64,000 nt of DNA from Nannocystis pusilla (GTDB lineage: Bacteria > Myxococcota_A > Polyangia > Nannocystales > Nannocystaceae). The translations under genes were made by a program, and so were the position numbers. How positions within the stretch are numbered: the stretch's first letter is position 1; every line of letters begins with the position of its first letter. Positions 1 through 64,000 of this stretch are shown here, one piece after another. The stretch lies in the NCBI RefSeq assembly GCF_049060185.1, contig NZ_JBMEQO010000002.1. One strand, 5' to 3'. The notes under the pieces are model-generated. The model saw only the letters and a program-made list of their open reading frames with translations, searched no databases and was not told where the DNA came from.

Positions 1-432
1 CACGACGTGCTCGCCACCAACCTGCACGGGCCGTTCTACGTCGTGCGCGCGTTCCTGCCGGCGATGCTGGCGGCCCGGTTCGGGCGGATCGTCAACATCT
101 CGTCGATCCAGCACAACGGCGCGGCCGGCCAGGCCAACTACGCCGCCAGCAAGGCCGGCCTGCACGGCTTCACCCAGGCGCTCGCCAAGGAGTACGGGCG
201 CAAGGGCATCACCGCCAACGTCGTCGTGCCGGGCTTCTTCGACACCGACATGACGCGCGAGACCATGCCGCAGGCGGCCAAGGACTACTGGCAGCAGTAC
301 TGCCCGATGCCGAAGGGGCGCATGGGCACGCTGGCCGAGCTGGCGGCGACGGTCCTGTTCCTGGCCACGGGCGGCAGCTTCATCAACGGTCAGGTCGTGC
401 CGGTCACCGGCGGCCTCGACTGGACGTACTGA
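1..432 (+). CDS. SDR-family oxidoreductase, FabG-like (3-oxoacyl-ACP reductase-like); C-terminal fragment, 5' end lies outside the window
   Basis: Translation ...NISSIQHNGAAGQANYAASKAGLHGFTQALAKEYGRKGITANVVVPGFFDTDM... carries the SDR active-site YxxxK (YAASK) context and the Rossmann C-terminal half. Stop at 430-432. Confidence 0.75.
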   Translation, partial: HDVLATNLHGPFYVVRAFLPAMLAARFGRIVNISSIQHNGAAGQANYAASKAGLHGFTQALAKEYGRKGITANVVVPGFFDTDMTRETMPQAAKDYWQQYCPMPKGRMGTLAELAATVLFLATGGSFINGQVVPVTGGLDWTY

Positions 433-445
433 GAGGAGGACGGCG

Positions 446-1687
446 ATGGCGCACCACCGGCCGCGCGTGGGCATCGAGCGGATCACGGCGTACCCGTGCA
501 CGCTCTCGCTCGACATGAAGCTGCTCGCGGAGGCGCGCGATCACGATCCGCGCCACCCGCTCGAGGAGCTGTGGGTCAGCGAGCGCTCGCTCAACCCGAC
601 GTGGGAAGATCCGGTGACGATGGCGGTCAACGCCGCGCTGCAGATCGTCCGGCCCGAGGACCGCCAGGACATCGAGCTCGTGATCGTCGGTACCGAGTCG
701 TCGGTCGACTTCGGCAAGCCGATCTCGACCTACGTGCAGCGCTACTGCGGGCTCACGGCCAACTGCCGCAACTTCGAGACCAAGCACGCCTGCTACGGCG
801 GCACCGGCGGCCTGATGATGGCGGCCCACTGGGTGGCGTCGGGCGCGGCGCCGGGCAAGAAGGCGCTGGTGGTCTGCACCGACCAGAGCCGCGTGCACCT
901 CGGCCAGCCGTGGGAGTACGTGCTCGGCGCGGCCGCGACGGCGATGCTGGTCAGCGCCCAGCCCGACGTGCTCGAGATCGACCTCGACACCTGCGGCTAC
1001 TGGACGCAGGAGATCTTCGACACCTACCGCCCGACCTCGACGAAGGAGGTCGGCCACGCCGACACCAGCCTGTACGGCTACCTCGACGCGCTCGAGGGCG
1101 CCTACGACCACTTCGTCGCCCGCTCGGGCATGGTCGACTACGACGCCGAGTTCGCGCGCCACATCTACCACGTGCCGTTCGGCGGCATGACCTTTCGGGC
1201 CCACCGGGCGCTGCTCCGCCGCGGTCCGCACGAGATGTCGCTGCGTGAGGCCAAGGCCCACTTCGAGCGCAAGTCGAAGCAGGCGCTGCGCTACAACTCG
1301 CGCTTCGGCGGCACGTACACCTCGGCGACCTTCATCGCCATGCTCGGCCTCATCGACGCCGACCCCGAGCTGCGCGCCGGCGACAAGGTCTCGATCTTCT
1401 CCTACGGCTCGGGCTCGTGCGCCGAGTTCTACCGCGCGACCGTCGGTGAGCGCGCGCGCGAGCAGGTCGCGGGCCAGCGCGTCGGCGCCGGCCTCGATCG
1501 CCGCATGCCGCTCACCATCGAGGAGTACGAGGCGCTCGAGCGCCAGCGCGCCGCCACCATCGACCAGAGCGACTACGAGGTCGACCAGTCGGGCCTGCGC
1601 GGGCTCTACGAGCGCGCCTACGCCGGCAAGGGCCGCCTCGTGCTCGACGCGGTGCGCGGCTTCCAGCGGGAGTACCGCCTGTCCTGA
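446..1687 (+). CDS. Hydroxymethylglutaryl-CoA synthase family (HMGS; PksG/MvaS-like)
   Basis: 413 aa; thiolase-fold HMGS signatures (ELVIVGTESSVDFGKP, CYGGTGG, YHVPFGG, SYGSGS). Intact ORF with GC-rich third positions. Confidence 0.85.
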   Translation: MAHHRPRVGIERITAYPCTLSLDMKLLAEARDHDPRHPLEELWVSERSLNPTWEDPVTMAVNAALQIVRPEDRQDIELVIVGTESSVDFGKPISTYVQRYCGLTANCRNFETKHACYGGTGGLMMAAHWVASGAAPGKKALVVCTDQSRVHLGQPWEYVLGAAATAMLVSAQPDVLEIDLDTCGYWTQEIFDTYRPTSTKEVGHADTSLYGYLDALEGAYDHFVARSGMVDYDAEFARHIYHVPFGGMTFRAHRALLRRGPHEMSLREAKAHFERKSKQALRYNSRFGGTYTSATFIAMLGLIDADPELRAGDKVSIFSYGSGSCAEFYRATVGERAREQVAGQRVGAGLDRRMPLTIEEYEALERQRAATIDQSDYEVDQSGLRGLYERAYAGKGRLVLDAVRGFQREYRLS

Positions 1688-1794
1688 GGCTCCGACCATG
1701 CCGCGCACGTCCCTCGCCACGCCGGCCGCGCCGCCCTCGGCGTCGTGCGGCCCGGCCGCTCGTCTTCTCGTCTCAGCACTTCGGAGGTGATCGC

Positions 1795-2547
1795 GTGCGC
1801 GTCCGCTGCGAAGAGGGCGAGCTGATCCATCGGCTGTTCCTCGGGACAGGTCCCGGAGGACATGTCGCATTGGACACCGACGGGATCGCCGCGCTGGCCG
1901 ACGCGGTCGAGCAGGCGGTCGCGGGCCCGGTGCGCGCGCTGGTGATCGCCAGCGAGGGCCCCGAGTTCTGCGCCGGCATGGACCTCGCGGCCGCGCTGCG
2001 GACCCCGTCGGCGCAGATGCGCGAGGCGATGCAGCGCTTCGCCGGCTGCCTCGAGCTGCTGGCGAGCGCGAAGCTGGCGACGATCGCGGTGGTCACCGGC
2101 GCGGCCAGCGGCGGCGGGGTCGGCCTGGCGGCCGCGTGCGACCTGGTGGTGGCGGCGCCGACGGCCACGTTCGCGCTGCCGGAGCTGCGCTACGGGCTGG
2201 TGCCGGCGGTGATCTTCCCGGCCCTCGAGGCCCGGATCGGCGCGCGGCGGACCCGGCGGCTGGCGCTCACCGGCGAGCTTGTGACCGCGGCCCAGGCCGA
2301 GCCGTGGGGCCTCGTGGACGTGGTCGCGGACGACCCGGACAAGGCGCTGCGCGGGCTCTTGCGCTCGCTGCTGCGCGCGCCCGCAGGCGGTGGCGACGCT
2401 CAAGCGGATCACCGGGCCGGCGGGGCAGGGCGGGGTGGCCCAGACCGCGGCCGACCTCGAGGACCCCGAGCTGCGGGCGGCGCTGGCGGCCCTGCTGGCC
2501 GAGGGGCAGGCGCCGCCGTGGTTCGCCAGGCTGAAAGGACAGGAATG
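1795..2547 (+). CDS. Enoyl-CoA hydratase/isomerase family, ECH1-like (crotonase fold); one frame change near 2385
   Basis: GTG start with GGAGGTGA RBS at 1783-1790. Crotonase motifs (ASEGPEFCAGMDL, GGGVGLAAACD). The C-terminal ...TLKRITGPAGQGGVAQTAADLEDPELRAALAALLAEGQAPPWFARLKGQE* is in a second frame, stop 2545-2547. Three 14-bp GGACA units sit at 1844-1885 in the 5' coding region. Confidence 0.6.
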
Positions 2548-3321
2548 AACGCGCATGTCCCAACAGACAGCCTCGTCGAGGTGACGCTCGAGCGCGACGG
2601 CGTGGCCGTGCTGACCATGCGCGACGCGGCCGGCAAGAACGCGTTCGGCCGGGCGTTCGTCGCCGTGTTGACGCGCGCGCTCGAGGAGCTCGGCCGGCGC
2701 GCCGACGTGCGCGTGGTCGTGATTGCCGGTTTGCCCGAGGTGTTCTCCGCCGGCGGCGACCGCGACGTCCTGCTCGGCCTCGCCGACGGCACGATCGCCC
2801 CGTACGACCTGCTGCTGACGCGGGCGTTGCTCGAGGTGCCGGTGCCGACGATCGCCGCGATGGCGGGGCCCGCGGTCGGCGGCGGCCTGGTGTTCGGCCT
2901 CGCCTGCGACATGGTCGTGATGGCCCGCGAGAGCCGCTACGGCGCCAATTTCATGGACCTCGGCTTCACGCCGGGGATGGGCGCGACGCGCCTCGTGCAG
3001 TTCGCGTTCGGCGAGTACGTCGGGGCCGAGATGCTGTTCGGCTCGCAGTACTTCCGCGGCGAGCAGCTGGCGGGGCGCGGCCAGGTCAACGCCGTCGTGC
3101 CGCGCGCCGAGGTGCTGCCGCGGGCGCTCGACATGGCGGCGCGGATCGCCGACAAGCCGCGGGCTGCGCTGCTGTTGCTCAAACGTGCGCTGGCGTTGCC
3201 GCGCCGACGCGCCTTCGAGGAGGCGCGCACGGTCGAGTCGATGATGCACGAGGTATGCTTCGCCGACCCGGAGACGGTGGCGCGGATCCGCACGAACTAC
3301 GGGCCAGGCCAGGGAGGATGA
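2546..3321 (+). CDS. Enoyl-CoA hydratase/isomerase family, ECH2-like
   Basis: ATG overlaps the ECH1 stop (ATGA). 258 aa crotonase fold (VVIAGLPEVFSAGGD, AAMAGPAVGGGLVFGLACD). Confidence 0.7.
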
Positions 3322-3324
3322 CGC

Positions 3325-4140
3325 TTGCTCAATGACTTCAAGGACAGGGTCGTCTTGATCACGGGCGGGACGCGCGGCATCGGCCTCGCGTGCGCGCTCG
3401 CGTTCGGGCGCCAGGGCGCGCGCACGGTGCTGACGCACCGCTGGGGCTCGGCCGACGAGGACGCGCTGAAGGCCCGCTTCGTCGCCGTCGGGGCCCCGGC
3501 GCCGCTGGTGATCGAGGCCGACGCGTCGCGCGAGGAGGACACCGACAAGCTGACCGCGCGGCTCAAGGAGGAGTGCGACGGCGTGTGGGCGTTCATCAGC
3601 AACGTCTGCGTGGTCCAGCGCGGCGAAGGCCCGGAGAAGCACACCCGGCGCGCGCTGTACAAGAGCCTCGAGTACTCGAGCTGGCCGTTCGTCGGCTACC
3701 TGCAGGCGCTGCACGCCGCGTTCGGTCGCTACCCCCGCTACGCGCTGGCGATGTCGTCCGACGGGCCCGACACGCACTACCCCGGCTACGACTACGTGGC
3801 GGTGGCCAAGGCGGTGCTCGAGACGTTCGTGCGCTACATGAGCACGCACCTGCACGAGCACGGCTGCATCGTCAACGCCCTGCGCACCCGCCAGGTCATG
3901 ACCGAGAGCTACGAGCAGATGTTCGCCGCCCAGCAGCGCGAGCTGGCGGGCAAGTTCCCCGAGTTCGCGTGCACCGTCGACGAGGTCGCCGACACGACCC
4001 TCGCGCTGTGCAGCGGGCTGTTCGACGCGATGGGCGGGCAGGTGCTGACGCTCGACCGCGGCGCGGCGTTCGTCGACAACGTCGCCACGCTCGGGCCGCG
4101 GCTCGTCGGCGACAGCGACAAGGAAGGAGCTCCGGCGTGA
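3325..4140 (+). CDS. FabI-like enoyl-[ACP] reductase / SDR
   Basis: TGGTRGIG glycine motif; HYPGYDYVAVAKAVLETFVRYM matches the FabI Y-x6-K active-site region (compare E. coli FabI YNVMGLAKASLEANVRYM). TTG start 4 bp after the ECH2 stop. Confidence 0.7.
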   Translation: MLNDFKDRVVLITGGTRGIGLACALAFGRQGARTVLTHRWGSADEDALKARFVAVGAPAPLVIEADASREEDTDKLTARLKEECDGVWAFISNVCVVQRGEGPEKHTRRALYKSLEYSSWPFVGYLQALHAAFGRYPRYALAMSSDGPDTHYPGYDYVAVAKAVLETFVRYMSTHLHEHGCIVNALRTRQVMTESYEQMFAAQQRELAGKFPEFACTVDEVADTTLALCSGLFDAMGGQVLTLDRGAAFVDNVATLGPRLVGDSDKEGAPA

Positions 4141-5017
4141 TCCTCCGCAACGACCTCAAGGGCAAGGCAGTCATCGTCACCGGCGGGACGGCGGGCATCG
4201 GCCTGGCGACCGGCCTGCTGTTCGGCAAGTACGGCGCGCACGTGTACCTGACGCACCGCTGGGGCTCGGCCGACGAGGACGAGCTGCGGGCCCGCTTCGA
4301 AGCCGCGGGCGCGCCGGCGCCGACGATCGTCGAGGCTGACGCGTCGCAGGACGAGGACACCGAGGCGCTGATGGAGGCGGTCAAGCGCGACCACGACGCC
4401 GTGTTCGCGCTGATCAGCAACGTGTCGTTCGCCCACGTCAGCAAGTCGCACGAGGACCTCGACAAGAAGAGCTTCCTGCGCAGCCTCGGCTACAGCGCGT
4501 GGCCGTTCGTCGGCTACCTGCAGGCCATCCGCGAGACCTTCGGCCGCTGGCCGCGCTACGCGGTGGGAATGTCGTCGCGCGGGCCGGAGTACTTCCTCCG
4601 GGCTACGACTTCGTGGCCGCGAGCAAGACCGTGATGGAGACCTTCTGTCGCTACCTCACGGCAGATCTGCTCAGTGAGGATGTTCGCATCAACATCCTGC
4701 GCGCGAACCCGGTCGAGACTGCATCGCTGGAGGCCACCTTCGGGCCCGACTTCGTGCCGTTCTGCAAGAAGTACTACTCGGAAGGCTGGTTCATCGACCC
4801 CGACGAGGTCGCGGCCGCGGCGCTGGCCCTCTGCAGCGGCCTCATGGACGGCGTCAAGGGGCAGATTCTGCTACTGGACAGGGGCCTCGGTTTCGCCGAC
4901 AACGTCGTTCGCCTGTTTTCGGCGCGCGAGCGCCACGGGCTGAGTTTTGACCTTCGCTTCCTGCGAGATTCGCTGCGGGCAACCTGCACCGCGCCCACCA
5001 AGGAGAACCGAGAATGA
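4137..5017 (+). CDS. Second FabI-like enoyl-[ACP] reductase paralog (tandem duplicate); frame change near 4592
   Basis: GTG start overlaps the upstream stop (GTGA), RBS AAGGAAGGA. Paralogous to 3325-4140 (GGTAGIG, PGYDFVAASKTVMETFCRYL). One missing C in a CCC run joins the two frames. Confidence 0.6.
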
Positions 5018-5280
5018 GCACCCGCGATGATGTCTTGGCCGTCGTCAAGCGCCACCTCGTGGACACCGTCGAAGGGATCGATGCGGCCCAGGTCGACCCC
5101 GCCAAGTCGATGAAGGACCTCGGCGCCAACAGCCTCGACATCGTCGAGGTCGTCTCCTGCAGCATGCGCGAGCTCAAGGTGAAGATCCCCCGCGCCGAGC
5201 TCAACAAGTTGACGAACATCAACGAGCTCGTCGACCTGCTGCACAAGACGGTGCAAGAGAAGCAGGCCGCCGCGTCCTGA
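5014..5280 (+). CDS. Acyl carrier protein
   Basis: 88 aa. DLGANSLDIVEV phosphopantetheine-attachment motif (D-S-L). ATGA overlap with the upstream gene. Confidence 0.8.
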   Translation: MSTRDDVLAVVKRHLVDTVEGIDAAQVDPAKSMKDLGANSLDIVEVVSCSMRELKVKIPRAELNKLTNINELVDLLHKTVQEKQAAAS

Positions 5281-5459
5281 GCGCCGTCGGCGTGTGTCCC
5301 CACGGACAGGGTCCGGGGACATGACCGATCGGCCAGACACGTTCGCGCCCGCGCTGCGCTCGCCGCAGCCCGGGCGCGCTCGTCGTACCTGGACCTCGCG
5401 CGTCGCTTAGCCGAGTGGCTCGAGCGCAGTCGTGCGCGGCGCTGGCAGCTGGGGTGCAC

Positions 5460-5935
5460 CAGGCCTTCGGGGCAGGTGTGGACTTCGGGCGGAGAACGCG
5501 GCGAGGCGGTACGCCTGGCCTTCGGGTCAGGTGTAGACTCGTTCGCTAGGCAGCCGGAGGACCAGCGCCGCGGCGAACCGGCGCACCTAGGCCCGAGGCC
5601 AGGTGCGGCCTTCGGGCGCCGCAGGCAGCGTTTCGGCGTTACATCTGGCCTGAGGGGCAGGTGCGGACTTCAGGCGGGTCAGCGCTGCGGCGAGGATGCG
5701 CCTGCCTTTGGGTCAGGTGCGGACTCTGTCGGGGTAGCCGGCGGACTGGCGCCGCGGTGAACCGACGCACCAGGTTTGAGGCCAGGTGCGGCCCTCGGGC
5801 GCGGCAGTCGGCGGGCAGCGCTGCGCCGTCACACTTTGCCTGAGGGGCAGGTGCGGACTTCGGGCGCGCTGCGGCGAGGATGCGCCCTGGCCTTGGGCCA
5901 GGTACGGAGCTCGGTTGAGCCCGCGGGTCGGCGCG
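5460..5935. repeat. Imperfect higher-order tandem repeat, about 186 bp unit, about 2.5 copies, each of three sub-units beginning CAGGTG(C/T)GG
   Basis: CAGGTGYGGAC recurs at about 5476, 5531, 5603, 5663, 5716, 5783, 5848, 5899. Units at 5476, 5663 and 5848 are near-identical. Lies between convergent gene ends. Confidence 0.7.
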
Positions 5936-5941
5936 CAGTCA

Positions 5942-6759
5942 TCACCTGACTTGCAGTTCAGGCGGGCGGAGTCGGCGGACCAGCGCCTCGGCGCGGCGCC
6001 AGGCCGACACGACCAGGAGCGCCCACACGTTGAGCCCGAGCGCGACCGCGAGTGCAGCTGTCCAGAAGGACAGGTCGAGCCGGACGGCCGCGGCGGCGGT
6101 GGCGACGTAGAGCAGCGCGAGGTGGGTGTCGTGGCTCAGCGGTGCTGCCATGCGCAGGGGCGGGGCCAGCAGCGAGCGGGCCGCGCCGGGGCGGGGCGGG
6201 GGCCGGTGTGCTCCGGCCCGAGCAGCGCGGCGGCGATGTCGTGGAACACAGCGGGGCCGAGCCCGCGGGACAGCGCGGCCACCGAGGGCCGCGGCGAGGC
6301 CGGCGCTGCGTCGCTGCCTCCGCCGGTCAGGTCGCGGAAGCGGCGTCGCAGCTCGGCGTGGAGCCCGACGTGGATCAGCGCGCTGACCAGCGCCACCGAC
6401 GCGAGGGTGCAGGCCCACGGGTTGGCGGGCGCGGCTCGCAGCGTCAGCGCGACCCAGAAGGCGGCGCCGATCGCAAACTCGAGCGTGCCGGCCTCGGCCT
6501 CCGCGGCGCCGGCGACGAGGCGGCGACAACGGCTGGCGACGGTGAACGCGAACAACAGCCAGGCGGGGAAGATCCAGTCGACGCCGCTCGGCGCGGCCAG
6601 CAGCACGGCGACGGCGCCGGTGAGGCCGACCACCAGTCCGGCGAGGGTGAGCAGCTCGACGCTCGGCGCCGGTCGCACCCGCTCGAGGACCCACGCTGCG
6701 AGCGGCCGATGGAGGTGGCGATCGAGAGTTCCCTCGGTGATCGGATCGTCGTCGGCCAT
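5942..6759 (-). CDS. Hypothetical polytopic membrane protein (two frames; probable frame change near 6200)
   Basis: N-terminal part from ATG 6759 (MADDDPITEG...LLTLAGLVVGLTGAVAVLLAA...WLLFAFTV). The C-terminal hydrophobic part continues in a second frame (LALLYVATAAAAVRLDLSFWTAALAVALGLNVWALLVV), stop 5942. Confidence 0.4.
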
Positions 6760-6822
6760 CGCCTCGGAGGGTGGGCGGGGCCTCGGGCCCTGTCAAGCGA
6801 GCCCCGGCGCCGCAGAAACCGC

Positions 6823-7048
6823 TCAGGAGCGCGGCTTGGCGTTGTCCGGGACGACGAGCCCCTGCGCGTCGATGGTCTTCCAGAAGGCGGGCCAGCGCGA
6901 GATCTCGCGCAGCGTGGGCAGCACGTCGACGGGGTTGTGCGGGTACGTGCGGCGCAGGAACAGCACCGCGGCCTCGGCCGTCGGCGCCTCGAGGAAGTGC
7001 GCCTCGCCGGGCGGGTACTCGTAGCGGAACTTCAGGAGGGGCGGGGTC
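6823..7048 (-). CDS. Hypothetical small protein (about 75 aa)
   Basis: GTG start overlaps the upstream gene stop. GC-rich third positions. VTPPLLKFRYEYPPGEAHFLEAPTAEAAVLFLRRTYPHNPVDVLPTLREISRWPAFWKTIDAQGLVVPDNAKPRS. Confidence 0.35.
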
Positions 7049-7652
7049 ACGGGGTGGGCTTCCGGTGGGTATCCCACAGCACCTCGGGGACGGCGAAGGC
7101 GTGGGCCGCGGCGCGGGCGACGACGAAGAACCAGTCGCTCAGGCGGTTGATGTAGCGGACGGCCTCGCCGCGGACCGGCTCGACGCGGGCGAGCGCGACG
7201 ACGCTGCGCTCGGCGCGGCGGCACACGGTGCGCGCGAGGTGGGCCCAGGCGCCGAGCGGCCCGCCGCCCGGCAGGATGAAGCTGCGCAGCGGCGGCAGGT
7301 CGGCGTTCCACGCGTCGAGCTCGTGCTCGAGGCGCGTGACGTCGGCCTCCTCGACCTTGAGCGGCGCCTTGCCTTCGGTCGCGCCGGGCGTCGCCAGCTC
7401 GGCGCCGAGGTCGAACAGCTCTTGCTGGATCCGCGCCAGCGAGGCGTCGAGTGCGGCCAGGAACTCGCGGCGCTCCCCGGGCTCGCCCACGCGGGAGAGC
7501 TCGACGCGCAGCACGCCGAGCACCGCGTTGAGCTCGTCGACCTCGCCGTAGGCGGCGACCCGCGGGGCGTCCTTGCCGACGGTGTCGCCGCTGGCGAGCA
7601 TCGTGTCGCCGCGGTCACCGAACTTCGTGTAGACCTTGCTGATGTAGACCAC
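7047..7652 (-). CDS. ATP:cob(I)alamin adenosyltransferase, PduO-type
   Basis: YTKFGDRGDTMLASGDTVGKDAPRVAAYGEVDELNAVLG N-terminus and the overall 200-aa PduO/MMAB architecture. Confidence 0.8.
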   Translation of the reverse strand: MVYISKVYTKFGDRGDTMLASGDTVGKDAPRVAAYGEVDELNAVLGVLRVELSRVGEPGERREFLAALDASLARIQQELFDLGAELATPGATEGKAPLKVEEADVTRLEHELDAWNADLPPLRSFILPGGGPLGAWAHLARTVCRRAERSVVALARVEPVRGEAVRYINRLSDWFFVVARAAAHAFAVPEVLWDTHRKPTP

Positions 7653-7707
7653 GGGGCTGTCCGATCGGCCAGGTTCGTACGGCCAGGTGCTCGAGAGCAG
7701 GTGCCCA

Positions 7708-7732
7708 GGGACATGCCCGTGAGGACATGTCC
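7708..7732. repeat. Palindrome pair GGGACATGCC / GGACATGTCC, 15 bp apart
   Basis: Intergenic, 3' of the roadblock gene and 5' of the adenosyltransferase gene. Confidence 0.6.
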
Positions 7733-7747
7733 CTCAGAACAGCCGAC

Positions 7748-8263
7748 TCAGCGACCCTTCAGCGCGGCGATCAGGCGCGGCTGGAGCTCGGGGATGATGA
7801 CGAACACCCACCCGAGCTGCGCCTTGACGCCGTCGACGAGGATCGCCCAGCGATGGCGTTCGTCGAGCTCGATGACGAAGATCAGGAGGCCGTTGTCGCC
7901 TTCGATGATGAACTTGTTGATGCCCTTGGCGAGGGCATCCTCCGAGCGGGTCAGCGCGTTGTGCAGCTGCTCGGACAGGCGGTTGAACATGGCGCACGCC
8001 TTGGGCGCCGAGTTGATGCCCGCGAGCGACATGCCCGAGGCCTTGCTGATGATGTCGACGCTGATGAGGCCGCCCATGAGGTGGTCGTCGAGCTCCTCGA
8101 GGATGGCCTTCACGACCTTGAGGTCCATGTCTGACAGCTCCTTGTCGCGCGCTGCAACGTTGGGGGCGGCCGCGTAGGCCGGCGTCGGTGGGGTGATGGG
8201 CAGCGGCGGAAGTGGCGGGACGGTGACCGGCGCAGCTCGCTGCGGCTTCTCGATCACCGGCAC
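7748..8263 (-). CDS. Roadblock/LC7 domain protein (MglB-like)
   Basis: 171 aa. C-terminal roadblock fold pattern (GLLIFVIELDERHRWAILVDGVKAQLGWV). Pro-rich N-terminus. Confidence 0.7.
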   Translation of the reverse strand: MPVIEKPQRAAPVTVPPLPPLPITPPTPAYAAAPNVAARDKELSDMDLKVVKAILEELDDHLMGGLISVDIISKASGMSLAGINSAPKACAMFNRLSEQLHNALTRSEDALAKGINKFIIEGDNGLLIFVIELDERHRWAILVDGVKAQLGWVFVIIPELQPRLIAALKGR

Positions 8264-8754
8264 CGGCGGAGGGAGGGCGGCGTCGCGGTGCGTGGCGGTG
8301 GCTCGCTCCGCGGCGGCGGCTCGCTACGCGGCGGCTCGCTGCGTGGCGGCGGCTCGTTGCGCGAAGCCTCGTCGCGCTGACGAGCTCGGTCCATCAACAA
8401 CGCGACGATCGAGGTGTGTCGCACCGTCTGCGGGCAGTTCTCGGGCAACTGCGAAGACGAGACGCTGCCCTCGCGCCAGTCGAGGATCGTGTTGACGGCG
8501 TCGTCACCCTGGGCCGCGCCGGTCTCGGCGTGGACGAGGTTGCCGCCCTGGAAAAACATCGCGCCGACGCCATGCGGCGACTCGACGGACAGCTTGATCG
8601 ACATGCGCGATGTCTGCGCAAGTTGCAGGATGTCCCAAAGTTCAAATCCACCGATCTGGGCGATCGTGGTTGCCATTATTCGCCTCCCCGTGGCCCACGT
8701 GGGCCGCGACCGCGATCGGAGGGGCAGCTCCCGCCGATGTTGGTCTGGGTACAA
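8254..8754 (-). CDS. DUF4388-like domain protein with C-terminal SEPPPR tandem repeats
   Basis: IGGFELWDILQLAQTSRMSIKLSV...GAMFFQGGNLVHAETGAAQGDDAVNTILDWREGSV fits the DUF4388 pattern. The tail repeats EPPPRSEPP(P)R are encoded by an 18-bp DNA repeat at 8270-8345. Confidence 0.6.
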   Translation of the reverse strand: MYPDQHRRELPLRSRSRPTWATGRRIMATTIAQIGGFELWDILQLAQTSRMSIKLSVESPHGVGAMFFQGGNLVHAETGAAQGDDAVNTILDWREGSVSSSQLPENCPQTVRHTSIVALLMDRARQRDEASRNEPPPRSEPPRSEPPPRSEPPPRTATPPSLRRCR

Positions 8755-9059
8755 TACCGCGCCTGCTCATATCTTTGGGACAGGTTCTTCACGCGAGCCT
8801 GCGGCGACGCCATCTCAGCCCAGGTCCGTGGGGCCGTAACGGCGTCGCGTGTGTCCCGTCTCACTCGGATTACGAGGTTTGGCGTCCGAACTAGCATCCG
8901 CGCTCGCCGGGCAAGCCTGCGGTCAAGGCTTTCGCCGGCCACGCTAACACCAGCTTCGGAAAAAGCTACGTTGGAGACACCGGACACGCTGCGCGCTGAG
9001 TGCGCAGCGCCGCACCGGTCTCTCGGGACCTCGCCGCCCGGCCCTGCTCGCATCCCGCA

Positions 9060-10350
9060 TCACCGCAGCAGGGCGTAGGCCGACGTCACCAGCAAGTCCG
9101 CGATCGCCAGGGGCATCGCGGCTCGCTCGAGGAAGAAGAGAGCGGCGCGCGCACGCGAGCCGGTGGCCGACGCGTGCAGCCGCTGCACGAACCACACGAC
9201 CGCAGCGATCTTCGCCGCCGCCACGACTGCGCCGATGAACAGCACGAGGCCGTGGCCGCTGCCGGCGAGCGCCGCCGCGGGCAGACCACCGCCGAGGAAA
9301 CAGGCGACGAACGCCGCCGCGAAGGCGAGCCGCTCGAGCCGTCCTGCCGGCGGGGCGGCCGCGACCGCGAGGGCGACGGCAGCGGCGATCGGTTGCACGA
9401 AGATTCCCCAGGCGGGGGATCGCAGCACCGCCGACGAGCCCCGCTGCTTGCTCCCCACGAGTCGCCGTGGATCGAGGGTGCCAAAGGCCAGCAATGGACC
9501 GGCGAATGCGGCGGCGAGGGCGAGGTCGCGCGACGCGAGGCGGCGGGCCAGCGCAGCCCGGTCGACGAGGCGACCGAGACCGGCGAGCACGAGGGCGACG
9601 AGATAGACGAGCCAGCCTTCGCCGACGGCGATCAGCGACAGCGAAGCACCTCCCCGACCCGCGGCGCACTGCTCGACGTCCGCGGCGGAGAGGCTGCTGC
9701 CGACGCCGTCGAAGCAAAGGCCCGGACCGAACGGGAACAGCGCCAGGACGGCCACCACCGGCAGCCACGCGGTCCAGTTCAGCCGGGTGCGGCGCGTGGA
9801 GATCCACGCCAGCGCGACGAGCGCGAGCGCCAGGGCGGTGCGGATCGCCGTGCGCCGCAGATCGCTCGCTAGATCGGGCGGCTCCCAGCGGAGCTCGACG
9901 ATCTGGGGCGCCTCTCCCGCCGCAAAGAGGAGGCGCGCGCTGCCGGAGCGGGAGGCGCCAGTGCGATCGAAGTGGTCGCGGTCGACGCGGAGGCGCAGGC
10001 TCACGGCTCCGCCGGCAGCGATCTCCCGCGGGTACTCGCGGTTCTCGATCGAGAAGGCGCCCCAGTCGGGGGTGCGAGTATCGAAGCGGATCCGCGTCAA
10101 CGGGACGGGCACCGCGCCGTGATTCACGAGCCGCAGCTCGAGACGCTCCGCCGCCGGCGTGAACACGAGGGTTCCCGGTTCGGCGCGCACGCCCGTCGGC
10201 GGTACGCCGCAGCCGAGCGCGAGCGCGAAGAAGAGGACGCAAGGCGTGGCGGGCGAGGTCGCGGCGCGGAGGAAGCTGCGACGAGGAAGCGAGCTCGCGT
10301 GCGCGACGCGGGCGAGTGGGAGCGGGGACAGTCGCGGCACGTCGTCCACA
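9060..10350 (-). CDS. Hypothetical polytopic membrane protein (start uncertain; may extend into the upstream 78-bp repeats)
   Basis: Multiple hydrophobic helices (WLPVVAVLALFPFG, LVYLVALVLAGLG, LAFAAAFVACFLGGGLPAAAL, VLFIGAVVAAAKIAAVVWF). Lipoprotein-like LALGCG near the N-terminus. Confidence 0.5.
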
Positions 10351-10384
10351 GACGCGGCCTCGGACGAGGAGCTCGCGCTTACAT

Positions 10385-11060
10385 CGAAGCTGCGAGGAAG
10401 TAGAAGCGGCGATGCGACCGCGGAGCTCGCCAGGCTTTCGTCGAGACCACGCATGACCGAAGCGGACGGAAGCGGCGATGCGACGTCGGGCGGGGCGATC
10501 GCGCTTGCTTCGAGGTAGCGAGGGAGTGGAAGCGGCGACGCGGCCTCTTGCGAGGAGCACGCCAATGTCTCGTCGAGACCACGCACGGCCGAAGCGGACG
10601 GAAACGGCGACGCGACCTCAAACCGGGCGCTCGCGCTTTCGTCGAGGTAGCGAGGAAGTACGAGCGGAGACGCGGCCTCGCGCCGGGCGCTCGCGCTTGC
10701 GACGAGGTTACGAGGAAGTGGAAGCGGCGATGCGACCTCGGGCGAGGAGCTCGCCAGCGTCTCGTCGAGACCACGCATGACCGAAGCGGAGGGTCGCGGC
10801 GACGCGACCTCAAGCCGAGTGCTCGCGCGTGCTTCGGAGCTGCGAAGAAAAGAGGCGGCGAAACGACCGCGAGCGAGGAGCTCGCAGACATCTCGTCGAC
10901 GCCTGGCAGTGCCGACGCGGGCGGGTGCAGCGGGAAGTCTTGCCCCGCGAGATCGAGCGAGGAACTCGCACGAATCTCGAAGCCACGAAGCTGCGACTGG
11001 AACTCGCGCGACACGTCGTCCGGAACCGCGACGTCGCCGACGCTTCGGGCCGAATCATTC
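10385..11060. repeat. Tandem repeat, about 78 bp unit (26 codons, in-frame), about 8 copies
   Basis: Recurring CGAGGAAGTNGAAGCGGCGATGCGACCTCGGGCGAGGAGCTCGCCAG..TCTCGTCGAGACCACGCATGACCGAAGCGGA. All three minus-strand frames are open across the region. Confidence 0.75.
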
Positions 11061-11139
11061 GAGGCGCGCAGCGCGACGGCGCCGCTCGCCGACGCGGGCG
11101 CAGGCGAGGCGGCGGCGCGCGGGCGGATCATGGCGCGCG

Positions 11140-11474
11140 CGTCAGCGAGGGCCACGCAATCGCGGTCGCAAGGCCCAGCAGACCGAGGCCGGCGGCGCTG
11201 ACCCAAGGGCAGGTCCTTCCGGACATGTCGTGCTGGACAGGCAGACCGCGGCGGTCGGCGCGAACAGGACCAGGGCCAGCGCGAGCGCGAAGCCGAGGCC
11301 GGCGAGCGCGAGGAGGCCGCCGGTGTCGACGGGCTGACGCGGGCGCAGCTGAACCAGGCTCTCGCCGGCGTCGGGCGCGGCCTGTTGCCTCGCGCGCGCG
11401 CGGACCAGGCTGGCGAGGACCCCGATGAGCCCGACCGCTGCGACGAGCGGCAGGTAGTCGAGCAGGGGGCCCAT
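11140..11474 (-). CDS. Hypothetical small membrane protein (possibly the N-terminus of a larger repeat-containing protein)
   Basis: Start right after the macro gene stop. Two hydrophobic segments (LPLVAAVGLIGVLASLV, LLALAGLGFALALALVLFA). The 3' end is unclear. Confidence 0.3.
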
Positions 11475-12002
11475 CTACGGGATGTTCCCTTCCATGGCCA
11501 GCTCGAACACCTCGACGTCGTCGGCGTCCTTGGCCATGAGGAAGGCGCGGAGCGGGCGCTCGCCGCGGTAGACCTTGAGCTCGCTGTGGATGGCGCGAGC
11601 GGCCTCCTCGGCCGGGATCCCGAGCTCGAACGCACCCATCAACGGGACGGCGACGCTCGTGAAGCCCTTGACCTTGCAGGCCACCAACACGGCCGCGGTG
11701 GCGCGCAGGACGTCTTCGACCTGGACGCGACCGCCGGGGCGATCGGTGTTGGGCACGTGGATGAGGTACTTCGCCTTCATCTTGCCCGCGGGCGTCACGA
11801 ACGCGGCGCCGATCGCCAGCGGGGTGTGCTCCTTCACCATCGCCTCGACCTCGCGACCGGCAAGGTCGCGGATCTTGTTGGCCGGGAAGTGACTCATCAC
11901 GCCCTCGGAGTTGGTCGGACAGACGAAGGCGTCGACCGCGATCTGCTCCCAGGGCAAGGTCGAGATCTGGATCTCGACGGACTCATTGATGTCGGTGGCC
12001 AC
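11475..12002 (-). CDS. Macro domain protein (ADP-ribose binding/processing family)
   Basis: 175 aa. VDAFVCPTNSEGVMSHFP...IGAAFVTPAG...YLIHVP resembles the macro-domain fold pattern. Confidence 0.55.
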   Translation of the reverse strand: MATDINESVEIQISTLPWEQIAVDAFVCPTNSEGVMSHFPANKIRDLAGREVEAMVKEHTPLAIGAAFVTPAGKMKAKYLIHVPNTDRPGGRVQVEDVLRATAAVLVACKVKGFTSVAVPLMGAFELGIPAEEAARAIHSELKVYRGERPLRAFLMAKDADDVEVFELAMEGNIP

Positions 12003-12015
12003 GCGCGGACCTTAC

Positions 12016-12507
12016 TCAAGCCTGCAGCATCGAGTCCAGCTCAGCGGCGATCGCGGACTCGGGCTCGTTGCGGACGGTCGAGAGCTCACGAATGACCAGG
12101 TTCCGGGCGGTCTGCAGCATCTGCCGCTCGCCGTGCGAGAGATTCTTGGTGTGCTTGAGGAGGCTCAGATCGCGGTACACCTCGCCGACCTCGAACAGCG
12201 AACCCGTGCGGATCTTCTCCATGAAGCCGCGGTAGCGCCGGTTCCAGGTCTGGCGATCGCACGGGACCTCGTGGTCGCGCAGCAGATCGTAGAGCTCATC
12301 GATCATCTCGCCGTCGGCGAGGGGACGCATGCCGTTCTCTTCGGCCTTGGCCACCGGCACGATGATCTTCAGGCCGGAGCCGAAGACGCGCAGGTGATAG
12401 AACTGGAAGGGGCGCGACTCGATGATTTTCGTCTCGAGGGCCATGACCTCGGCGACACCGTGAGTCGGGTAAACGGCCTTCTCACCAACGTTGAATCGGG
12501 GTTGCAT
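12016..12507 (-). CDS. cdnL: CarD/CdnL-family transcriptional regulator (CdnL)
   Basis: MQPRFNVGEKAVYPTHGVAEV...FYHLRVFGSGLKIIVPVAKAEENGMRPL...QTWNRRYRGFMEKIRTGSLFEVGEVYRDLSLLKHTKNLSHGERQMLQTARNLVIRELS aligns along its full length with Myxococcus CdnL. Confidence 0.85.
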   Translation of the reverse strand: MQPRFNVGEKAVYPTHGVAEVMALETKIIESRPFQFYHLRVFGSGLKIIVPVAKAEENGMRPLADGEMIDELYDLLRDHEVPCDRQTWNRRYRGFMEKIRTGSLFEVGEVYRDLSLLKHTKNLSHGERQMLQTARNLVIRELSTVRNEPESAIAAELDSMLQA

Positions 12508-12885
12508 CGGCAGTTCGTCTCCAGGCGTTTGCGCGCGCCCTCTGCACCTCTTGTGCCGCCGACTCGTCGACGGGCGTCGTGGGGACGATTTCCCCACTTC
12601 AAAGTAGTTCGGGACAGTTGGGCCCGGTGCAGTCGAGCTCGGCGCGTCGGCGCAGGATGCTCCTTAAGCGGAAAAAGGCCCAGGGGGCCGATCGGGGCGA
12701 TCCTGCGGGTGACGGCGCCGCCAGTGGATGGCGCGGCGGAAAGGGCGAAGAAGCAGCGACAAGCCAAGGGGGTCGGTATCGGACGGCCGCCCGGACACCG
12801 GTCGGCCACTTGCCGGCCATCGCGAGGCCAGCAGTCAGGTGGCTACTGCGAGTGGCTACGATTGTAGCCACCCCGGACGAGCGGG

Positions 12886-12906
12886 TTTGCCCGCCTGTCG
12901 GGCAAA
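12886..12906 (-). terminator. GC-rich hairpin TTTGCCCG-CCTGT-CGGGCAAA, about 60 nt downstream of the lipoprotein gene stop (no U-tract)
   Basis: 8-bp perfect stem with a 5-nt loop, seen directly in the sequence. Confidence 0.3.
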
Positions 12907-12965
12907 GTAGATAGCAGCCGGGTGAGGCGCGTCCAGTGAAAAGAACGGTGTGAACCTGGCATATC

Positions 12966-13663
12966 TCACTGCAGGGCCACGATCCGCCATCCCTGAGGAG
13001 TCTGCTCGAGCGTCAGGGCGCGCCCGGGCTCGTAGCGCAGGATCGCGCGTTCCATCCCCGGCGTGAACTCAATTGCCCCAGGTTGCTTCAGGAGTTGCTC
13101 CAGAAGGTCCGCCCGGCGGTTCCAGTCGTCACGAAGGCGCGAAGAGAGATCGTCTGCGAGCAGCGCGGAAAGCGCGCCGAGATCGGCCCGCCGGACGGCC
13201 GCCAGAAAGGCCCGAATCGCGCTGGCCGGGGTCGAGAGGTCCGGCAAGCCCGGCAGCCCGGTCACGATCTGGTAATGGCCGCCGATTTGCGCCCATGCGA
13301 GCACGGCGCCGTCGTGGACGGTCTCGCCGCCACGCACGGGCGTCTTGAGCGCGGGTGGCAGCGTGTCGAGCGCGGCCTTGGCCGCCGAGCGCTCGGCCGC
13401 CTGCGCCTTCCAGCGCGCCGTGAACGCCTCCTTCGAGGTCGCCGCGCGCAGTTCCGGGCTGAGCAAGGCGTACGCGGCGGCCGGATCGTCGGCGGCCAGA
13501 GCGCGGGCATATGCCTCGCGCAACGCTTCGGGCTGCGCGCGCCGCCACCGCCGCGACAGGCCAGCAGCAACAGACCGGCGAGCAGCAAGGACGGGCGGCG
13601 AGGCGTCGACCACCGGACGCCGGGTTCGCGGAGCGTGGGCACGGCTCGATTGATTCCTGTCAC
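12966..13663 (-). CDS. Hypothetical lipoprotein (signal peptide and mature part in different frames; frame change about 13585)
   Basis: MTGINRAVPTLREPGVRWSTPRRPSLLLAGLLLLAC (lipobox LAC) in one frame. The mature part ...RRAQPEALREAYARALAADDPAAAYALLSPELRAATSKE...QTPQGWRIVALQ* is in the next frame. The junction sits in a GGCGGTGGCGGCGCGCGC run. Confidence 0.45.
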
Positions 13664-13678
13664 AAAGGCCAGGTCGGC

Positions 13679-15291
13679 TCAGGCCTTGGGCCCGCTGCGC
13701 TTGTCGAGGATGATGTCGTGCGCGTACTCGTCGCGCGTGGTCGGGTAGTCGATCGTGTAGTGGAGGCCGCGCGACTCCTTGCGCTGGCGGGCGCACTCGA
13801 TGATGAGGCTGCCGACCAGAGAGATGTTGCGCAGCTCGAGCACGTCGCGGGTGACGCGGAATTTCCAGTAGTACTCGAGGATCTCCTCGCGGATGAGGTC
13901 GAGCCGCCGCCGCCCGCGCTCGAGGCGCTTGTCCGAGCGGACGATGCCGACGAAGTTCCACATGGCGGCGCGCACCTCCTCCCAGTTGGCCGAGACCATG
14001 ACCGCCTCGTCCGAATCGCGCGCGGCGCCCTCGTTCCACGGGCTGACCTGATCGGGCGGGCCGCGGCCGAAGTCGTCGCAGGCCTGGGCGGCGCCGTCGG
14101 CGAGGACGACCGCCTCGAGCAAACTGTTGGAGGCCAGGCGGCAGGCGCCGTGGAGGCCGCTCATGGCGACCTCGCCGATCGCCATCAGGCCGGGGACGTC
14201 GGTGCGGCCGTGGCGATCGACGACGACGCCGCCGCACATGTAATGGGCCGCGGGGACCACGGGGATCGGATCTTTGCGCATGTCGATGCCGACCGACATG
14301 CAGCGGGCGTGGATCGCCGGGAAGCGGCTGACCACGTAGTCGGGATCGAGGTGCGTCATGTCGAGGAACACGCAGCGCTCGCCCGACCGCTTGAGCTCGG
14401 CGTCGATCTCGCGGGCGACCACGTCGCGCGGGGCGAGCGAGCCCATCGGGTGCCGCTCGGCCATGAGGTCGCTGCCGTCGGCCCGCCGCAAAATGCCGCC
14501 CTCGCCGCGCAGGGCCTCCGAGATCAGGAAGGTGTTGGCGTCGGGGTGGTGCAGGCAGGTCGGGTGGAACTGCATGAACTCGAGGTTGCCGACCGAGGCG
14601 CCGATCCGGTAGGCGACCGCGACGCCGTCAGAGGTGGCGACCGCCGGGTTGGTCGTATAGCGGTAGACGCGGCCGGCCTCGCCGGTGGCGAGGACGGTGA
14701 TCGGGGCGACGAATGCCTCGACGCGGTCGGCGGCGTTGTTGAGCGCGTACACGCCGAAGCAGCCGCGGCTGCCGTCGACCTTGGTCCAGCTCAAAAGGTC
14801 GATGACGGTGTGGTGCTCGTGGATGGTGATGTTCGGGTGCGCGTGCGCGGCCGCCAGAAGGGCGTGCTCGATCTCGTAGCCGGTGGTATCGCGGTGATGC
14901 ACGACGCGCCGGCGCGAGTGGCCGCCTTCCCGCCCGAGCTCGAAGGGGCGTGCTCGTCGCCGCCGACGCGATCGAAGCGGACGCCGTAGCGCTCGGCCAG
15001 GCGCCGCACGAGGGTGGGCCCGCGCTGGACGGCGTAGGTGACCATGTCGCGGTTGCACAGGCCGGCGCCGACGGTCAGCGTGTCCTCGATGTGCTCCTCG
15101 AGCGAGTCGTCGCCCGCGAACACGGCCGAGATCCCGCCCTGCGCCCAGCGGGTGTTGCTCGACTCGGCGCGGTGCTTGGTGAGGATCACCACCGGTCCGC
15201 GATCCGCGACCTCGAGGGCGAAGTAGAGACCCGCGAGCCCGCTGCCGAGCACGAGGTAGCGCGCGTGGTGGATCGGCGTGCTGGCGGTCAT
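13679..15291 (-). CDS. nadB: L-aspartate oxidase (NadB); one frame change near 14916
   Basis: End-to-end similarity to E. coli NadB (YLVLGSGLAGLYFALEVAD, AQGGISAVF, ATGEAGRVYRYTTNP, RGEGGILRR, HYMCGGVVVD, SNSLLE, RKESRGLHYTIDYP). The frames join at GAGCACGCCCC-TTCGAG, a C-run indel. Confidence 0.85.
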
Positions 15292-15517
15292 GGTGGTGGG
15301 GCGAAAGTAGCAGAGCGGTGGGGCCGGTCGACAAGGGTCCGCCGCGGCGATAGGCTGGGCCCGTGGGAGCGGATCGGCCCATGCCGCAGCGGCGGACCTG
15401 GCAGACGAGGGGCGGCTGCGCGGCGGTGCTGGCGGCGATCCTGATCGCGCTTCCGGGCGCCGCGGGGCGGCCGAACCGACCTACCGCCGCTACACGGACG
15501 CGCAGGGGGTAGTCCAC

Positions 15518-16203
15518 GTGACGCCCGTGCGCGCTGTCGGCGCGGGACGGCGCGAGGTCGAGGAGATGCCGGGCAGCGGCGGCGAAGGCGGGGCGCCGAA
15601 GACCGCGGCGGCCGAGGCGGAACCGACGGCGCCGCGCCGCGATCCGCAGGTCGAGGTCGCCGAGGCGCTGGCCGACGAACGCTCGCGCCGCTGGGAGACG
15701 CACATCCGCGGGGCGGCGCGGCTGTATCAGCTGCCGGAGTCGCTGGTGCGCGCGGTGATTCACACCGAGAGCAACTACTATCCCGGGGCGGTCAGCAGCA
15801 CCGGGGCGATGGGGCTGATGCAGCTGATGCCGTCGACTGCGCGCTTCCTCGGGGTCCAGCAGCCGTTCGACCCGCGCCAGAGCATCTACGGCGGGGCCAA
15901 GTTCCTGCGCCTCCTGGCCAACCGGTTCGGCGGCGACATGGTGCTGGTGGCGGCCGGTTACTTCTCGGGCGCCGGGGCGGTGCAGAAGTACGGCGGGGTA
16001 CCGCCACACCCGGGGTGCGTGCGTACGTGAAGGCGGTCCTGCGCCGGTTCTATGCGTACGAGCGGCTGCTTCAGGACGGGGCCGGCGGGGCGAGCCCGCG
16101 CGGTCGATCGCCGGGCCGTGAGCCGCCGCCGATCTCGCAGGGCCTCGCGTCTTGTCTTGGACCTGGCCCGAGCTTCGCGGTAGGCTCCCGCGGCTTTCTG
16201 TGA
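15518..16203 (+). CDS. Lytic transglycosylase, SLT domain (frame change near 16010)
   Basis: AVIHTESNYYPGAVSSTGAMGLMQLMPSTARFLG in frame 1. The C-terminal ...RAYVKAVLRRFYAYERLLQD is in frame 3 after a CCCGGGG run. Confidence 0.75.
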
Positions 16204-16247
16204 AGAGGTACGAAGGCTTCCGCCGGGAGATCCTGAATCTCCCCAAC

Positions 16248-16799
16248 ATGATCACCATCGGCCGGGTGTTCCTCATCCCGCCGGTGCTCATGCTGATCGA
16301 CAAGACCGATCCGTGGCGCTGCGTGCTCGCGTCGCTGCTGTTCACGGTCGCGTCGCTGCTCGACCTGATCGACGGCTGGCTGGCCCGCCGCTCCGGCCTG
16401 GTGACGGTGTTCGGCAAGTTCGTCGACCCGCTCGCCGACAAGATCATGGTGGCGGCGGTGCTGATCTACCTGGTGATGGACGACCGCGCGCCCGCCTGGC
16501 TGGTGGTGCTGCTGCTGACCCGCGAGTTCTACATCAACGGCCTGCGCTCGCTCGCCAGCTCGGAGAACATCATCATCGCCGCCAGCGCCGGCGGTAAGGC
16601 GAAGACGGCGTTCCAGCTGACGGGCATCTCGTTCCTGCTGATGCACTACCGCTATCGCCTGCCGTTCCTCGAGGAGGCGCTCGACTTCCATCGGGTCGGA
16701 TTGGTGCTGCTCGGGCTGTCGGTGTTCGTGTCGATCAAGAGCGCGGTCGACTACACGTTCGGCTTCCGCGAGGCGCTGGCGCAGAAGAACGCCGAGTGA
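16248..16799 (+). CDS. pgsA: CDP-diacylglycerol--glycerol-3-phosphate 3-phosphatidyltransferase
   Basis: CDP-alcohol phosphatidyltransferase motif DGWLARRSGLVTVFGKFVDPLADK. Multi-TM protein. The ORF also carries an upstream alternative start at 16152. Confidence 0.85.
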   Translation: MITIGRVFLIPPVLMLIDKTDPWRCVLASLLFTVASLLDLIDGWLARRSGLVTVFGKFVDPLADKIMVAAVLIYLVMDDRAPAWLVVLLLTREFYINGLRSLASSENIIIAASAGGKAKTAFQLTGISFLLMHYRYRLPFLEEALDFHRVGLVLLGLSVFVSIKSAVDYTFGFREALAQKNAE

Positions 16800-18058
16800 G
16801 CCGGGCGCGCCAGATCGCGGCGCTGGCCGCGTCGGAGCCGGGCGGCGCGCTGGCGTGGCTCGACGGCGGAGCGGGCCGCGGGTTCGTGGCGCTCGAGCCC
16901 GACCTCGAGGTGGTGGCCGACGACCTGACGGCGTTGCCGACGATCGAGGCGCTCTGGCGGTCGGAGCCGGGGCTGCCGTGGTTCGGCTGGCTGACGTACG
17001 AGGTCGGCACTGCGGCGCTGCTCGGCCGCCCGCCGACGGCGGCGAGCTTGCCGGGGCTGGTGCTCCGCCGCTATCGAGCGGCGCTCGAGCTCGGGGCGCG
17101 TGAACGGATCCACGGGACGCTCGCGCGGGGACAGAACTGCTGGCGCGGCTGGCGACCGCTACCTGGCCTTGGGGACAGGACTGGCCGCTGGGTCCGGTCG
17201 AGGCGCTGGTGGCTGCCGAGGACTACCGGGCGCGCGTGCGCCAAGCGCAGGAATTCATCGCGGCCGGGGAGACGTACCAGATCAACCTGACGCAGCCGTT
17301 CGTGGCCAGGTGGCTGCCGGAATGGGCGAGTCGGCCGGTGGCGGCGAGGGCGGCGGCCGTGTACGCGGCGGTGCAGGCGGCGACGCCGGCGAGCATGGGA
17401 GGCCTGCTGGCGATCGAGCCCGGGCGGCCGTGCGGGCGCTGGGCGATCTCCAATCCGCCGGAGACGCTGCTGGCGATCGAACTGGGGGCGGGAGAGGACG
17501 GGGGCGACCTGGCGCGCTCGTGGCCGATCAAGGGGACGCGCCCGCGAGGGGCTGATCCAAAGAGCGATCGGGCGGCCCAGGAAGAGTTGCAGCAGAGCAT
17601 CAAAGATCTCGCTGAACACGTGATGATCGTTGATCTTGTGCGCAACGATCTCGGCCGGATCGCGCGCCCGGGTTCGGTCCGGCGCCGGCCCGGCCCGAGC
17701 TGGTGACGCTGCCGACAGTGCATCACCTGGTGTCGGAGGTCCGCTGCACGCTACGCCAGGGATGGGCGCTGGCGGAGGTGATGGCGGCGGTGTTCCCCGG
17801 CGGGAGCGTGACAGGAGCCCCCAAGCGGCGAACTGCCGAGCACATCGAGCGGCTCGAGCAGCGCGCTCGCGGGATCTACTGCGGGGCGATCGTGGCGCTG
17901 CTGCCCGACGGGCTGCGCTGCAGCATCCCGATCCGCACCGGAGTGGCCGACGCGGCCGGGCTGTGGCTGCAGAGCGGTGGGGGATCGTGATCGACTCCGA
18001 CCCGGAGGCCGAACGCCGCGAGTCCTGGGACAAGGTGCGCGCGTTCGAGCGGGCCTGA
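16796..18058 (+). CDS. Chorismate-binding enzyme, aminodeoxychorismate/anthranilate synthase component I family (PabB-like); at least three frame changes
   Basis: GETYQINLTQPF, PIKGTRPR, HVMIVDLVRNDLGRIARPGSV, VHHLVSEV, FPGGSVTGAPK, RGIYCGAIV, GGGIVIDSDPEAE spread over three frames (16796, 17209, 17703/17630 ORFs). Confidence 0.7.
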
Positions 18059-18099
18059 GGGGCTAAGCGGCGGGTGCTCGGTGAGCCGCGGAGCCTCGG

Positions 18100-18355
18100 G
18101 CGCTAATCGAATCGCCGCCTATGGTCCCCGCTGAAGCGGGGCAGCACGACCGCCGCCACCCGATGGGCAGCCGATGAGCGGCGGTTCAGGTGGTCGCCTC
18201 GCCTCGGCGCGATGGTGGACGGTGATTGCGGCTCCGGTGAGCCCCGGCCTGGATTGAGAGCGGCTGCGGTCCAGGCGGCCGGCATGGCTCGCCAGGATTG
18301 GCTCAGGTGACGGCCTCGCCCTGGGCCAGCCAGCCGCTGCCGGCGGTCCCGTCCG
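18100..18355. repeat. Degenerate tandem repeats with GCTCAGGTG cores in a convergent intergenic region
   Basis: GCTCAGGTG(G/A)CG recurs several times between the PabB-like 3' end and the lspA 3' end. Confidence 0.45.
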
Positions 18356-18359
18356 CGGC

Positions 18360-18944
18360 TCAGGTGGCGGGCTTTGCCTCGGGTGTATTCTCTTTTGTTT
18401 CCGGCGGTTGCGCGTGGAACATCAAGTACGGGATGAGCAGTAGGACGCCGACGACGAGGGCGATGTCGGCGACGTTGAAGTTCGGCCAGCACAGACCACG
18501 AGGGTTCCACGGGGAGCACACGCGGATGAAGTCGACCACGCCGTGGGTGAGGTTGCCGTGGGGGTCGGTGTCCTGGCGCAACAGGCGGTCGTGCATGTTG
18601 CCGAGGGCGCCGCCGATGATGCAGCCGATGGCGAAGAAGCCGTAGAGGCGGTCGGTCGGCAGCTTGCGGACGAGGGCGGCCATGTAGACCACCGTCACGA
18701 GGGTGACGACGATGAACAGGGGGCGCGAGAAGTCCTGGCCGCGCAGGAAGCCGAAGGCGGAGCCGGTGTTGAAGCTGTAGGACCAGTGGAACCAGTTGCC
18801 GATCGCGGCAATCTGCCGGTTCGGCGGCCGGAGGTTGTCCCAGGCCCAGCTCTTGGTCACGAGATCGAGGATCAGAAACACCGCGGCTGCGGACGCGGTG
18901 ACGAGGATCGGCCGGAGCCGGTTCGATGCTGGCGTGTCGCTCAT
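18360..18944 (-). CDS. lspA: Lipoprotein signal peptidase II
   Basis: FNTGSAFGF, GGALGNMHDRL, VVDFI, NFNVADIALV, all LspA hallmarks. ATG MSDTPAS at about 18944. Confidence 0.85.
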   Translation of the reverse strand: MSDTPASNRLRPILVTASAAAVFLILDLVTKSWAWDNLRPPNRQIAAIGNWFHWSYSFNTGSAFGFLRGQDFSRPLFIVVTLVTVVYMAALVRKLPTDRLYGFFAIGCIIGGALGNMHDRLLRQDTDPHGNLTHGVVDFIRVCSPWNPRGLCWPNFNVADIALVVGVLLLIPYLMFHAQPPETKENTPEAKPAT

Positions 18945-19139
18945 GTAGGGCCGAAAAACCTGGCCAGTGTACCCGAGGCACCAGGGCGAGCAAGCGCAGC
19001 CGCCGCTGCGCCGCGGGCCGCAGAGACGGTCGGAAGGGCAGCCGGGCAGGGTTGCGGGTCGGTCGCGCGGTCGCCGCTGGGCGCTCTGGCGGTCGAACGG
19101 CGGCGACCCGGGGCGCAGAAGCACGAGGCAGGTCCATCT

Positions 19140-19560
19140 TTAACGGCGGGCTTCGGGCGGAGCTCGAGGCTCAGGCGGAACACGGATGCCGGGCGCCGCC
19201 TCGGCGCCCTGGCGCGGCAGCACGGCTGTCTGCGGGTGCGGGAGTTCGTGGCTCAGGCTGAGGTCCGATTGTCGGGCTCCGCCTCGGTGCTCTGAGGCGC
19301 AGGCCGCGGGTTCCAGCGAAGGTCCGACGTCCACTGCCTCCGTGGCACGCGAGCTCGACGCTCAAGCAGGTGCCCGATTATCGGGAGCCCGCCTCGGTGC
19401 CCGGAGGAGCAGCTCGAGGGGTTGGGCAAAGGTCTGATGTGGACTGCTTTTCGCGGCGCGCGAGTTCGACGCTCAGGCGGAGGCCCGATTGTCGGCCGCC
19501 GCCTCGGGAGCCCAGGACGCGGCTCAGGCAGATGGTCGCCTCGACGCTTGGGGCAGCGCG
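19140..19560. repeat. Tandem repeats, about 100-110 bp unit, about 4 copies, between the two lspA genes
   Basis: Recurring ...CGACGCTCAGGCGGAGGCCCGATTGTCGG.CGCCTCGG.G... units at about 19160, 19250, 19360, 19470 and 19550. Confidence 0.65.
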
Positions 19561-19564
19561 AAGC

Positions 19565-20101
19565 TCAGGCGGAAGTCCGGTTGTCGGCGGCGGCCTCGGT
19601 GCGCGGCAGCACGAGCAGGAACAGCAGCACGCCCGCGACCAGGACGGCGTCGGCGATGTTGAAGGCCGGCCAGGTCTTGCCGCCCCACAGGTAGACGACG
19701 ATGAAGTCGACCACGCAGTAGTCGCCGGCGTAGACCCGGACCAGGCGGTCGTGCAGGTTGCCGAGGGCGCCGCCGGCGATCAGGCCGATGGCGATGAAGG
19801 CGGCCCGGCTGGTGGTCGGCAAGGTCCGCGCGAGGTGGACGAGGTAGCCGACGGCGGCCAGGGTGATGACGATGAAGAAGTAGCGCGCCCAGTCGACGTC
19901 GTTGAGGAACCCGAAGGCAGAGCCGGGATTGCAGGCGAAGTCGAAGTGCAGCAGCTTGTCGCTGACCTTCCAGGCGGCCTGGTCTCGCAGGTTGTTCCAG
20001 ACCCACGCCTTGCTCCAAAGGTCGAGGCCGAGGCTGAGACCGGCGATCACCGCTGCGAGGGCGATCCGCGATCCGCGTGTGGGTTCGGGTAGGGCGGCCA
20101 T
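19565..20101 (-). CDS. lspA: Lipoprotein signal peptidase II, second tandem paralog
   Basis: NPGSAFGF, GGALGNLHDRL, VVDFIVVY, FNIADAVLV. About 179 aa from ATG MAALPEP. Confidence 0.8.
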   Translation of the reverse strand: MAALPEPTRGSRIALAAVIAGLSLGLDLWSKAWVWNNLRDQAAWKVSDKLLHFDFACNPGSAFGFLNDVDWARYFFIVITLAAVGYLVHLARTLPTTSRAAFIAIGLIAGGALGNLHDRLVRVYAGDYCVVDFIVVYLWGGKTWPAFNIADAVLVAGVLLFLLVLPRTEAAADNRTSA

Positions 20102-20528
20102 GGCGGGCGCGGAGCATACCAGGGTCGCGCCCGCAGTGAACCCGTTCGCGAGGCGAGATCCGTGACGTCGACCTCGCACGCACGCCGCGCCCCTGAAGCC
20201 GCGGCTCCAGAGACCTCGAAGGGCGGCGCTCGACGTACGCGACGGTTCGTCCCGTTCGCGCTTGCTCCGTGGCGATCTCGGGAGGACAGGCGATGTTCTG
20301 CTGCGCGCCGACCGGCGAGCTTCACGGCAGGACGCGAACTGTCGGAGCGGAGGATGCTTCGAGCGACGCAGGGTCAGTCGGAGCAGGCGCCGTCAGACGA
20401 GGCGCACGGGCCTCATCTCGCAGTTGCTCGACGCGGAGCCGCTGGCCTGCTGTGCCTTCAGTCGCCGCAGGGCAGGCCGTAGGGAGCAACTCTGCTCGAA
20501 CCGCCGTCGTGCTTCGTGCGGCGAGTCT

Positions 20529-21356
20529 TCAGGCGCGCTGGAGCAGATCGAACAGGGCCGGGCGGCGGCGGCGGGGCCACGTGGAGCGCGGGTGGGCGAG
20601 CGCTCGCCGACCGCGAGAGACCCGCTGATCCATGGCCTGGCGCGTCATGCCGTCGAGGGCGACAGGACGCTCGGCCTGCAACTCGGTGAGCTCGCGCCGC
20701 TCCTCGCCCAGCAGCGCGGCCAGGGCGTTCTCCAGCAGGACGGCCTCGGGCAGGCGGAGCTCGCGGAGGGCGGCACGGAGGCGGGCGCGCATGCGCAGCT
20801 CCTCGCGGGTGTCCTCGCCGGTGTCGCGCAGCTCCTCGGCGCGCGACTGGGCGTCGCGGGCGAGCGAGACCGAGGCGGACGCGAGCAAGACGGTCAGCGG
20901 GCGGACCTCGGGATCGGCGAGCTCGGGGCGGTGGAGGAGCGTCGCGACCTCGGTGTAGGCGATCGCGTCGACGTCGGACTCCTCGCCGCCCACGACCTCG
21001 AACTCCTCGCCGCGGAAGGCAGTGACGAACAGGCGCAGACGGATGGCCTCGAACACCAGCAGCTCGGCCAGCGCGGCCTGGAGGGCGCTGCGCCGGTCGT
21101 CCTCGTCGCCGCCGCGGGCGAAGTCGAAGAGCATGTGCTGCAGCGGCGGATTGCCGGAGCCGTTGGCGGCGAGCCGCGCCCACGGCTCCAGCTCCTCCGG
21201 TATCTCGAGGAAGAGGGCGTCGCGCAGGCCCTGGTGAAAGCCCTGGAGGGCCGGGAAACGCGGGTCACGGACGGCGGCCAACAAAGAGAGGCCCTGGCGG
21301 CGCGCGCGCAGGGCCTCGTCGGCGAGGACGTCGAGCTCGGACTGGAGCTCCACCAC
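20529..21356 (-). CDS. Hypothetical protein (acidic, Leu/Glu/Arg-rich)
   Basis: 275-aa ORF with coding-like composition. No family recognised. Confidence 0.4.
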   Translation of the reverse strand: MVELQSELDVLADEALRARRQGLSLLAAVRDPRFPALQGFHQGLRDALFLEIPEELEPWARLAANGSGNPPLQHMLFDFARGGDEDDRRSALQAALAELLVFEAIRLRLFVTAFRGEEFEVVGGEESDVDAIAYTEVATLLHRPELADPEVRPLTVLLASASVSLARDAQSRAEELRDTGEDTREELRMRARLRAALRELRLPEAVLLENALAALLGEERRELTELQAERPVALDGMTRQAMDQRVSRGRRALAHPRSTWPRRRRPALFDLLQRA

Positions 21357-21469
21357 ATCAAGGGGGCGGCGACGCCGCCACCGGCCGGGAGAGGAAGGAG
21401 GTGGGTGACGGCGGCGGCGACGTTCATGGCGTGCTCAGGGGTTTAACCACCCGCCCGAGGCACGCAAGA

Positions 21470-22350
21470 TCAGGGGCTCGCCGGGGTGTGAGAGGGATGC
21501 CGGAGGGCCACGCGCAGCAGCGTCTTCAGGCGCGCGTTGCCGACCCGCTTGCCGATCGCGGCCGGACCCGCGGGCCGCTCCCACCGCGGGGGCGGCCGTC
21601 CGGCGAGGGCGGCGAGGCGAGCGAAGATCTCGCGCCGCGGGGTGTGGTCGTCGTCGACGACGTTGATGACGCCGCGCTCGTCCGGCGCGAGGGTCAAGGC
21701 GGCGAGGACGGCTTGCACCGCGTCCTCGCAGTGGATGAGGTTGGTCGGCTGCATACCATCGCCCGCGAGGACTGCGTCGTCGCCAGCGCCGCGATAGAGG
21801 CGGAACAGTTCGCGACCCGGACCGTAGAGGCCGCCGAGACGGAGGATCGTCCACGGCACCGCGTGGCGCGTGCAGGTGTCGCGCACCAGCTCCTCGGCCT
21901 CGCGCTGCACGCGGCCCCGCGGCTCGTCGGGCCACTCGAGGCAGTCGTCGTCGAGCCAGCCGTCGCGATCGGGCAGGGCCGAGGTGGATGAGGTGTAGAC
22001 GAGGCGGGTGAGCGGGAGGGTGACCGCCGCGGCGAGCAGGCGCCGGGTGCCCTCGACGTAGAGCTCGCGGCGGTCCTGCTGCTTGCCGGGGGCGTAGCAG
22101 ACGACCAGCGCGCGCGCGCCGGCGAGTACCGCGGCGATGTCGGCCGGAGCGAGCGCGGCGACGTCGAGCGGGCGGAGCTCGATGCCCTCCGGGACATGTC
22201 TGTTGGGCCATGTCCCGGAGCGCGTGGTCGCAAGGACAGGCGGATCGCCAGCGCCCCCGGTCGCCGCGAGTGCGGCGGCCACGGGGGCGCCGAGGAAGCC
22301 GGCGCCGACGACGGCGACCGGGCGAGCGAGAGGGACGCGCCGCTGGGCAC
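21470..22350 (-). CDS. NAD(P)-dependent epimerase/dehydratase family protein (N-terminus needs a frame change near 22315)
   Basis: VAVVGAGFLGAPVAAAL Rossmann motif upstream of the first in-frame start. GTG (MPSGAS) at about 22350 is in another frame. Contains the inverted repeat CCGGGACATG(N10)CATGTCCCGG at 22189-22219, encoding SGTWPNRHVPE. Confidence 0.6.
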
Positions 22351-22361
22351 GCGCGGCTCGC

Positions 22362-23113
22362 TCAGAACGACACGCCGCCGCCGAGCAGGAGGTTCAGGCG
22401 GGCGATGAAGAAGGCCGGGCAGGCGCCGGGGCGGCGCCGCAGCCGTAGCCGTAGCGCGGGCCGAAGCTCATGTCGAACTGCGGGAACTGCAGCCACACGA
22501 TCCAGCGGTCGTCGAGCATGAGCTTGAGACCGACGCCGAACTGCAGGTTCGCGGCGTGGTTCGTGTAGTGGTAGTAGGCGCCGTTGTAGTAGTTCCAGCG
22601 GTCCGACAGCAGGTGGTAGCCCAGCGAGACGTTCGGCGAGATGTAGAGGCCGAGGTCGCGCTTGACCTGGATGTCGTAGGTGAACTTGGGCGCGACGACG
22701 AAGCCGAAGCGGCGGTAGCCGAACTCCTCGTTGAGGAGGATGCCCAGCGCCGGGCCGGAGGCGTTGCCGCTGAAGTGGCCGCTGAACTCCTGGGTCAGCT
22801 TGAACGAGCCCCAGTAGCCGAAGCCGCCGTAGCGACACGGGAAGCCGGGTGCTCCGCAGCCGGGGCCGTAGTAGCCGGCGTCGTAGTAGTACGACGAGCC
22901 GCCGATGCCCCACGAGGGGCCGATGCCGAACAGGAACTGCATCGGGCGAGTGCCTGGTCGCAGCACTCGAGGAACCGCCGCTTCAGCGTTCGAGGGGGCG
23001 ACCGTGCTGCCGAGGAGGGCGGCGCCGAGCGCCGCGGTGGCGAGGCCGAAGCGACGTCGGCGACGACCAGTAGTGACAGGCAGGGGACGGTCCGAGGTGG
23101 TGGCCTGGGTCAT
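22362..23113 (-). CDS. Outer-membrane beta-barrel-like protein, Gly/Tyr-rich, signal peptide, C-terminal Phe (frame change near 22440)
   Basis: Signal RRRRRFGLATAALGAALLGSTVAPSNAEA. Alternating aromatic pattern (FGYWGSFKLTQEF, YISPNVSLGYHLL, LQFGVGLKLML). The true C-terminus ...LNLLLGGGVSF* is in the adjacent frame. Confidence 0.5.
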
Positions 23114-23314
23114 GGAGACTCCTGCGAGCGAGGGAAGGGGCACGCTCCGTAGACCGGGGCGCGCGCGGTGATTCTAACGTGTCTTGCGGCAAGCACGGAA
23201 GTTCGGGGTTGCTCGGAGAAACTCCCGGGGGTGAAGGCACCCAAGGCACTGCCGCCGACGCGAGTGTGATCTACGCTGCGGTCGGTGCCAGGTGATCGAG
23301 GCGACGAGGCGGCG

Positions 23315-24017
23315 ATGACCATTCGTGCGCAGACGCGCACCGCTCGCCACCAGCGGCTCGCTGCGGCGATCGAGACGCGTCGGCTCGAGCGCCGGCGACG
23401 AGCGAAGATCCTGGCGATCTGGGCGGTCGTGTCGACGATCGCCGTCATCGTCACCGCGCTCATCCGTGGGGTGTTTGACCCGCTCGAGCTGGTGTTTTTC
23501 GCGAGCACTCTGGGGACGATCGCGTTCGCGTCGTTCTCGGGGGTGCTCGCTCGCCCGCTGCCGTTGATGGAGCGGCAAGCGCTGGCGGGCGCGGACGCGG
23601 CGTTGGCCCTCGACCACCTGCCGCCCCGCGTGGCCGAGCTGGCCCGAGACACGCGCGCTGCGGCTCGCGGTCGAGGCCGCCGACCCGGCCGACGCGGCGA
23701 TCGACGCCTGGGTGTGGAGTTGGATCCGCAGCGTCCGCGAGCTCGGGCCCGAGGAGCGCGAGCTCATCGCCCACGTCGGGATCTCGACCCGTGACGTCGA
23801 GGCGGTGCTGCTCGGTGAGGCGCTCGACGCCGGCCCGGCGGACGGCCCCGTGGACAGCCCCGCGCTGCCGGCCAAGCGCGCGGCGGGACGGGGTCCGCGG
23901 CTGGCGCCAGTCGAGTTGGCGGCGCTGGTGCGCCGGGTCGAGCTGCTGGCCGAGCACTTCGAGGCGTTCGAGGTGGCGCTGCTGCGCTATCGGCCGGGGA
24001 CCTACCGCGGGTCCTGA
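23315..24017 (+). CDS. Hypothetical membrane protein (frame change near 23645)
   Basis: MTIRAQTRTARHQ...ILAIWAVVSTIAVIVTALI...FFASTLGTIAFASFSGVLA, then ...LRLAVEAADPADAAIDAWVWSWIRSVRELGPEERELIAHVGISTRDVEAVLL... in the next frame. Confidence 0.4.
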
Positions 24018-24075
24018 GGGACATGTCTGTCACGACATGTCCGCCGCGACATGTCCTTCAGGACTCGCGGAAGCT
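24018..24075. repeat. Phased array of four 14-bp units (GACATGTCTGTCAC / GACATGTCCGCCGC / GACATGTCCTTCAG / GACTCGCGGAAGCT)
   Basis: Exact 14-bp phasing, between convergent gene ends (24017 plus strand, 24058 minus strand). Confidence 0.75.
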
Positions 24076-24969
24076 GACCATGACGGCGTGGGCGTCGTGC
24101 TTGTGCTCGAAGTTGGTGGCGCGGCGGAAGGCGGTGGCGTCGACGACGATCGGGTGCTTGATGTGGGCGACGGCGCCGGGCGGCAGGTAGGGCAGGCCGA
24201 AGCGGCCGGCGCTGTACTTGAAGAGCGGCTCGGGGATCGGGATCGGCTGGCGACCGGTGCCGCGGGCCAGCGTCGACAGCGGGACGGGCGGCGGGCCGGC
24301 GACGTTGTAGATCCCGTTCAGCTGGTGATCGACGGCGCGCACGATCGCCTCGACGCCGTCCTCGTCGTGCATGAAGTGGTAGAGCGGATCGAAGCCGAGG
24401 ATCATCGGCACGCGCGGGCCGGCGAGGAAGCTGGCGAGGGTGCCGCGGTGCGTCGGGCCGAGCATGTAGACCATGCGCAGGACGGCGGTCTTGAGCCCGG
24501 GCCAGCGCCACAGCGCGGCGGCGGCGAACAGGTCGGCGGCGACGAGGTCGGCCAGCTCGGGGAAGGTCGAGACGGCCAGCGGCGGCTCCTCCTCGGTGCG
24601 GTACAGCGGCGCGTCGGGGGCGGCGCCGTAGATCGTGTGACGGCCGACGAACACGGCCTGCTTGACGCCGAACTCGTGGCAGTACTCGAACACGAGGCGC
24701 GTGCCGTGGAGGTTGATGCGCAGCCGCTCCTCGGCGCTGGCGGTGAAGTGGGTGATCGTCGCCATGTGGATGACGACGTCGGGCCGGTGCTGGCGGAACA
24801 CGTCGGCGGCCGGCCGCTTGCGCACGTCGGTCTGGAACACGTGCACGCCCTCAGGCGCGTCGGGCCAGGGGCGGCGGTCGATGCCGAGGATCTCGTCGCC
24901 GCGGGCGCGCAGACGCAGGGCGACCATGCGCGCGTGGGCGCCGTTGATGCCGGTGATCAGGATCTTCAT
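24058..24969 (-). CDS. NAD-dependent epimerase/dehydratase family protein
   Basis: [20 protein letters not shown]...; extended-SDR fold. 303 aa, intact. Confidence 0.8.
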
Positions 24970-25873
24970 GGTTCGGAGTCGGAGTCGGTCGAGCCGGAGG
25001 TCGGGGAGGGCGCGGGGAGGACGAGCTGTCCTCGGGTTCCTGTGCGAAAGTGCCGTCGGTGCGCTGGCGGTGGAGCGCGCAGCCGCGGAGGACCAGCAGC
25101 TCGACGACGCTCTTGACCTGCTCGACGTAGCCCTCGATGACCTCGTCAGGCTCGCGGCCGGTGCCGGGGAAGTGCATCGGCTTGCCGTAGTGGATCTCGC
25201 AGCCGAGCGGCAGCGGGAACGGGACGAGGTACGGAGGGACCGGCCAGTAGGGGGCGCCGACGATCTTGGCCAGCGTCTTGGCGTGGTAGATGGTGGGGAG
25301 GGCTTCCTCGCCGCCGATGAAGGCGAAGGGGACGATCGGCGCGCCGGTCTGCAGGGCGATCCGCATGAAGCCGGTGCCGAACTGGACCAGGCGGTAGCGA
25401 TCCTTGAAGAGCTTGCCGGTGCCGCGCGCGCCCTCGGGAAAGATCATCAGCAGGCGGCCGTCCTGCAGCAGCCGCAAGGCGTGCTCGGGCAGGCCGGGGA
25501 GCTGACCGACGCGCGAGAACCACTCCGAGACGAAGGGCCAGTTGCCGGCGAACTTCTCGACCATGCCGGTGGCGTGACGCGGGAGGTCGCGGGCGAAGAA
25601 CAGAGAGGCGAGCACCATGCCGCCGTCGACCGGCAGGCCGCCCGAGTGGTTGCCGACGAGCATCGCGCCGCCGCGCTCCGGCACGTTGTCGATGCCGAAA
25701 CACTTCACCCGGAAGTAATTCTTGTAGAAGACCTCGAGCATCGAATAGAAGACGCCGAGGTGCTTCTTGGAGATCCCGAACGGATCCATGCCGTATTGAT
25801 TGAACGGTAGCTCGAGACGTTCGAGGCGGTCCCGGACGTCGCGGCTGGTGAGAGTCTCGAGGCGGAACGGTCC
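24966..25873 (-). CDS. Acyltransferase, PlsC/LPLAT family (1-acyl-sn-glycerol-3-phosphate acyltransferase-like); 3' end needs a frame change to stop at the ATGA overlap with the downstream epimerase
   Basis: [13 protein letters not shown] (HX4D-like) and IFPEGARG motifs. The current frame runs 118 bp into the downstream gene. Confidence 0.65.
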
Positions 25874-26092
25874 CATCCGGCTCGAAGAAGTCTCAGGCGG
25901 CGCGGGCCCTGAAGCAAGTCGCACGCGAGAAGCCGCGGCGAGCGAGGTTCTGTGCGGCTCAGGACGCTGCGGTCCGGACCGCGCGCCGGGGCGGTACCAC
26001 TGCCGCGGCCGCGGCATTTCGAGCGGCGCTCGCATGCCCTCGCGCGCCCGGGCGCCGGCGCGAGGGCGACGCGAAGCGACCCCGGGGCGAGG

Positions 26093-27187
26093 TCAGGGCG
26101 AGCACTTCAGCGTGGCGCCGATGATGGTCGAGCTGGCGTTGCCGCCGTGCGAGGTCTTGATCTGGGCGACCTGATAATAAACGGTCTTGGCGATGTTGAA
26201 GTCGGGGAGCGGGCCGAGCGAGATGCGCGGGTCCTCGCCGCCGAGCTCGATGGGGACGCCGATGTTCGAACACGGGAAGCCGCCGGCCTCGAGCGGCTGC
26301 CCGAGCGTGAAGGCGGTGGCCTTCGCGGCGGGGTCGCCGGTGCGCAGCTTGCAGAACACGTCGGCGTCGGCCTGGTCGCAGCCCGACGCGCCGCCCCACG
26401 AGCAGGTGCCGGCGCAGTACAGCTGCGGCACCGCCGAGAAGTCGTAGATGCAGTCCTCGGTGCAGCCGACGCCCATGAAGGGATCCTTGTCGTCGCAGTA
26501 CTCGAAGCCCTTGGGCTGGTTGATGTCGACCTTGTCGACGATGCCGTCGCCGCAGTGCGGGCCGAGCTTGCCGCAGCCGGGGGCGCAGCCGTTGTAGCTG
26601 TTGTCGTTGAAGCCGTCGTCGCAGGCCTCGACGCCGTCCCAGATCAGGCCGTCGCCGCAGGCGGCTGCGACACAACCCTCGAGGCAGGCGTCGTCGTCCT
26701 TGGTGTTGCCGTCGTCGCACTCTTCGCCGGGCTGGGCCCAGCCGTCGCCGCACACCGGGAACAGACACTCGGCGGTGCACTCGTCGGTGCTGTCCTGGTT
26801 GCCGTCGTCGCAGTCCTCACCCTCGTGCATGATGCCGTCGCCGCACTCGGGCGGCCGACACTTCGAGGTGCAGCTGTCGAGGTCGTCGGCGTTGCCGTCG
26901 TCGCACAGCTCGTCGCCCTCCTGGACGCCGTTGCCGCACTCGCCGACGGGCTCGGTGGTGGAGGTGGTGGGCTCGCTGGTGGGACCCTGCGAGGTGACGG
27001 TGTCGGTGGGATCGGTGGTCGCGGTGCCGTCGGTGTCGACGGTGGTCGGATTGCCGGTGACGGTCTGGATGCCGGTCTCCTCGTCCTCGGTGGTCGAGCC
27101 GGTGGTCGAGGTCGGTGACCCGGTGGTCATCATGTTCTGCGTCGGTGTGCAGGCCGCGAGCGCCAGCATCCATCCCAATCTGCGCAT
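26093..27187 (-). CDS. Lipoprotein with Thr-rich linker and five Myxococcus cysteine-rich repeats (DUF4215/TIGR02232-like)
   Basis: Signal MLALAACTP. Repeats of [16 protein letters not shown] ([72 protein letters not shown]). Confidence 0.8.
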
Positions 27188-27340
27188 ATCCGAACGTTAG
27201 GCCGGCCACTGCGCGTTTGCAAGCGTGTTTGCCGCGCGCGTCGATGCGAACGTCGATCGAGCGCAACTCCGCGCCGAACAAACACGAAAGGCCCGGATGT
27301 CACCAGGGACATCGCGGGCCCGCGCGCATGGTGTCGATGC

Positions 27341-28230
27341 TTACGCGCTGGTCTTGGCCCCGAGCACGCGGGCCATGGTCGAGCCGAGGTCGGAGGGCGT
27401 GTCGGCGATCGCCACGCCGGCCTCGCGCAGCGCGGCCAGCTTGGCGTCGGCGGTACCCTTGCCGCCCGAGATGATGGCGCCCGCGTGGCCCATGCGCTTG
27501 CCCGGCGGGGCGGTGACGCCGGCGATGAAGCCGACCACCGGCTTGGTGACGTGCTCGCGAATGAAGGCCGCGCCGTCCTCTTCGGCCGAGCCGCCGATCT
27601 CGCCGATCATGATGATGCCCTCGGTCTCCGGGTCGTCCTGGAACAACTTGAGGCAGTCGACGAAGTTGGTGCCGTTGACCGGATCACCGCCGATGCCGAT
27701 GGCGGTGCTCTGGCCGAGGCCGAGCGTGGTCAGCTGATGCACGGCCTCGTAGGTGAGGGTGCCGGAGCGCGAGACGACGCCGACGCGGCCCGGGGTGTGG
27801 ATGTAGCCGGGCATGATGCCGATCCGGCACTGCTTCGGCGTGATGATGCCGGGGCAGTTGGGGCCGAGCAGGCGCGAGCCGGGCTTGTCCTGCAGGAACC
27901 GCTTGGCCTTGACCATGTCGGCCACCGGGATGCCCTCGGTGATGCAGACGATCAGCGGCACGCCGGCATCCGCAGCCTCCATGATCGCGTCGGCGGCGAA
28001 CGGCGGCGGCACGAAGATGACGCTGGCGTTGGCGCCGGTCTTCTCGACGGCGTCGCGCACGGTGTGGAACACCGGGACGCGGCCGTTCAGCACGGTCTCG
28101 CCACCCTTGCCGGGCGTGACGCCGCCGACGACCTGGGTGCCGTAGGCGAGCGACTGCTCGGCGTGGAAGAGGCCGACCTTGCCGGTGATGCCCTGGACGA
28201 TGAGGCGGGTGTTCTTGTCGACGAGGACGC

Positions 28231-28234
<4 letters not shown>
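27341..28234 (-). CDS. sucD: Succinyl-CoA synthetase alpha subunit
   Basis: [24 protein letters not shown]..., CoA-binding and ligase-CoA signatures; intact. Confidence 0.9.
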
Positions 28235-29429
<1,195 letters not shown>

Positions 29430-29430
<1 letters not shown>

Positions 29431-30395
29431 CAGGTCGCCTGGCCTTTCCCGTAGGGCAGGAGGGCCACCAGCTCGCGCACGGCGTTGGCCGAGACCTCGA
29501 GCATGCCCTTCTCCTTGTCGCCGAGCTTCATCTCGATGACCTTCTCGACGCCGCCCTTGCCGAGCACGCACGGGACGCCGATGAAGAGGTCCTTGTAGCC
29601 GTACTCGCCGCCCAGCAGCGCGGCGCACGGGAGCACGCGCTTGCGGTCGCGGACGATCGACTCGACCATCGCCACCGAGGCCGCCGCCGGCGCGTAGTAG
29701 CCGGAGTAGCCGAGCAGGCCGACGATCTCGCCGCCGCCGCCGCGCGTGCGCTGGATGATGGCGTCGATCTTGTCCTGCGGCAGCAGCTCGGTCAGCGGGA
29801 TGCCGGCCACCGAGGTGTGGCTCGGCAGCGGGACCATGGTGTCGCCGTGGCCGCCGAGGACCATGCCGTGGATGTCGTCGACGCTGACGTTCAGCGCCTC
29901 GGAGATGAAGTACTTGTAGCGCGCCGTGTCGAGCACGCCGGCCATGCCGATCACGCGCTCCTTGGGGAAGCCCGACTCGGCGTACATGACGTGGCACATG
30001 GCGTCGAGCGGGTTACTGACGCAGATCAACACCGCGTTCGGCGAGCGGCTGGCGATCTCGCGGGTCACGCCGCCGACGATCTTGCGGTTGATCTCGACGA
30101 GCTCGTCGCGGCTGGTGAACTTGCCCGTGACCGGGTCCTTCTTGCGCGGCACGCCGGCGGTGATCACGACGACATCGCTGTCGGCCGTCTCGTCGTAGCC
30201 GTTGCTGCCGACGATCTTGAGGTCGAAGCCCATCACCGGCGCGGCCTCGGCGAGGTCGAGCGCCTTGCCCTGCGGTACGCCCTGGGCGATGTCGACGAGG
30301 ACGATGTCGCCGAGGTGCTTCTGGGCGGCCCAGTGTGCGGCCGTCGCTCCGACGTTGCCGGCTCCCACGATCGTGATCTTGTTGCGACGTGACAT
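29430..30395 (-). CDS. mdh: Malate dehydrogenase (LDH-like MDH family)
   Basis: [41 protein letters not shown]; stop overlaps the sucC start (TGATG). Confidence 0.9.
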
Positions 30396-30572
30396 GTGCG
30401 AGATCTTTCCCCTAGGAGGTCCGCGCTGCATATACCAGCCGCGGAGGCATCGGAGCAACGGCGGCGGAGCGGCCGATGAACGCTGATCTCGCGCTCCTCC
30501 GTGAATCTCCGCCAAAAGTGCGGGATCGCGCCGGTTCCGGACGGACGACCGACGCCGAATCGGACCCGGCGA

Positions 30573-32382
30573 CTACCGCCGCGTGGGAGCCGCCGGCGTG
30601 ATGGTCAGCTCGACCTTCGCCCTCGCGATCGACGACCACCGGGACGGCGACGCCCGGCTGCAGCTCGCCGAAGCAGGCCATGTAGTCGTCGATGTTGTGG
30701 ATCTCGCGCTTGCCGATCTTGACGATGATGTCGCCGGCCTTGAGCCCGGCGGCCTCGGCGGGGCTCTGCGGGCGGACGCCCGTCAGCTTCATGCCGTCGA
30801 CGTTGGCGGCGTAGTCGGGGACGGTGCCGAGCGAGACGCGGAAGCCGCCGCCGCGCGGGCCGTGGCCGCGATCTTCTTGAAGTCGAGGACGGGCTGCTCG
30901 CGCTGCATCAAGGCGACCAGGCGGACGCTGAGGTCGGCGATCGCGACGGCGCCGTCGAGGTTGATCTTGTCGAAGTCGTCGGTCGGTCGGTGGTAGTCGT
31001 CGTGGGCGCCGCTGAAGAAGTGGAGGACCGGGATGTCGGCGGCGTAGTAGCTGGCCTGGTCGGAGGCGCCGAAGCCGTCCTCGCTGGGCTTGATGACGAG
31101 GGTCCGCGCGGCGTCCCGCGGGTCGACCTTGGCGCGGTCGAGCAGGCCCGGCCAGGCGCTGCTGGTGCCGGTGCCGACGACGACGACGGTGTTGTCGCGC
31201 ACGCGCCCGACCATGTCGAAGTTGAGCATGGCGACGATGTCCTTGCGCGCCTCGGGCGAGAGCGACTCGACGACGCGCTTGCTGCCCAAGAGGCCCATCT
31301 CCTCGGCGGCGAAGGCGACGAACTGGAGGTCGAAGGGCCGCGCCTCGGGCGGCAACTCGGCGAGCGCCGCGGCGACGCCGAGCAAGGCGGCGACGCCGGA
31401 GGCGTTGTCGTCGGCGCCGTTGTGGATGGCGTCGACGCCGGGCGCGAGCGAGGAGCTGCTGCCGCGGCCGAGGTGGTCCATGTGCGCGCCGAGGACGATG
31501 CGCTTTGAACCTGTCCCTTGAGCAGGCCGGCGACGTTGGCGGTGGTGGCGGTGACGCGCTGGACGGGGCTGTGCAGCGAGCCCTTGGCGACTGCGCCGGG
31601 CTTGAGGCCGCCGTGCGGGTTGTCGGCGGTGACGGGGCCCTTCTTGCCGAAGGCCTTGAGGAGGTCGGGGGTGCCGGCGGCGGATACGGCGAGCGCGGGC
31701 AATTGGAGGTCGTTGGCCTCGCCGTGGTTGGGGTAGGGGACGGTGGCGTCGGGCTCCCACAGGATGAAGCCGACGGCGCCGCGATCGCGGGCGGCGATGA
31801 CCTTCGACTGCACGCGGGTCTTGGCCGGATCGAGGTGAGGATCGGCCGGGGCGCCGCTGCGCGCGACGACGATGGCGCCCTTCACCTTGTCGAGCAGCTT
31901 GGCGTAGTCGCCGCTGTCGGGGGTGTCGCCGGGGATGCCGTGGCCGACGTAGACGATCTTGGCGTTGACGGGGGCGGCGCTGGCGGCGGCGAAGGGGACG
32001 AGGGTGTGGACGATCGGCTTGCCGCCGAGCTGGAGGACGCTTTGCTCGCCGGAGCGGAGGGCGACGCCGTCGGTGAACTCGAAGCTCTGACGGAAGCTGT
32101 CCCCAAAGCCAGGTTGAAGGCCGAGCTGGCGGAAGGCCTGCTCGATGTGCTCCTCGACCCGCTGGTCGGCGGCGGTGCCGGGCGGGCGGCCCTCCTGGGC
32201 GTCGTCGGCGAGGAAGGCGAGGTGCCCGCGCAGGCGCCCGGGTTCGACCGGAGGCGGGTCCTGCGAGGCGGAGCGCGGGGCGTCGCTGGCGGTGGGCTGG
32301 CTCGTCGGGGCCTGCGTGGACTGCTCGGGCCGGCAGGCGAGCAAGGAGGCGAGGAGGAGCCAGGAGGCGCGGGACGACGACA
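30573..32382 (-). CDS. M28-family zinc aminopeptidase lipoprotein with C-terminal PDZ domain (at least three frame changes)
   Basis: Lipoprotein signal MSSSRASWLLLASLLACRP. M28 motifs HMDHLGRG, DNASGVAALL, FAAEEMGLLGS, NFDMVG. PDZ LTGVRPQSPAEAAGLKAGDIIVKIGKREIHNIDDY. The C-terminus ...KVELTITPAAPTRR* is reached via another frame. Confidence 0.7.
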
Positions 32383-32901
32383 TGGGGCGAAGGATGCGCG
32401 AGCGCGGGCGAGCGGCGCAAGAGGTGGGGACCGGGGCCGGCGGCGCCCGCGAGCTGTCCTCGGAGACATGACCCTCCGGACTCGTGACGGGCGCGGCGCC
32501 GGCGGGGTCGGGCGCGGCGGTCGTGATGGGACTTACGCGCGTGTGGACGGTCATCGAGAGGATTAGGGATTTTCGTGAGGAACGGGAGGTGCGGGAATTG
32601 CTTGCGGAAGCGACAGATGCGGCGTCGCTCCGGGCTGCGATTCACGGTGACGAGTCTCCGCGCGGAGATGGTCGCCGGGAGTCGGCCGCCGAGGAGGCAG
32701 GCGCGCACGAGGAAGACGGCGGGCGCCGCGAGGCCGAGGCTGACCGAAGAGGCAGGTTCGGGTCGGACCGCGCTGACGATGCTCGGGGCGACGCGCGGGC
32801 ACCGCTGGTGGGCGGAGGGGGCGCCGGCCGGCGCTGCGCCGTCGTGGGCGACGAACGAGGAATTGCGGACGGCCTCGGCGGCCGCGAGCGAGGAGAAAAA
32901 T

Positions 32902-34136
32902 ATGCTTAGAACATGGTATATTGGACATGTCCTTGGGTTCATGGCTGTAGTGACAGGTTGCGATCCGAAGGACCCGGGGTCACGGGCGGGACCGTCAGCG
33001 CGGGGACGACCACGGGCGGGAGCGACAGCGAGGGGACGACCGGCGGCGGCGGGAGCGACAGCGAGGGGACGACGAGCGCGGCGGAGACGACCGGCGGACC
33101 GGACGAGACGACCGACGGGCCGGGCGACGCGACGACCGAGACGACGACGGGCATGCACGACACCGACTCGGGCTCGACGCCGGACGACTTCGCGTGCGAG
33201 GGCGGTGCGTGGCTGTTCGTCAATCCGGAGACGAGCAGCGCGGGCAAGGTGTCGCTCGCAGCCGACGGACGGGCGCGGGTGGTCAGCAACGGTCTGACGC
33301 GCGAGTTCGACGCGGCAGGGACGCTGGTGGCGACGACACCGATCCCGTCGGGCGCGATCTACTGGGACATCGACGCGGAGGGCAACGGCTACGCGATGTT
33401 CCGCGACGAGGGCGGCGTGTCGCCGCGGAAGTGGCTGCGCAAGTTCGACCCGGCGGGGACAATGCTGTGGGAGAGCGACCTGGGACCGCGCGATCAGGGC
33501 TTCTGGTCGGGCTACGGCGTGGCGATCGCGGCCGACGGGACGACGGTGTACAGCGACCGCGCTGCCGTCGGCGACGGGACACGGATGGTCAAGCACGCGG
33601 CCGACGGGACGCTGCTGTGGGACCTCGAGGTGGCGGACCAACTCGAGGTGGCGGCGCTCGGGTCGTCGGGCGCGATGGTGGCGCTGGTGTGGGACGTGGG
33701 TGTCCGGCTGCTCGACCCGTCCGGTGAGGAGCTGTGGACGCGCCCGTGGGAGCTCTCGGTGCTGAGCACGGCCGCGATCGACGGCGCCGGCGCGGTGGTG
33801 GTCGGGGCCCAGATCGGGTCGTCGGGGGTGAGGATCGGGAAGTTCGCGGCCGACGGGACGCCGCTGTGGGACACGCACGTCGAAGACATGTGGAGCTTCG
33901 GCGACCTCGCGGTCAACGCGAGCGGCGAGATCGCGGTCGGCGGCCACCACAACAACGACACCCCGTTCCGCGGGATGGTGGCGCGGCTCGACCCGTCGGG
34001 CGCGACGGTGGCGACGCACCGCTGCGACAGCGGGTCGTGGGAGGTCGACGTGGCGATCGACGACGCGGGGACGATCTTCGCCTCGGGCGCGGTCGACTTC
34101 GAGACGTATCACATGTACGTGACGGCGTACGAGTGA
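32902..34136 (+). CDS. Lipoprotein with Thr/Gly-rich linker and beta-propeller-like repeats (frame change about 32970)
   Basis: RBS GAGGAG, ATG 32902. Signal MLRTWYIGHVLGFMAVVTGC (lipobox), encoded by an AT-rich motif-bearing stretch. After the frame change: TTTGGSDSEGTT...DGTLLWD, DGTPLWD repeats. Confidence 0.6.
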
Positions 34137-34138
34137 GT

Positions 34139-34452
34139 CACAGGTCGAGGAGCTCGCGGCAGGCCGGCTGCCGCGGGCTGGCTCGAAGGACAGGTCGCGT
34201 GCGCGCGCCTCACGTCGAGGCGCTCGCGGCGGCGGGCCGGTCGAGGCTGCTCGTCACCTGTCCCGGAGGACAGAAAATTCGACGCGCCACAGGTCCGGGC
34301 GCGCGGGCAGCGCCCCATCGAGGCTGCTGCGGGATGTCCCGAAGGACTCGCCGCTGCGATCTGTCCAGGAGGACAGGTGAACGCATCGCAAGTCGAGGCG
34401 CTCGCCGCGGCCGAAGGACCGTAGTGTCAGAGGTCGAGGAGCTCGCGGCAGG
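34139..34452. repeat. 27-bp direct repeats TCA(C/G)AGGTCGAGGAGCTCGCGGCAGGC flanking a 260-bp GGACAG-rich segment
   Basis: Copy 2 (34426-34452) is the pepF 3' end (…CRELLDL*). Copy 1 (34139-34165) sits right after the upstream lipoprotein stop. The interior carries at least five GGACAG/CTGTCC motifs. Confidence 0.6.
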
Positions 34453-36133
34453 CGGCGGCGGCCCGGCGCACCGTGTTTCGATCTGTCCCGAAGTACAGGC
34501 CGGCGGCGGCGAACAGGTCGGGCAGGCGGGCGCGGGCGCCGAGGGCGAGGGCGCGGCGGAGGTCGGCGACGGCGGCGGCGGGCTCGGCGAGGGCGCGGCG
34601 GTGGAGTCGGACTGCGCCGAGGCCGGCGATCGCGTACTCGATGTAGTAGAAGGGCAGCTCGAACACGTGTAGGCGGCGCTGCCACAGGGCGGCGCGGTCG
34701 GCCTCGAGGCCGCTCCAGTCGACGCCGGGGCACAGCCGCCGGTGCTGGGCGAGCCAGGCGGCGTCGCGGGCCGCACGGTCGCTGGCCTCGTCGGGGCGGG
34801 TGTAGACCCAGTGCTGAAAGGCGTCGATGGCGGCGGCGTGTGGGAGGAAGAGGACGAGCTGCTCGAGCTGGTGGCGCGCCGCGCGGGTGCCGGTGTCGGC
34901 GTCGTAGAAGGCGTCCAGGTGAGCCGCGGCGAGCAGCTCCATGCCCATGCCGGCGACCTCGCAGAATCTCGATCGGCGGTTGACGGTTCCAGATCAGCGA
35001 ATCGCCGGCACAGGCGAGGGCGTGGAAGGCGTGGCCGCCCTCGTGCAAGACGGTGAGCACGTCCTCGTGGCGGCCGACGGCGCCGGCGAACACGAACGGG
35101 AGGCCGCTGGCGTGGAGGTGGACCTGGAAGGCGCCGGCGGCCTTGCCTGGCCGCGACATCAGGTCCAAAAGGCCATGTTCGGCGAGGCGCGAGAACTGGC
35201 GGGCGAACTCGGGGTCGACCGCCTCGAAGGCGCGGGCGCAGCCGGCGATCAGGGCCTCCTCGCGGGTGAACGGGGCGAGCGGGCCGCCGGGCAGGGCCCC
35301 GAGGTCCCACGGGCGCAAAACGTCGAGGCCGAGGGCGGCGGCGCGACGACGGAGGACGAGGCCGGCGAGCGGGACGAACTCGGCGGCGATGGCGTCGTGC
35401 AGCGCGAGGCAGTCCGCGGGGCCGTAGGCGAGGCGGTCGAGGCGGCGGAAGCGATAGGCGCGGTAGTCGGGCAGCTCGGCGGCGGCGGCCTGGGCCCGGC
35501 GGTTGTCGAGGAGGCGGTCGAACAGGTGATCGAGCTCGGGCTTCACCGCGCGGAACTCGGCCGCGACGGTGCGCCAGGCGGCCTCGCGCCGCGAACGGTC
35601 AGGTCGTCCTCGCTGCGCTCGACGTGGGCCAGCGGAGTGTCGGCGCCGTCCCAGTGGAAGCGCATGCCGGCCCGCAGCTGGCCGTAGGCGGCGCACAGGT
35701 GCTGCTCGGCGGCCTCGAGCGGGACGAGGGCGGGGCGGTGGAGGTCGGCCTGGTTGCGCAGCACCGCGAAGGCGCAGGCGTGGCCGGGCGGGAGGCGAGC
35801 TGCGGCCGGGTGCTCGACGAGCCGCCGCGCGAGGCCGTGGCGCAGCGGTTTGCAGGCGGGGCCGAGGACGTCGACGTGGACGAGCCAGGCGCGCGCGGCC
35901 TCGGGATCGTCGGCGCTGCAGCTGGTGGCGATCTGTCGCCGCGCCTGGGCCTCGGCGAGGTGACTCTCGAGCTCGGACCAGTCGCGCAGCCATTGCTCGA
36001 GGACCCAGGGATCGTCGGCCGGCAACGGTCGCGCGCCGAGCTCGCCGTAGCAGGCCTCGAGATCGGCGAGCCGATCGAGGCGCACGCGCGCGGGCAAGTA
36101 GCGCCGCGGCGGCGGCGGGAGCGAGCCGAACAC
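34427..36133 (-). CDS. pepF: Oligoendopeptidase F (M3B family); two frame changes
   Basis: HEGGHAFH zinc motif, plus N- and C-terminal segments in adjacent frames (ORFs 35543-36133, 34254-36356, 34427-34948). Confidence 0.8.
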
Positions 36134-36289
36134 GTGCGCCAGAGTAGCACCGCGGCGAGCGGGCGCAGGGGGTGAACCAGCCCCTGAGGGGCAGGCGCAA
36201 GGCGACGTCGCGGGGATGCGCGCGTGAGGTTGGAGAGAGGGCAGGACGACGGGCAGGCTCAGGCGTGAGGCGGACGTCCCAGGGGAGAC

Positions 36290-36400
36290 GCGTGAGGATG
36301 GTCGAAAGGACAGGACCTCGAGGACATGACCTCAGAGACATGGTCGGGGAGAGCATCGCCCCGGCGCGCGTGAGGCTGGTCGAAAGGACAGGTCAGTCGG
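36290..36400. repeat. Two copies (78 bp apart) of CGCGTGAGG(A/C)TGGTCGAAAGGACAGG, plus adjacent GGACATGACC / AGACATGGTC units
   Basis: Between the TetR stop (36393) and the pepF start; seen directly. Confidence 0.55.
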
Positions 36401-37015
36401 GGCGCAGGCCGCGGGTCATCGCGCCGATGGTGAGCTCGATCTCGCGGTCGTCGTCCCACGGGTAGTCGGGCAGGATGGCCAGGCGCGTGATGATGTAGCC
36501 GCCCAGCGCGCTCATGAGGAGCCGCAGGACGGTCTCCGGCGGGTCGTTCCGGATCTGCCCGCGCGCCTGGTACTTGCGGATGACTGCCAGCAGCTCGGGG
36601 ATGACGTGGCGGCCGATGTGGCGGAACGCCATCGTCCGCAGCTCCGGGCTGAGCGGGACTTCTTGTAAAAGATCCGCAGCGCCGGCACGTGCTCGCGCGC
36701 CACCGCGAGGCGGTTGCGCGCGAACTCCCGCAGGAATTCGGCGAAGTCCGGGTAGTCGGTGTCGATCAGCCGGTGCAGGTCGCGGAAGGCGATCGGCGCG
36801 AGCACCCGCTCGACGAACGGCTCGAGGATGTGGTCGAGCAGCAGCTGCTTGGTCTTGAAGTGGCGGAAGATCGTGCCCTCGGCGACGCCCGCCCGTTTGG
36901 CGATCTCGCTGGTCGCGGCGCCTCGAAAGCCGCGCTCCGCGATCACCTCGATCGCGGCGCGGACGATGCGCTCGACGCCGCGCACCGGCCCAGGATCGTC
37001 TTCGCGCGTGGCCAT
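36393..37015 (-). CDS. TetR-family transcriptional regulator (frame change at an A/T run about 36652)
   Basis: HTH region RIVRAAIEVIAERGFRGAATSEIAKRAGVAEGTIFRHFKTKQ; C-terminal ligand domain in the adjacent frame. Confidence 0.8.
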
Positions 37016-37032
37016 GACCCCGGGAGCTTGGC

Positions 37033-37093
37033 CTGAGTGAGCACTCACTTGCAACCGTACTGGAGCCGTGGCACGGTGAGTGAGCACTCACTT
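37033..37093. promoter_or_regulatory. Duplicated 17-bp palindromic operator TGAGTGAGCACTCACTT (core AGTGAG-CA-CTCACT) at 37033-37049 and 37076-37092 in the divergent TetR/monooxygenase promoter region
   Basis: Two identical copies 43 bp apart, between the TetR start (about 37015) and the monooxygenase start (37108). Confidence 0.6.
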
Positions 37094-37107
37094 TCAGGAG
37101 CGGAGCG

Positions 37108-38669
37108 ATGGCGTCGATCGATGTGCTGGTGGCGGGAGCGGGGCCCACGGGCCTGACGATGGCGTGCGAGCTGCGGCGGTTCGGGCTGACCGTGCGGGTG
37201 GTCGATCCCGCGCCGCGCACGACCGAGCACTCCAAGGCGCTGGTCGTCCACGCGCGCACGCGCGAGGTGTTCGAGGCGATGGGGCTGCGCGCGGCGGTCG
37301 AGGCCGAGGCCGAGGCGCTGATGGCGGTGCAGCTTTACCTCGAGACGCAGCTGCTGGGGACGCTGGACGTCGCGCGGTTCGGGCCCGACGTGCCGCGGCC
37401 GGTGTTCCTCGATCAGAGCGCGACGGAGCGGATCCTGGCCGAGCACCTGGGGCACCTCGGTGGGGCGATCGATCGCGGGCTGCGGCTGCTGTCGTTCCGC
37501 GACGAGGGCTCGCAAGTGGTGGCGACGATCGGCGGCGACGACGGCCGCACCGAGTCGGTGACTGCGCGCTGGCTGGTCGGCTGCGATGGTTCCCACAGCG
37601 CGGTGCGCCACGGCCTGGGTCTGCCGTTCGAAGGTTCTGCCTATGAGGACATGTTCGATCAGGCAGATCTGAAGATCCGCTGGGACCGCCCGCCAGGGCT
37701 CGGCTGCGGGTTTTGCGGCCCGCGGGGCTGGTGGTGTTCGCTCCGTTGCCGCGCGGTCGCTATCGCATCATCGCCATGGGCGGCGATGGTCACGGGCCCG
37801 AGCCGACGCTCGAGATGTTCCAGAAGCTGGCCGACGAGCTGGTGCCCGGAGCGGTGCTGTACGACCCGGAGTGGATCCTGCGGTTCCGCCTGCACCACCG
37901 CATGGTGCCGAGGATGGCGGTGGGCTCGGTGTTCCTCGCCGGCGACGCGGCGCACATCCACAGCCCCGCGGGCGGGCAGGGGATGAACACGGGGATCCAG
38001 GACGCCTTCAACCTGGCGTGGAAGCTGGCGATGGTGGCCCGCGGCGCGGCTCGCCCGGAGCTGCTGGCGACGTACGACGCGGAGCGATTGCCGGTGGCGA
38101 GGCGCACGCTCGAGATGACGGACCGCCTGTTTCGTGGCGCGACGAGCCGACGGACGATGATGTTGCGCAAGCTGATCGTCGGCACGGCGCTGCGTTCACG
38201 CGCGCTGCAGCAGCGGATGGCGCGGCGCATGTCGCAGACGGGCGTGTCGTATCGCGAGTCGCCGGCGGTGATCGACGCTCGCGGCTGGCCGCGGCGCTCG
38301 CCGAAGGCCGGTGATCGAGCGCCGGCGGCGATGCTGCGCGCGGGCGATGGGACGGTGTCACTGCACGCGCTGGTGGCGAGCGAGGCGAAGATGACGCTCT
38401 TGCTCATGCACGGATCGTCGCGCTCGCAGGCGCTGGCGATCGCGGGTCGGGAGCTGGCGGAGAAGTGGGGCCGATCGCTGGTCGTTCGCGACCTGGTCCT
38501 GGGTACAGGCGACGCGGAGACTCTCGGCGATCCTGCGGGCGCAGTGGTCCGCGGGTGGAGAGTGCGCGCGCCTGAGCTCGTGCTGCTCAGGCCCGACGGC
38601 CACATCGCAGTGCGCGCGCCGCTGGCTCGCATCGATGTGCTTCGAGCCTACGCAGCGCGCTGGTTCTAG
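37108..38669 (+). CDS. FAD-dependent monooxygenase (aromatic hydroxylase family); frame change about 37700
   Basis: IDVLVAGAGPTGLTMACEL (GxGxxG), VGCDGSHSAVR, FLAGDAAHIHSPAGGQGMNTGIQDAFNLAWKLA. Confidence 0.8.
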
Positions 38670-38675
38670 CGCGCG

Positions 38676-39038
38676 CTACTTGTGGTTGAGGCCGAAGTAC
38701 GCGGCGAGGAGGCCGAGCAGCGGCGCGATGAACCACAGGACGCGACCGGCGCCGGGCTTGCGGGCCACCAACGCCGGGGCGGCCGCGAGGCAGATCCACG
38801 CGAGCAACTTGGGGTGAACCCAGCCCGGCATGGCGCCGCCGTACTTCACCCCGAGCATGCCGAAGCCGGCCGCGACGATGAGCAACGTTCCCACGCCGTG
38901 CGTCGCAGCGACCAGCCCGCGCGCCGGGTTGGTCTCACGAGTGCCTCCGGCGATGCCGTGGAACGCGAGGCCGCCGAGGCCCATAAAGAGGAGGACGATG
39001 CCGAAGATGTGGAGGACCAGGAAGAGCTCGTAGGACAC
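38676..39038 (-). CDS. Small 4-TM membrane protein (SirB2/YchQ-like)
   Basis: 120 aa, four hydrophobic helices. Intact ORF. Confidence 0.55.
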   Translation of the reverse strand: MSYELFLVLHIFGIVLLFMGLGGLAFHGIAGGTRETNPARGLVAATHGVGTLLIVAAGFGMLGVKYGGAMPGWVHPKLLAWICLAAAPALVARKPGAGRVLWFIAPLLGLLAAYFGLNHK

Positions 39039-39114
39039 GGCAGCGCCGAGCCTCGCACGCCTCTGCGCGATTTGACAAGCTCGCCCCGGCCCGAAGGCTG
39101 ATACACTCGCGGCG

Positions 39115-39897
39115 ATGTCGATCCAGGGCTACAGCGCATCGGAGTTCACCCACGAGGGCGTCACCAAGACGGTCTATCGGCGCGGGCGCGGCCCGGGGGT
39201 CATCATCATCACCGAGGTCCCCGGCATCCACGAGGCGGTGGTCACGTTCGCCAACCTGGTGGCGGACGCGGGCTTCACCGTGGTCCTGCCCGACCTGTTC
39301 GGCGAGCCGATGAAGCCGGTGTCCGGCGGCTACCTCGCCAGCACGATGCTCAAGCTGTGCGTGAGCAAAGAGTTCAAGCTGCTCGCCGGCCAGGAGTCGA
39401 GCCCGATCACGAACTGGCTGCGCGGCCTGGCCCGCGCGCTGCACAAGGAGCTCGGCGGCAAAGGCGTCGGCGCGATCGGCATGTGCCTGACGGGGAACTT
39501 CGCGCTGTCGATGGCGGTCGAGCCGTCGCTGATGGCGCCGGTGATGTCGCAGCCGGCGCTGCCGCTGCCGGTCGGCAAGGCCCGCCGCGGTCAGCTGGCG
39601 ATCGCGCCGGACGAGCTCGCCACGGTCAAGCGGCGGGTCAAGGACGAGGGCCTCAAGGTGCTCGGCCTGTGCTTCACCCACGACGGCAAGGTCCCGCGCG
39701 AGCGGTTCGAGACGCTGAAGCGCGAGCTCAAGGAGGGCTTCGAGGCGATCGAGATCGACTCCGGCCCGGGCAACGCCCACGGGATCAAGCCGTCGGCCCA
39801 CAGCGTGCTGACGGTCGACCTCGTGCGCGAGACCGGCCACCCGACCGAGCAGGCGCTGCAGCGCACGCTGTCGTTCCTGCGCGAGCGGCTGCAGTAA
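39115..39897 (+). CDS. Dienelactone hydrolase family protein
   Basis: 260 aa. GVIIITEVPGIHEAVVTFANLVADAGFTVVLPDLF, GAIGMCLTGNFAL nucleophile-elbow context. Confidence 0.7.
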   Translation: MSIQGYSASEFTHEGVTKTVYRRGRGPGVIIITEVPGIHEAVVTFANLVADAGFTVVLPDLFGEPMKPVSGGYLASTMLKLCVSKEFKLLAGQESSPITNWLRGLARALHKELGGKGVGAIGMCLTGNFALSMAVEPSLMAPVMSQPALPLPVGKARRGQLAIAPDELATVKRRVKDEGLKVLGLCFTHDGKVPRERFETLKRELKEGFEAIEIDSGPGNAHGIKPSAHSVLTVDLVRETGHPTEQALQRTLSFLRERLQ

Positions 39898-39920
39898 GAC
39901 CGCGAGGCTGCAAGGACGAA

Positions 39921-40000
39921 GGGCATGTCCGCGAGGGCATGCCCTTTGAACATGCCTTATCGGGCATGTCCTTCGGGTCATGGCCCACCGGACAGGGTCA
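39921..40000. repeat. Phased array of six GGRCATGYCC-type units at 14,14,13,14,14 bp (starts about 39921, 39935, 39949, 39962, 39976, 39990)
   Basis: GGGCATGTCC gcga GGGCATGCCC tttg AACATGCCTT atcg GGCATGTCCT tcgg GTCATGGCCC accg GACAGGGTCA. Between convergent gene ends, and overlaps the last 5 codons of the minus-strand gene. Confidence 0.75.
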
Positions 40001-40559
40001 CGTACAGCACCGGGACGGCGATCCCGAGCAGCACGAGCACGCCGCCGCGGCCGACCAGGCCCTTGCGGCCGGGCAGCATGAACAGGCCCGAGGCGGCGAG
40101 GAACAGCAGGAACACGGCGTAGCCGTCGGCGATGTAGGTCCAGGCCTTCTTGCCGCGGTTCAGGTGCAGCCAGTTGGCGATCCGCAGCAAGAGGCGCGGG
40201 CGCTGACCGTCCTCGAGGACGACGCCGCTGTCGAGGTCGACGTGGAGGGTGCTGCCGTCGAGGAGGATCGACAGCTCGCGCGCGTCGCTGCGGTAGACCT
40301 CGGTCGGCGGGCCGGTGAGGGCGAGCTCGGCGAGGACCTTGTCGGCGGCGGCGTGGTCGTCCTCGGGCAGCGGCACGGCGACCTGGTGGCGCGCCTCGTA
40401 GTTGTCGAAGTTCGGGTCCCAGTCGGCGATGTGATTGACCGCGAGGCCCGACAGCGCGTAGACGAAGGTGAGGCCGACGGCGACGTAGCCGATGTCGCGG
40501 TGGAGGGCGCGCAGCCAGGGCCGCCAGCGGACCGGGCGCCGGCGCTCGGGCTCAGGCAT
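39978..40559 (-). CDS. PepSY-associated TM-helix-like membrane protein (putative)
   Basis: WLRALHRDIGYVAVGLTFVYALSGL N-terminal TM and a C-terminal TM. Overlaps the downstream MsrP-like gene by 8 bp. Confidence 0.45.
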   Translation of the reverse strand: MPEPERRRPVRWRPWLRALHRDIGYVAVGLTFVYALSGLAVNHIADWDPNFDNYEARHQVAVPLPEDDHAAADKVLAELALTGPPTEVYRSDARELSILLDGSTLHVDLDSGVVLEDGQRPRLLLRIANWLHLNRGKKAWTYIADGYAVFLLFLAASGLFMLPGRKGLVGRGGVLVLLGIAVPVLYVTLSGGP

Positions 40560-41274
40560 AGCGCTCTTCCTTCCACGGATCGGCGTGGTTGTTGTAGCCG
40601 CGGGTCTCCCAGTAGCCGGGCTCGTCGCGGGCGACGAACTTGATGCCGGTCAGCCACTTGGTGCTCTTCCAGAAGTAGAGGCCGGGCACCATGGCGCGCA
40701 CCGGGCTGCCGTGCGGGCGCGCGAGCGGCTTGCCGGCGTGGCGGTGGGCGACCAGGACGTCGGGCGCGAGCGCCTCGGCGAGCAGGACGTTGGCGGTGTA
40801 GCCGTGGGCGCCCTCGAACACGACGTGGCGGGCGGTCTTCTTGAGGCCTGCCTTTTCGGCCAGGTGACTGACGCGCACGCCCTTCCACGCCGCCCCGAGC
40901 AGCGACCAGCCGGTGACGCAGTGGACGTCGGCCTCGACCTCGGTCTGCGGCTCGGCGAGCAGGCCGCTCCAGTCGAGTTCGAACGGCTTCTCGACCTCGC
41001 CGTAGATCTTGATCTTGACGTCGGCGGGGCTCGGCGAGCCGGGCACGCCGCCCATCGGCCGCAGCGCCTCGAGCACGCGCTGGCCGGGCGGGAGGCGCGG
41101 GCGGCCGTCGGCGAGGGTCATGGCCTTGGCTTCGCGCGTGAGGCGGTCGTTCAGGACCCACAACATGCCGCCGCCCATGGCGGCGACGACGGTGCCGCTG
41201 GCGGCGCGGGCGAGGAAGTCGCGCCGGCTCATGGCGGCGGACACGGCGGGAGGCAGCGGGCGAGAGGCGGACAT
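40552..41274 (-). CDS. Sulfite-oxidase-family molybdopterin oxidoreductase, MsrP/YedY-like, with Tat signal; an in-frame upstream ORF (41275-41721, about 149 aa, unknown) is fused in the current sequence
   Basis: MSRRDFLARAAS twin-arginine motif. VHCVTGWS, WKGVRVSHL, GYNNHADPWKEERY. Confidence 0.7.
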   Translation of the reverse strand: MSASRPLPPAVSAAMSRRDFLARAASGTVVAAMGGGMLWVLNDRLTREAKAMTLADGRPRLPPGQRVLEALRPMGGVPGSPSPADVKIKIYGEVEKPFELDWSGLLAEPQTEVEADVHCVTGWSLLGAAWKGVRVSHLAEKAGLKKTARHVVFEGAHGYTANVLLAEALAPDVLVAHRHAGKPLARPHGSPVRAMVPGLYFWKSTKWLTGIKFVARDEPGYWETRGYNNHADPWKEERYA

Positions 41275-41737
41275 CGTTCGACCTTCCGGCTCGGACAACG
41301 CGGGGCCCCGGCGAGTGTTACGCCGGGGGCGGACCCGCAGCCTCAGAGTACCGTCGGCCGCCTGGGTGGTGTCGACGGCCAGGCCGGCGGCGCTCGCCGC
41401 GGCGCGCACGCGGGCGGCCGCCAGCGCCCGGGTGAGCGGGGCCACCAGGCGCTCGGCCAGGACGGCGCGATCGTGCTCGCCGCACACCAGGACGAAGGTG
41501 CTGCCGGCCGCCCGCAGGCCGAAGTCGGCGACGGCCGTCAGCGTGCCCGCGGGCAGGCGCAGGTCGACCGGCTCGCCGGCGCACTCGAAGTTGCCCTCGA
41601 GCATGAGGCCGCCGGGGATCTCCGCGACCTCGGCGACGAGCCCCAGCTCGCTCAGCGCGGCCTCCAAGTCAGCCCGCGCGAGCTCGCGGGCGCCGAGGTC
41701 GAGGCGGACGTAGCGGCTCATGGCTTGCTGTCCTTCG

Positions 41738-41761
41738 GGGCATGGCACAAAGGACATGTCT
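41738..41761. repeat. Palindrome pair GGGCATGGCA / GGACATGTCT, 14 bp apart
   Basis: Just upstream of the minus-strand MsrP-like transcription unit. Confidence 0.55.
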
Positions 41762-41997
41762 CTTCAGACTGGCGCACGAGCCAGCCGCAGCGGGCGCAGG
41801 CGGCCGCGGGGGTCGGCTCGGGCAGGTCGGCGACGGCGACAGGCTCGTCCAGCGCGGGCAGCTCGAGCTGCCGCTGGGCGAGGTTGCGCGCGCGGGACAC
41901 GGCCGGAGGCTGACCCGAGCGGGCCGGCCTGGCAAATTCTCGCCGGATGAGCGCGCCGGGGGCCGTGCAGGAGCGCGCTCAGGGCGAGCAGGACGGC

Positions 41998-42729
41998 TCA
42001 GGTGCGGCCGGCGGCGGGCTGGCCGGCCAGGCCCTCGGTCGCCCACAGGACGGCGAGGCGGCGCAGCTGGTGCGCGCTGTGGGCCCCGAGCTTGAGCTTG
42101 AGGTTGGACTGGTGGGTCTCGACGGTCTTGATCGAGATCTTGAGCGACTCGGCGATGTTGCGGGTGTCGTGCCCGCGGCCCAGCAGCTCGAACACCTCGA
42201 GCTCGCGGTCGCTGAGGTTCTCGATGCCGGTGCCGGCCCGCGGGCGCGAGACCATGGCGTTCAGCATCGTCTCGGCCAGCTGCTCGCTCACCGCCAGCTC
42301 GCCCTTCAGCGACTTGCGGATGGCGCCGACGATCCGCTCGGCGGGCACGTGCTTCATCAGGTAGCCGTGCGCACCGGCCCGCAGCACGCGCTCGCCGAAC
42401 AGCTGCTCGTCGTGCATCGACAGCACCAGCAGCTTGAGCTCGGGCCAGGCGGCGCGGATCTGCTTGATCAGATCGATGCCGCTGCCGGTCTTGAGCGAGA
42501 GGTCGACGACCGCGAGGTCGACGGGCTTCTCGCGCAGGATCGCCAGGGCGGCCTCGGCGTCCTCGGCCTCACCGACGATCTCCAGGTCGGCCTCGGCTCC
42601 GAGGAGCTGCGACAGGCCGAGGCGGAAGATCGGGTGGTCGTCGACGAGGAGGACCCGCGCCGGCGACGAGGGCTGGTCCGCGGGTCCTGTTCCTTGAGAC
42701 AGGGGAGTGATCGGCGGCTGCACGGTCAT
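41998..42729 (-). CDS. LuxR/NarL-family response regulator (REC + HTH)
   Basis: VLLVDDHPIFRLGL, DLAVVDLSLKTGSGIDL, LVLSMHDE receiver. LSDRELEVFELLGRGHDTRNIAESLKISIKTVETHQSNLKLKLG LuxR HTH. Confidence 0.85.
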   Translation of the reverse strand: MTVQPPITPLSQGTGPADQPSSPARVLLVDDHPIFRLGLSQLLGAEADLEIVGEAEDAEAALAILREKPVDLAVVDLSLKTGSGIDLIKQIRAAWPELKLLVLSMHDEQLFGERVLRAGAHGYLMKHVPAERIVGAIRKSLKGELAVSEQLAETMLNAMVSRPRAGTGIENLSDRELEVFELLGRGHDTRNIAESLKISIKTVETHQSNLKLKLGAHSAHQLRRLAVLWATEGLAGQPAAGRT

Positions 42730-43008
42730 AATGAGCGCTCGTACAATATCCCATAGCCGTGATCGCAGTGTCACGCACCTGGAGTTCGCAGGATGGGTAG
42801 GACGTGAGCACGAAAATTCCCACAAGGCTCGCAGCAGGTTTGGCGGTGCGAGTCACGTTCGCTCGCGACATCGTGCTCACTTGAATTGTGTTCAACAGCA
42901 CACCGTGCGAACCACCGTTCGCCGGCCATCCTCGGGCGATTGGCGCGGATGTGCAGACATTGCGCGACCGCGGGTCACGCACGGCATTGGAACTTAAAGA
43001 CAGGTTCT

Positions 43009-45240
43009 TCAAGCCCTGCGGGCCGCAGCGCTCGCCCACGCACGCAGGGCCGTGATTTCGCCGGCACGACTGCGACTGAGCGGGATGGTCGCGGTGAGCG
43101 CGCGAGCGAGGTCGCGGCGCGCGAGCGGTCGCGACTCGGCGAACGCGTCGAGGCGAGCCTCCACGATCGCGCCCTCGATCTCGGCGCCCGAGAGTCCATC
43201 GGCCGCGCGAACGAGGTCGACGAGGTCGGGCAACGGATCAGCGAGGACCGGGGCGGCGCCCATGTGCGAGCGCGGCGCATGCTCGAGATGGATCTCCGCG
43301 ATGGCAGCGCGTTCGTCCGCATCGGGCAGGTCGACGAAGAAGATCTCGTCGAGACGGCCCCGACGTGTCAGCTCGGGCGGCAGACGCGTGACCTGATTGG
43401 CGGTGGCGACCACGAACACCGGACGTCGGCGCTCCTGCAGCCACGTGAGCAGTCCGCCCAGCACGCGCGCCGCGGTGCCGCCGTCGCTCGCCGGGCCCTC
43501 GCTGCCGGCCAGGCCCTTGTCGAGCTCGTCGATCCACAGCGCGACCGGAGCGATGCGCTCGACGGTCGCGGTGACGCGGCGCAGGTTGGCCTCGCTCTCG
43601 CCGAGCGTGCCGCCGTAGAGCCGGCCCGGCTCCAGCCGCAGGAGGCCGAGGCCGAGCGCGTGGGCGCAGACGCGGGCCGCCAGGCTCTTGCCGCAGCCCT
43701 GCACGCCGACGAGCAGGACGCCGCGCGGGTCGGGGATCGCGGCGGCGCGGGCCTCGGGGCGGAGGGCGAGGGCGCGGCGGGCCAGCCATTGCTTGAGCTG
43801 CGCGAGGCCGCCGAGCATGTCTGAAGGGACAGGTTCGACGCGCTCGAGCAGGCCGCCGCGGCGCAGCAGCTCGGCCTTGCCGGCGCCCAGCTCGGCGAGC
43901 GCGGCGTCGTCGGCGGGGGCATGGGCGGCGCGGCGCAGCAGTCGACGGGCCTGGTGCTCGGACAGGCCGAGCGCGGCGTGGGCGAGCTGCGACGCGCGGC
44001 GGTCGAGCGCGGCGGCAGGGCCGGGCCGGCCGGCGATCCGCAGCTCGTCGACGAGGTCGGCGGCGAGGCCGGTGAGCTCGTCGGCGTCGGGCAGCTCGAG
44101 CTCCAGCAGCTCGAGCTCGGGGATGGCGACGAGCGCAGGCGCGAGGTCGCCGACGACGACGACCGCCGGACCGACGCTGCGCTGCGCGAGCTCGCGGAGG
44201 GCTCGCAGAGCGACGGGCTCGAGCGGCGGTGGATCGAGCAGCACCCACAAGCCGGGATCGGGGTCGCGCAGGAGGCCGCGCAGGAGGTCGAGCAGCGGCT
44301 CGGGCGCGCCGAGGCCGTCGCGCCCGCCGGCGGCGCTCCAGGTGTGGACCGGCCAGTCGAGTTGTTCGCCCGTGTCCTCGCACAGCCGCAGCGCCCGCGC
44401 CTCGTCGACCGCGCGCAGGCCCAGGCCGCGCGCGCCGGCCTGCAGCGCCTCGCGTAGGCGGACGCGCGCGCGCGAACGGGGTGTCCTTCAGGTCATGTCT
44501 CACGGGGCATGTCCCTCGGACCATGTTAACCACGCGGCCAGCAGGTGGCCCTGGGCGGCGACCGACACCGGGCCGTCGTCGGCGAAGCAGAAGCCGTTCA
44601 GCCACAGGCGGGCGCCGCGGAGGCGCGCGAGGCGGCCGTGGAGCAGCGCGAGGTCGGCGGCGCAGGCGCGGGCGAGCTCGGCGCGGGCGCGCGGCGGGAT
44701 CGTGTCTGGCCAAAGGACAGGCGGTAGGCGGGCTTGCCGTCGACGCGGAGGACGTCGAGGCGCAGGGCGCCACTCGGATCGGCGGCGACGAGCTGGGCGC
44801 GCCGCAGCAGGTCGGGGAACGGCCGCGCCCGCGAGCCGCGGAAGTCGAGGGCGAAGAACACCGGCGCCGCGGCGGAGCCGGGCAGGGCGCGGGTGAGGCC
44901 GCGGGCGAGGGCCCGGGCCGCCGCCTCGAGCGCGCCGGGGACCTGCGGCAGGGTGAGCAGGCCGGCCACCGCGGCGGGGCTGCCGGCGGCCGAGAGGGCG
45001 GCGACGACGGCCCGCAGGCGGCCAGGGCGCGCGGCGCCAGGGCCACCAGGCGAGCGACGGCGGGCTCGTCGAACTCGCCGCGGGCGAGCAGGTCGTCGAG
45101 CTCGCGGAGGGCCTCGTCGGCGTCGCCGCCGGCGGGCGGGGTGGGGACCAACCAGAGGTGCGGGCCGGGCAGGTCGCGGGCGCGGTCGAGGGCCGCGAGG
45201 GTGTCCGATGGGACAGGTCCGTCCGAGCGCCGGCCGCTCA
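43009..45240 (-). CDS. AAA+ ATPase (classic-clade AAA domain at the C-terminus; N-terminal roughly 400 aa of unknown function; several frame changes)
   Basis: Walker A LLVGVQGCGKS, Walker B ALWIDELDK, second region of homology VVATANQVTRLPPELTRRGRLDEIFFVDLPD. GTG start 2 bp after the smpB stop. Confidence 0.55.
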
Positions 45241-45242
45241 CG

Positions 45243-45719
45243 TCACCGCTCCCGCATGGCCCTGTCGATCTCGCGCTTCTGCTCGCGCTCCTTGATCGAG
45301 GCCCGCTTGTCGTAGGTCTTCTTGCCGCGGCACAGCGCCATCTCGAGCTTGATCCGGCCGTTGCGGGCCAGCAGCGCGAGCGGGATCAAGGTGAGCCCGG
45401 CCTGGTCGACCGCCTCGGTCAGGTGGTCGAGCTCCTTGCGGTGCAGCAGCAGCTTGCGCGGGCGCAGCGGCAGGTGGTTGCGGTCGTGCGCCTGCGTGTA
45501 CTCGCCGATGTGCGATTGATAGAGGAAGAGCTGGTCGCCCTGGAACTGGCAGTACGACTCGCCCAGGCTGGCGCGGCCGTCGCGGATCGACTTGACCTCG
45601 CTGCCCATGAGCGCGAGGCCGGCCTCGTAGCGCTCGAGGACTTCGTACTCGAAGGTGGCGCGGCGGTTTTGGACGAAGATGTGGCCGTCCTTCGTCGCGG
45701 TCTTGTCGGTCTTCTTCAC
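45243..45719 (-). CDS. smpB: SsrA-binding protein
   Basis: 158 aa; RRATFEYEVLERYEAGLALMGSEVKSIR, LLLHRKE, all SmpB hallmarks. Confidence 0.9.
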   Translation of the reverse strand: MKKTDKTATKDGHIFVQNRRATFEYEVLERYEAGLALMGSEVKSIRDGRASLGESYCQFQGDQLFLYQSHIGEYTQAHDRNHLPLRPRKLLLHRKELDHLTEAVDQAGLTLIPLALLARNGRIKLEMALCRGKKTYDKRASIKEREQKREIDRAMRER

Positions 45720-45734
45720 GGCGGGGGTGGAAAG

Positions 45735-46414
45735 CTACAAAGCGGACCGCAGGAGGGCAAGCCCGGCGGCGCGGGCGGCCCCTGCGGCCCGTATGGCGGC
45801 CAGGCAGGCGGTCAGGGTGGCGCCGGTGGTGGTCACGTCGTCGACCACGAGGACGCGCCGGCCGACGAGCGACCGCCCGGCCCGCACGACGATCGCGCCC
45901 GCGAGGTTGTCGCGGCGCGCCGGACCGTCGAGCTCGCTCTGCGGCGGCGTGGCGCGCGTACGCTGCAGGAGCCGCGGCTCGAGGCGGGCGCCGGTCGGGT
46001 GCTCGCGCGCGGCCCAGCGAGCCAGCAGGGCGGCCTGGTTGAAGCCGCGGGCGAGGGCGCGGCGCCAGTGCAGGGGCACCGGCGCGACGAGATCCCAGCC
46101 CTCGCGCCACGCCGGCGCGTGGGCGAGGAGCCGGCCCAGCGGCCCGGCGAGCTCGAGCTCGCCGACGAATTTGAGCCGCCGGACGGCCGCGGCGAGCGGG
46201 CCGTCATAAAGGAAGCAGGCCTCCACGTCGCCGACGCGCCGCGCGGCCGGGTCGAGCAGCGCGAGCTCGGGAGCGCAGCGACTGCACAGGGGCGGCACGC
46301 CCCGAGGGGCGGGGCCCGGAGGAGGTGACGACAGGCGATGCACACCGGCGGCGCGAGGAAGTCGAGGAGCACACGGAGAGGTCGTGTGAACCGCCGTCGT
46401 TGTTGCACGCGCAA
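45735..46414 (-). CDS. ComF-family phosphoribosyltransferase-like protein (frame change in the N-terminal zinc finger)
   Basis: CIACRHLL...LCSRCAPEL Cys pairs split across frames at a CCCC/GGGG run. C-terminal PRTase motif VLVVDDVTTTGATL. Confidence 0.7.
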
Positions 46415-46650
46415 GAGATCGCGCTGGAGATCGCGTCGAATTCGCAGCAGGAGAGGCGTGTGAAGATCATTTCGCCGTCCGATGCAAGCAGGCGGTCATG
46501 CGCACGATCGGCGCCGACGCCGAGAAATTCGCCGGATCTGCGGCGATGCTCGCGATCCACGGCGGAGGAAGACGCACACATCGCCGCTGGGCGTGATCTG
46601 GCGTGCAAATCGCGGCAGTGGGCGGCACGCTAATTCCAAGGAGGCCGCGT

Positions 46651-47178
46651 CATGCTCGCACACGATCTCGGATCTTCAGCGTCGGAACGGTCTTGACGAC
46701 TTCCACCTTCACGGTGAAGCCGGCCGATCTGACTGCGCATGTGGAGTCCAGCTTCTTGGGACAGGTAGTGGGTTGCGGAGAGGAGATGCTGTCGACCGGG
46801 AGCGTGTCCGGCGGCGGCGCTCCGGAGCCGTGGGGTCGAGTTTGTCCGCTGCCGGTCGCGTTCGGTCGGGCGCTGTCGGCCCTGGCCCACAGCGAGCCGT
46901 TCCGCGACGTCGCGCTGACGCTGCGCAGCATCAGCCGCGTGCGGCGCTTCGGAGAGGTGCTGGTGGGGGAGCCGCTGACTGCGATCGCGACGGTGCGCTT
47001 CCGCAGCGGCAGAGTACCGAATGCCACGCACGTGACGCTCGCCGTCGAAGTCCACCGCGAGAGCCAGCGCGGCCGCGTCGGCGCGACCGCGCTGAGCTTC
47101 GAGGTCGGGCTCGAGCTGCGATCGCTGGCGAGCGCCGCTGCAGAGGTGCAGATGGCCGGCGGCGCCGCCGCCGCTTGA
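46651..47178 (+). CDS. Hypothetical protein (175 aa), first gene of the GRAS/partner-switching operon
   Basis: Strong RBS AAGGAGG at 46637-46643, ATG 46651. GC content visibly lower than the neighbouring genes. Confidence 0.5.
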   Translation, partial: HARTRSRIFSVGTVLTTSTFTVKPADLTAHVESSFLGQVVGCGEEMLSTGSVSGGGAPEPWGRVCPLPVAFGRALSALAHSEPFRDVALTLRSISRVRRFGEVLVGEPLTAIATVRFRSGRVPNATHVTLAVEVHRESQRGRVGATALSFEVGLELRSLASAAAEVQMAGGAAAA

Positions 47179-47448
47179 GGCCTGCTTCGGGCCACTTTGG
47201 CCCGGTTCGTCGCGCTGCGTCATGGTTTCGGACCATGTCTCAAGATGCAGTCCATCGCACGGTGTCGCGGTCCTCTGCCGCACGCGACCTGCGCAGTGGC
47301 CCGCGGTCCGGTAGCGCCGCTGGGTGGTCTTTGAGACAGAGGCCGACGGGGCCTGCGCCAGGCTACGCGGCGCGTTTCCGCGCGAGGGCTGAGATAATCT
47401 TCTCGGCCACGATCGGGTGCGCATCAGCTTGCCAAGGCGGATCCCTGT

Positions 47449-48564
47449 GTGACCTTCAGTCTGCGGCGCATGCTCTACGAGGACCGCTACAAGCTGATTT
47501 TGGCCGCGTGCCAGGACATTCGCCGGCATCGCGAGCAGGTCGCCAAGACGGTGATAGCGAGCCAGCTCCTCGACGCCCTCGACGTCGATGTCCCGAGCGA
47601 CGCGCTGTTGTCCCACATCGTCGCCGAGTCGCTGTTGCGACGGATCGACCGCAACCTGCTGTCGGGGCGGAACTTGTACCTGCAAGCCGAGAAGCGGCCG
47701 CAGATCGACCTGTTCACGCTGCTGCAGCGGGCGATCCCGGCGGTGCCGCAGGGCTACGCGCTGGCCAACCAGTACCTCGTGCACGCGATGCGGCAGTCGA
47801 GCACGCCGGCGCTGCTCGAGATCGGGATCGGCAAGGGCCTGCAGATCGTCGCGCTGCTGCGGGCGCTCGCGCGCGACCCCGGCAAGATCGAGCGCCTCCG
47901 CGTGATCGCGCTGGAGCCCAATCGTACCGCCCTGAACGAGGGCGTGGCCGCGATCGACGAGGTCCGCGCCGAGCTGCCGTTCGACATCGAGATCTATCCG
48001 CTGGTCAAGCTGATCGAGGTCTGCGAGGATGCCGACTACGCGCACTTCGAGGCGCTCGCCGAGGGGAGCTTGTCGATCAACGCGGCCTATACGCTGCACC
48101 ACACCACGGGCCCCGACAGCGACGCGCGCACCCGCCTGCTGCGGCGGCTGCGGGGCCTGAGGCCGCGGGTGTTCACGCTGGTGGAGCCGAGCTCGGACCA
48201 CGACACCGAGCACCTGACCCGGCGCATGCACCACTGTTGGCAGCACTTCGCTACTGTGTTCGATCTGGTCGACCGCAGCGACGCGTCCCCCGACGAGAAG
48301 TTCGCCATCAAGGAGGGCTTCTTCGGCCGCGAGGTCCGCGACATCCTCGGCACCAGCGACGCCTTCCGCACCGAGCGTCACGAGACGCTCGAGTCATGGC
48401 TGCTCCGGCTGAAGAAGTCGGGCTTCGTGCCGTACCCGGCGATCGACCTCGACGTCGACCTGCCGGAGTACTGCCGCTCCTCGGTCAGCTCCGGGCTCGT
48501 GCGGCTGTCCTACCGCGGGGTGCCGATCATCGCGGTGTTCGCGTTCGCGGGGGAGGCGGGATGA
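47449..48564 (+). CDS. GRAS-family protein (bacterial homolog; Rossmann-fold methyltransferase-like)
   Basis: LLEIGIGKGLQIVALLRALARDPGKIERLRVIALEP parallels the plant GRAS VHIID-LRITG region. C-terminal ...FFGREVRDILGTSDAFRTERHETLESWLLRLKKSGF parallels the GRAS PFYRE/RERHE-W-GF region. Confidence 0.7.
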   Translation: MTFSLRRMLYEDRYKLILAACQDIRRHREQVAKTVIASQLLDALDVDVPSDALLSHIVAESLLRRIDRNLLSGRNLYLQAEKRPQIDLFTLLQRAIPAVPQGYALANQYLVHAMRQSSTPALLEIGIGKGLQIVALLRALARDPGKIERLRVIALEPNRTALNEGVAAIDEVRAELPFDIEIYPLVKLIEVCEDADYAHFEALAEGSLSINAAYTLHHTTGPDSDARTRLLRRLRGLRPRVFTLVEPSSDHDTEHLTRRMHHCWQHFATVFDLVDRSDASPDEKFAIKEGFFGREVRDILGTSDAFRTERHETLESWLLRLKKSGFVPYPAIDLDVDLPEYCRSSVSSGLVRLSYRGVPIIAVFAFAGEAG

Positions 48565-49103
48565 GCGACGAGAGCGAGCCGAGCGAGCCGGTGGTCCACG
48601 GGGCGCTCATGGGCGGCTTCGCCCAGGCGTGCGTCAACCTCAACATCGTCGCCGGGCGACGAGCCACCGCGCTGCTGGCCGACATCGACATGGGGCGGTG
48701 GTTCCCGCTGTCGAAGTGGATGGAGATCGAGCGGATGGTCGGCGAGTCGTACGCCAACGTCGAGCCGATCCGGCTCAAGCTCGGCATCGAGATGATGACG
48801 CTGTGGTACCACCACGGCCCCGGCAAGGCGCTCATCCACCGCGGCGCCGACTTCCTGCACTTTCAGACCGGCAGCCACGGGATCGCCAGCGTGATCCGGG
48901 GCCCGCGCGAGGTGGTCGGCTCGTTCGACCTCGCCGAGTTCGACTCGGACCGCGGCCACGCCGTGATCCGCTCGTCCACGCCGTTCGACAAGACGATCGA
49001 GCGCGGCGTGCTGATCGGCGGGGTGATGGCGCCCGGCGACCTCTACTACGTCGACGTGACGAACGACGGCGACCCCAACCGGCTCGTGGTGGAGTTCCAC
49101 TGA
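48561..49103 (+). CDS. Hypothetical protein (180 aa), translationally coupled (ATGA) to the GRAS gene
   Basis: Intact ORF with coding-like composition. No family recognised. Confidence 0.55.
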   Translation: MSDESEPSEPVVHGALMGGFAQACVNLNIVAGRRATALLADIDMGRWFPLSKWMEIERMVGESYANVEPIRLKLGIEMMTLWYHHGPGKALIHRGADFLHFQTGSHGIASVIRGPREVVGSFDLAEFDSDRGHAVIRSSTPFDKTIERGVLIGGVMAPGDLYYVDVTNDGDPNRLVVEFH

Positions 49104-49104
49104 G

Positions 49105-50031
49105 ATGACGCTCGACGAGATCCTCGAGGGGCGAGACCCCGACCGCCTGTCCGAGCTGTCGCGCGAGGACATGCGCCGGCTGTTCTGGATGTACAAGGGC
49201 CTGCTCAAGCGGGTCGAGCGCGACACGGCCTACTGGCAGGCGACCAACGACAACCTGCGCACCGCGTACGAGCGGCTCGACGAGCAGGAGCGCGAGCTGG
49301 CCCGCGCCTACCAGACCATCCGCCAGGACCTCGAGATCGCCCAGCAGGTCCAGCACGCGCTGCTGCCGAAGGACCACCCGGAGATGCTCGCGCGCTTCGA
49401 GTTCTCGGTCTACCACAAGCAGATGACCGAGGTCGGCGGCGACTACTACGACTTCTACCGCCTGCGCGACGGCAGCCACGCGATCGGCGTGTTCGACATC
49501 TCGGGCCACGGGGTGTCGGCGGCGCTGATCATGGCCTACCTCAAGGCCCAGCTGGTCCAGACGATGGAGCAGGTGTCGCGCCCGCGCGACATCGTCGAGT
49601 ACCTCAACAACGCGACCGTCGGGTTCCTCCGCGAGGTCCGTCGCTACGCCACCGTCAACTTCGTCGCGTTCGGCGAGCGCACGTTCCGCTACGTGTGCGG
49701 CGGCGGCTACGGGGTGCTGGTCCGCGGCGGCGAGGTCCACACGTTCAACAAGGGCGACCCGTTCATCGGCCTGCGCCGCCGCGCGTACAGCGAGTACGAG
49801 CTGCCCTTCGAGACAGGTGACGTGCTGGCGCTCTACACGGACGGCATGGTCGAGGCGCAGGACAGCGCGGGCGCCGACTACAGCACCCGCCGGCTGCACG
49901 AGCTCGTGCGCACCAACTCGGAGCTGCCGGCCAATCAGATCCTTCAGCGGTGCCTCGACGACTACGGGCAGTTCCGTCGCGTCGACGCCGACGACATCAC
50001 CCTCATCGTGCTGCGGAGGCGGGCGGCGTGA
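49105..50031 (+). CDS. PP2C-type serine phosphatase, SpoIIE/RsbU family
   Basis: VGGDYYDF, GVFDISGHGVSAALIMAYL, ATVNFVAF, LALYTDGMVE. Confidence 0.8.
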   Translation: MTLDEILEGRDPDRLSELSREDMRRLFWMYKGLLKRVERDTAYWQATNDNLRTAYERLDEQERELARAYQTIRQDLEIAQQVQHALLPKDHPEMLARFEFSVYHKQMTEVGGDYYDFYRLRDGSHAIGVFDISGHGVSAALIMAYLKAQLVQTMEQVSRPRDIVEYLNNATVGFLREVRRYATVNFVAFGERTFRYVCGGGYGVLVRGGEVHTFNKGDPFIGLRRRAYSEYELPFETGDVLALYTDGMVEAQDSAGADYSTRRLHELVRTNSELPANQILQRCLDDYGQFRRVDADDITLIVLRRRAA

Positions 50032-50539
50032 GCGAGCACGAGTTCGACGATGAACCGATCACGACCAGCGTCGGCCTGACGCTGACGGTCGCGCCGATGG
50101 GCGACGCGCGTGGCAACCTGGCGACGACCGTCGGCGAGTCGCTGCTGGCAATGCTGACGGTGTTCTACCCGCAGGCGCTGTGCAAGAAGGCCAACGTGGT
50201 CATCACGGAGCTGGTCCAGAACGTGATCGACAACGTCAGCGATCCGGGCAGCCAGATGCGCGTCGATCTGCGCATCGACGGCGACGCGCTGCAGGTCCAG
50301 GTCACCAACAAGGCGACCTTCGAGCAGTACCAGGACGTCAAGGACCGCGTCGAACGGCTGACGACCGCGACGGATCCCAAGCGCCTGTTCGCCGACACGC
50401 TCCGCGCGCGCCGCATGCAGCGGCTGCGCGGGGGCTCGGCCTCATCCGCCTGGTGTCCGAGAACCGCTTCCGCTTGTCCGCGACGTACTCGGGCGAGAAC
50501 TTGACGATGCAGGCGGTGTTTCCTTGCGAGGTGCGCAAT
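50028..50539 (+). CDS. RsbW/SpoIIAB-like GHKL serine kinase (anti-sigma-factor-like); 3' end changes frame
   Basis: GTGA overlap with the phosphatase stop. ITELVQNVIDNV N-box-like; GLGLIRLV G2-box-like in the adjacent frame. Stop expected at the ATGA overlap with the next gene. Confidence 0.5.
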
Positions 50540-50944
50540 GAACGTCCTCACCTACGGCGAGATCATGGACGGCGGCGTCAGTGTGTTCCACTGCGTCGCC
50601 CGCGAGGACGAGGGAACTTCTCCCTCACGTTCTCGGGCGTGGTCCGGATCGACAACCCCTATCGCTATCTGTCGGCCCTGCTGCAGGACCTGCGCGAGAT
50701 CTTGCCGAAACGCGAGATCCAGCGCAGCGTGCTCGACTTCACCGAGCTCGAGTTCTGCAACTCCAACGGCTTCTACGTGATCATGGACATCGTCGAGCTG
50801 GTGTACCTGCTGCTGCCCGGGCCGGTGCTGGTCCGCCGCCTGCAGGAGGACGACTGGCAGCAGGAGACGCTCCCGATCCTGCTCAACCTCGACGAGGAAA
50901 CCATCGCCGCTCGGACGACCTTCGAGGACGTGCGAGAGTTCTGA
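50538..50944 (+). CDS. STAS-like small protein (putative anti-sigma-antagonist-like partner); one frame change near 50615
   Basis: MNVLTYGEIMDGGVSVFHCVAREDEG then NFSLTFSGVVRIDNPYRYLSALLQDLREIL...SVLDFTELEFCNSNGFYVIMDIVE. Confidence 0.4.
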
Positions 50945-50945
50945 C

Positions 50946-52032
50946 ATGGTGGCCATCCTCGAGCTGGTGGAGTCGATCGCGCTGCGCGTCGATGCCGACG
51001 GCAAGGTGACCCCGGCGTCGCCGGCGGCGGCCCGCTGGCTGGCCGCTCGCCCCGGCGCGCCCAGCCTCGGCGCGCTGTTCGGCGCCGCGTCGCCGGCGTT
51101 CCTGCGCAGCCTGGCCGAGAGCAGCGGCAAGGCGGTGCCCGAGAACCCTGGCCCGAAGGACCTGTCGCATGGGACCTGTCCTTGGAGCCATCCGACGGGG
51201 TGCTGGCGGTGGGCGTCGCCATCCGCTCGCCGCGGACGCTGGCGTCGCAGCTGGCGACCGCGACCTTGCTCGACAAGAGCCTGGCGCTGGCGGTGCTGCC
51301 GCGCGAGTCGGCGGCGCCGCTCGGCGAGCGGCTCCAGCCCAAGGCCTACCGCGAGTCGACGGTGATGTTCATCGACGCGGTCCAGTTCTCGCGCCTGGCC
51401 GCCCGCGTCGACCCGGTCACCTGCCTCAAGCAGCTCGACTTCTTCTTCTCGGCCTTCGACCAGATCACCTCGGCGTTCGGCGTCGAGAAGCTGCGCACCG
51501 CCGGCGACACGTACGTGGCGGTCTCGGGCATCCCCACCGCCGCCTGTCGCACGCCGTCGACGCGACGTTCGCCGCGTTGCGCTGCGCCCAGGTGGTGGCG
51601 TCGGGGCTGACGCCGATCGTCGACGAGTGGGACTGGAGCTTCCGCATCGGCCTCCACTCGGGCCCCTGCATCTCCGGCGTGCTCGGCTCGAAGAAGCCGG
51701 TCTACGACCTGTGGGGCGACACGGTCAGCGTCGCCAGCCACGTCGAGCGCGTCGGCCAGCCCGATTCGGTGTGCGTGTCGGGGGCGGTCCGTCAGCTCAT
51801 CGAGCCGTTCTTCTCGCTCGAGTTCATGCAGACGACGGTGACCCGCAGCGTCGGCGAGATCGAGGTGTTCGCGGTCCGCGGGCTGCTCCCCGAGCTGCAG
51901 GCCGACGACCAGGCGATGGTCGCCAACGCCGAGTTCACGGCCCGCTACGAGTCGCGCTTCGCGTCGCCGTGCCCGACCGCCGCCCAGGAGGCGCTCGGGG
52001 TCGAGCTCGGCCAGGGCCTCGACGAGTTCTGA
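50946..52032 (+). CDS. Class III adenylate/guanylate cyclase with N-terminal about 130-aa sensor region (interrupted by a 14-bp insertion at about 51165 and a second frame change about 51550)
   Basis: VMFIDAVQFSRLA, KLRTAGDTYVAVSGIP, RIGLHSGPCISGVLGSKKPVYDLWGDTVSVASHVE. Confidence 0.8.
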
Positions 52033-52058
52033 GCCACTGCGGGGCAGGCTGTTCGAGA

Positions 52059-52082
52059 GGGCATGTCCATGCGGACATGTCC
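52059..52082. repeat. Palindrome pair GGGCATGTCC / GGACATGTCC, 14 bp apart
   Basis: Between convergent ends of the cyclase gene (52032) and the DUF218 gene (52090). Confidence 0.65.
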
Positions 52083-52089
52083 TCTTCGA

Positions 52090-52689
52090 TCATTCGAGGC
52101 GGTAGTCCTTGAACAGGTAGGCGTAGAAGCCGACGACCTCGCGCAGCAGCGACCACGGCTCGCGCAGCTCGAGCTCGAGGTCGGCGTGCGCGCCGGTGGC
52201 CTCGACGCCGAAGCGGCGCAGCGCCAGCTTGGTGCGGGTGACGTGGTAGTACTGGCTGACGGCGATGGCGGACCGCTCGCCGCGGGCGCGCAGGTCGGCG
52301 GCGACGAAGCGGGCGGTGGCGTGGGTGTTGACGCCGCCGCGGTCGACTGCGATCCGCTCGGTCGGGACGCCGCGCGCGACCAGGTAGTCGCGCATGACGT
52401 CGGCCTCGTGCGGGCTGCCGGGATCCTGGCCGCCGCTGACGATGAGGCGCGGGGCGAGGCCGGCGGCGTGCAGGGCGGCGGCGCGATCGAGCCGCAGTTG
52501 GAGGCGGCGCGCGGGCTCGCCGGCGGGGCTGACGTGGTTGCCGAGGACGACCGCGACGTCAGCGGTGCGGCCCTCGTCGGTGCAGCCGTCGACGGCGATG
52601 ACGAGCAGGTGGACGAGGCCCCAGACGCACAGGAGGGCGAGGAGGCGGAGGATGTACTTTCGCACCTGGCGCATGGGACCTGTCCTCAC
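52090..52689 (-). CDS. DUF218 (YdcF/ElyC-like) domain protein
   Basis: N-terminal TM helix; ADVAVVLGNHVSPAG...RLIVSGG... pattern. The start codon region overlaps a GGGACCTGTCC / CGGACCTGTG motif pair (52677-52700). Confidence 0.6.
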   Translation of the reverse strand: MRTGPMRQVRKYILRLLALLCVWGLVHLLVIAVDGCTDEGRTADVAVVLGNHVSPAGEPARRLQLRLDRAAALHAAGLAPRLIVSGGQDPGSPHEADVMRDYLVARGVPTERIAVDRGGVNTHATARFVAADLRARGERSAIAVSQYYHVTRTKLALRRFGVEATGAHADLELELREPWSLLREVVGFYAYLFKDYRLE

Positions 52690-53125
52690 GGACCTGTGAT
52701 TTCACCGGCCGGCGGGCGCGCGGGCAAGCAGGTGAGCCGGGCGGACTCGGGGTCGTAGCGGAAGGTGTCGTGGCGGGCCAGGAGGCGGCGGACGTAGCCG
52801 TGCAGGCGCTCGGGTCGCATCGACCGCCAGGCGACGCCGGCGGCGCCGGTGGTGTCGAACACGCGCACGCGGCCGAGGCGATCGCGGGCGGGGTCGACGA
52901 TCATCATGTGATGGTACATGCGCTCGCCGCCGCGGGCGCGGGCCCGGTGCGAGACGCTGCAGAGGTGGAGCGCGTCGGGGACGAGGGCGGCGATCAATGC
53001 TTCGGGGCCGAGCTCGGCGAGGCGCAGGTCGAGCAGCTCGAGGCCGTGGGGGAGGGCATCGGCGGGCAGGCGGGCCGCTATCTGCAGGAGGGCGGCGTGG
53101 CCGGCGTGGGCGCCGTCCTGGCACG
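52686..53125 (-). CDS. Hypothetical protein (start unclear)
   Basis: Coding-like C-terminal part (...MYHHMMIVDPARDRLGRVRVFDTTGAAGVAWRSMRPERLHGYVRRLLARHDTFRYDPESARLTCLPARPPAGEITGP*). Confidence 0.3.
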
Positions 53126-53127
53126 AT

Positions 53128-53684
53128 TCAGAAGCCGCCAGGCGGATCGCAGGGCACGAGGTCGGCGAGCTCGAGCCGCGGTAACCACAGCAGGCGGATG
53201 CCCTCGAGGAAGCCGCCGAGGCAGCCGAGGTCGTATGTCCCGGGGGACAGCTGCACGGGGCGGCCGGCGTCGGTGCGGCAGAAGCCGGCGGGCTCGCCGA
53301 GGCGAATGTGGCCGAGGCGCTCCCAGGCGTCGATCTCGGCCCAGCGATCGGGCTCGAAGGCGAGTTCGATCCCGCGGAAGATCGCGGCGGGGTCGCGTGC
53401 GCGCAGGCCGGCGGCGAGCACCTGCGGGACGCGGGGGTAGTGCGCGAGCGAGGGCCAGCGCGCCAGGAGGTCGAGGTCGCGGGCGTCGACCGGCTCGCGG
53501 TGGACGGTCGGGCGAGGCGCAGGCGAGGACCCGTGCGTGAGGTCGAGGTCGCGAGGGACGAGCGGGCGCGAGGTCGGTGCCCCGGGGTGTCGGTCTCGGG
53601 CGCAGCAGCGGGCGCCGGGTCCCCGCAGGCGAGCGCGGCCGCCAGGCCAGCCGTGAGCACCCGCGGGTCGCGCACGAGAGGCAT
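53128..53684 (-). CDS. Hypothetical lipoprotein (frame change about 53580)
   Basis: Signal MPLVRDPRVLTAGLAAALACG. C-terminal part ...DPAAIFRGIELAFEPDRWAEIDAWERLGHIRLGEPAGF...LVPCDPPGGF* is in another frame. Confidence 0.4.
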
Positions 53685-53798
53685 CTAACCGCAGCGAGCG
53701 GCCTTCGTCGAGGTGCCGGTGGGACGGGTGGCCAGGAGCGTCGGCTCGCTCGGAGCCGCGCGAGAATGTTGGAGAGGGCATGGCCGGATGGCCAGGTG

Positions 53799-55880
53799 TC
53801 AGTGCGAGGCGGCGATCACCGTCAGCGTGCGGCGCAGGACCAGGATGGTCCAGGTGTCGGTCAGCGGCAGGGCGGGGATCGTCACGCTGCCGTCGAGGCC
53901 GGCGACCACCTCGCCGTGGTCCTGTCCGAAGGACCAGGCGACGCGCTCGCCGGGGCGACAGCGGAAGGCCTGGGCGCGGCGCGGGGTCACGTCGACGAAC
54001 GCGGGCAGCTCGGCCATCACCCGGTCGCCCTCGCTCGGGTAGCCGGGCGCGGGCGGGTCGGCGCCGTCGCCGGCGTGGACGCGCAGGGCGAATTGCAGGC
54101 GGTCGACGGTGTCGACCACCGACGCACCGTCCCAGCGGAGGAACCGGCCGAGCGCGCCGGCGATGGCGCCGTCCCAGCCGGTGTCGCCGGCGACGGCGAC
54201 CTCGCCGGCGAAGCCCGCGTTGGCGCTCCAGTCCTGCTTGCCGTTGCCGACGCCGATGCCGGGGTCGTCGTCGAGCGAGGAGTACGAGAAGGCGGGGAAA
54301 GCCCGGTCGCGGCGCAGGGTGGCCTCTTCGCCGTTGATCGGCGCCCACGAGCCGGCCCACCAGCTGTCCCCGAGGACAGGATCGGCGACGCCGTGGCCGC
54401 CCTCGTCCCAGATGGCGAAGTGGCCGACGCCGCGGCTCTGCAGCGCCTGATAAAAGCTCTCGCCGGTGCGCGGGCTCGGCAGGACGGTGGCGCCGAAGTG
54501 GATGGTCGGGTCGTCCTTGCCGTGCTTGAGGAACAGAAACTGATCGCGGGCCTCGCTCGACTCGGCGAGGGCGCGCGTCAGGTCCATGTGATCCCAGGCC
54601 GACAGGCCGCCGCCGCCGTCGAGGTCGAGCTCCGGCGCGCCCCACCAGCCGGACAGCTGGGTGATCCGCGACGGCCGGTGGTTGCGCGCGATCGCCTGGC
54701 CGAGGCGCGCGTCGATGTAAGCGAAGTGACGCCCGCGCAGGAGGCCGAGCAGCATCGCCCCGGCGCCGCCCATCGAGCTGCCGTAGACGTAGACGCGCTG
54801 CGGATCGGCCTCGGGGTGATGGCGCAGGACGTACTCGACGAGGTGGAGCACGCGGCGCATGGTGTAGTCGGGCGCGGCGCCGCCGGCCGCGGGATCGACG
54901 TCGGGCAGCGAATCGGCGTAGCCCCACCAGTAGGTGTTGTCGGGGTCGTGCGGGGAGATCCGGATCTCGTTGGCCGAGCCGGTGCCGCCGGGGTTGGCCG
55001 TGGCGAAGCCGTGCAGGCCGATCCGCACCGGCACGCCCTCGAGTGGGACCTCGAGCGGGACCATCACCTTGGCGACGAACTCGCGGCCGGCGTAGCCGGG
55101 CTGTCGAGGTACTCATCTGTCTTTTGAGCCAGGGTGTAACGGACATATCCGCTGGCGTCGAAAAACTCGGTGTCGACGACCTCGGGCCACGGCGGCTGGA
55201 TGGTGTCGCGGACGACGACGTCGAAGGTGGCCTCGACGCGCGACTCGTGGTCGTGGGCCAGCACCGTGACGGTCCAGCGATCGCCGCCCTGGGTGAAGTC
55301 GGGGGTGAAGCGGAAGGTGCGGGTCGGCTCGTCCCAGGTGGCGCCCGGCGGCAGGCCGAGCACGTGGACCCGCAGGGCCGCGGGATCGACGACGTCGACG
55401 ACGTCGACGACGAGGCCGACCTCGGTGTCCTCGTCGACCCCGACCTCGGCGGGCACGAGGATCCGCGGGGCCGAGCGCTCGACGGCGAGGGTCAGCGGGC
55501 GCGACTCCTCGTCGTCGCGGCGGACCAGCACCTCGTAGTCGCCGCGCTTGCGCGGGCCGCTGTGGGCGTGCAACTCGCCGCCCGAGACGAAGGTGGTCGG
55601 CAGCTCCTGGCCGGCGACGACGACGACGCTCGAGCGCGTGAAGCCGGCGCCGGTGACGTGGAGGTCGAAGGCGACGCCGCCGGGCGCAGGGTCGGGCGAG
55701 AGCGCGTCGAGCTCGAGCGGCGCGAGCTGGGGCCGCCCAGCGGGCCCTGGCTGACGGGCGGGCGCGTCGGCGGCGTCTGTTCGTCAGGGATGGCGCCCGA
55801 GAAGCCGCTGTAACAGCCGGCGAGGGCGAGCCACGTGACCGTGAGGCACGCGCGCGAGACCAGGCCAGAGCAGGACAACA
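53799..55880 (-). CDS. Secreted lipoprotein with N-terminal beta-sandwich region and C-terminal alpha/beta-hydrolase (esterase, GxSxG) domain; at least two frame changes
   Basis: Signal MLSCSGLVSRACLTVTWLALAGC (lipobox). VYVYGSSMGGAGAMLLG nucleophile elbow. Segments found in ORFs 55492-55989, 55064-55573 and 53799-55067. Confidence 0.6.
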
Positions 55881-56115
55881 TACGCTGATCTTTCCCACGA
55901 CGTTCGCCGATGCGCCAGCGCCGACCGACGAAGTTTCTGTGACGTGGTCGCAAGACCGGCGAGCGGACGGCCCGCGATCCGGCGCACAAGGTAGGTCCGC
56001 GGCGCGACCTTCCTGGGGCGAGGCGTCGCCGCGGTCACGCCTCCGGTGCCCTGCTCGTTCCCCTAGGGCTCCCGCCGGATGTCGATTGCGACATGGCGGA
56101 AAGGACATGCGAACA

Positions 56116-59100
56116 TCAGGCCGGGTGACGCTCGAGCCAGGCGTCGACCTCGGCCTGGTAGTGCTTCGCCCCTGCTTTCGAAACAGGGTCTGCGCCGAGA
56201 CAGCGAGGGTGCGTGCCTGTGCGCGATCTCCGCGAGAGTCCCAGAGGACCTGTGCGAGCTGGAATTCGGCCTGGGCGCGCTGGATGGGGGCGTTGCGCGG
56301 ATCGAGCAAGGAAATGCTGCGCTCGAGATCCCGGCGTGCGTCGTCGAGGCGACGTTGCGACTGCCGCACCCTGGCGCGAGGGGTCAGGACCTCGGACATC
56401 CACAGCGAGTCGCCGCCGTAGTTGCGCTCGATCGCCGCGACGGCGGCGTCGGCCTCGCGCTCGGCCGCCGACAGGTCGCCGAGCCCCGCGAGCGCGACCC
56501 CGGATCGCCCGGCTGACGGCGGTATAGAGGTTGTCCTCGCCGAGCACCGAGGCGGAGAGGGGCAGGGCCTTGTCGGTGTGGTCGCGGGCCGCGGCGTAGT
56601 TGTCGCGGGCGAGCTCGATCTGCGCCAGAGCGAGGTGGGCCAGCACGGTGCCCTGGGGGTCGGGGCTCTGCGCGGCGCTCCAGATGGCGAGCGCGCGGGT
56701 GGCGTGCTGCTCGGCCAGTCCGAGCTCGCCGCGCACCTGCTGGACCGAGGCGAGGCGCTCGAGCATGGCGGCCACGCGGGTGCTCAGCGGGCCGAAGTTG
56801 TGCTCCCAGATCGCCCGCGCTTCCTCGTAGGCGTCGAGGGCCGCGCCGAAGTCGCCGCGCTGGGCGGCGATGTCGGCCAGCGCCGACAGCGGGTACGCGA
56901 GCCGCTCGTGACGCGGCGGCAGGGCGGCGCGGAGGATCGTCAACGCGGCCCGCTGGTGCTGCTCGGCGGTGTCGAAGTCGCCGCGCAGGGTGGCGACGTT
57001 GCCGAGGTCGCCCAGGGAAAAGGCGTTGCTCGGGTGACCCTCGCCGTAGATGTCGCGGCGCAGGGCCAGGAGGTCCTCGAAGATGATCTGCGCCGGCTCG
57101 AGCTGACCGAGGCTGAGGTGGACGTTGGCGAGGTTCTGGCGCGTGGTGACGGAGGCGATCGAGCGCTCGGGCAGGTCGGCGAGCGAGCGGCGGTAGTGGT
57201 CGATGGCGGTGCCGTACTCGCGGCGGGCTTCGGCGATCTGGCCGCGGTGGAACTCGAGGTCGCCGCCGAGGCGGGCGGGCGACCGAGGCGCTCGTAGAGT
57301 GCCTCGGCGTGGCGCAGCCACGGCTGGGCGTCGTCGGGGTGGCCGAGGGTCTGCGCGAGGCGGCCGGCGAAGCCGCTGGCTGTCTCGAAGGCCAGGCGGT
57401 CGTGGCCGGCGGCGAGCGCCTCCCAGTAGGCGTCGCCGTACACGCGGACGCCGTCGTCGTACTTGCTGGCGACGAACAGCTGGTCGGCGAGCTGCGCCAA
57501 CACCTCGGCGCGCAGCGGGCGGTAGCCGAGGTCGCGCGAGCGCTGCTCGGCGGCCTCGAGCAGGTTGAGACCGGCGCCGGGGTGCCCGGCCGCCGCCTCG
57601 GCGCTGGCGAGCGAGAGCTGGTCGCGCAGGCCTTGCACGGTCTCGACGAGCGCGGGCGCGGGCGGGGCGACGTCGGCGCGGAGGGCGTCGAGGTCGGCGC
57701 AGCGGGCCGGGGCGGCAAGGCCTCGACTGCGTCGTGGGCGTGCGCGACTGCGTCGGCGTCGGCCCCGGCGAGCACGCCGAGCAGGGCGTCGAGCTCGTGG
57801 CGGCGATCCTCGAGGCAGTGCATGCGCCTGTCCAAAGGTCATGTGATTGTTCGCCGCGGATGTTGGCCGCCGCGCACGCGTCGGTGTGGCCGGCGATCCA
57901 CGCCTCGGCCCAGGCGTCGACGCGCGCGCCGGCGCGGGCGGCCGCGTCGGGGGCGTAAGGCAGGCCGGTGGCCGCGAAGGCGGCGTCGAGGGCGGCGCGT
58001 CGCTCGGGGTTCCACGTCGGCGCGAGCGCCTCGGCGGCGCCGGTACACAGCGCGGGCGCTTCGCCGGCGAGGGCGAAGGCGACGGCGCCGGCGACCAGCA
58101 GCGCGCCGCCGCCGGCGAGGGCCCAGCGCCTGCGGTCGCGCCGCAGCGGCCGCTCGAGCGCGTCGAGCAGCGCCTGCATCGAAGGCCACCTGTCCCCGGG
58201 TTCAGCCGCGAGGCCGCGGAGGATGGCGCGGTGGATCGCCGGCGGGACCTTGGCGGGGCGCCGCGGCGGCTCGACGCGACCGCGGGCCTTGGCCGCCTCG
58301 AGCGCGAACAGGTTGTCGCCGCTGAACGGGCGGTTGCCGTAGAGGCCCTCGTAGAGCGCGACGCAGAAGCTGAACTGATCGGCGCGCTCGTCGATCGCGG
58401 CGCCGCCCCGTTGCTCCGGGGCCATGTAGGCCGGCGTGCCGACGAGGGTGCCGACGCGGGTGAGCGGGCCGGACACCAGCGACGAGGACAGCGGATCGAT
58501 CGGGGCGCCGGGGTCGGGCGAGGCGGCGGGGCTGGTCGGCTCGACCTCGCCGGCGGGCCGCGCCAGGCCGAAGTCGAACACGCAGATCCGACCTGTCTCT
58601 CCGACCAGGACGTTGCCGGGTTTGAAGTCGCGGTGGATGATGCCGACGGCGTGCGCAGCGACCAGGCCGCGGCCGGCGGCGAGGAACACGTCGAGGACCT
58701 CGCGCACGCCGCGGACGCGGTCGTCGAGCCACTGGGCGAGGGTGATGCCGGGGACGTACTCCATCACCAGGAACACGCCGGCGGCCTGCGGTATCCTGTC
58801 CTTCGGGACAGGCTCCGTGCGGTGCGGGCCGATCCGCATGGTGGTGAGGGCGTCGGCGTCGTAGCTGCCGACGTCGTGGACCGCGACGACGTTGCCGTGC
58901 GACAGCCGGGCCAACGCCTGGGCCTCGCGCAGCAGGCGGGCGTGCGCGGCCTGGGCCGGGCCGTCGCCGGGGCCACGCGCAGCAGCTTGATCGCGACCTT
59001 GCGATCGAGGCTGGGATCGTAGGCGAGGTAGACGACTCCCATGCCGCCGGCGCCGAGGCGACGCACGAGGACGTAACGGGTGAGCTGAAGCGCGCGCTCC

Positions 59101-59296
59101 CGCTGCGACAGCGACGAGCGGTCGAGGGCCAGGGGCGGGCTCGGCGGGCTCGCGGCGGGCCGCGCACGGGGCGACAGATCTCCGGCCAGAGTCTCGTCGG
59201 TGGCGAAGTCCGGCCGCGGAGGAAGGTCGCCGACAAGCGTGGGATCGGGGTCCGGCCCGGAGGACCGCGGGGTGGGATCACCGCCGGCGCGCGACA
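56116..59296 (-). CDS. Serine/threonine protein kinase with C-terminal TPR-like repeats (about 1060 aa; multiple frame changes)
   Basis: RRLGAGGMGVVYLAYD...VAIKLL (subdomains I-II), HRDFKPGNVLV, DFGLARP, GTPAYMAPE. Long TPR-like region (...LANVHLSLGQLEPAQIIFEDLLALRRDIYGEGHPSNAFSLGDLGNV...). Confidence 0.8.
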
Positions 59297-59385
59297 TCTG
59301 CGGGTCCAGGTTAACCCGGCGGTGCTGCGCTGTGTTGTCGGGCTTGAGGCGCAATGCCGCGCGCCTGTATCATCCCGCCGATCGC

Positions 59386-60407
59386 ATGACCGTCCTCGTC
59401 ACCGGCGCCGCGGGTCACATCGGCGCGAATTAGTCCGTACGTTGCTGTCTCGCGGCGAGCGCGTCCGCGTGCTCGTCCGCAATTCCCAGCGCGCGCTCGC
59501 GGGACTCGACGTCGAACGCGTCACCGGCGACGTGCGCGATCCGGACGCGGCGCGCCGCGCGACCGCAGGCGTCGACGTCGTGTATCACCTCGCGGCCCAG
59601 ATCTCGATCTCGGGCGACCCGCGGGGCTGGTGCGCGCGGTCAACGTCGACGGCGTGCGCTCGATCGCCGAGGCGGCGCTGGCCGCGGGCGTGCGCCGGCT
59701 GGTCCACTGCAGCTCGGTCCACGCGTTCGACCTCTACCGCGAGGGCACGAGCGGCGTGGAGGTCGACGAGCGCTGGCCGCGGGTGCCCGACGAGCCGAGC
59801 CACTTCGCGTACGACCGCTCGAAGGCGGCCGGCGAGCGGGCGCTCCGCGAGGTGATGGGTCGTGGCCTCGACGCTGTGATCGTGCATCCCTCGGGCGTGA
59901 TCGGGCCGTACGACTTCGGACCGTCGCGCATGGGCCGGATGTTCCTGCAGCTGTACCGGCGGTCGCTGCCGAGCCTGATCGACGGGGCGTTCGACTTCGT
60001 CGACGTGCGCGACGTGGTGGCCGGGATGCTGGCCGCGCAGGCCCGCGGCGAGAACGGCGAGAACTACCTGCTGACGGGGCACACGGTGCACGTGCGCGAC
60101 ATCGGAGCCATCGCCGAGGCCATCACCGGCGTCAAGCCGCCGCGGCTGGTGGCGCCGATCTGGTTCGCGCGCATCGGGGTGCCGCTGTTCGGGGTCGCGG
60201 GCGCGGTGATGCGGCAGGAGCCGCTCTACACCCACGAGTCGCTGTCGGTGCTGGCCACGCGCGCGCTTCGACCACGGCAAGGCCGAGCGCGCGCTCGGCT
60301 ACACGGTCCGGCCGTTCGCCGACAGCGTGCGCGACATCTACGAGTGGTTCGACGCCGCGGGGATGCTCGGCAAGAAGCGCCTGGCGAGCAGCGAGACGCG
60401 GATCTGA
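59386..60407 (+). CDS. NAD-dependent epimerase/dehydratase family protein (about three frame changes)
   Basis: MTVLVTGAAGHIGAN, DVVYHLAAQISISGDP, fragments in ORFs 59322-59855 and 59630-60445. C-terminal ...DIYEWFDAAGMLGKKRLASSETRI*. Confidence 0.65.
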
Positions 60408-60419
60408 GCCGCTGTCCCG

Positions 60420-60545
60420 CGGGACATGGCCTGCAGGACAGGTAATGAAATGCCCGAGAGCGCGGATGGCTCTCGGGGCATGGTGAAAGGGCAGGTTCGA
60501 TGGGGCATGTCGCGGAGGACATGCCCGAAAGGTCACCAGGACGGC
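60420..60545. repeat. Phased array of about nine 14-bp units built on (G)GRCATG / GRCAGG cores
   Basis: Cores at about 60425, 60439, 60451, 60465, 60479, 60491, 60506, 60520, 60534. Between convergent ends, and overlaps the stop of the small lipoprotein gene. Confidence 0.7.
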
Positions 60546-60821
60546 TTCTCTTCCTCGGGGCCCGGGTCGGGCTTGGCGGCGCCGGAGGGCTTGTTGGCGG
60601 CGTCCGGCGCGGGCGGGGTCGCCGGCGGGGCGGCCTCGGGCGCGGCGGGCGGAGCGGCGACCGGCGCCGGGGTCGGCTGGGGTTGAGCGGGCGGCGGGGT
60701 CGCGGTCTTGGTGTCGGCCTTGGTCTCGACTTTCTTGGCGTCCTTGCTGCCGCAGGCCGGGGTGGTGGCGGTGGCGAGCAGCATGGTGGCCGCGAGGAAC
60801 TTCTCCAGGTCGATCTTCATC
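60533..60821 (-). CDS. Small Pro/Ala-rich lipoprotein (about 96 aa)
   Basis: MKIDLEKFLAATMLLATATTPACGS lipobox signal; low-complexity PA-rich mature part. Confidence 0.6.
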
Positions 60822-60948
60822 GCTGTCTCCTTCGTGGCGCGGTCGCCGCGCCGTGCCGCGCGAGTATAACCCCGTCCTCGCGGGTCGCCACGAACCGGCG
60901 CGGACGGACGGGCGCCCTGCGCGGGCTCGCCGCGGGGCTGGCCCAAGG

Positions 60949-61733
60949 TCAGGCGCCGGTGAACTTCGCCGCCCGCCGCTCGACGAACGACTGCATGCCC
61001 TCGCGCGCGTCGTCCGAGCCCATGATCGCGCGGACCTCGGCCATCATGCCGGCGAGGGCGGCCTCGGGACCGCGCTCCACGGTGGTGCGGGCGGTGGTGA
61101 GGGTGGCCCGCACGCCGAGCGGGGCCTGGGCGGCGATCGTGGCCGCGATCTCGGCGGCCCGCTCGACCTGCTTGCCGGGCTCGACCACTTCCTGCGCGAG
61201 GCCGATCCGCAGCGCCTCGGCGGCGTCGAACATGTCGCCGGTGAGGAGCCAGCGCATCGCGTTGCCCCACCCGGCGACCTGGGGCAGCCGCAAGGTCGCG
61301 CCGCCGAACGGGAAGATCCCGCGCCGGATCTCGATCTGGCCGAAGCGCGCGTCGCTGGCGGCGATCCGGATGTCGGCGGCCAGCATCAACTCGATGCCGA
61401 GGGTCAGACAGAAGCCCTGGACGGCCAGCACGACCGGCTTGCTGCGGACGCGGCCGTAGAGGCCGAGGGGGTCGACCGCCTCCGCGGGGAACAGCGGCTC
61501 GCCGCGCGCGACTGCGGGCCGACCTCGGCGAGGTCGAGGCCGGCAGTGAAGTGATCGCCGTGGGCGAACACGACGGCGCAGCGCAGCTGCGGGTCGTCTT
61601 CGAATTCAGTGAAGGCCTCCGCAAGCTGCCGCAGCATGGCGAGGTCGAAGGCGTTGCGCTTGGCGGCGCGGTCGAGGCCGATCATCCGCACGTGGCCGTG
61701 TGTCTGGGTCGAGATCCGGCGGTCCGTGGACAT
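60949..61733 (-). CDS. Enoyl-CoA hydratase/isomerase family protein (one frame change)
   Basis: IGLDRAAKRNAF, AVVFAHGDHFTAGLDL in one frame. C-terminal LAVQGFCLTLGIELMLAADIRIAA...RRAAKFTGA in the adjacent frame. Confidence 0.75.
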
Positions 61734-61785
61734 GCGCGCGAGCATACACCGCGGGACGGTGCGGCGGGAGGATGCGTATGTCTGA

Positions 61786-62613
61786 ATGGACATGGTGGAA
61801 GAGACAGGCGACGAGACGGCGCTCGCGGGCGGGGAAGGGTGGTATCGTGGCGGCATGGCCGACGAGCCGACCGGAGACGAGATGATGGCCGCGCTCATCG
61901 AGCTGCACCGCGGGCTCGAGCGCATGGGGCCAGGAGACCCGCGGTTCAGCCGGGAGATCCTGGCGAGCTTGCCGGCGCTGCCGGAGGCGCCGCGGATCGC
62001 CGACCTCGGCTGCGGCGCGGGGGCCGGGGCGCTGCTGCTGGCGGAGACGTTCGGGGTGCCGGTGATCGCGGTCGATGCGTTGCGGGCGTTCCTCGACCAG
62101 CTCGAGGCGCGGGCGCGCGAGCGCGGGCTCGCGTCGCTGGTACGCGCGGTGGAGGCCGACTTCGGAGCGCTCGACTGGCCGGCAGGATCGATCGACTTGC
62201 TGTGGTCGGAGGGGCGGCGTACCACCTGACGTTCGCGGGCGCGGTGCAGCGCTGGCGACCGCTGCTGGCGCAGGGCGGGTTCGCGGTGATCTCGGAGGCG
62301 ACTTGGTGGACCGAGACACCGGCCGCGGCGGCGCGCGAGTTCTGGGCTGCCGGTTATCCGACGATGGGGACGGAGGCGACGAACGCCGCGCGCGCGAGAG
62401 GCAGGGTTCGCGGTGCTGGGCGTGCATCGGCTGCCGGCGCGAGCGTGGTGGGACAACTACTACGGGCCGCGCCTGCGCCGGGTGGAAGAGGTCCGTGAGA
62501 CGGCGGACGCGGCGATGCGAGCGGCCATCCGCGAGACGGAGGCGGAGGTGGCGATGTTCCGCGCGCACGCCGAGGACTACGGGTACTCGTTCTACGTGCT
62601 GCGGGCGGTGTGA
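61786..62613 (+). CDS. Class I SAM-dependent methyltransferase (two frame changes)
   Basis: Motif I IADLGCGAGAGALLLAE; post-I acidic residue; the remainder continues in the ORF 62413-62613 frame. Confidence 0.6.
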
Positions 62614-62622
62614 CGGGCAGGC

Positions 62623-62690
62623 TGGTCGACGGGACAGGTCGCGCGGATGGTCGAATGGACATGACTTGAAGGACATGTCCTGAGATGTCC
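62623..62690. repeat. Array of five GGACA-type units (GGACAGGTCG / GGATGGTCGA / GGACATGACT / GGACATGTCC / AGATGTCCG) at about 10-14 bp spacing
   Basis: Between convergent ends of the methyltransferase gene (about 62613) and the PHP-domain gene (62708). Confidence 0.65.
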
Positions 62691-62707
62691 GTTCGGCGTG
62701 CGGGGCC

Positions 62708-63940
62708 TCAGTGGCGGCGGCGGCGGAGCGCGAGCAGGCTGGCCGCGAGGACAGGTGAGAGCGGGCCGTCGTGGCGGCAGCCGCAGCCGCTCTCCGGCGG
62801 GCTCGCTCCGGCCGAGTCGCTGGCGGTGGCGGGGTCGGAGCTCCCGGTGCTCGCGGTGGTCTCGGGGCCGGTGGTCGGGTCGCCGGTGGTCTCGTGGCCG
62901 GTGGTCGGGGCTTCGACCGGCGGGGCGGCGATCCACAAGTGGTTGGTAACGGTGCGCGGCTTGCCGTCGACGAGGACCTCGGCGCGGACGCGCGTGGAGC
63001 CGGCGGCGGGCGGCTCGACGAGGAAGTCGTGGGTGAACGGGTCGCCGGCGACGGGCACCGCATCGAGGGGTTTGCGGTCGCGGACCAGGCGGACGCTCGC
63101 GCCCGCGGGGGCGCCGGTGACCCGCACTGTGATGACGGCCTGGCTCGCTTCGAGGCTGTCCCCGGGGACATGTGTCCCGGAGGACAGCTCGAGCATCGGG
63201 TCGGCCGGGCCCTGCAGCTTGACGACGGTGCGGCCGGCGCGGAGGCCGGCGAGGATGGCGTCGACGCCGAGGGTATCGGCGTACACGAGGGTGGTGGGGT
63301 CGCCGATCGGGCTGTCGAAGCCGCCGAGGTCGACGCCGGCCTTGTGATCGTCGCTGCCGCCGATCGGGGCCGGACGGTGGCCCTGGTCGCACAGGTCGTC
63401 CCAGAAGCGCATGGCGTCGTCGGTGAAGAACATGCCGGCCTTGTCGAGGCCGCCGGTCGCGATCTCGACGGCGCCGAGGCGAGCAGGGTCGAGGTCGAGT
63501 TGCCAGGCGCAGCCGATGCACAGATCGCCGAGCGCGAGGGCGGGGTGATTGGCGCTCAGCACGGCGCCCTGCAGGTCGTAGGCGTCGGCCGCGGCGGTGA
63601 TGCTGACGCCGGGCTGGCCGAGCTTGTGATCGACCCAGGCGGTCGCGCCGATGGCGTTCATGTGGCCGGCGTAGGTGGTGAACTCGCAGCCGGGGACGAA
63701 CAGGAGGTCGGGGTGGCGGGCCTGGGCGTCGGCGAAGAAGTCGAGGTGCGAGGTGGTGTTGTGGTCGGTGACGACCACGAAGTCGAGGCCGCGGCCGCGT
63801 GCGAACTCGGCGATGGCGTCGAGGGTCGGCGAGGCGTCGCCGCTCTCGCGCGAGTGGACGTGGAAGTCGCCAGCGTACCGGCGCGGGCCGCCGCCGAGCG
63901 TGGCCGGCTGCCAGGGCGCGCGCTCGGGCTGGGCCGGCAA
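62708..63940 (-). CDS. PHP-domain metal-dependent phosphoesterase-like protein with C-terminal MYXO-CTERM sorting signal
   Basis: GDFHVHSRESGDASPTLDAIAEFARGRGLDFVVVTDHN. C-terminal ...GCGCRHDGPLSPVLAASLLALRRRRH (GCGC + hydrophobic + RRRR). Internal palindrome CCGGGACACATGTCCCCGG at about 63160-63185 encodes SGTHVPG. Confidence 0.75.
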   Translation of the reverse strand: MPAQPERAPWQPATLGGGPRRYAGDFHVHSRESGDASPTLDAIAEFARGRGLDFVVVTDHNTTSHLDFFADAQARHPDLLFVPGCEFTTYAGHMNAIGATAWVDHKLGQPGVSITAAADAYDLQGAVLSANHPALALGDLCIGCAWQLDLDPARLGAVEIATGGLDKAGMFFTDDAMRFWDDLCDQGHRPAPIGGSDDHKAGVDLGGFDSPIGDPTTLVYADTLGVDAILAGLRAGRTVVKLQGPADPMLELSSGTHVPGDSLEASQAVITVRVTGAPAGASVRLVRDRKPLDAVPVAGDPFTHDFLVEPPAAGSTRVRAEVLVDGKPRTVTNHLWIAAPPVEAPTTGHETTGDPTTGPETTASTGSSDPATASDSAGASPPESGCGCRHDGPLSPVLAASLLALRRRRH

Positions 63941-64000
63941 GGTCGGGGCGTCGCGCAGGGTGACGGTGATCAGGTACTCGCCGGGCGGCGCGGCGAGCTT

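Follow-up and report, generated by a model that had tools for sequence, protein, structure and literature searches.

What would a bacterium do with a beta-branching cassette when no modular polyketide synthase is at hand for it to serve? The question is raised by the first 5280 positions of a 64,000-nucleotide stretch of Nannocystis pusilla DNA (the window), where an HMGS, an ECH1/ECH2 pair and a discrete ACP are encoded together and where no PKS or NRPS genes were found anywhere in the 64 kb. A GC3 frame plot combined with Pfam matches gives seven co-directional, tightly packed genes, the very seven that a preliminary description of this DNA had claimed, and they are real genes, intact once their frames are repaired:

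1..432, + strand: KR, 3' part of a FabG-like 3-oxoacyl-ACP reductase (Pfam adh_short_C2, 7e-31)
446..1687, + strand: HMGS, HMG-ACP synthase-like, 413 aa (Pfam HMG_CoA_synt_N and _C)
1795..2548, + strand: ECH1, putative beta-branching dehydratase, its frame interrupted by a 2-nt deletion near 2372-2380 (Pfam ECH_1/ECH_2)
2545..3321, + strand: ECH2, predicted beta-branching decarboxylase (NCBIfam PRK07110, above cutoff)
3325..4140, + strand: ER1, an SDR, putative enoyl-ACP reductase (Pfam adh_short_C2, 7e-26)
4137..5017 as assembled, true stop probably at 4947, + strand: ER2, paralogue of ER1 (Pfam matches on both halves)
5014..5280, + strand: ACP, discrete, 88 aa (Pfam PP-binding, 2e-9)
5282..5334, + strand: stem-loop directly behind the stop codon of the ACP, a probable terminator of the operon (MFE -31.2 kcal/mol, z = -2.6), its core being kept in four other Nannocystis genomes

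The KR is cut by the window edge, its first 104 codons or so lying outside; it has the classical Y-x3-K spacing, and for a full-length orthologue (L003:9240-9983) the TIGR01830 score is 241 bits, the cutoff being 298. Two coordinates of the preliminary description are corrected here: ECH1 ends at 2548, overlapping the start codon of ECH2 (ATGA), and ER2 starts with a GTG at 4137 that overlaps the stop of ER1 and is preceded by the RBS-like AAGGAAGGAG.

For the flank that lies 5' of the window we relied on six related Nannocystis genomes, which show 94-98% nucleotide identity over the cassette and from which the off-window genes of the operon are deduced. In all six, the + strand carries an Aminotran_1_2/AOS gene (2e-48), an Acyl_transf_1 gene (a FabD-like AT), a FabA/FabZ-like DH with the FabZ motif HFPGDPVYPG, a KS and the KR, followed by the genes of the window, and a divergently transcribed gene for an epimerase/3beta-HSD family reductase lies upstream. 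We can thus understand positions 1-5280 as the back half to 3' two-thirds of an 11-gene operon, in the order AOS, AT, FabZ-like DH, KS, KR, HMGS, ECH1, ECH2, ER1, ER2, ACP. The KS is of the condensing type, with Cys-His-His present throughout an alignment of 83 copies (82 taken from the related loci, and the reference), and the cassette contains no Cys-to-Ser decarboxylating KS. A modular PKS is found neither within 10 kb upstream in the six genomes nor within 58 kb downstream in the window, and the preliminary description was right in seeing a cassette that stands without a modular trans-AT PKS. What the upstream flank holds matches neither of the outcomes which that description had listed, since a condensing KS is there and a canonical modular PKS is not. 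The arrangement is widespread: 80 related loci were retrieved by means of the HMGS, and tblastn shows AOS-AT-DH-KS-KR-HMGS-ECH1-ECH2-ER-ER-ACP to be syntenic across them, and complete where the contig is long enough, some lineages being without AT, ECH1 or one ER. They belong to Nannocystaceae, other Polyangia, Planctomycetota, Nitrospinota, Vicinamibacteria, Verrucomicrobiota (Chthoniobacter), Armatimonadota and Spirochaetes.

The branching enzymes themselves resemble those of polyketide pathways. The best PDB matches of the HMGS are CurD (276 bits) and PksG (238), followed by MvaS of M. xanthus (228), and its C-terminal extension to residue 411, a trait of the ACP-dependent CurD, PksG and VirC, is spanned only by CurD, PksG and VirC-like PDB matches. 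As it also scores only 258 bits against TIGR01835 (cutoff 360), the enzyme is by sequence of the PksG/CurD type and not an MvaS equivalog, a choice that had been left to be made. Its Glu84, Cys116 and His242 are invariant (alignment A1), and its beta6-beta7 loop has 10 residues fewer than that of CurD or PksG; from work on that loop (PMC11522927), such a short version would suit a small acceptor, for example acetoacetyl. The ECH1/ECH2 pair is recognised by Pfam ECH_1 (1e-76). For ECH1 the best NCBIfam match, PRK07112, stays under its cutoff (124 bits, 250 being needed). ECH2 exceeds that of PRK07110 (276 bits, cutoff 215) and has PksI (155 bits) and the CurF ECH2 (141 bits) as PDB matches, with generic crotonases at 87 or less, so that the decarboxylating ECH2 of the preliminary description is, as far as similarity can tell, a PksI/CurF-type decarboxylase. 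The matches of ER1 in NCBIfam and the PDB, with FabL and FabI among the best, are all weak; its motif, YDYVAVAK, has the FabI/FabL-type Y-x6-K spacing, which both reductases show and which is kept in 114 of the 120 sequences aligned (117 homologues drawn from the 80 loci, and three references). Motifs of the enoyl-reductase type therefore agree with the two FabI-type reductases that had been proposed. The ACP, closest in NCBIfam to PRK07117 (60.8 bits, cutoff 79), has the serine of its NSLD motif and is without any tryptophan.

The destination of the chain has to be sought in the AOS and its neighbours. NCBIfam scores are about equal for BioF (329 bits), KBL (304) and Spt (298), those against PDB chains likewise; the AOS lies under the curated cutoff of every NCBIfam Spt equivalog, so that both its choice of amino acid and its place in the Spt clade are predictions from gene context. 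In 27 of the 80 loci the cluster is adjoined by a GNAT protein of about 380 aa, which in Spirochaetes is encoded directly 5' of the AT on the same strand and which aligns over its full length with YghO, the bacterial ceramide synthase (bCerS) family member of E. coli BL21 (36% identity, E = 2e-79; 34%, E = 1e-73). The divergent epimerase has 30% identity (E = 2e-30) to that of the BL21 sphingolipid cluster, a family-level match, its best NCBIfam match being HpnA. Enhygromyxa and Plesiocystis have epimerase, bCerS and AOS in this order; four loci continue straight after the cluster ACP with bCerS, a second ACP and an AasR-type acyl-AMP ligase (37% identity to BL21 AasR), a trio which in N. punicea occupies a separate locus. 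The genus Nannocystis, hence the source organism, has its bCerS homologue elsewhere in the genome. In Nitrospinota the cluster includes a PPTase and has genes for lipid export (MMPL, MlaA and LolA-like) at its flanks.

We may therefore take the operon, with a probability of roughly 0.58, as a stand-alone type II FAS-like system equipped with a beta-branching module, the methyl-branched acyl-ACP of which would be handed to a Spt-like AOS to give a predicted sphingoid-type base. Gene content and homologies are what was observed; each of the chemical steps we infer. The FabD-like AT would load malonate on the dedicated ACP, and the Cys-His-His KS would condense and elongate. At one beta-keto stage the HMGS would add acetate, acetoacetyl-ACP being the most economical candidate acceptor, and the product would be dehydrated by ECH1 and decarboxylated by ECH2. 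One of the Y-x6-K reductases would then saturate the 3-methyl-enoyl-ACP, leaving a methyl branch, which with acetoacetyl-ACP as acceptor would be an iso terminus, and KR, DH and the second ER would drive ordinary reductive cycles. The AOS would release the chain in a decarboxylative Claisen condensation, the partner being an amino acid, assumed by analogy to be serine. This would give a 3-keto long-chain base, which a YghO/bCerS-type N-acyltransferase might acylate and the CerR-like epimerase-family reductase might reduce, the predicted end product being a ceramide-type lipid whose sphingoid base has a methyl branch. The cassette is taken as functional and its frameshifts as Nanopore assembly errors. 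Several points speak against the scheme: the AOS scores under the Spt cutoffs, a bCerS homologue is adjacent in only 27 of the 80 loci, the epimerase is matched at family level, and there is no Cys-to-Ser decarboxylating KS to supply the acetyl-ACP donor.

Fungi offer a parallel in fumonisin (Fum8), myriocin and sphingofungin, where a dedicated synthase makes a methyl-branched reduced chain that an AOS releases through condensation with an amino acid, as is proposed here; these routes differ in using eukaryotic type I iterative PKSs and SAM-derived methyls, and in yielding toxins rather than membrane lipids.

Among the closest bacterial relatives of the proposed scheme is the route to ceramides known from Caulobacter crescentus and E. 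coli BL21(DE3), with Spt, AcpR, AasR, the epimerase-type CerR and the N-acyltransferase bCerS/YghO (PMC9386255, PMC11087976, PMC11334938); yghO is a homologue of Caulobacter CC_1154, an acyl-CoA N-acyltransferase required for dihydroceramide synthesis (PMC9386255). Here too an AOS is paired with a dedicated ACP and accompanied by YghO/bCerS homologues and an epimerase-family reductase, and an AasR-type ligase with a second ACP occurs in some loci and in a Nannocystis genome. AasR in that pathway loads a ready-made fatty acid on AcpR. In our cluster the AOS falls short of all NCBIfam Spt cutoffs, and the AT, KS, KR, DH, both ERs and HMGS/ECH1/ECH2 share an operon with it, so that the chain would be made and branched de novo. 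A branched-chain synthase would take the place of the acyl-ACP synthetase from which Spt is supplied in the canonical pathway. In the literature that could be searched we found no lipid chemistry for the organisms carrying the cluster, and no description of a link between a branched-chain synthase and sphingolipid enzymes.

It is conceivable, if unlikely, that the AOS makes a small diffusible alpha-aminoketone or alpha-hydroxyketone (a signal of the CqsA/LqsA type or a pyrazine precursor), or another specialised hybrid of polyketide and amino acid, rather than a membrane sphingolipid. The AOS family does include CqsA-type autoinducer synthases, our enzyme reaches 200 bits against the CqsA model, and its Spt assignment is putative; in most loci outside of myxobacteria and spirochaetes bCerS is not adjacent, and it was not seen within 10 kb in those of Planctomycetota, Nitrospinota and Vicinamibacteria, with the exception of Phycisphaeraceae L031. 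Yet the CqsA score is the lowest among the main AOS subfamilies, the full reductive loop with two ERs indicates a long saturated chain, the bCerS, CerR-like, AasR-ACP and MMPL/MlaA/LolA-like neighbours indicate a membrane lipid, and high conservation in at least seven phyla would be unusual for a specialised metabolite.

The preliminary description had seen in the cassette an ACP-bound parallel of the Myxococcus MvaS/Aib route, supplying isovaleryl-ACP from which bulk iso-branched fatty acids would start. Its chemistry holds better than the sink it proposed. HMGS, ECH1, ECH2, ER and ACP are exactly what is needed, the path from acetoacetyl-ACP through HMG-ACP and 3-methylcrotonyl-ACP to isovaleryl-ACP stays plausible, and the short HMGS loop lends it a little support. 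The sequence acetoacetyl, HMG, 3-methylglutaconyl, 3-methylcrotonyl, isovaleryl is also that of the isovaleryl-CoA pathway of Myxococcus xanthus (MvaS, LiuC, AibA/B, AibC), which differs in employing CoA thioesters, an MvaS-type HMGS and a glutaconate-CoA-transferase-like decarboxylase, in contrast to the HMGS below the MvaS cutoff, the ECH2 decarboxylase and the ACP encoded in the present operon. As a free-standing starter supply, however, the operon would have no use for its own KS, KR, DH, AT and chain-releasing AOS, and the genes that accompany it are those of bCerS and of CerR-like proteins rather than fab or bkd. We hold this account to be quite improbable as a whole; its early steps may hold, and the sink appears to be a dedicated amino-lipid, not the general fatty-acid pool.

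Much further down stands the idea of an ordinary beta-branching cassette acting in trans on a modular (trans-AT) PKS located elsewhere. The best matches of HMGS, ECH2 and ACP, namely PksG/CurD, PksI/CurF and AcpK-type proteins, would fit it, and like those of bacillaene (PksC/AcpK/PksF/G/H/I) and curacin (CurD/CurE/CurF-ECH2) the cassette combines ECH1 and an ECH2 of the PksI/CurF decarboxylase type with a discrete ACP and a FabD-like AT. Unlike those cassettes, the cluster has no modular PKS in the regions covered, upstream or downstream, a condensing KS in place of a Cys-to-Ser decarboxylase, and no Trp-flagged acceptor ACP, and it forms a unit with a full reductive loop and an AOS. Near only one of the 80 loci (L078) was a KS like that of type I PKSs found, and the set is kept with the AOS in PKS-poor organisms such as Spirochaetes. 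That an HMGS cassette can act with discrete enzymes rather than an assembly line would have a precedent in fogacin of Actinoplanes missouriensis, reportedly the work, going by the title of Sato et al. in 2019 (reference 12 of PMC11522927), of a type II PKS with beta-alkylation machinery and two KS-CLF pairs, and said to be an aromatic polyketide; our cluster differs in its single FabF-like KS, full reduction and release by the AOS.

There remains the state of the genes. The two frame changes that the preliminary description had noted are indeed there in the assembled letters, that of ECH1 near 2372-2380 and that of ER2 at 4597 (a 1-nt deletion). To them comes a third lesion at 4944, again a deletion of 1 nt, by which ER2 loses its stop codon and reads on to 5017. 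The bases missing at 2372-2380 and at 4597 are present in six of the six relatives and that at 4944 in five, L002 sharing the lesion; ER2 is intact in L001, L003 and L022. Private indels of non-triplet length number 12 over 10.3 kb of the window, about 1.2 per kb, neighbouring genes included; all 12 are deletions, with no insertion, and most of them fall in homopolymers or short repeats. The assembly of the matching genome, that of Nannocystis sp. MIELM, came from Guppy, Flye and medaka and counts 14,925 CDSs, against 11,265 in its sister isolate. Once repaired, ECH1 differs from that of L001 by 15 synonymous and 3 amino-acid-changing codons, and the repaired genes overall by 62 synonymous and 22 amino-acid-changing ones. 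The private, deletion-only pattern, the bases in the relatives and the mostly synonymous differences mark the frame changes as artefacts, almost certainly Nanopore deletion errors. A decaying cassette with ECH1 and ER2 as pseudogenes, which the two frameshifted genes had suggested, is therefore very improbable, the lesions being spread at the same rate over neighbouring genes of an assembly with an inflated CDS count, and all 8 codon differences between the repaired ER2 and that of L001 being synonymous.

What opens the window appears to be the 3′ part of an eleven-gene operon, in the order AOS (α-oxoamine synthase), AT, FabZ-like dehydratase (DH), KS, KR, HMGS, ECH1, ECH2, two enoyl reductases (ER1 and ER2) and ACP. 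Because the G+C content of the window is 71%, genes were called from third-position GC together with Pfam matches. Seven co-directional genes were found in this way in 1-5280, at most 14 nt apart or overlapping, bar one 107-nt spacer, and the gene inventory of the preliminary description proved correct.

Genes of the operon found in the window, all in one direction
1-432, FabG-like SDR (KR), C-terminus only
446-1687, HMGS
1795-2548, ECH1
2545-3321, ECH2
3325-4140, SDR reductase ER1
4137-4947 (to 5017 as assembled), ER2, an SDR paralogous to ER1
5014-5280, ACP

Directly 3′ of the ACP stop codon, a stem-loop at 5282-5334 (-31.2 kcal/mol, z = -2.6) is probably the terminator of the operon; its core, GTCCCC...GGGGAC, is kept in four other Nannocystis genomes, and it has no T-run.

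As assembled, two of these genes are out of frame, and the preliminary description had considered that the cassette might be decaying. In an alignment with six Nannocystis relatives, the window is alone in lacking 2 nt at about 2372-2380, in ECH1, and 1 nt at 4597, in ER2; a further nucleotide is missing at 4944, in the ER2 stop codon, a lesion shared with the long-read assembly of a relative (L002). Within the 10.3 kb of window 1-11700 for which three or more relatives provide coverage there are 12 private non-triplet indels, every one of them a deletion (12/12) and most of them in homopolymer runs. Private deletions beyond the operon lie, for example, at 5967, 6186, 8270, 8929, 8959, 9413, 9452 and 11204. 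Once repaired, ER2 differs from its orthologue in the relative L001 by 8 codons, 8/8 synonymous, and ECH1 by 15 synonymous and 3 amino-acid-changing codons; for the seven repaired genes together the differences are 62 synonymous and 22 amino-acid-changing. Deletions private to the assembly, together with mostly synonymous differences after repair (exclusively so in ER2), speak against decay, which was rejected as the leading reading. The frame changes in ECH1 and ER2 are almost certainly assembly errors, and the seven genes, judged by these codon comparisons, are intact and under purifying selection. For a set of isolates that includes Nannocystis sp. MIELM, the published workflow was Guppy basecalling, Flye assembly and medaka correction, and the CDS count was 14,925 in MIELM vs 11,265 in its sister isolate (PMC12224551). 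Apparent pseudogenes anywhere in the present Nanopore-only assembly are suspect, and should not be taken for decay.

The genes 5′ of KR were read in six Nannocystis genomes, the complete one of N. punicea FL3 and five others. As these relatives are 94-98% identical and all have one arrangement, the genome of the window presumably carries the same upstream set.

Genes upstream of KR, on the same strand, in the Nannocystis relatives
AOS, 424 aa, class I/II aminotransferase fold
AT, FabD-like acyltransferase (L003:6353-7363, in one of these relatives)
DH, FabZ-like dehydratase
KS, FabF-like ketosynthase

Further upstream, and divergently transcribed in these relatives, are a gene of the NAD-dependent epimerase/3beta-HSD family and a UGPase gene. 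The preliminary description had named this flank as the place to look for ketosynthase genes or a canonical trans-AT PKS. It holds a condensing, FabF-like KS, accompanied by AOS, AT and DH, and no modular PKS was found in the upstream flanks of the six Nannocystis genomes.

The HMGS is 100% identical to an NCBI protein of Nannocystis pusilla. Compared with proteins in the PDB, it scores 276 bits with CurD, 238 with PksG, 228 with M. xanthus MvaS (over which the margin is modest) and 179-186 with the MvaS enzymes of Enterococcus and Staphylococcus. With the MvaS equivalog TIGR01835 it reaches 258 bits, below the cutoff of 360. Only with ACP-dependent HMGSs does the alignment run through residue 410-411, and the region to residue 411 is covered by the C-terminal extension described for the HMGS VirC relative to HMGCSs (PMC11522927). 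All this points to an ACP-dependent enzyme of the PksG/CurD type, not an MvaS/HMGCS. Its beta6-beta7 loop (residues ~146-165) is 10 residues shorter than those of CurD and PksG; so compact a loop is HMGCS-like, resembling that of MvaS, and the enzyme pairs it with a C-terminal extension of the HMGS type. Since insertions in this loop have been linked to larger substrates (PMC11522927), its shortness weakly suggests that the acceptor is small, acetoacetyl for instance. [quoted passage not shown] ECH2 lies above the cutoff of NCBIfam PRK07110, the PksI family (276 bits, cutoff 215), and its PDB matches to PksI and CurF are much stronger than those to generic crotonases. The best match of ECH1 is PRK07112 (124 bits, cutoff 250). 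A predicted pair of ECH1 dehydratase and ECH2 decarboxylase is therefore present beside the HMGS.

The other parts resemble those of a type II fatty acid synthase. The Cys-His-His triad of the KS is kept in 83/83 aligned copies, and the enzyme would accordingly be a condensing one, not the decarboxylase with Cys replaced by Ser of the classical cassettes; its best NCBIfam model is PRK07103 (359 bits, cutoff 445), which we take to be a PksF-type model. DH has the FabZ motif. AT has kept the FabD-type Ser, Arg and downstream His, with GLSLGE replacing the canonical GHSLGE at the nucleophilic Ser (L003:6353-7363). The label FabI-like, first given to both reductases, fits the FabI/FabL-type Y-x6-K spacing of ER1 and ER2, found likewise in 114/120 aligned sequences. 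Their best matches, all weak, include FabL and FabI; the spacing in KR is Y-x3-K. The ACP contains no tryptophan, and its best NCBIfam match, at 60.8 bits and below the cutoff of 79, is PRK07117, presumably the AcpK model. Scores with the housekeeping equivalogs (cutoffs in brackets) are 143 (261) bits for FabD, 327 (494) for FabF, 241 (298) for FabG, 80 (113) for FabZ and 72-79 (328) for FabL. Each part finds its best or nearly best matches in these families. As all FAS-like parts stay below the equivalog cutoffs, they appear to be a dedicated set apart from the cell's own FAS, and we can understand the operon, from these comparisons, as a type II FAS-like but separate system, outside the housekeeping type II FAS.

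This system is by no means restricted to Nannocystis. A degenerate-pattern scan of GTDB genomes, derived from the HMGS alignment, gave 80 loci, taken with 10-kb flanks. When the 11 N. punicea proteins were compared with them by tblastn, the gene set was syntenic, and complete wherever the contig was long enough, variants aside; the synteny was also confirmed on Pfam-annotated contigs. About twenty of the genomes are from Spirochaetes, and one MAG each is from Chthoniobacter and Armatimonadota; the other loci belong to Nannocystis, Enhygromyxa, Plesiocystis and further Polyangia, and to Planctomycetota, Nitrospinota and Vicinamibacteria. In the Spirochaete variant there is one ER, and AOS-DH is placed after ACP. 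A Nitrospinota-like variant (L083/L084:7388-20718) is without ECH1 and AT, has gained a PPTase, and shows an unannotated ORF of 240 aa after AOS. Genes for two MMPL transporters, MlaA and a TP_0789/LolA-like protein flank it, a setting suggestive of lipid export to the outer membrane. Every version contains KS, KR, DH, HMGS, ECH2, ER, ACP and AOS. In only 1/80 loci does the flank hold a KS motif like those of type I PKSs (VDTACSSAL; L078:~18744, minus strand, about 4 kb from the cluster).

What the synthase might serve is indicated by AOS and by the neighbours of the cluster. AOS belongs to the α-oxoamine synthase family, with the PLP lysine in TFSKAF. Its NCBIfam scores are 329 bits for BioF, 304 for KBL and 298 for Spt, all below the cutoffs, and its PDB matches are equally even; the Spt equivalogs give 232-298 bits against cutoffs of 500-670, with BioF and KBL as good or better. 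Sequence alone does not assign the enzyme to Spt, BioF or KBL. A CqsA-like signal synthase was rejected as the leading reading.

When all ORFs outside the core set were clustered across the 80 loci, one neighbour that recurs across phyla came to light: a protein of ~380 aa with a weak GNAT match, in 27 loci, which in Spirochaetes lies directly upstream of AT on the same strand. No NCBIfam model recognises it. We take it to be a bCerS (an N-acyltransferase of the YghO/CC_1154 type), by the mapping between the locus tags of bCerS, CC_1154 and YghO. In E. coli BL21 the sphingolipid locus has the order yghO, acyl-AMP ligase, epimerase, ACP, spt; there, yghO (ECD_02850) is a homologue of Caulobacter CC_1154, an acyl-CoA N-acyltransferase needed for dihydroceramide formation (PMC9386255). 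The bCerS-like protein, the epimerase and AOS were compared pairwise with the proteins of this locus.

Matches to proteins of the E. coli BL21 sphingolipid locus
Neighbour in a Spirochaete locus (L068) with YghO, full length: 36% identity, E = 2e-79
Neighbour in a Nannocystaceae locus (L020) with YghO, full length: 34% identity, E = 1e-73
Nannocystis epimerase with the cluster epimerase: 30% identity, E = 2e-30
Cluster AOS with Spt: 32% identity, E = 2e-59

Enhygromyxa and Plesiocystis have the order epimerase, bCerS, AOS. In Nannocystis species the bCerS/YghO homologue is present at a locus apart from the cluster: in N. punicea (CP114040, about 12.19-12.21 Mb; L087:10001-13279) it stands first in a group of three, before a second ACP and an AMP-ligase of the AasR type, the acyl-ACP synthetase of the ceramide pathway. 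In four Polyangia loci (L009, L010, L013, L019) these three genes come immediately after the cluster ACP, and the ligase is 37% identical to BL21 AasR. A putative bCerS of the YghO/CC_1154 type is therefore found in the cluster or the genome, as is an apparently dedicated ACP, with or without an AasR-type synthetase. The cluster ACP, the second Nannocystis ACP and BL21 AcpR, the ACP of the ceramide pathway, are too divergent for orthology to be assigned among them. The epimerase-family gene of Nannocystaceae is transcribed divergently from AOS, and belongs to a large family, its best NCBIfam match being HpnA. Recent work has shown sphingolipids to be much commoner among bacteria than had been believed, their producers being called by co-location of Spt-like, bCerS and CerR (epimerase-family reductase) genes (PMC11334938); in some of our lineages AOS is co-located with bCerS and CerR homologues.

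Gene content, homologies, conservation and gene intactness are directly established, and from them we infer the following chemistry. AT would load malonyl onto ACP, and KS would start and extend the chain. At one beta-keto stage HMGS, ECH1, ECH2 and an ER would put in a methyl branch; were the acceptor acetoacetyl-ACP, this would be the sequence from HMG-ACP to isovaleryl-ACP of the preliminary description, resulting in an iso terminus. KR, DH and an ER would finish the ordinary reductive cycles. AOS would condense the chain with an amino acid and in doing so release it, and the resulting 3-keto base would be acylated by bCerS and reduced by the epimerase-type reductase. That AOS converts a branched acyl-ACP to a sphingoid-type base is the reading we favour, with a probability of roughly 0.6. 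It is a more tentative proposal, for which we would not quite offer even odds, that this is an unrecognised and phylogenetically widespread sphingolipid route, in which a dedicated type II synthase, equipped with a module for HMG-ACP synthesis, builds a methyl-branched long-chain base de novo from acetate and malonate. If so, the pathway would exist in Nannocystaceae, Spirochaetes, Planctomycetota, Nitrospinota, Acidobacteriota and other phyla, and would yield an iso terminus, or isoprenoid-like branches when the module acts repeatedly, with no need for leucine, BCKAD or SAM.

Among known systems, the beta-branching cassette of polyketide synthases shares with this cluster an HMGS of the ACP-dependent type and the ECH1/ECH2 pair. 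That cassette is defined by two further features, a decarboxylating KS (PksF/CurC type, with the active-site Cys changed to Ser) and a modular-PKS acceptor ACP which carries a flagging Trp. Both are lacking here: the KS appears to be condensing, the flanks contain no modular PKS, and the operon's only ACP has no Trp. The trans-AT PKS cassette was accordingly rejected as the leading reading. Nor does the MvaS/Aib pathway to isovaleryl-CoA match, in which MvaS, the AibA/B decarboxylase and the AibC reductase act on CoA esters: the HMGS fails to reach the MvaS cutoff, the decarboxylation step would fall to ECH2, and the operon holds no CoA-transferase-like genes of the AibA/B kind. The bacterial ceramide pathway comes closer: the cluster is like it, but with the acyl-ACP synthetase replaced by a type II synthase that includes a beta-branching cassette, whereas the chain of the known pathway is drawn from the general fatty-acid pool. 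The fogacin study (ref 12 of PMC11522927) reportedly gives one precedent for an HMGS cassette working with discrete type II enzymes. In full texts drawn largely from outside the subscription journals, we found no literature linking an HMGS cassette to bacterial sphingolipid genes, or on sphingolipids of Nannocystaceae; a lack of reports there does not by itself make the cluster new.

If the sphingoid-base reading is true, HMGS cassettes for beta-branching, deemed a device of polyketide assembly lines, would also serve conserved membrane-lipid metabolism, and branched sphingoid bases could be made on an ACP from acetate, independently of branched-chain amino-acid catabolism. The HMGS clade together with AOS would then be a compact genetic marker, by which branched long-chain bases of unusual structure in environmental lipidomes could be assigned to the organisms that make them. 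Direct tests of the cluster are possible, among other cultured species, in Nannocystis exedens, Plesiocystis pacifica and Enhygromyxa salina.

The remainder of the 64-kb window, in which no PKS or NRPS gene was found, is of a housekeeping kind: cobalamin adenosyltransferase, CarD, a flavoprotein, a CDP-alcohol phosphatidyltransferase, two LspA paralogues, sucC, mdh, a Ser/Thr kinase and others. The paralogous LspA (signal peptidase II) genes adjoin each other on the minus strand, at 18360-19139 and 19565-20392. Long ORFs with high GC3 and no Pfam match are found at 5786-7024 (+), 9060-11054 (-), 32910-34136 (+) and 53799-55112 (-); the first of these, with an unusually high second-position GC and an overlap with a minus-strand ORF, may be no gene. 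Some 11-21 kb downstream of the operon, at 16122-16799 (+), 21470-22393 (-) and 24058-26092 (-), lie further lipid-related genes: the CDP-alcohol phosphatidyltransferase, a pair from the epimerase family and an acyltransferase of the PlsC type.

Follow-up and report, generated by a model that had tools for sequence, protein, structure and literature searches.

Phased palindromic repeats of Nannocystis are probably a REP/BIME-like family on a 14-bp lattice

The window, a stretch of 64 kb of Nannocystis DNA analysed here at its full length, carries a family of short palindromic repeats with a period of 14 bp. We think it rather likely that these repeats are a lineage-specific family of extragenic palindromes of the REP/BIME type, with hairpins that act mainly as mRNA 3'-end structures and arrays that grow by slippage. 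The functional unit is better read as a pair of adjacent reverse-complementary decamers than as a single decamer. To judge from sequence searches, the family hardly occurs outside Nannocystis: when GGRCATGYCC-N4-GGRCATGYCC was searched across 185,579 species, this genus accounted for about 104 of the 120 genome matches listed first. It also appears to be previously undescribed, as a first, sequence-only reading of the window had suspected, since no description of it was found in the searchable literature; a search of Rfam gave no match for the hairpins.

The observation of a repeat family was confirmed. The motif GGRCAKGYCC occurs 27 times in the window, compared with 1.75 +/- 1.55 times in dinucleotide-preserving shuffles (6 in the highest), and 14 pairs of units are spaced by 14 bp (0.01 in simulations), with zero pairs at 13 or 15 bp. 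The autocorrelation of CATG has its maxima at lag 14 (17 pairs), then at 27/28 and 42. Thus the dispersed family and its 14-bp period, as first proposed, both stand far above shuffled or simulated sequence. Decamers with at most two mismatches to GGACATGTCC number 62, and since Markov simulations already yield 26.5 +/- 5.5, many isolated "units" are due to chance. Taken alone, the CAGG/CCTG variants show no enrichment (about 5 occur where base composition predicts 3.3), and they count as family only when they are in register with CATG units. At E<0.01 a covariance model trained solely on other genomes (R1) detects about 10 sites in the window and not one in 219 kb of other loci; relaxing the cut-off to E<1 brings the total in the window to 17, and a loose unit-chaining rule gives 17 arrays of at least two units; by these counts the original figure of at least 20 loci is somewhat generous. 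The arrays first reported at 24018-24075, 39921-40000, 60420-60545 and 62623-62690 were all recovered, each between convergent gene ends. The sites in the window are as follows.

7704..7737: top-scoring single hairpin, cAGGGACATGCCC-gtga-GGACATGTCCCTc, 16 nt past the stop of ORF 7748..8263(-) and upstream of a cobalamin adenosyltransferase gene, 7047..7652(-) (Pfam); R1 41.3 bits, E 2.6e-9; fold -29.6 kcal/mol, z -4.6; degenerate CAGG units run in register from it back to 7653.
24014..24061: three units filling the 40-nt gap between convergent 23712..24017(+) and an epimerase gene, 24058..24969(-); the palindrome TCCTGAgg...ccTTCAGGA includes the stop codons of both; R1 29.3 and 27.3 bits; fold -35.3 kcal/mol, z -4.6.
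39916..39990: five to six units, one of 13 nt, between convergent dienelactone hydrolase, 39115..39897(+), and PepSY_TM, 39978..40559(-), genes; the final unit, GGTCATGGCC, carries the PepSY_TM stop codon; R1 37.1 bits (39916-39949) and 21.6 bits (39957-39990); fold z -4.4; no array here in syntenic relatives of 74-75% amino acid identity.
44477..44528: four units between same-direction minus-strand genes; R1 26.7 bits.
52054..52087: near-perfect single hairpin, GAGAGGGCATGTCC-atgc-GGACATGTCCTCTT, between a convergent cyclase-domain gene, ..52032(+), and a DUF218 gene, 52090..52674(-) (Pfam); R1 35.6 bits, E 1e-7; fold -28 kcal/mol, z -6.3.
60408..60531: composite array between convergent 59630..60445(+) and 60533..(-), with units at 60422 and 60436 and three in 60489-60526, separated by an unrelated perfect hairpin (60450-60481); R1 31.9 bits (60498-60531); fold z -4.1 and -5.4.
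62623..62690: degenerate, four to five units between the end of a plus-strand gene (62613) and a PHP-domain gene, 62708..(-); R1 27.0 bits (62652-62685); fold z -2.3, plus strand only.
32904..32960: three to four units (CATG at 32913, 32927 and 32941) in the A+T-rich 5' end of ORF 32913..34136(+); R1 E 0.018.
1839..1872: two units that may be an insertion or a look-alike, forming a hairpin with pairing at 8 of 10 positions, in the 5' part of an enoyl-CoA hydratase ORF (Pfam), encoding GTGPGGHV; R1 19.2 bits, E 0.005.
36308..36350: weak, three units, GGACAGGACC / GGACATGACC / AGACATGGTC, 48 nt past the stop of ORF 36393..(-), partly duplicated in N. pusilla; R1 E 0.1.
5297..5340: degenerate remnant, TGTCC-ccac-GGACAGGGTCC-gg-GGACATGACC-gatc-GGCCAGACAC, shortly past the stop codon at 5278-5280 of a convergent junction.
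11202..11244: weak, three units, GGGCAGGTCC ttcc GGACATGTCG tgct GGACAGGCAG; R1 E 0.1.
22187..22220: look-alike inside an epimerase-like gene, encoding SGTWPNRHVPEG; R1 26.8 bits.

Copies in promoter regions had also been proposed. Within the window 32904..32960 is the sole clear family member in such a 5' or promoter-type position; most of the others are weak (E 0.1-0.7) and lie 3' of the upstream gene's stop in same-direction pairs. As for copies inside coding sequence, those at 1844 and 22189 do lie in ORFs; the proposal that such copies belong to the family was not upheld, to judge from the epimerase copy (22189). Its peptide (SGTWPxxHVPEG) is conserved in a protein alignment of orthologues down to 54% identity, far beyond the genus, and a codon comparison (loci L203, L204 and L205) finds that a family-less relative already possesses most of this DNA. 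We therefore rejected it as an inserted element, and at least one "coding" copy is an ancient look-alike without any insertion. A further candidate unit, GGACAGGGTC at 39990-39999, was rejected as conserved coding sequence.

Two paired decamers on one strand, of RNA or of DNA, are predicted to fold into a 10-bp arm with a 4-nt loop, and the stem is often lengthened by flanking GAAG...CTTC, which gives the consensus CGAAG-GGRCATGYCC-NNNN-GGRCATGYCC-CTTCG. Predicted folds of arrays have z-scores mostly between -4 and -6. Each arm is nearly self-complementary around CATG, so hairpins, decayed units and linkers share one 14-bp lattice. Any unit can pair with either neighbour; a frequent arrangement is hairpin-linker-hairpin with a period of 42 bp, while complete palindromes made of a doublet of doublets (e.g. 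locus L030) exist without being the rule. Position 3 of a unit shows Watson-Crick covariation with position 8 of the next (A-T 62, G-C 32, A-C 19, G-T 14; Fisher p=5.5e-7), and inverted combinations of neighbours outnumber direct copies by 38 to 11. If pairs are picked by their CATG cores only, complementarity between units still exceeds that of shuffles (z 3-4). In flanks that were not used in the selection, 51.3% of cells are paired against 43.2% after shuffling, a value that none of 500 shuffles reached. As clustered, imperfect palindromes that are extragenic, high-copy and lineage-specific, the repeats fall within the definition of REP/BIME elements. The initial view that they do not fit a classical REP was not upheld, because read as inverted repeats they are imperfect palindromes of 24-34 nt with covarying arms.

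The siting is that of REPs too, with copies at convergent gene ends and some across stop codons, as had been noticed at the outset. In loci that were chosen because they bear the motif, and with genes that we called from codon usage, there are 5.3 arrays per kb in convergent intergenic regions, 1.4 in same-direction, 0.41 in divergent and 0.09 in coding sequence. Among the strong hairpins 142 (about 69%) are convergent, 51 same-direction, 4 divergent and 10 intragenic, and the median distance to the upstream stop codon is 23 nt. Kinases, sigma-54 activators and DUF4215 proteins recur as neighbours of arrays; genes with arrays on both sides are ordinary. The hairpins probably serve as 3'-end structures of transcripts, where they would stop or protect mRNAs arriving from both sides. 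They have no U-tract (on average 1.3-1.6 T in the 8 nt past the stem, with no asymmetry even between same-direction genes), which would make them behave like REPs and unlike canonical intrinsic terminators; none passes a canonical terminator scan. G.U exceeds A.C mismatches on the sense strand only weakly (66 vs 47, p=0.09), so action at the RNA level is putative, and the covariation could also stem from folding of single-stranded DNA or from template-switch repair of quasi-palindromes.

The arrays are also dynamic, as had been supposed: orthologous sites in Nannocystis species differ in unit number and sequence. The window shares 95% identity with N. pusilla Na p29. The 24019 array has three units in N. 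punicea, three in a 96.6%-identical strain and five (+28 bp) in N. bainbridge; the 44477 array has four units in the window and six in N. punicea (+28 bp), among them perfect 14-nt direct duplicates, GGGCATGTCTCATG; and the 39921 array has a 37-nt insertion in N. pusilla. Between orthologous arrays the arms are retained and the loops altered. Arrays probably grow by slippage of units, that is, 14-bp units would be gained and lost via slipped-strand mispairing assisted by the hairpins, and some copying mechanism would spread them across the genome. The enzyme that comes to mind first is a single-strand transposase of the RAYT type; looking for transposases near such arrays had been suggested at the outset, and the 0.98 Mb of sequence examined contains no RAYT/RayT-like ORF.

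Such turnover, which is fast at orthologous sites, would also be expected if the repeats were selfish or neutral palindromic DNA without host function, copied by a transposase or by slippage and surviving where least harmful (gene 3' ends and above all convergent junctions), with the complementarity of the arms owed to the way copies are made or to hairpin-templated repair, and not to selection. The placement matches sites where insertion is harmless; direct duplicates exist; a close strain shows 2 changes in 38 nt of array at 3.4% overall divergence, which is about the neutral rate; and the 39916..39990 array is missing at the corresponding junction in syntenic relatives of 74-75% amino acid identity that lack the family. 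We nevertheless regard this as unlikely. Nearly all sampled convergent junctions are occupied (146 arrays across 131 junctions), and at a junction that bears an array here, one family-less relative has another kind of tandem repeat, which hints at a need for a structured element. Units diverge less than spacers (10% vs 20%, p=0.03 in a small sample), a weak argument, and the search for a mobilising enzyme was negative as described above.

Selection for hairpins alone does not explain the invariant CATG core, which is conserved as sequence and uncompensated (only 2 of 101 variant pairs are complementary) and is retained even in unpaired linker units; the REP-like reading accounts for neither the core nor the 14-bp lattice. 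They could reflect a lattice for binding to double-stranded DNA, in which a lineage-specific dimeric protein (a nucleoid-associated protein, a gyrase-type enzyme or a transcription roadblock) reads each CATG-centred decamer and marks convergent boundaries, loading cooperatively every 14 bp, so that three units span four helical turns. Units keep strictly to distances of 14, 28 or 42 bp and hardly ever lie 13 or 15 bp apart, unpaired linkers and the flanks of strong hairpins keep to the lattice (85% G/C at lattice positions), and BIMEs of E. coli bind gyrase and IHF. On the other hand, single units shun the self-palindromic form: in the pairs selected by CATG cores, position 3 of a unit complements its own position 8 less often than in shuffles (z -6.3), and it is the neighbours that covary. 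Stems reach into the spacers, and 17% of loops are of the GNRA type or its complement (background 4.9%); loop spacers are diverse, and non-loop spacers are mostly CTTC, GAAG, CTCG or CGAG. Taken together, the covariation, the stem extension and the loops point to intrastrand pairing, and as no candidate protein emerged we find a binding lattice quite improbable.

It is very improbable that the decamer is simply over-represented through CATG-specific methylation or repair bias, in the manner of cyanobacterial HIP1 (GCGATCGC), or through a DNA-uptake receptor, with inverted pairs at gene ends as a by-product like the inverted DUS pairs of Neisseria: the invariant core is a typical methyltransferase site, the decamer is genus-specific and even within called genes it is about 11-fold above expectation, but in these motif-bearing loci it is 25 times denser outside genes, most copies are phased in arrays and few are solitary, CATG itself is merely 1.2-fold above Markov expectation in the window, and Nannocystis is not known to be naturally competent. 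HIP1, the highly iterated palindrome of cyanobacteria, is likewise a short palindrome around a 4-bp core of the methylation type that one lineage has in vast excess, but it occurs as single copies across coding and non-coding DNA. The uptake sequences of Neisseria and Haemophilus are genus-specific 10-12-mers of very high copy number, and two of them in inverted orientation form a terminator-like hairpin 3' of genes; unlike the overwhelmingly extragenic and phased Nannocystis copies, they are non-palindromic, often stand singly inside genes and serve a competence receptor.

The SMAG repeats of Stenotrophomonas maltophilia also resemble the REP/BIME-like family proposed here. They are palindromes of about 22-25 nt that occur as extragenic monomers, dimers and trimers in a G+C-rich genome, with a proposed action at mRNA 3' ends, but they have a GTAG head, are tied to RAYT genes and show neither the 14-bp lattice nor self-complementary arms. 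The REPs and BIME clusters of E. coli and other enterobacteria share with the Nannocystis repeats the short imperfect palindromes forming stem-loops, the hundreds to thousands of extragenic copies, the location past stop codons and between convergent genes with few copies in promoter regions, and the mosaic clusters of inverted copies with short linkers that vary in number among relatives. The Nannocystis family differs in its unrelated sequence, its myxobacterial host, the lack of a 5' GTAG-type motif and of a RAYT in the sequence examined, and its nearly self-complementary arms (GGR-CATG-YCC), which result in one strict 14-bp lattice and in pairing in shifted registers. Like the REPIN-RAYT systems of Pseudomonas, it forms vertically inherited populations that differ among related genomes (Bertels and Rainey; PMC3337134, PMC3116915). 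A REPIN joins two REPs of 20-25 nt at a distance of about 70 bp and owes its replication to a single-copy RAYT that REPINs flank, and some classes bear flanking A/T runs, read as co-option for termination (PMC3337134, PMC3116915); the Nannocystis doublet measures 24-34 nt in total with a higher-order spacing of 42 bp, and its GAAG...CTTC flanks are a weak analogue of these runs. What REP elements are to E. coli and Pseudomonas, this family would be to Nannocystis, with a strict 14-base lattice as its unusual framework.

The motif GGRCAKGYCC has 27 matches on the two strands of the window, versus 1.75 ± 1.55 in dinucleotide-preserving shuffles of the window (maximum 6), so the dispersed motif family proposed by a sequence-only reading of this DNA is real. 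The period of 14 bp is exact. Among decamers with at most two mismatches from GGACATGTCC, 14 pairs have precisely this spacing, compared with 0.01 in Markov simulations, and no pair in the window is spaced by 13 or 15 bp. The autocorrelation of CATG alone has maxima at lags 14, 27/28 and 42 in the window, and in the Nannocystis loci units are spaced by 14 bp (363 cases), 28 bp (67) or 42 bp (18), with nearly nothing off the lattice. Against a composition-matched null, both the count and the phasing are thus far over chance. Note that the simulations still yield 26.5 isolated "units" where 62 are observed, that is, single look-alikes are common. In the window, the CAGG/CCTG variants are not enriched by themselves, and the representation of CATG is unremarkable (ratio 1.21). 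The four arrays that had been named individually read as described. The claimed minimum of 20 loci errs slightly on the high side, as R1, a covariance model of the hairpin built from other genomes without the window, places about 10 sites in the window at E < 0.01 and 17 at E < 1.

Adjoining units are inverted copies of one another. We collected every match to GGRCATGYCC-N4-GGRCATGYCC, a pattern which is neutral as to the combination of R and Y. Between position 3 of one unit and position 8 of the next, complementarity is well beyond expectation (A-T in 62 pairs, G-C in 32, A-C in 19 and G-T in 14; p = 5.5e-7). Pairs of asymmetric units are fully complementary in 38 cases (GGACATGCCC..GGGCATGTCC 21, GGGCATGTCC..GGACATGCCC 17) versus 11 direct copies, which rules out a reading as direct tandem repeats; perfect 14-nt direct duplicates occur in some arrays. 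When pairs are picked on their CATG cores only, complementarity between units exceeds that of shuffles at four of six outer positions (z 2.8-4.0) and positions 3 and 8 inside one unit are anti-complementary (z -6.3), so that a unit is not an independent palindromic site.

Pairing at the five flanking positions, which had no role in sequence selection, reaches 51.3% of cells versus 43.2% when shuffled (none of 500 shuffles was as high), and it is lower in slid registers. The stem continues into the spacers, and the 10-bp arm with its 4-nt loop is lengthened by 2-5 bp. Stem-extending spacers are chiefly CTTC, GAAG, CTCG and CGAG. Loop spacers are diverse, GCGA/TCGC being the most frequent, and 17% of loops are of the GNRA form or its complement, versus a background of 4.9%. 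The consensus element is CGAAG-GGRCATGYCC-NNNN-GGRCATGYCC-CTTCG; over 133 hairpins the consensus reads CnnnnGGACATGTCC..., with GAAG/CTTC-like flanks and without a GTAG-type 5' tetranucleotide. Examples from the window fold on either strand with z-scores between -4 and -6.

Strong hairpins are most often spaced as hairpin-linker-hairpin with an offset of 42 bp (10 cases), where a decayed unit with CATG still in register serves as linker. Arrays of 5-7 units are common. Some five-unit arrays are full palindromes, as at locus L030 (a-b-x-a-b). Over all arrays, the mean complementarity of units i and i+2 is 3.03, under the random value of 3.33.

The position of the arrays relative to genes was analysed in 108 Nannocystis sequences (0.91 Mb), using our own codon-usage gene calls, in which stops are reliable and starts less so. 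Intergenic arrays of at least two units lie between convergent genes in 146 cases, between genes of the same direction in 102 and between divergent genes in 14; another 69 are inside genes. Per kb this gives 5.3, 1.4, 0.41 and 0.09 arrays, respectively, in loci that were selected for containing the motif. For strong hairpins the four counts are 142, 51, 4 and 10. In same-direction pairs, the array follows the upstream stop codon at a median of 23 nt. The decamer itself is 25 times denser outside called genes than inside (1.74 versus 0.070 per kb), and 262 of the 314 decamers outside genes are in register with another copy. With about 10 strong sites found by R1 in the unselected 64-kb window, extrapolation gives copies of the order of 10^3 per genome. 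All five large arrays of the window are in convergent junctions, and a sixth such junction holds a degenerate remnant; together with the 142 convergent versus 4 divergent strong hairpins, this bears out the REP-like site preference suggested earlier. The genes beside the arrays are ordinary (epimerases, DUF218, cyclase, dienelactone hydrolase, PepSY_TM, cobalamin adenosyltransferase). Three features at or near such arrays are:

5297-5340: degenerate CATG array that opens a convergent junction
24014-24061: palindrome spanning the stop codons of both genes
60450-60481: perfect hairpin ATGCCCGAGAGC-N7-GCTCTCGGGGCAT between the halves of the 60408-60531 array, outside the decamer family

The junction opened by the first of these also contains a 184-bp tandem repeat (5457-5915, 2.5 copies, 77% identity).

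The sequence-only reading had also listed copies inside coding sequence and in promoter regions:

1839-1872: copy in the N-terminal part of the enoyl-CoA hydratase domain
22187-22220: copy in an epimerase-like gene, truly intragenic, R1 26.8 bits, encoding SGTWPNRHVPEG
32904-32960: sole clear member with a 5' location, in A+T-rich DNA
36308, 41738, 51158 and 52676: weak R1 matches (E 0.1-0.7), mostly 3' of the upstream gene's stop codon

The first two are indeed intragenic. An in-frame insertion of the kind known as RPE in Rickettsia is rejected for the epimerase copy: its peptide SGTWPxxHVPEG is kept in 24 of 24 aligned orthologues, down to 54% identity, and half of its DNA motif, GGGACATGGCCC, is found in L205, a relative without the decamer family. 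Judged from these alignments, the copy did not arise by insertion; it is either an old coding feature or a look-alike. The member at 32904-32960 is clear, and the four weak matches lie mostly past an upstream stop.

Two further observations concern these genes. Two gene starts share the 14-mer CATGGGACCTGTCC (51168-51181 and 52672-52685), which gives the ATG of a cyclase-domain gene (+) and, as reverse complement, that of a DUF218 gene (-); this could be a coincidence. In the epimerase-like gene (21470..about 22365, -), the C-run at 22332-22335 has one C fewer than in L207, a strain of 96.6% identity, and in N. punicea (L203), and the reading frame shifts as a result between the GTG-PSGAS start and the Rossmann motif. 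Either the assembly has a homopolymer error here or the frameshift is real.

We scanned one genome per species from 185,579 species for GGRCATGYCC-N4-GGRCATGYCC. Among the first 120 stretches listed, about 104 are from Nannocystis (N. exedens, pusilla, punicea, bainbridge, radixulma, strain RBIL2 and MAGs), and the other matches listed are one each in unrelated taxa. When run on other bacteria and on more distant relatives (219 kb of loci), R1 stays without a match at E < 0.01, and Rfam at gathering thresholds has none in the whole window. In the searchable literature we found no bacterial use of the decamer, no report of Nannocystis repeats and none of REP or RAYT in myxobacteria; the only papers sharing the decamer concern p53 response elements, a coincidence. 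The decamer family is real and lineage-specific, and no earlier description of it was found in that literature.

The arrays differ among close relatives (identity to the window is 95% over 7.4 kb for N. pusilla Na p29 and 91% over 8 kb for N. punicea), and the copy-number variation expected for a dynamic element is seen at orthologous loci. At junction 24019 there are three units in the window, in the 96.6%-identical strain (with two substitutions) and in N. punicea, versus five in N. bainbridge (+28 bp), whose array contains a perfect 14-nt direct duplicate. Site 44477 has four units versus six in N. punicea, and site 39921 has 5-6, 7 and 3+4 units in three genomes, the last with a 37-nt insertion. 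Such +28-bp differences and perfect direct duplicates fit arrays that would grow by slippage of 14-bp units. In a pair from RBIL2 and pusilla, two hairpins and their linker are retained, both loops have changed, and the lone arm change turns a G.U into a G-C. Over ten ungapped orthologous pairs, divergence is 10% in units versus 20% in spacers (p = 0.03, a small sample).

Metagenomic relatives form a gradient at the junction of the dienelactone hydrolase and PepSY_TM genes. At 84-86% protein identity the arrays are variant or degenerate, for example three GGTTCATGGCC units with 14-bp spacing; at 74-75%, with the same convergent order, only 4-35 nt separate the genes and there is no array. It is thus within this lineage that the family was gained and diversified. 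Two metagenome relatives, with 86% (L123) and 73% (L205) amino acid identity, have the following repeats:

L123 2290-2350: three GGTTCATGRCC variant units, 14-bp period, 3' of the dienelactone hydrolase orthologue
L205 7975-8060: tandem repeat of about 27 bp, CGCGGGCCTGC...TCTCGCGG, in a convergent junction where Nannocystis has a CATG array

The former, missed by R1, suggests that lineage-specific unit variants exist; the convergent junction of the latter seems to be a preferred place for structured repeats whose sequence is lineage-specific.

The sequence-only reading had held that the arrays are not a classical REP, and here we disagree. Compared with the defining features of REP and REPIN (PMC3337134), the family consists of short imperfect palindromes, in the REP size range of about 20-40 nt, that can form a stem-loop, it is mostly extragenic and of high copy, it is found at 3' ends and convergent junctions and rarely in divergent regions, it forms BIME-like clusters of inverted copies with short linker motifs, and its sequence is genus-specific. 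On these grounds we take it for the REP/BIME counterpart in Nannocystis, a family of extragenic palindromes that is REP/BIME-like in kind and a distinct variant in architecture: its arms are self-complementary, its 14-bp lattice is strict, a GTAG head is lacking, and the 0.98 Mb searched showed no RAYT.

In REPINs, two spaced inverted REPs make one long hairpin; in Nannocystis, some five-unit arrays are full palindromes of the L030 type, and over all arrays units i and i+2 are less complementary than random. The two share the same intragenomic ecology; what sets the Nannocystis family apart is an arm that is itself palindromic, the strict lattice and a RAYT that is so far unseen. REP classes tied to RAYTs have a conserved GTAG-type 5' tetranucleotide, which the Nannocystis hairpins lack. 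The REPIN-RAYT system includes a single-copy RAYT (an HUH/Y1 transposase) flanked by repeats. Searches with E. coli RayT (tblastn and phmmer) covered 0.98 Mb of Nannocystis DNA, roughly 1% of the genomes, and gave no homologue. Of 12 genes with arrays on both sides, the 10 scanned are ordinary enzymes and include no transposase. Protein families that recur near arrays (kinases, sigma-54 activators, DUF4215) are the usual large families of myxobacteria, and neither set contains a recurring mobile-element gene.

Judging from placement and structure, the hairpins most likely act on transcripts: a symmetric hairpin at a convergent junction would give both incoming mRNAs a structured 3' end. On the sense strand there is an excess of G.U (66) over A.C (47), and in same-direction pairs GNRA loops on the sense strand number 4 versus 2, very small numbers. 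Since the G.U excess is weak (p = 0.09), single-stranded DNA, or a copying mechanism alone, may instead lie behind the hairpin family.

The CATG core behaves like conserved sequence and not like structure. When unit pairs are chosen on the outer bases only, 191 of 292 are CATG/CATG, only 2 of the 101 variant pairs are compensated, and lattice positions beside strong hairpins are 85% conserved. Recent common descent and unit-wise slippage may be enough to explain both this conservation and the avoidance of self-symmetry. It is also conceivable, and we think rather unlikely, that the lattice is read by a Nannocystis-specific factor recognising the CATG-centred decamer by its sequence, which would make the arrays protein-dependent boundary elements instead of passive REP hairpins. 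Candidates would be a dedicated single-strand transposase or nuclease unlike known RAYTs, a system linked to a CATG methyltransferase, or a cooperative DNA-binding protein. Such a factor would explain the uncompensated core, the unpaired linkers that keep CATG and the units that shun self-palindromy, and the arrays at convergent gene ends would then serve termination, collision avoidance or supercoil handling.

Canonical intrinsic (Rho-independent) terminators are rejected, as the hairpins have no U-run (a mean of 1.3-1.6 T in the 8 nt 3' of the stem) and no family hairpin passes a terminator scan of 38000-57999, which gave 4 matches versus 4.2 expected by chance. We agree with the earlier view that a single transcription-factor site does not fit, as a palindromic operator is rejected by units that are not self-symmetric and by only 14 of 357 arrays being between divergent genes. 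Single copies of the HIP1 palindrome occur alike in coding and non-coding DNA, whereas the Nannocystis decamer is 25 times rarer in coding DNA and mostly phased.

The window contains other, unrelated repeats. An intergenic tandem repeat of about 110 bp in 2.5 copies (19238-19507) has a CCCGATTGTCGGG-type mini-palindrome in each copy and, by synteny with the annotated L203, appears to lie at a convergent junction between peptidase A8 and chorismate-binding genes. Nested purine-rich tandem repeats (GAAGCGGCGACGCGACCTC...) with periods of 60, 132 and 192 bp occupy 10438-10828, where the gene caller yields no confident gene. Coding tandem repeats (GGCGGGAGCGACAGCGAGGGGACGAC..., 32981-33133) with periods of 15, 21, 30 and 33 nt lie in ORF 32913..34136(+), which has no Pfam match and probably encodes a secreted protein of low complexity.

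The genomes of myxobacteria are very large and their non-coding repeats almost unstudied, and for Nannocystis, a genus mined for natural products, no REP-type family is on record in the searchable literature. With an extrapolated thousand or so hairpins per genome, in most convergent junctions, the family would be a practical marker of transcript ends and operon boundaries. It is likely to cause problems in assembly and PCR and, because the number of units differs among relatives, it is a ready target for strain typing. Finally, the family is an out-group for the study of REPINs: as it combines a REPIN-like ecology with a palindromic arm and a 14-bp lattice, so far with no RAYT, it can test whether a dedicated transposase is required for REP-like populations, or whether slippage and selection for 3'-end hairpins suffice for their origin and spread.

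Follow-up and report, generated by a model that had tools for sequence, protein, structure and literature searches.

Within the analysed window, a 64 kb stretch of DNA from Nannocystis pusilla, seven coding regions are located on one strand between 46652 and 52032, with the following features:

46638..46644, + strand: Shine-Dalgarno-like AAGGAGG as read from the sequence, 7 nt before the ATG of gene 1 (46652)
46652..47178, + strand: gene 1, hypothetical protein, 175 aa when repaired; 1-nt deletion at 46676
47449..48564, + strand: GRAS-family protein (Pfam GRAS), 371 aa, intact, GTG start
48561..49103, + strand: 180-aa protein, intact, predicted H-NOX/V4R-like fold; start overlaps the GRAS stop (ATGA)
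49105..50031, + strand: PP2C (SpoIIE/RsbU-type) Ser/Thr phosphatase (Pfam SpoIIE), 308 aa, intact
50028..50541, + strand: kinase-like GHKL-fold protein of the slr1658/DUF6272/SiaB-like group, 171 aa when repaired; 1-nt deletions at ~50431 and ~50524
50538..50944, + strand: STAS-fold, SiaC-like candidate phosphoprotein (slr1659 superfamily), 135 aa; 1-nt deletion at ~50612
50946..52032, + strand: class III nucleotide cyclase (Pfam Guanylate_cyc), 362 aa when repaired; 1-nt deletions at ~51146 and ~51533
48561-48564: junction of the GRAS and 180-aa genes, ATGA
49101-49107: junction of the 180-aa and PP2C genes, TGAgATG
50028-50031: junction of the PP2C and kinase-like genes, GTGA
50538-50541: junction of the kinase-like and 135-aa genes, ATGA
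50942-50948: junction of the 135-aa and cyclase genes, TGAcATG

An initial annotation had described these as a tightly coupled operon of seven same-strand genes. The coding regions are indeed present, and both the AAGGAGG ribosome-binding site of gene 1 and the five junctions, with the kinds of overlap originally described, were confirmed in the sequence. However, six frameshifting 1-nt deletions had been missed (one in gene 1, two in the kinase-like gene, one in the 135-aa gene and two in the cyclase gene), such that four of the seven genes are broken as given and only the GRAS, 180-aa and PP2C genes are intact. Membership of gene 1 in the operon was not borne out either. It is not tightly coupled, being situated 270 nt upstream of the GRAS gene, and in a comparison of 58 loci it adjoins GRAS in close Nannocystis relatives only; the conserved module excludes it, and searches of Pfam and NCBIfam with gene 1 gave no match. 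The absence of a sigma factor gene next to the operon, on the other hand, was correctly recognized, the neighbours being ComF, SmpB, an AAA ATPase, DUF218 and a peptidase-S9-like gene, and five of the six original domain calls hold.

Conserved gene order and the candidate switch proteins

The comparison set of 58 genome loci spans Myxococcota and Spirochaetota (GC 0.33-0.69), with 46 loci long enough for the whole core. In all 46, the GRAS, 180-aa, PP2C, kinase-like and 135-aa genes follow each other in this order on a single strand, separated by median gaps of 5-38 nt between adjacent core matches (approximate values). With the five genes in this order in each of these loci, the arrangement is far beyond chance, and the proposed check of gene-order conservation thus came out positive, with relatives in two phyla. 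A class III cyclase gene is the next gene after the core in 29 of the 46 complete loci.

The phosphatase assignment was upheld by the SpoIIE search (PF07228; 7.8e-28, 98.2 bits against a cut-off of 25, residues 122-306), and the translation displays GGDYYD, DISGHG, TDG and DDIT, with the metal-binding Asp motifs present. Ahead of the catalytic domain lies a coiled-coil N-terminus of ~110 aa. In NCBIfam, the SiaA phosphatase domain matched best (1e-20); against the SiaA equivalog model (NF038263, for which >700 bits are needed) the protein reached 73.8 bits, with only model positions 351-656 matched.

The two subsequent proteins were originally called RsbW-like and STAS-like, which is correct at the level of fold or superfamily, but both are nearer to SiaB/SiaC and slr1658/slr1659 than to RsbW/RsbV. 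Among 25 orthologues of the kinase-like protein, 24 matched the slr1658 superfamily (NF047703, best 2.2e-13), 24 DUF6272 (best 5.6e-08) and 16 the SiaB family kinase model (NF038262, best 1.3e-05), the N. pusilla Na p29 protein giving no match to the latter at E up to 0.05. HATPase_c_2 (PF13581), the family suggested at the outset, was matched by 10 of the 25 at E up to 0.05 (best 8.8e-06), and the Na p29 protein failed this check with 16.8 bits, under the gathering cut-off of 27.4. The kinase-like protein is in fact under every curated family cut-off (35.6 bits against 100 for the slr1658 superfamily), and, judged by sequence, its SiaB and slr1658 matches represent relatedness rather than membership. 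In the alignment, E61, N65 and GGLG (135-138) are invariant, with no G1 box (DxGxG) evident in between.

For the 135-aa protein, all 25 orthologues matched the slr1659 superfamily (NF047705) and ten the SiaC family (PF09345, best 9.7e-05), with the Na p29 protein at 12.3 bits for PF09345, under the gathering cut-off of 24.5. The fold matches solved STAS proteins and the nearest solved structure is SiaC, with SiaC and SpoIIAA not separated by Foldseek. A conserved serine, Ser76 in FCNSNGFY, is found at the position of SiaC T68, rendering it a candidate phospho-acceptor.

Among known systems, SiaABCD of Pseudomonas comes closest, the module differing by a class III instead of a GGDEF cyclase and by new input proteins. 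In P. aeruginosa, the phosphorylation state of SiaC at T68 is determined by two enzymes, the PP2C SiaA and the kinase SiaB, and SiaC in turn acts on the diguanylate cyclase SiaD, which it binds and activates (PMC7647112, PMC8457831). A partner switch acting on a nucleotide cyclase has therefore already been described, and the module is a variant rather than the undescribed architecture it was first taken for. The operon order PP2C, kinase, phosphoprotein, cyclase is common to SiaABCD and the 29 cyclase-bearing loci, whereas the putative output enzyme is class III (PF00211) here and a GGDEF diguanylate cyclase in SiaD. Moreover, the 308-aa PP2C is devoid of the transmembrane and HAMP parts of SiaA, two extra conserved genes (GRAS and H-NOX-like) are located ahead of the switch, and all module matches to Sia family models are under the curated cut-offs.

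The slr1658 and slr1659 superfamilies provide the best family matches, and the two genes are adjacent both in the module and in the Synechocystis slr1657-slr1660 cluster, but the module scores (25-36 bits) are far under the 100-bit cut-offs and a link to GRAS or a cyclase is not reported for the Synechocystis cluster. The latter genes are known from a mutant phenotype only, with poor recovery from iron limitation and overexpression of pgr5 (PMC7555055). Likeness to RsbU/RsbW/RsbV and SpoIIE/SpoIIAB/SpoIIAA of Bacillus extends to the SpoIIE/RsbU type of the PP2C, the GHKL fold of the kinase-like protein, and the STAS fold of the 135-aa protein, whose helix 2 bears a conserved Ser at its N-terminus; in contrast to RsbW/SpoIIAB, no cognate sigma factor gene is present in or beside the operon.

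The GRAS protein and its 180-aa partner

Support for a GRAS fold is clear. Pfam GRAS (PF03514) matched with 1.9e-35 and 122.9 bits (cut-off 27) over profile positions 37-328 of 374, congruent with the initial assignment, an NCBI entry named 'GRAS family protein [Nannocystis pusilla]' has the same sequence (100% identity), and the family profile detected the solved plant GRAS domains of the DELLA protein RGA (7.4e-29) and SCARECROW (1e-20). Compared to the plant proteins (DELLA, SCARECROW, SCL), with which it thus shares the GRAS domain by Pfam as well as by profile against solved structures, the Nannocystis protein is a stand-alone domain of 371 aa without an N-terminal regulatory region.

Across 24 homologues, G126, G128 and G130 of motif I (ExGxGxG, here LLEIGIGKG) are invariant, the acidic residue after strand 2 (D/E156) is nearly invariant, and many polar residues are invariant as well. 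With motif I and the acidic residue present, the protein looks like a Rossmann-fold SAM-dependent methyltransferase. For bacterial GRAS proteins, a role as Rossmann-fold, small-molecule methyltransferases has been predicted (Zhang, Iyer & Aravind 2012, as cited by later papers), and the account of this prediction in the initial annotation agrees with how those later papers cite the work. Relative to plant GRAS proteins and to these predicted methyltransferases, the bacterial set analysed here stands out through its invariant SAM-binding glycine motif, and the present GRAS gene through its placement in a signalling operon.

The 180-aa protein, previously left as an unknown, is present and intact, and structure prediction now assigns it an H-NOX/V4R-like sensor fold. 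Sequence identity to H-NOX is 6-11%, and searches of Pfam and NCBIfam, H-NOX family included, gave no match. H-NOX and V4R domains are typically sensors; bacterial H-NOX proteins are encoded beside kinases or cyclases, and the beta-1 subunit of animal soluble guanylate cyclase has an H-NOX domain. Unlike H-NOX sensors, however, the 180-aa protein is without a conserved His100 and hence without a conserved haem-ligating (proximal) histidine, position 100 being H, E, Q, Y, R, T or S among the homologues. Judged by this variability at the corresponding helix, binding of haem or NO appears unlikely.

The cyclase and the possible target of the proposed switch

The search with Guanylate_cyc (PF00211) confirmed the terminal gene as a class III cyclase. 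The intact Na p29 orthologue yields a single match (3.3e-36, 125 bits, above threshold), and for the window the match is divided between two frames (6.5e-14, 52.4 bits, and 5e-17, 62.5 bits). An N-terminal region of ~130 aa is without domain assignment and is also found on many other copies. The canonical six residues of class III enzymes comprise two metal-binding Asp, a substrate-specifying Lys and Asp (in adenylate cyclases), and a transition-state Asn and Arg. All six are present in the spirochaete and most non-Nannocystis myxobacterial orthologues. In the motif alignment, spirochaete and other myxobacterial cyclases read KTIGD / SVNIA(S/A)R, whereas the Nannocystis forms, in the window and elsewhere, read RTAGD / TVSVASH, maintaining both metal Asp and the specificity Asp with replacements of Lys by Arg, Asn by Ser and Arg by His. 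As the transition-state Asn and Arg are lost, the sequence hints that the Nannocystis cyclase may be a weak enzyme or a binding partner only. As to the possible cyclic-nucleotide output put forward initially, a class III cyclase is there in 29 of the 46 complete loci only, and because of the three substitutions the case is weaker for Nannocystis than for its spirochaete relatives.

Aggregated, we favour, with moderate confidence, a reading in which the module is a SiaABC-type phospho-switch operon with GRAS and H-NOX-like inputs, usually equipped with a class III cyclase, and in which the deletions are artefactual. The methyltransferase-like GRAS protein and the H-NOX/V4R-fold, putatively ligand-binding protein would represent two inputs, and the soluble PP2C, the GHKL-fold kinase-like protein and the STAS/SiaC-fold 135-aa protein resemble the parts of a SiaABC-type switch. 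Ser76 would be phosphorylated by the kinase-like protein, and the phosphate removed by the PP2C. The GRAS/H-NOX-like pair would bind or methylate a small, probably hydrophobic molecule and, as gene adjacency alone would suggest, tip the kinase/phosphatase balance, likely via the coiled-coil N-terminus of the PP2C. By analogy with SiaC-SiaD, the unphosphorylated 135-aa protein would then bind the cyclase and turn it on. cAMP would be the output, considering the ATP-specifying Lys/Asp pair of the spirochaete and most non-Nannocystis myxobacterial orthologues.

In 17 of the 46 complete loci, unrelated genes occupy the place of the cyclase after the 135-aa gene, and the switch must therefore have another target there. 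This opens for an alternative, in our view rather doubtful, where the phospho-switch exists but works on something else: the 135-aa or the kinase-like protein would target an unlinked partner, such as a sigma factor, a transcription factor or another enzyme, and the cyclase would be co-transcribed yet function independently as a sensor-enzyme, with its own ~130-aa N-terminal region as a possible sensor. Such a role would be congruent with Synechocystis, where the slr1658 relative affects gene expression, with pgr5 overexpressed in the mutant (PMC7555055). However, the cyclase, where present, shares the strand of the 135-aa gene and starts 4-209 nt (median ~29 nt) after the 135-aa match ends, and does so in two phyla, the order PP2C-kinase-phosphoprotein-cyclase is the same as in siaABCD, and among the loci compared neither a sigma factor gene nor a DNA-binding one is conserved beside the module.

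Frame breaks and significance of the module

Frame plots of GC3, tblastn searches with intact orthologues and alignments at the DNA level agree on the six deletion sites. The deletion of gene 1 is visible against four Nannocystis genomes, and with one N inserted the 175-aa product is 100% identical to that of Na p29 over residues 10-175. The kinase-like gene shifts from frame 0 to 2 to 1 along its length, meeting the TGA of the ATGA junction only when both deletions are repaired. Frame breaks without a stop codon amount to ~28 in the 64 kb window, and across ~17 kb compared with four genomes there are 13 window-specific 1-nt deletions versus one consistent insertion. The same genes are intact in six of six close Nannocystis genomes, and the repaired proteins are 96-100% identical in amino acid sequence to Na p29 on either side of every break (96.6% at the DNA level). 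Given the ~28 breaks and this flanking identity, the six deletions are most probably assembly errors, not biology.

It is decidedly unlikely that the deletions are real, with the kinase-like, 135-aa and cyclase genes and gene 1 being pseudogenes of a decaying operon. Such decay would fit the clustering of five deletions in 1.1 kb (50431-51533), denser than the window average of ~1 per 2.3 kb, a truncated 101-aa product in the NCBI annotation of the source genome, and the catalytic residues already lost in the Nannocystis cyclase. Yet the breaks are spread across the window, comF and other conserved genes included, deletions make up nearly all of them, a pattern characteristic of errors, and past the breaks there are no stop codons or further decay, with GC3 at least 0.9 throughout. 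Highly unlikely, finally, is a mainly metabolic cluster in which the GRAS methyltransferase and the H-NOX/V4R-like protein produce or modify a small molecule, with the switch only regulating that enzyme. Although the maintained SAM-binding motif and the many invariant polar residues of GRAS suggest catalysis, and the above-cited prediction of small-molecule methylases for bacterial GRAS would be in line with it, four of the six genes are of signalling families, H-NOX and V4R domains usually serve as sensors, and among the loci compared the module has no further biosynthetic genes conserved around it.

Within the phospho-switch reading, we tentatively raise the possibility that GRAS and the H-NOX-like protein, its obligate partner, act as a two-protein receptor, or as a receptor and a modifier, for a small hydrophobic signal, driving a SiaABC-like switch that leads to cAMP via the class III cyclase. 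If true, no earlier functional context would be known for a bacterial GRAS domain, nor any earlier partner switch controlling a class III cyclase, and the finding would suggest that GRAS domains were small-molecule-coupled signalling components before plants acquired them.

Composition and conservation of the module

The start-stop junctions quoted in the initial annotation, together with an AAGGAGG motif, are every one present in the window sequence:

46638-46644, +, AAGGAGG
48561-48564, +, ATGA between the GRAS and 180-aa genes
49101-49107, +, TGAgATG between the 180-aa and PP2C genes
50028-50031, +, GTGA between the PP2C and kinase-like genes
50538-50541, +, ATGA between the kinase-like and 135-aa genes
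50942-50948, +, TGAcATG between the 135-aa and cyclase genes

The kinase-like frame runs into the second ATGA only once both its deletions are repaired. Gene 1 (46652-47178), previously read as the head of the operon, matches no family in Pfam or NCBIfam; the 270-nt gap that separates it from the GRAS gene and its absence beyond close Nannocystis relatives rule it out as an operon member. Scans for promoters and terminators gave no candidates, which is no surprise at 70% GC.

A scan with the GRAS profile, taking one genome per species, recovered 58 loci, about 20 of them in Spirochaetota MAGs and the others in Nannocystis species and further Myxococcota MAGs; local GC is 0.33-0.69. All loci long enough to show it (46/46) carry GRAS, 180-aa, PP2C, kinase-like and 135-aa genes in this order on one strand, the approximate gaps between adjacent matches having medians of 5-38 nt. 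The proposed gene order is thus clearly conserved in relatives. A class III cyclase comes next in 29 of the 46 complete loci.

Content of the 58 loci
Five-gene core and cyclase: 29/58
Five-gene core, downstream gene unrelated: 17/58
Locus cut short by contig end, consistent as far as readable: 11/58
No 180-aa gene after GRAS (L053): 1/58

Downstream of the core, the cyclase-less loci encode aldehyde dehydrogenase-like or aminotransferase-like proteins, an ABC ATPase, a PilT-like ATPase, or a Ser/Thr kinase and then a second GRAS paralogue. The Ser/Thr protein kinase replaces the cyclase after the 135-aa gene in three myxobacterial MAG loci (L029 12655-14871, L045 9525-12829 and L055 12680-16035), followed in L045 and L055 by the second, divergent GRAS paralogue (34-35% identity). 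These loci hint at alternative outputs or inputs for one core.

The smpB/comF flank recurs with the same six genes in two metagenome contigs, and the flanks of these and of the window locus hold no sigma factor gene, as had been stated from the window alone. In two metagenome relatives (L001 2006-3337 and L004 1627-2970), a gene for a PilJ-HisKA_3-HATPase_c sensor kinase lies between those for a LuxR-type response regulator and an AAA ATPase; this kinase has no tblastn match in the window, where only about 350 nt are found at that place (42702-43054).

Protein families and the proposed switch

The GRAS protein of the window shares 100% identity with an NCBI entry, 'GRAS family protein [Nannocystis pusilla]', and its family, first assigned from the sequence, is supported by Pfam (1.9e-35) and by matches of the family profile to solved plant DELLA, SCARECROW and SCL structures (7e-29 to 1e-19). 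Motif I (EIGIGKG) is invariant, as are many polar residues, and an acidic residue follows strand 2, so that the bacterial protein fits a putative active SAM-dependent enzyme. Bacterial GRAS proteins have been predicted to be SAM-dependent methyltransferases (Zhang, Iyer & Aravind 2012, as related in citing papers).

The 180-aa protein matches no family and has only about 90 unnamed homologues. On modelling, it is regarded as a member of the H-NOX/V4R ligand-binding fold, and as haem-free since the histidine at position 100 varies among homologues, which also makes haem-based NO sensing unlikely. Cys24 of this protein (48561-49103), part of a QACxNL motif, does not vary among 32 homologues and is a candidate ligand-contact or redox residue.

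The PP2C matches Pfam SpoIIE (7.8e-28) and has each of the four metal-site motifs; its best NCBIfam match is the SiaA phosphatase domain (1e-20). The kinase-like protein is matched by several related models:

Matches of the kinase-like protein among 25 orthologues (best E-value)
slr1658 superfamily (NCBIfam): 24/25 (2.2e-13)
DUF6272 (Pfam): 24/25 (5.6e-08)
SiaB family kinase (NCBIfam): 16/25 (1.3e-05)
HATPase_c_2 (Pfam): 10/25 (8.8e-06)
RsbW (NCBIfam): 8/25 (0.00016)

For the orthologue of N. pusilla strain Na p29, the only one with bit scores shown, each match falls under the curated cut-off. The kinase had been called RsbW-like; in the alignment of the orthologues Glu61, Asn65 and GGLG are invariant, but a G1 box is not evident. 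Against PDB sequences the family profile returned noise only, topped by antibody light chains, with RsbW at E 1.6.

The 135-aa protein matches the slr1659 superfamily in 25/25 orthologues, with Pfam SiaC matching 10/25 and STAS_2 8/25; its family profile found only weak SpoIIAA matches among PDB sequences (E 0.05), and the fold was settled by fold search. Ser76 (FCNSNGFY), a candidate phospho-acceptor, opens helix 76-92; all 25 locus-derived orthologues have it, and its conservation among 30 sequences of a second set is at least 90%.

An intact cyclase orthologue reaches 3.3e-36 in Pfam. All six canonical adenylate cyclase residues are found in the spirochaete and most non-Nannocystis myxobacterial cyclases; those of Nannocystis, including the window, carry RTAGD and TVSVASH, equivalent to Lys->Arg, Asn->Ser and Arg->His. 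Judged by its sequence, the window copy is catalytically atypical, as well as damaged, most likely by assembly errors. The N-terminal ~130 aa of the cyclase (50946-51340) match no family and are absent from the short cyclases (~265-280 aa) of spirochaete loci L019, L031, L032, L036, L043 and L056; this part may be a PAS-like sensor or docking region.

Comparative analysis establishes which genes make up the module, their order and how well they are conserved, the fold or family assigned to each protein, and a conserved candidate phospho-acceptor. By analogy with SiaABCD of P. aeruginosa (PP2C SiaA, kinase SiaB, phosphoprotein SiaC and diguanylate cyclase SiaD) and with partner switching more broadly, Ser76 would be phosphorylated by the kinase-like protein and the PP2C would take the phosphate off, the unphosphorylated 135-aa protein would bind and activate the cyclase, and cAMP would be the output where the cyclase is canonical. 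Adjacency suggests that the GRAS and H-NOX-like proteins may detect a small molecule, or chemically alter one, and control the balance between phosphatase and kinase, possibly via the coiled-coil N-terminus of the PP2C. Because 17 complete loci are devoid of the cyclase and the Nannocystis cyclase is degenerate, we retain the rather unlikely alternative that the switch acts on another target.

Frame breaks in the window

The ORF listing and GC3 frame plot reveal that the frame shifts several times between 50.4 and 51.6 kb without stop codons, in a window of about 71% GC. With the intact proteins of L004, a metagenome relative that is 78% identical, as tblastn queries, the kinase-like and 135-aa proteins were each found in two frames and the cyclase was found in three, with breaks also in the upstream minus-strand comF and the gene of a 433-aa hypothetical protein. 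DNA alignments with two relatives and blastn against four Nannocystis genomes place missing single bases in the operon region at 46676, ~50431, ~50524, ~50612, ~51146 and ~51533, and nearby at 44712, ~45025, ~46308, 47226, 47443, 55096 and 55730; only one consistent 1-nt insertion in the window was seen in these comparisons. Relative to the four genomes, window-specific 1-nt deletions fall in two conserved upstream genes on the minus strand, that of the 433-aa protein (44712 and ~45025) and the comF-like gene (~46308).

Insertion of an N at each of the six operon-region sites restored full-length products with the expected stops, and these are 96-100% identical to those of Na p29 to either side of each break, the DNA being only 96.6% identical. 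The NCBI annotation of the source genome lists the 135-aa protein as a truncated 101-aa version (P0256). Deletion errors of the assembly are the most likely origin of the breaks; real pseudogenes in this strain are a distinctly improbable one, and the broken genes are all intact in six related Nannocystis genomes.

Across the whole 64 kb, GC3-based segmentation yields about 28 same-strand frame changes without a stop codon nearby, for example at 1748, 2373, 6207, 14945, 17137, 21355, 25009, 30865, 44705, 45018, 53575, 56499-58966, 60267 and 61511. The pattern suggests that 1-nt indel errors occur all through the assembly, about one every 2-3 kb; ORF-based readings of the window are therefore unreliable and need homology-guided repair. 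In N. exedens DSM 71, one locus occurs twice in a single assembly near contig ends (L007 on utg0, L008 on utg4); since one copy has a cyclase with a frame break, the pair is probably an assembly duplicate.

Relation to known systems and significance

Full-text searches, the neighbourhood content of Zhang et al. 2012 lying outside their scope, returned no literature linking bacterial GRAS to a partner switch, PP2C or cyclase, and nothing relevant on GRAS with STAS, myxobacteria or spirochaetes. SiaABCD is the system that this operon would work most like. The curated thresholds of the Sia families are not reached here, the cyclase belongs to another class, and the operon has two conserved input genes more. 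Nor is it a classical RsbW/RsbV module, as a sigma factor is missing and the models stay below threshold.

Plant GRAS proteins such as DELLA, SCARECROW and NSP1/2 are central regulators. We know of only a predicted methyltransferase function for the bacterial proteins. In this operon a bacterial GRAS protein stands in a signalling context that is fixed in two phyla, beside an H-NOX-like sensor fold, and its function can therefore be probed with six small soluble proteins. In SiaABCD, a phospho-switch protein turns on a nucleotide cyclase that makes c-di-GMP; the operon would carry this principle over to cAMP and class III cyclases. On purely comparative evidence, the module offers what may be the first concrete setting in which a bacterial GRAS protein can be tested, and possibly a counterpart of the Sia system that works through cAMP.
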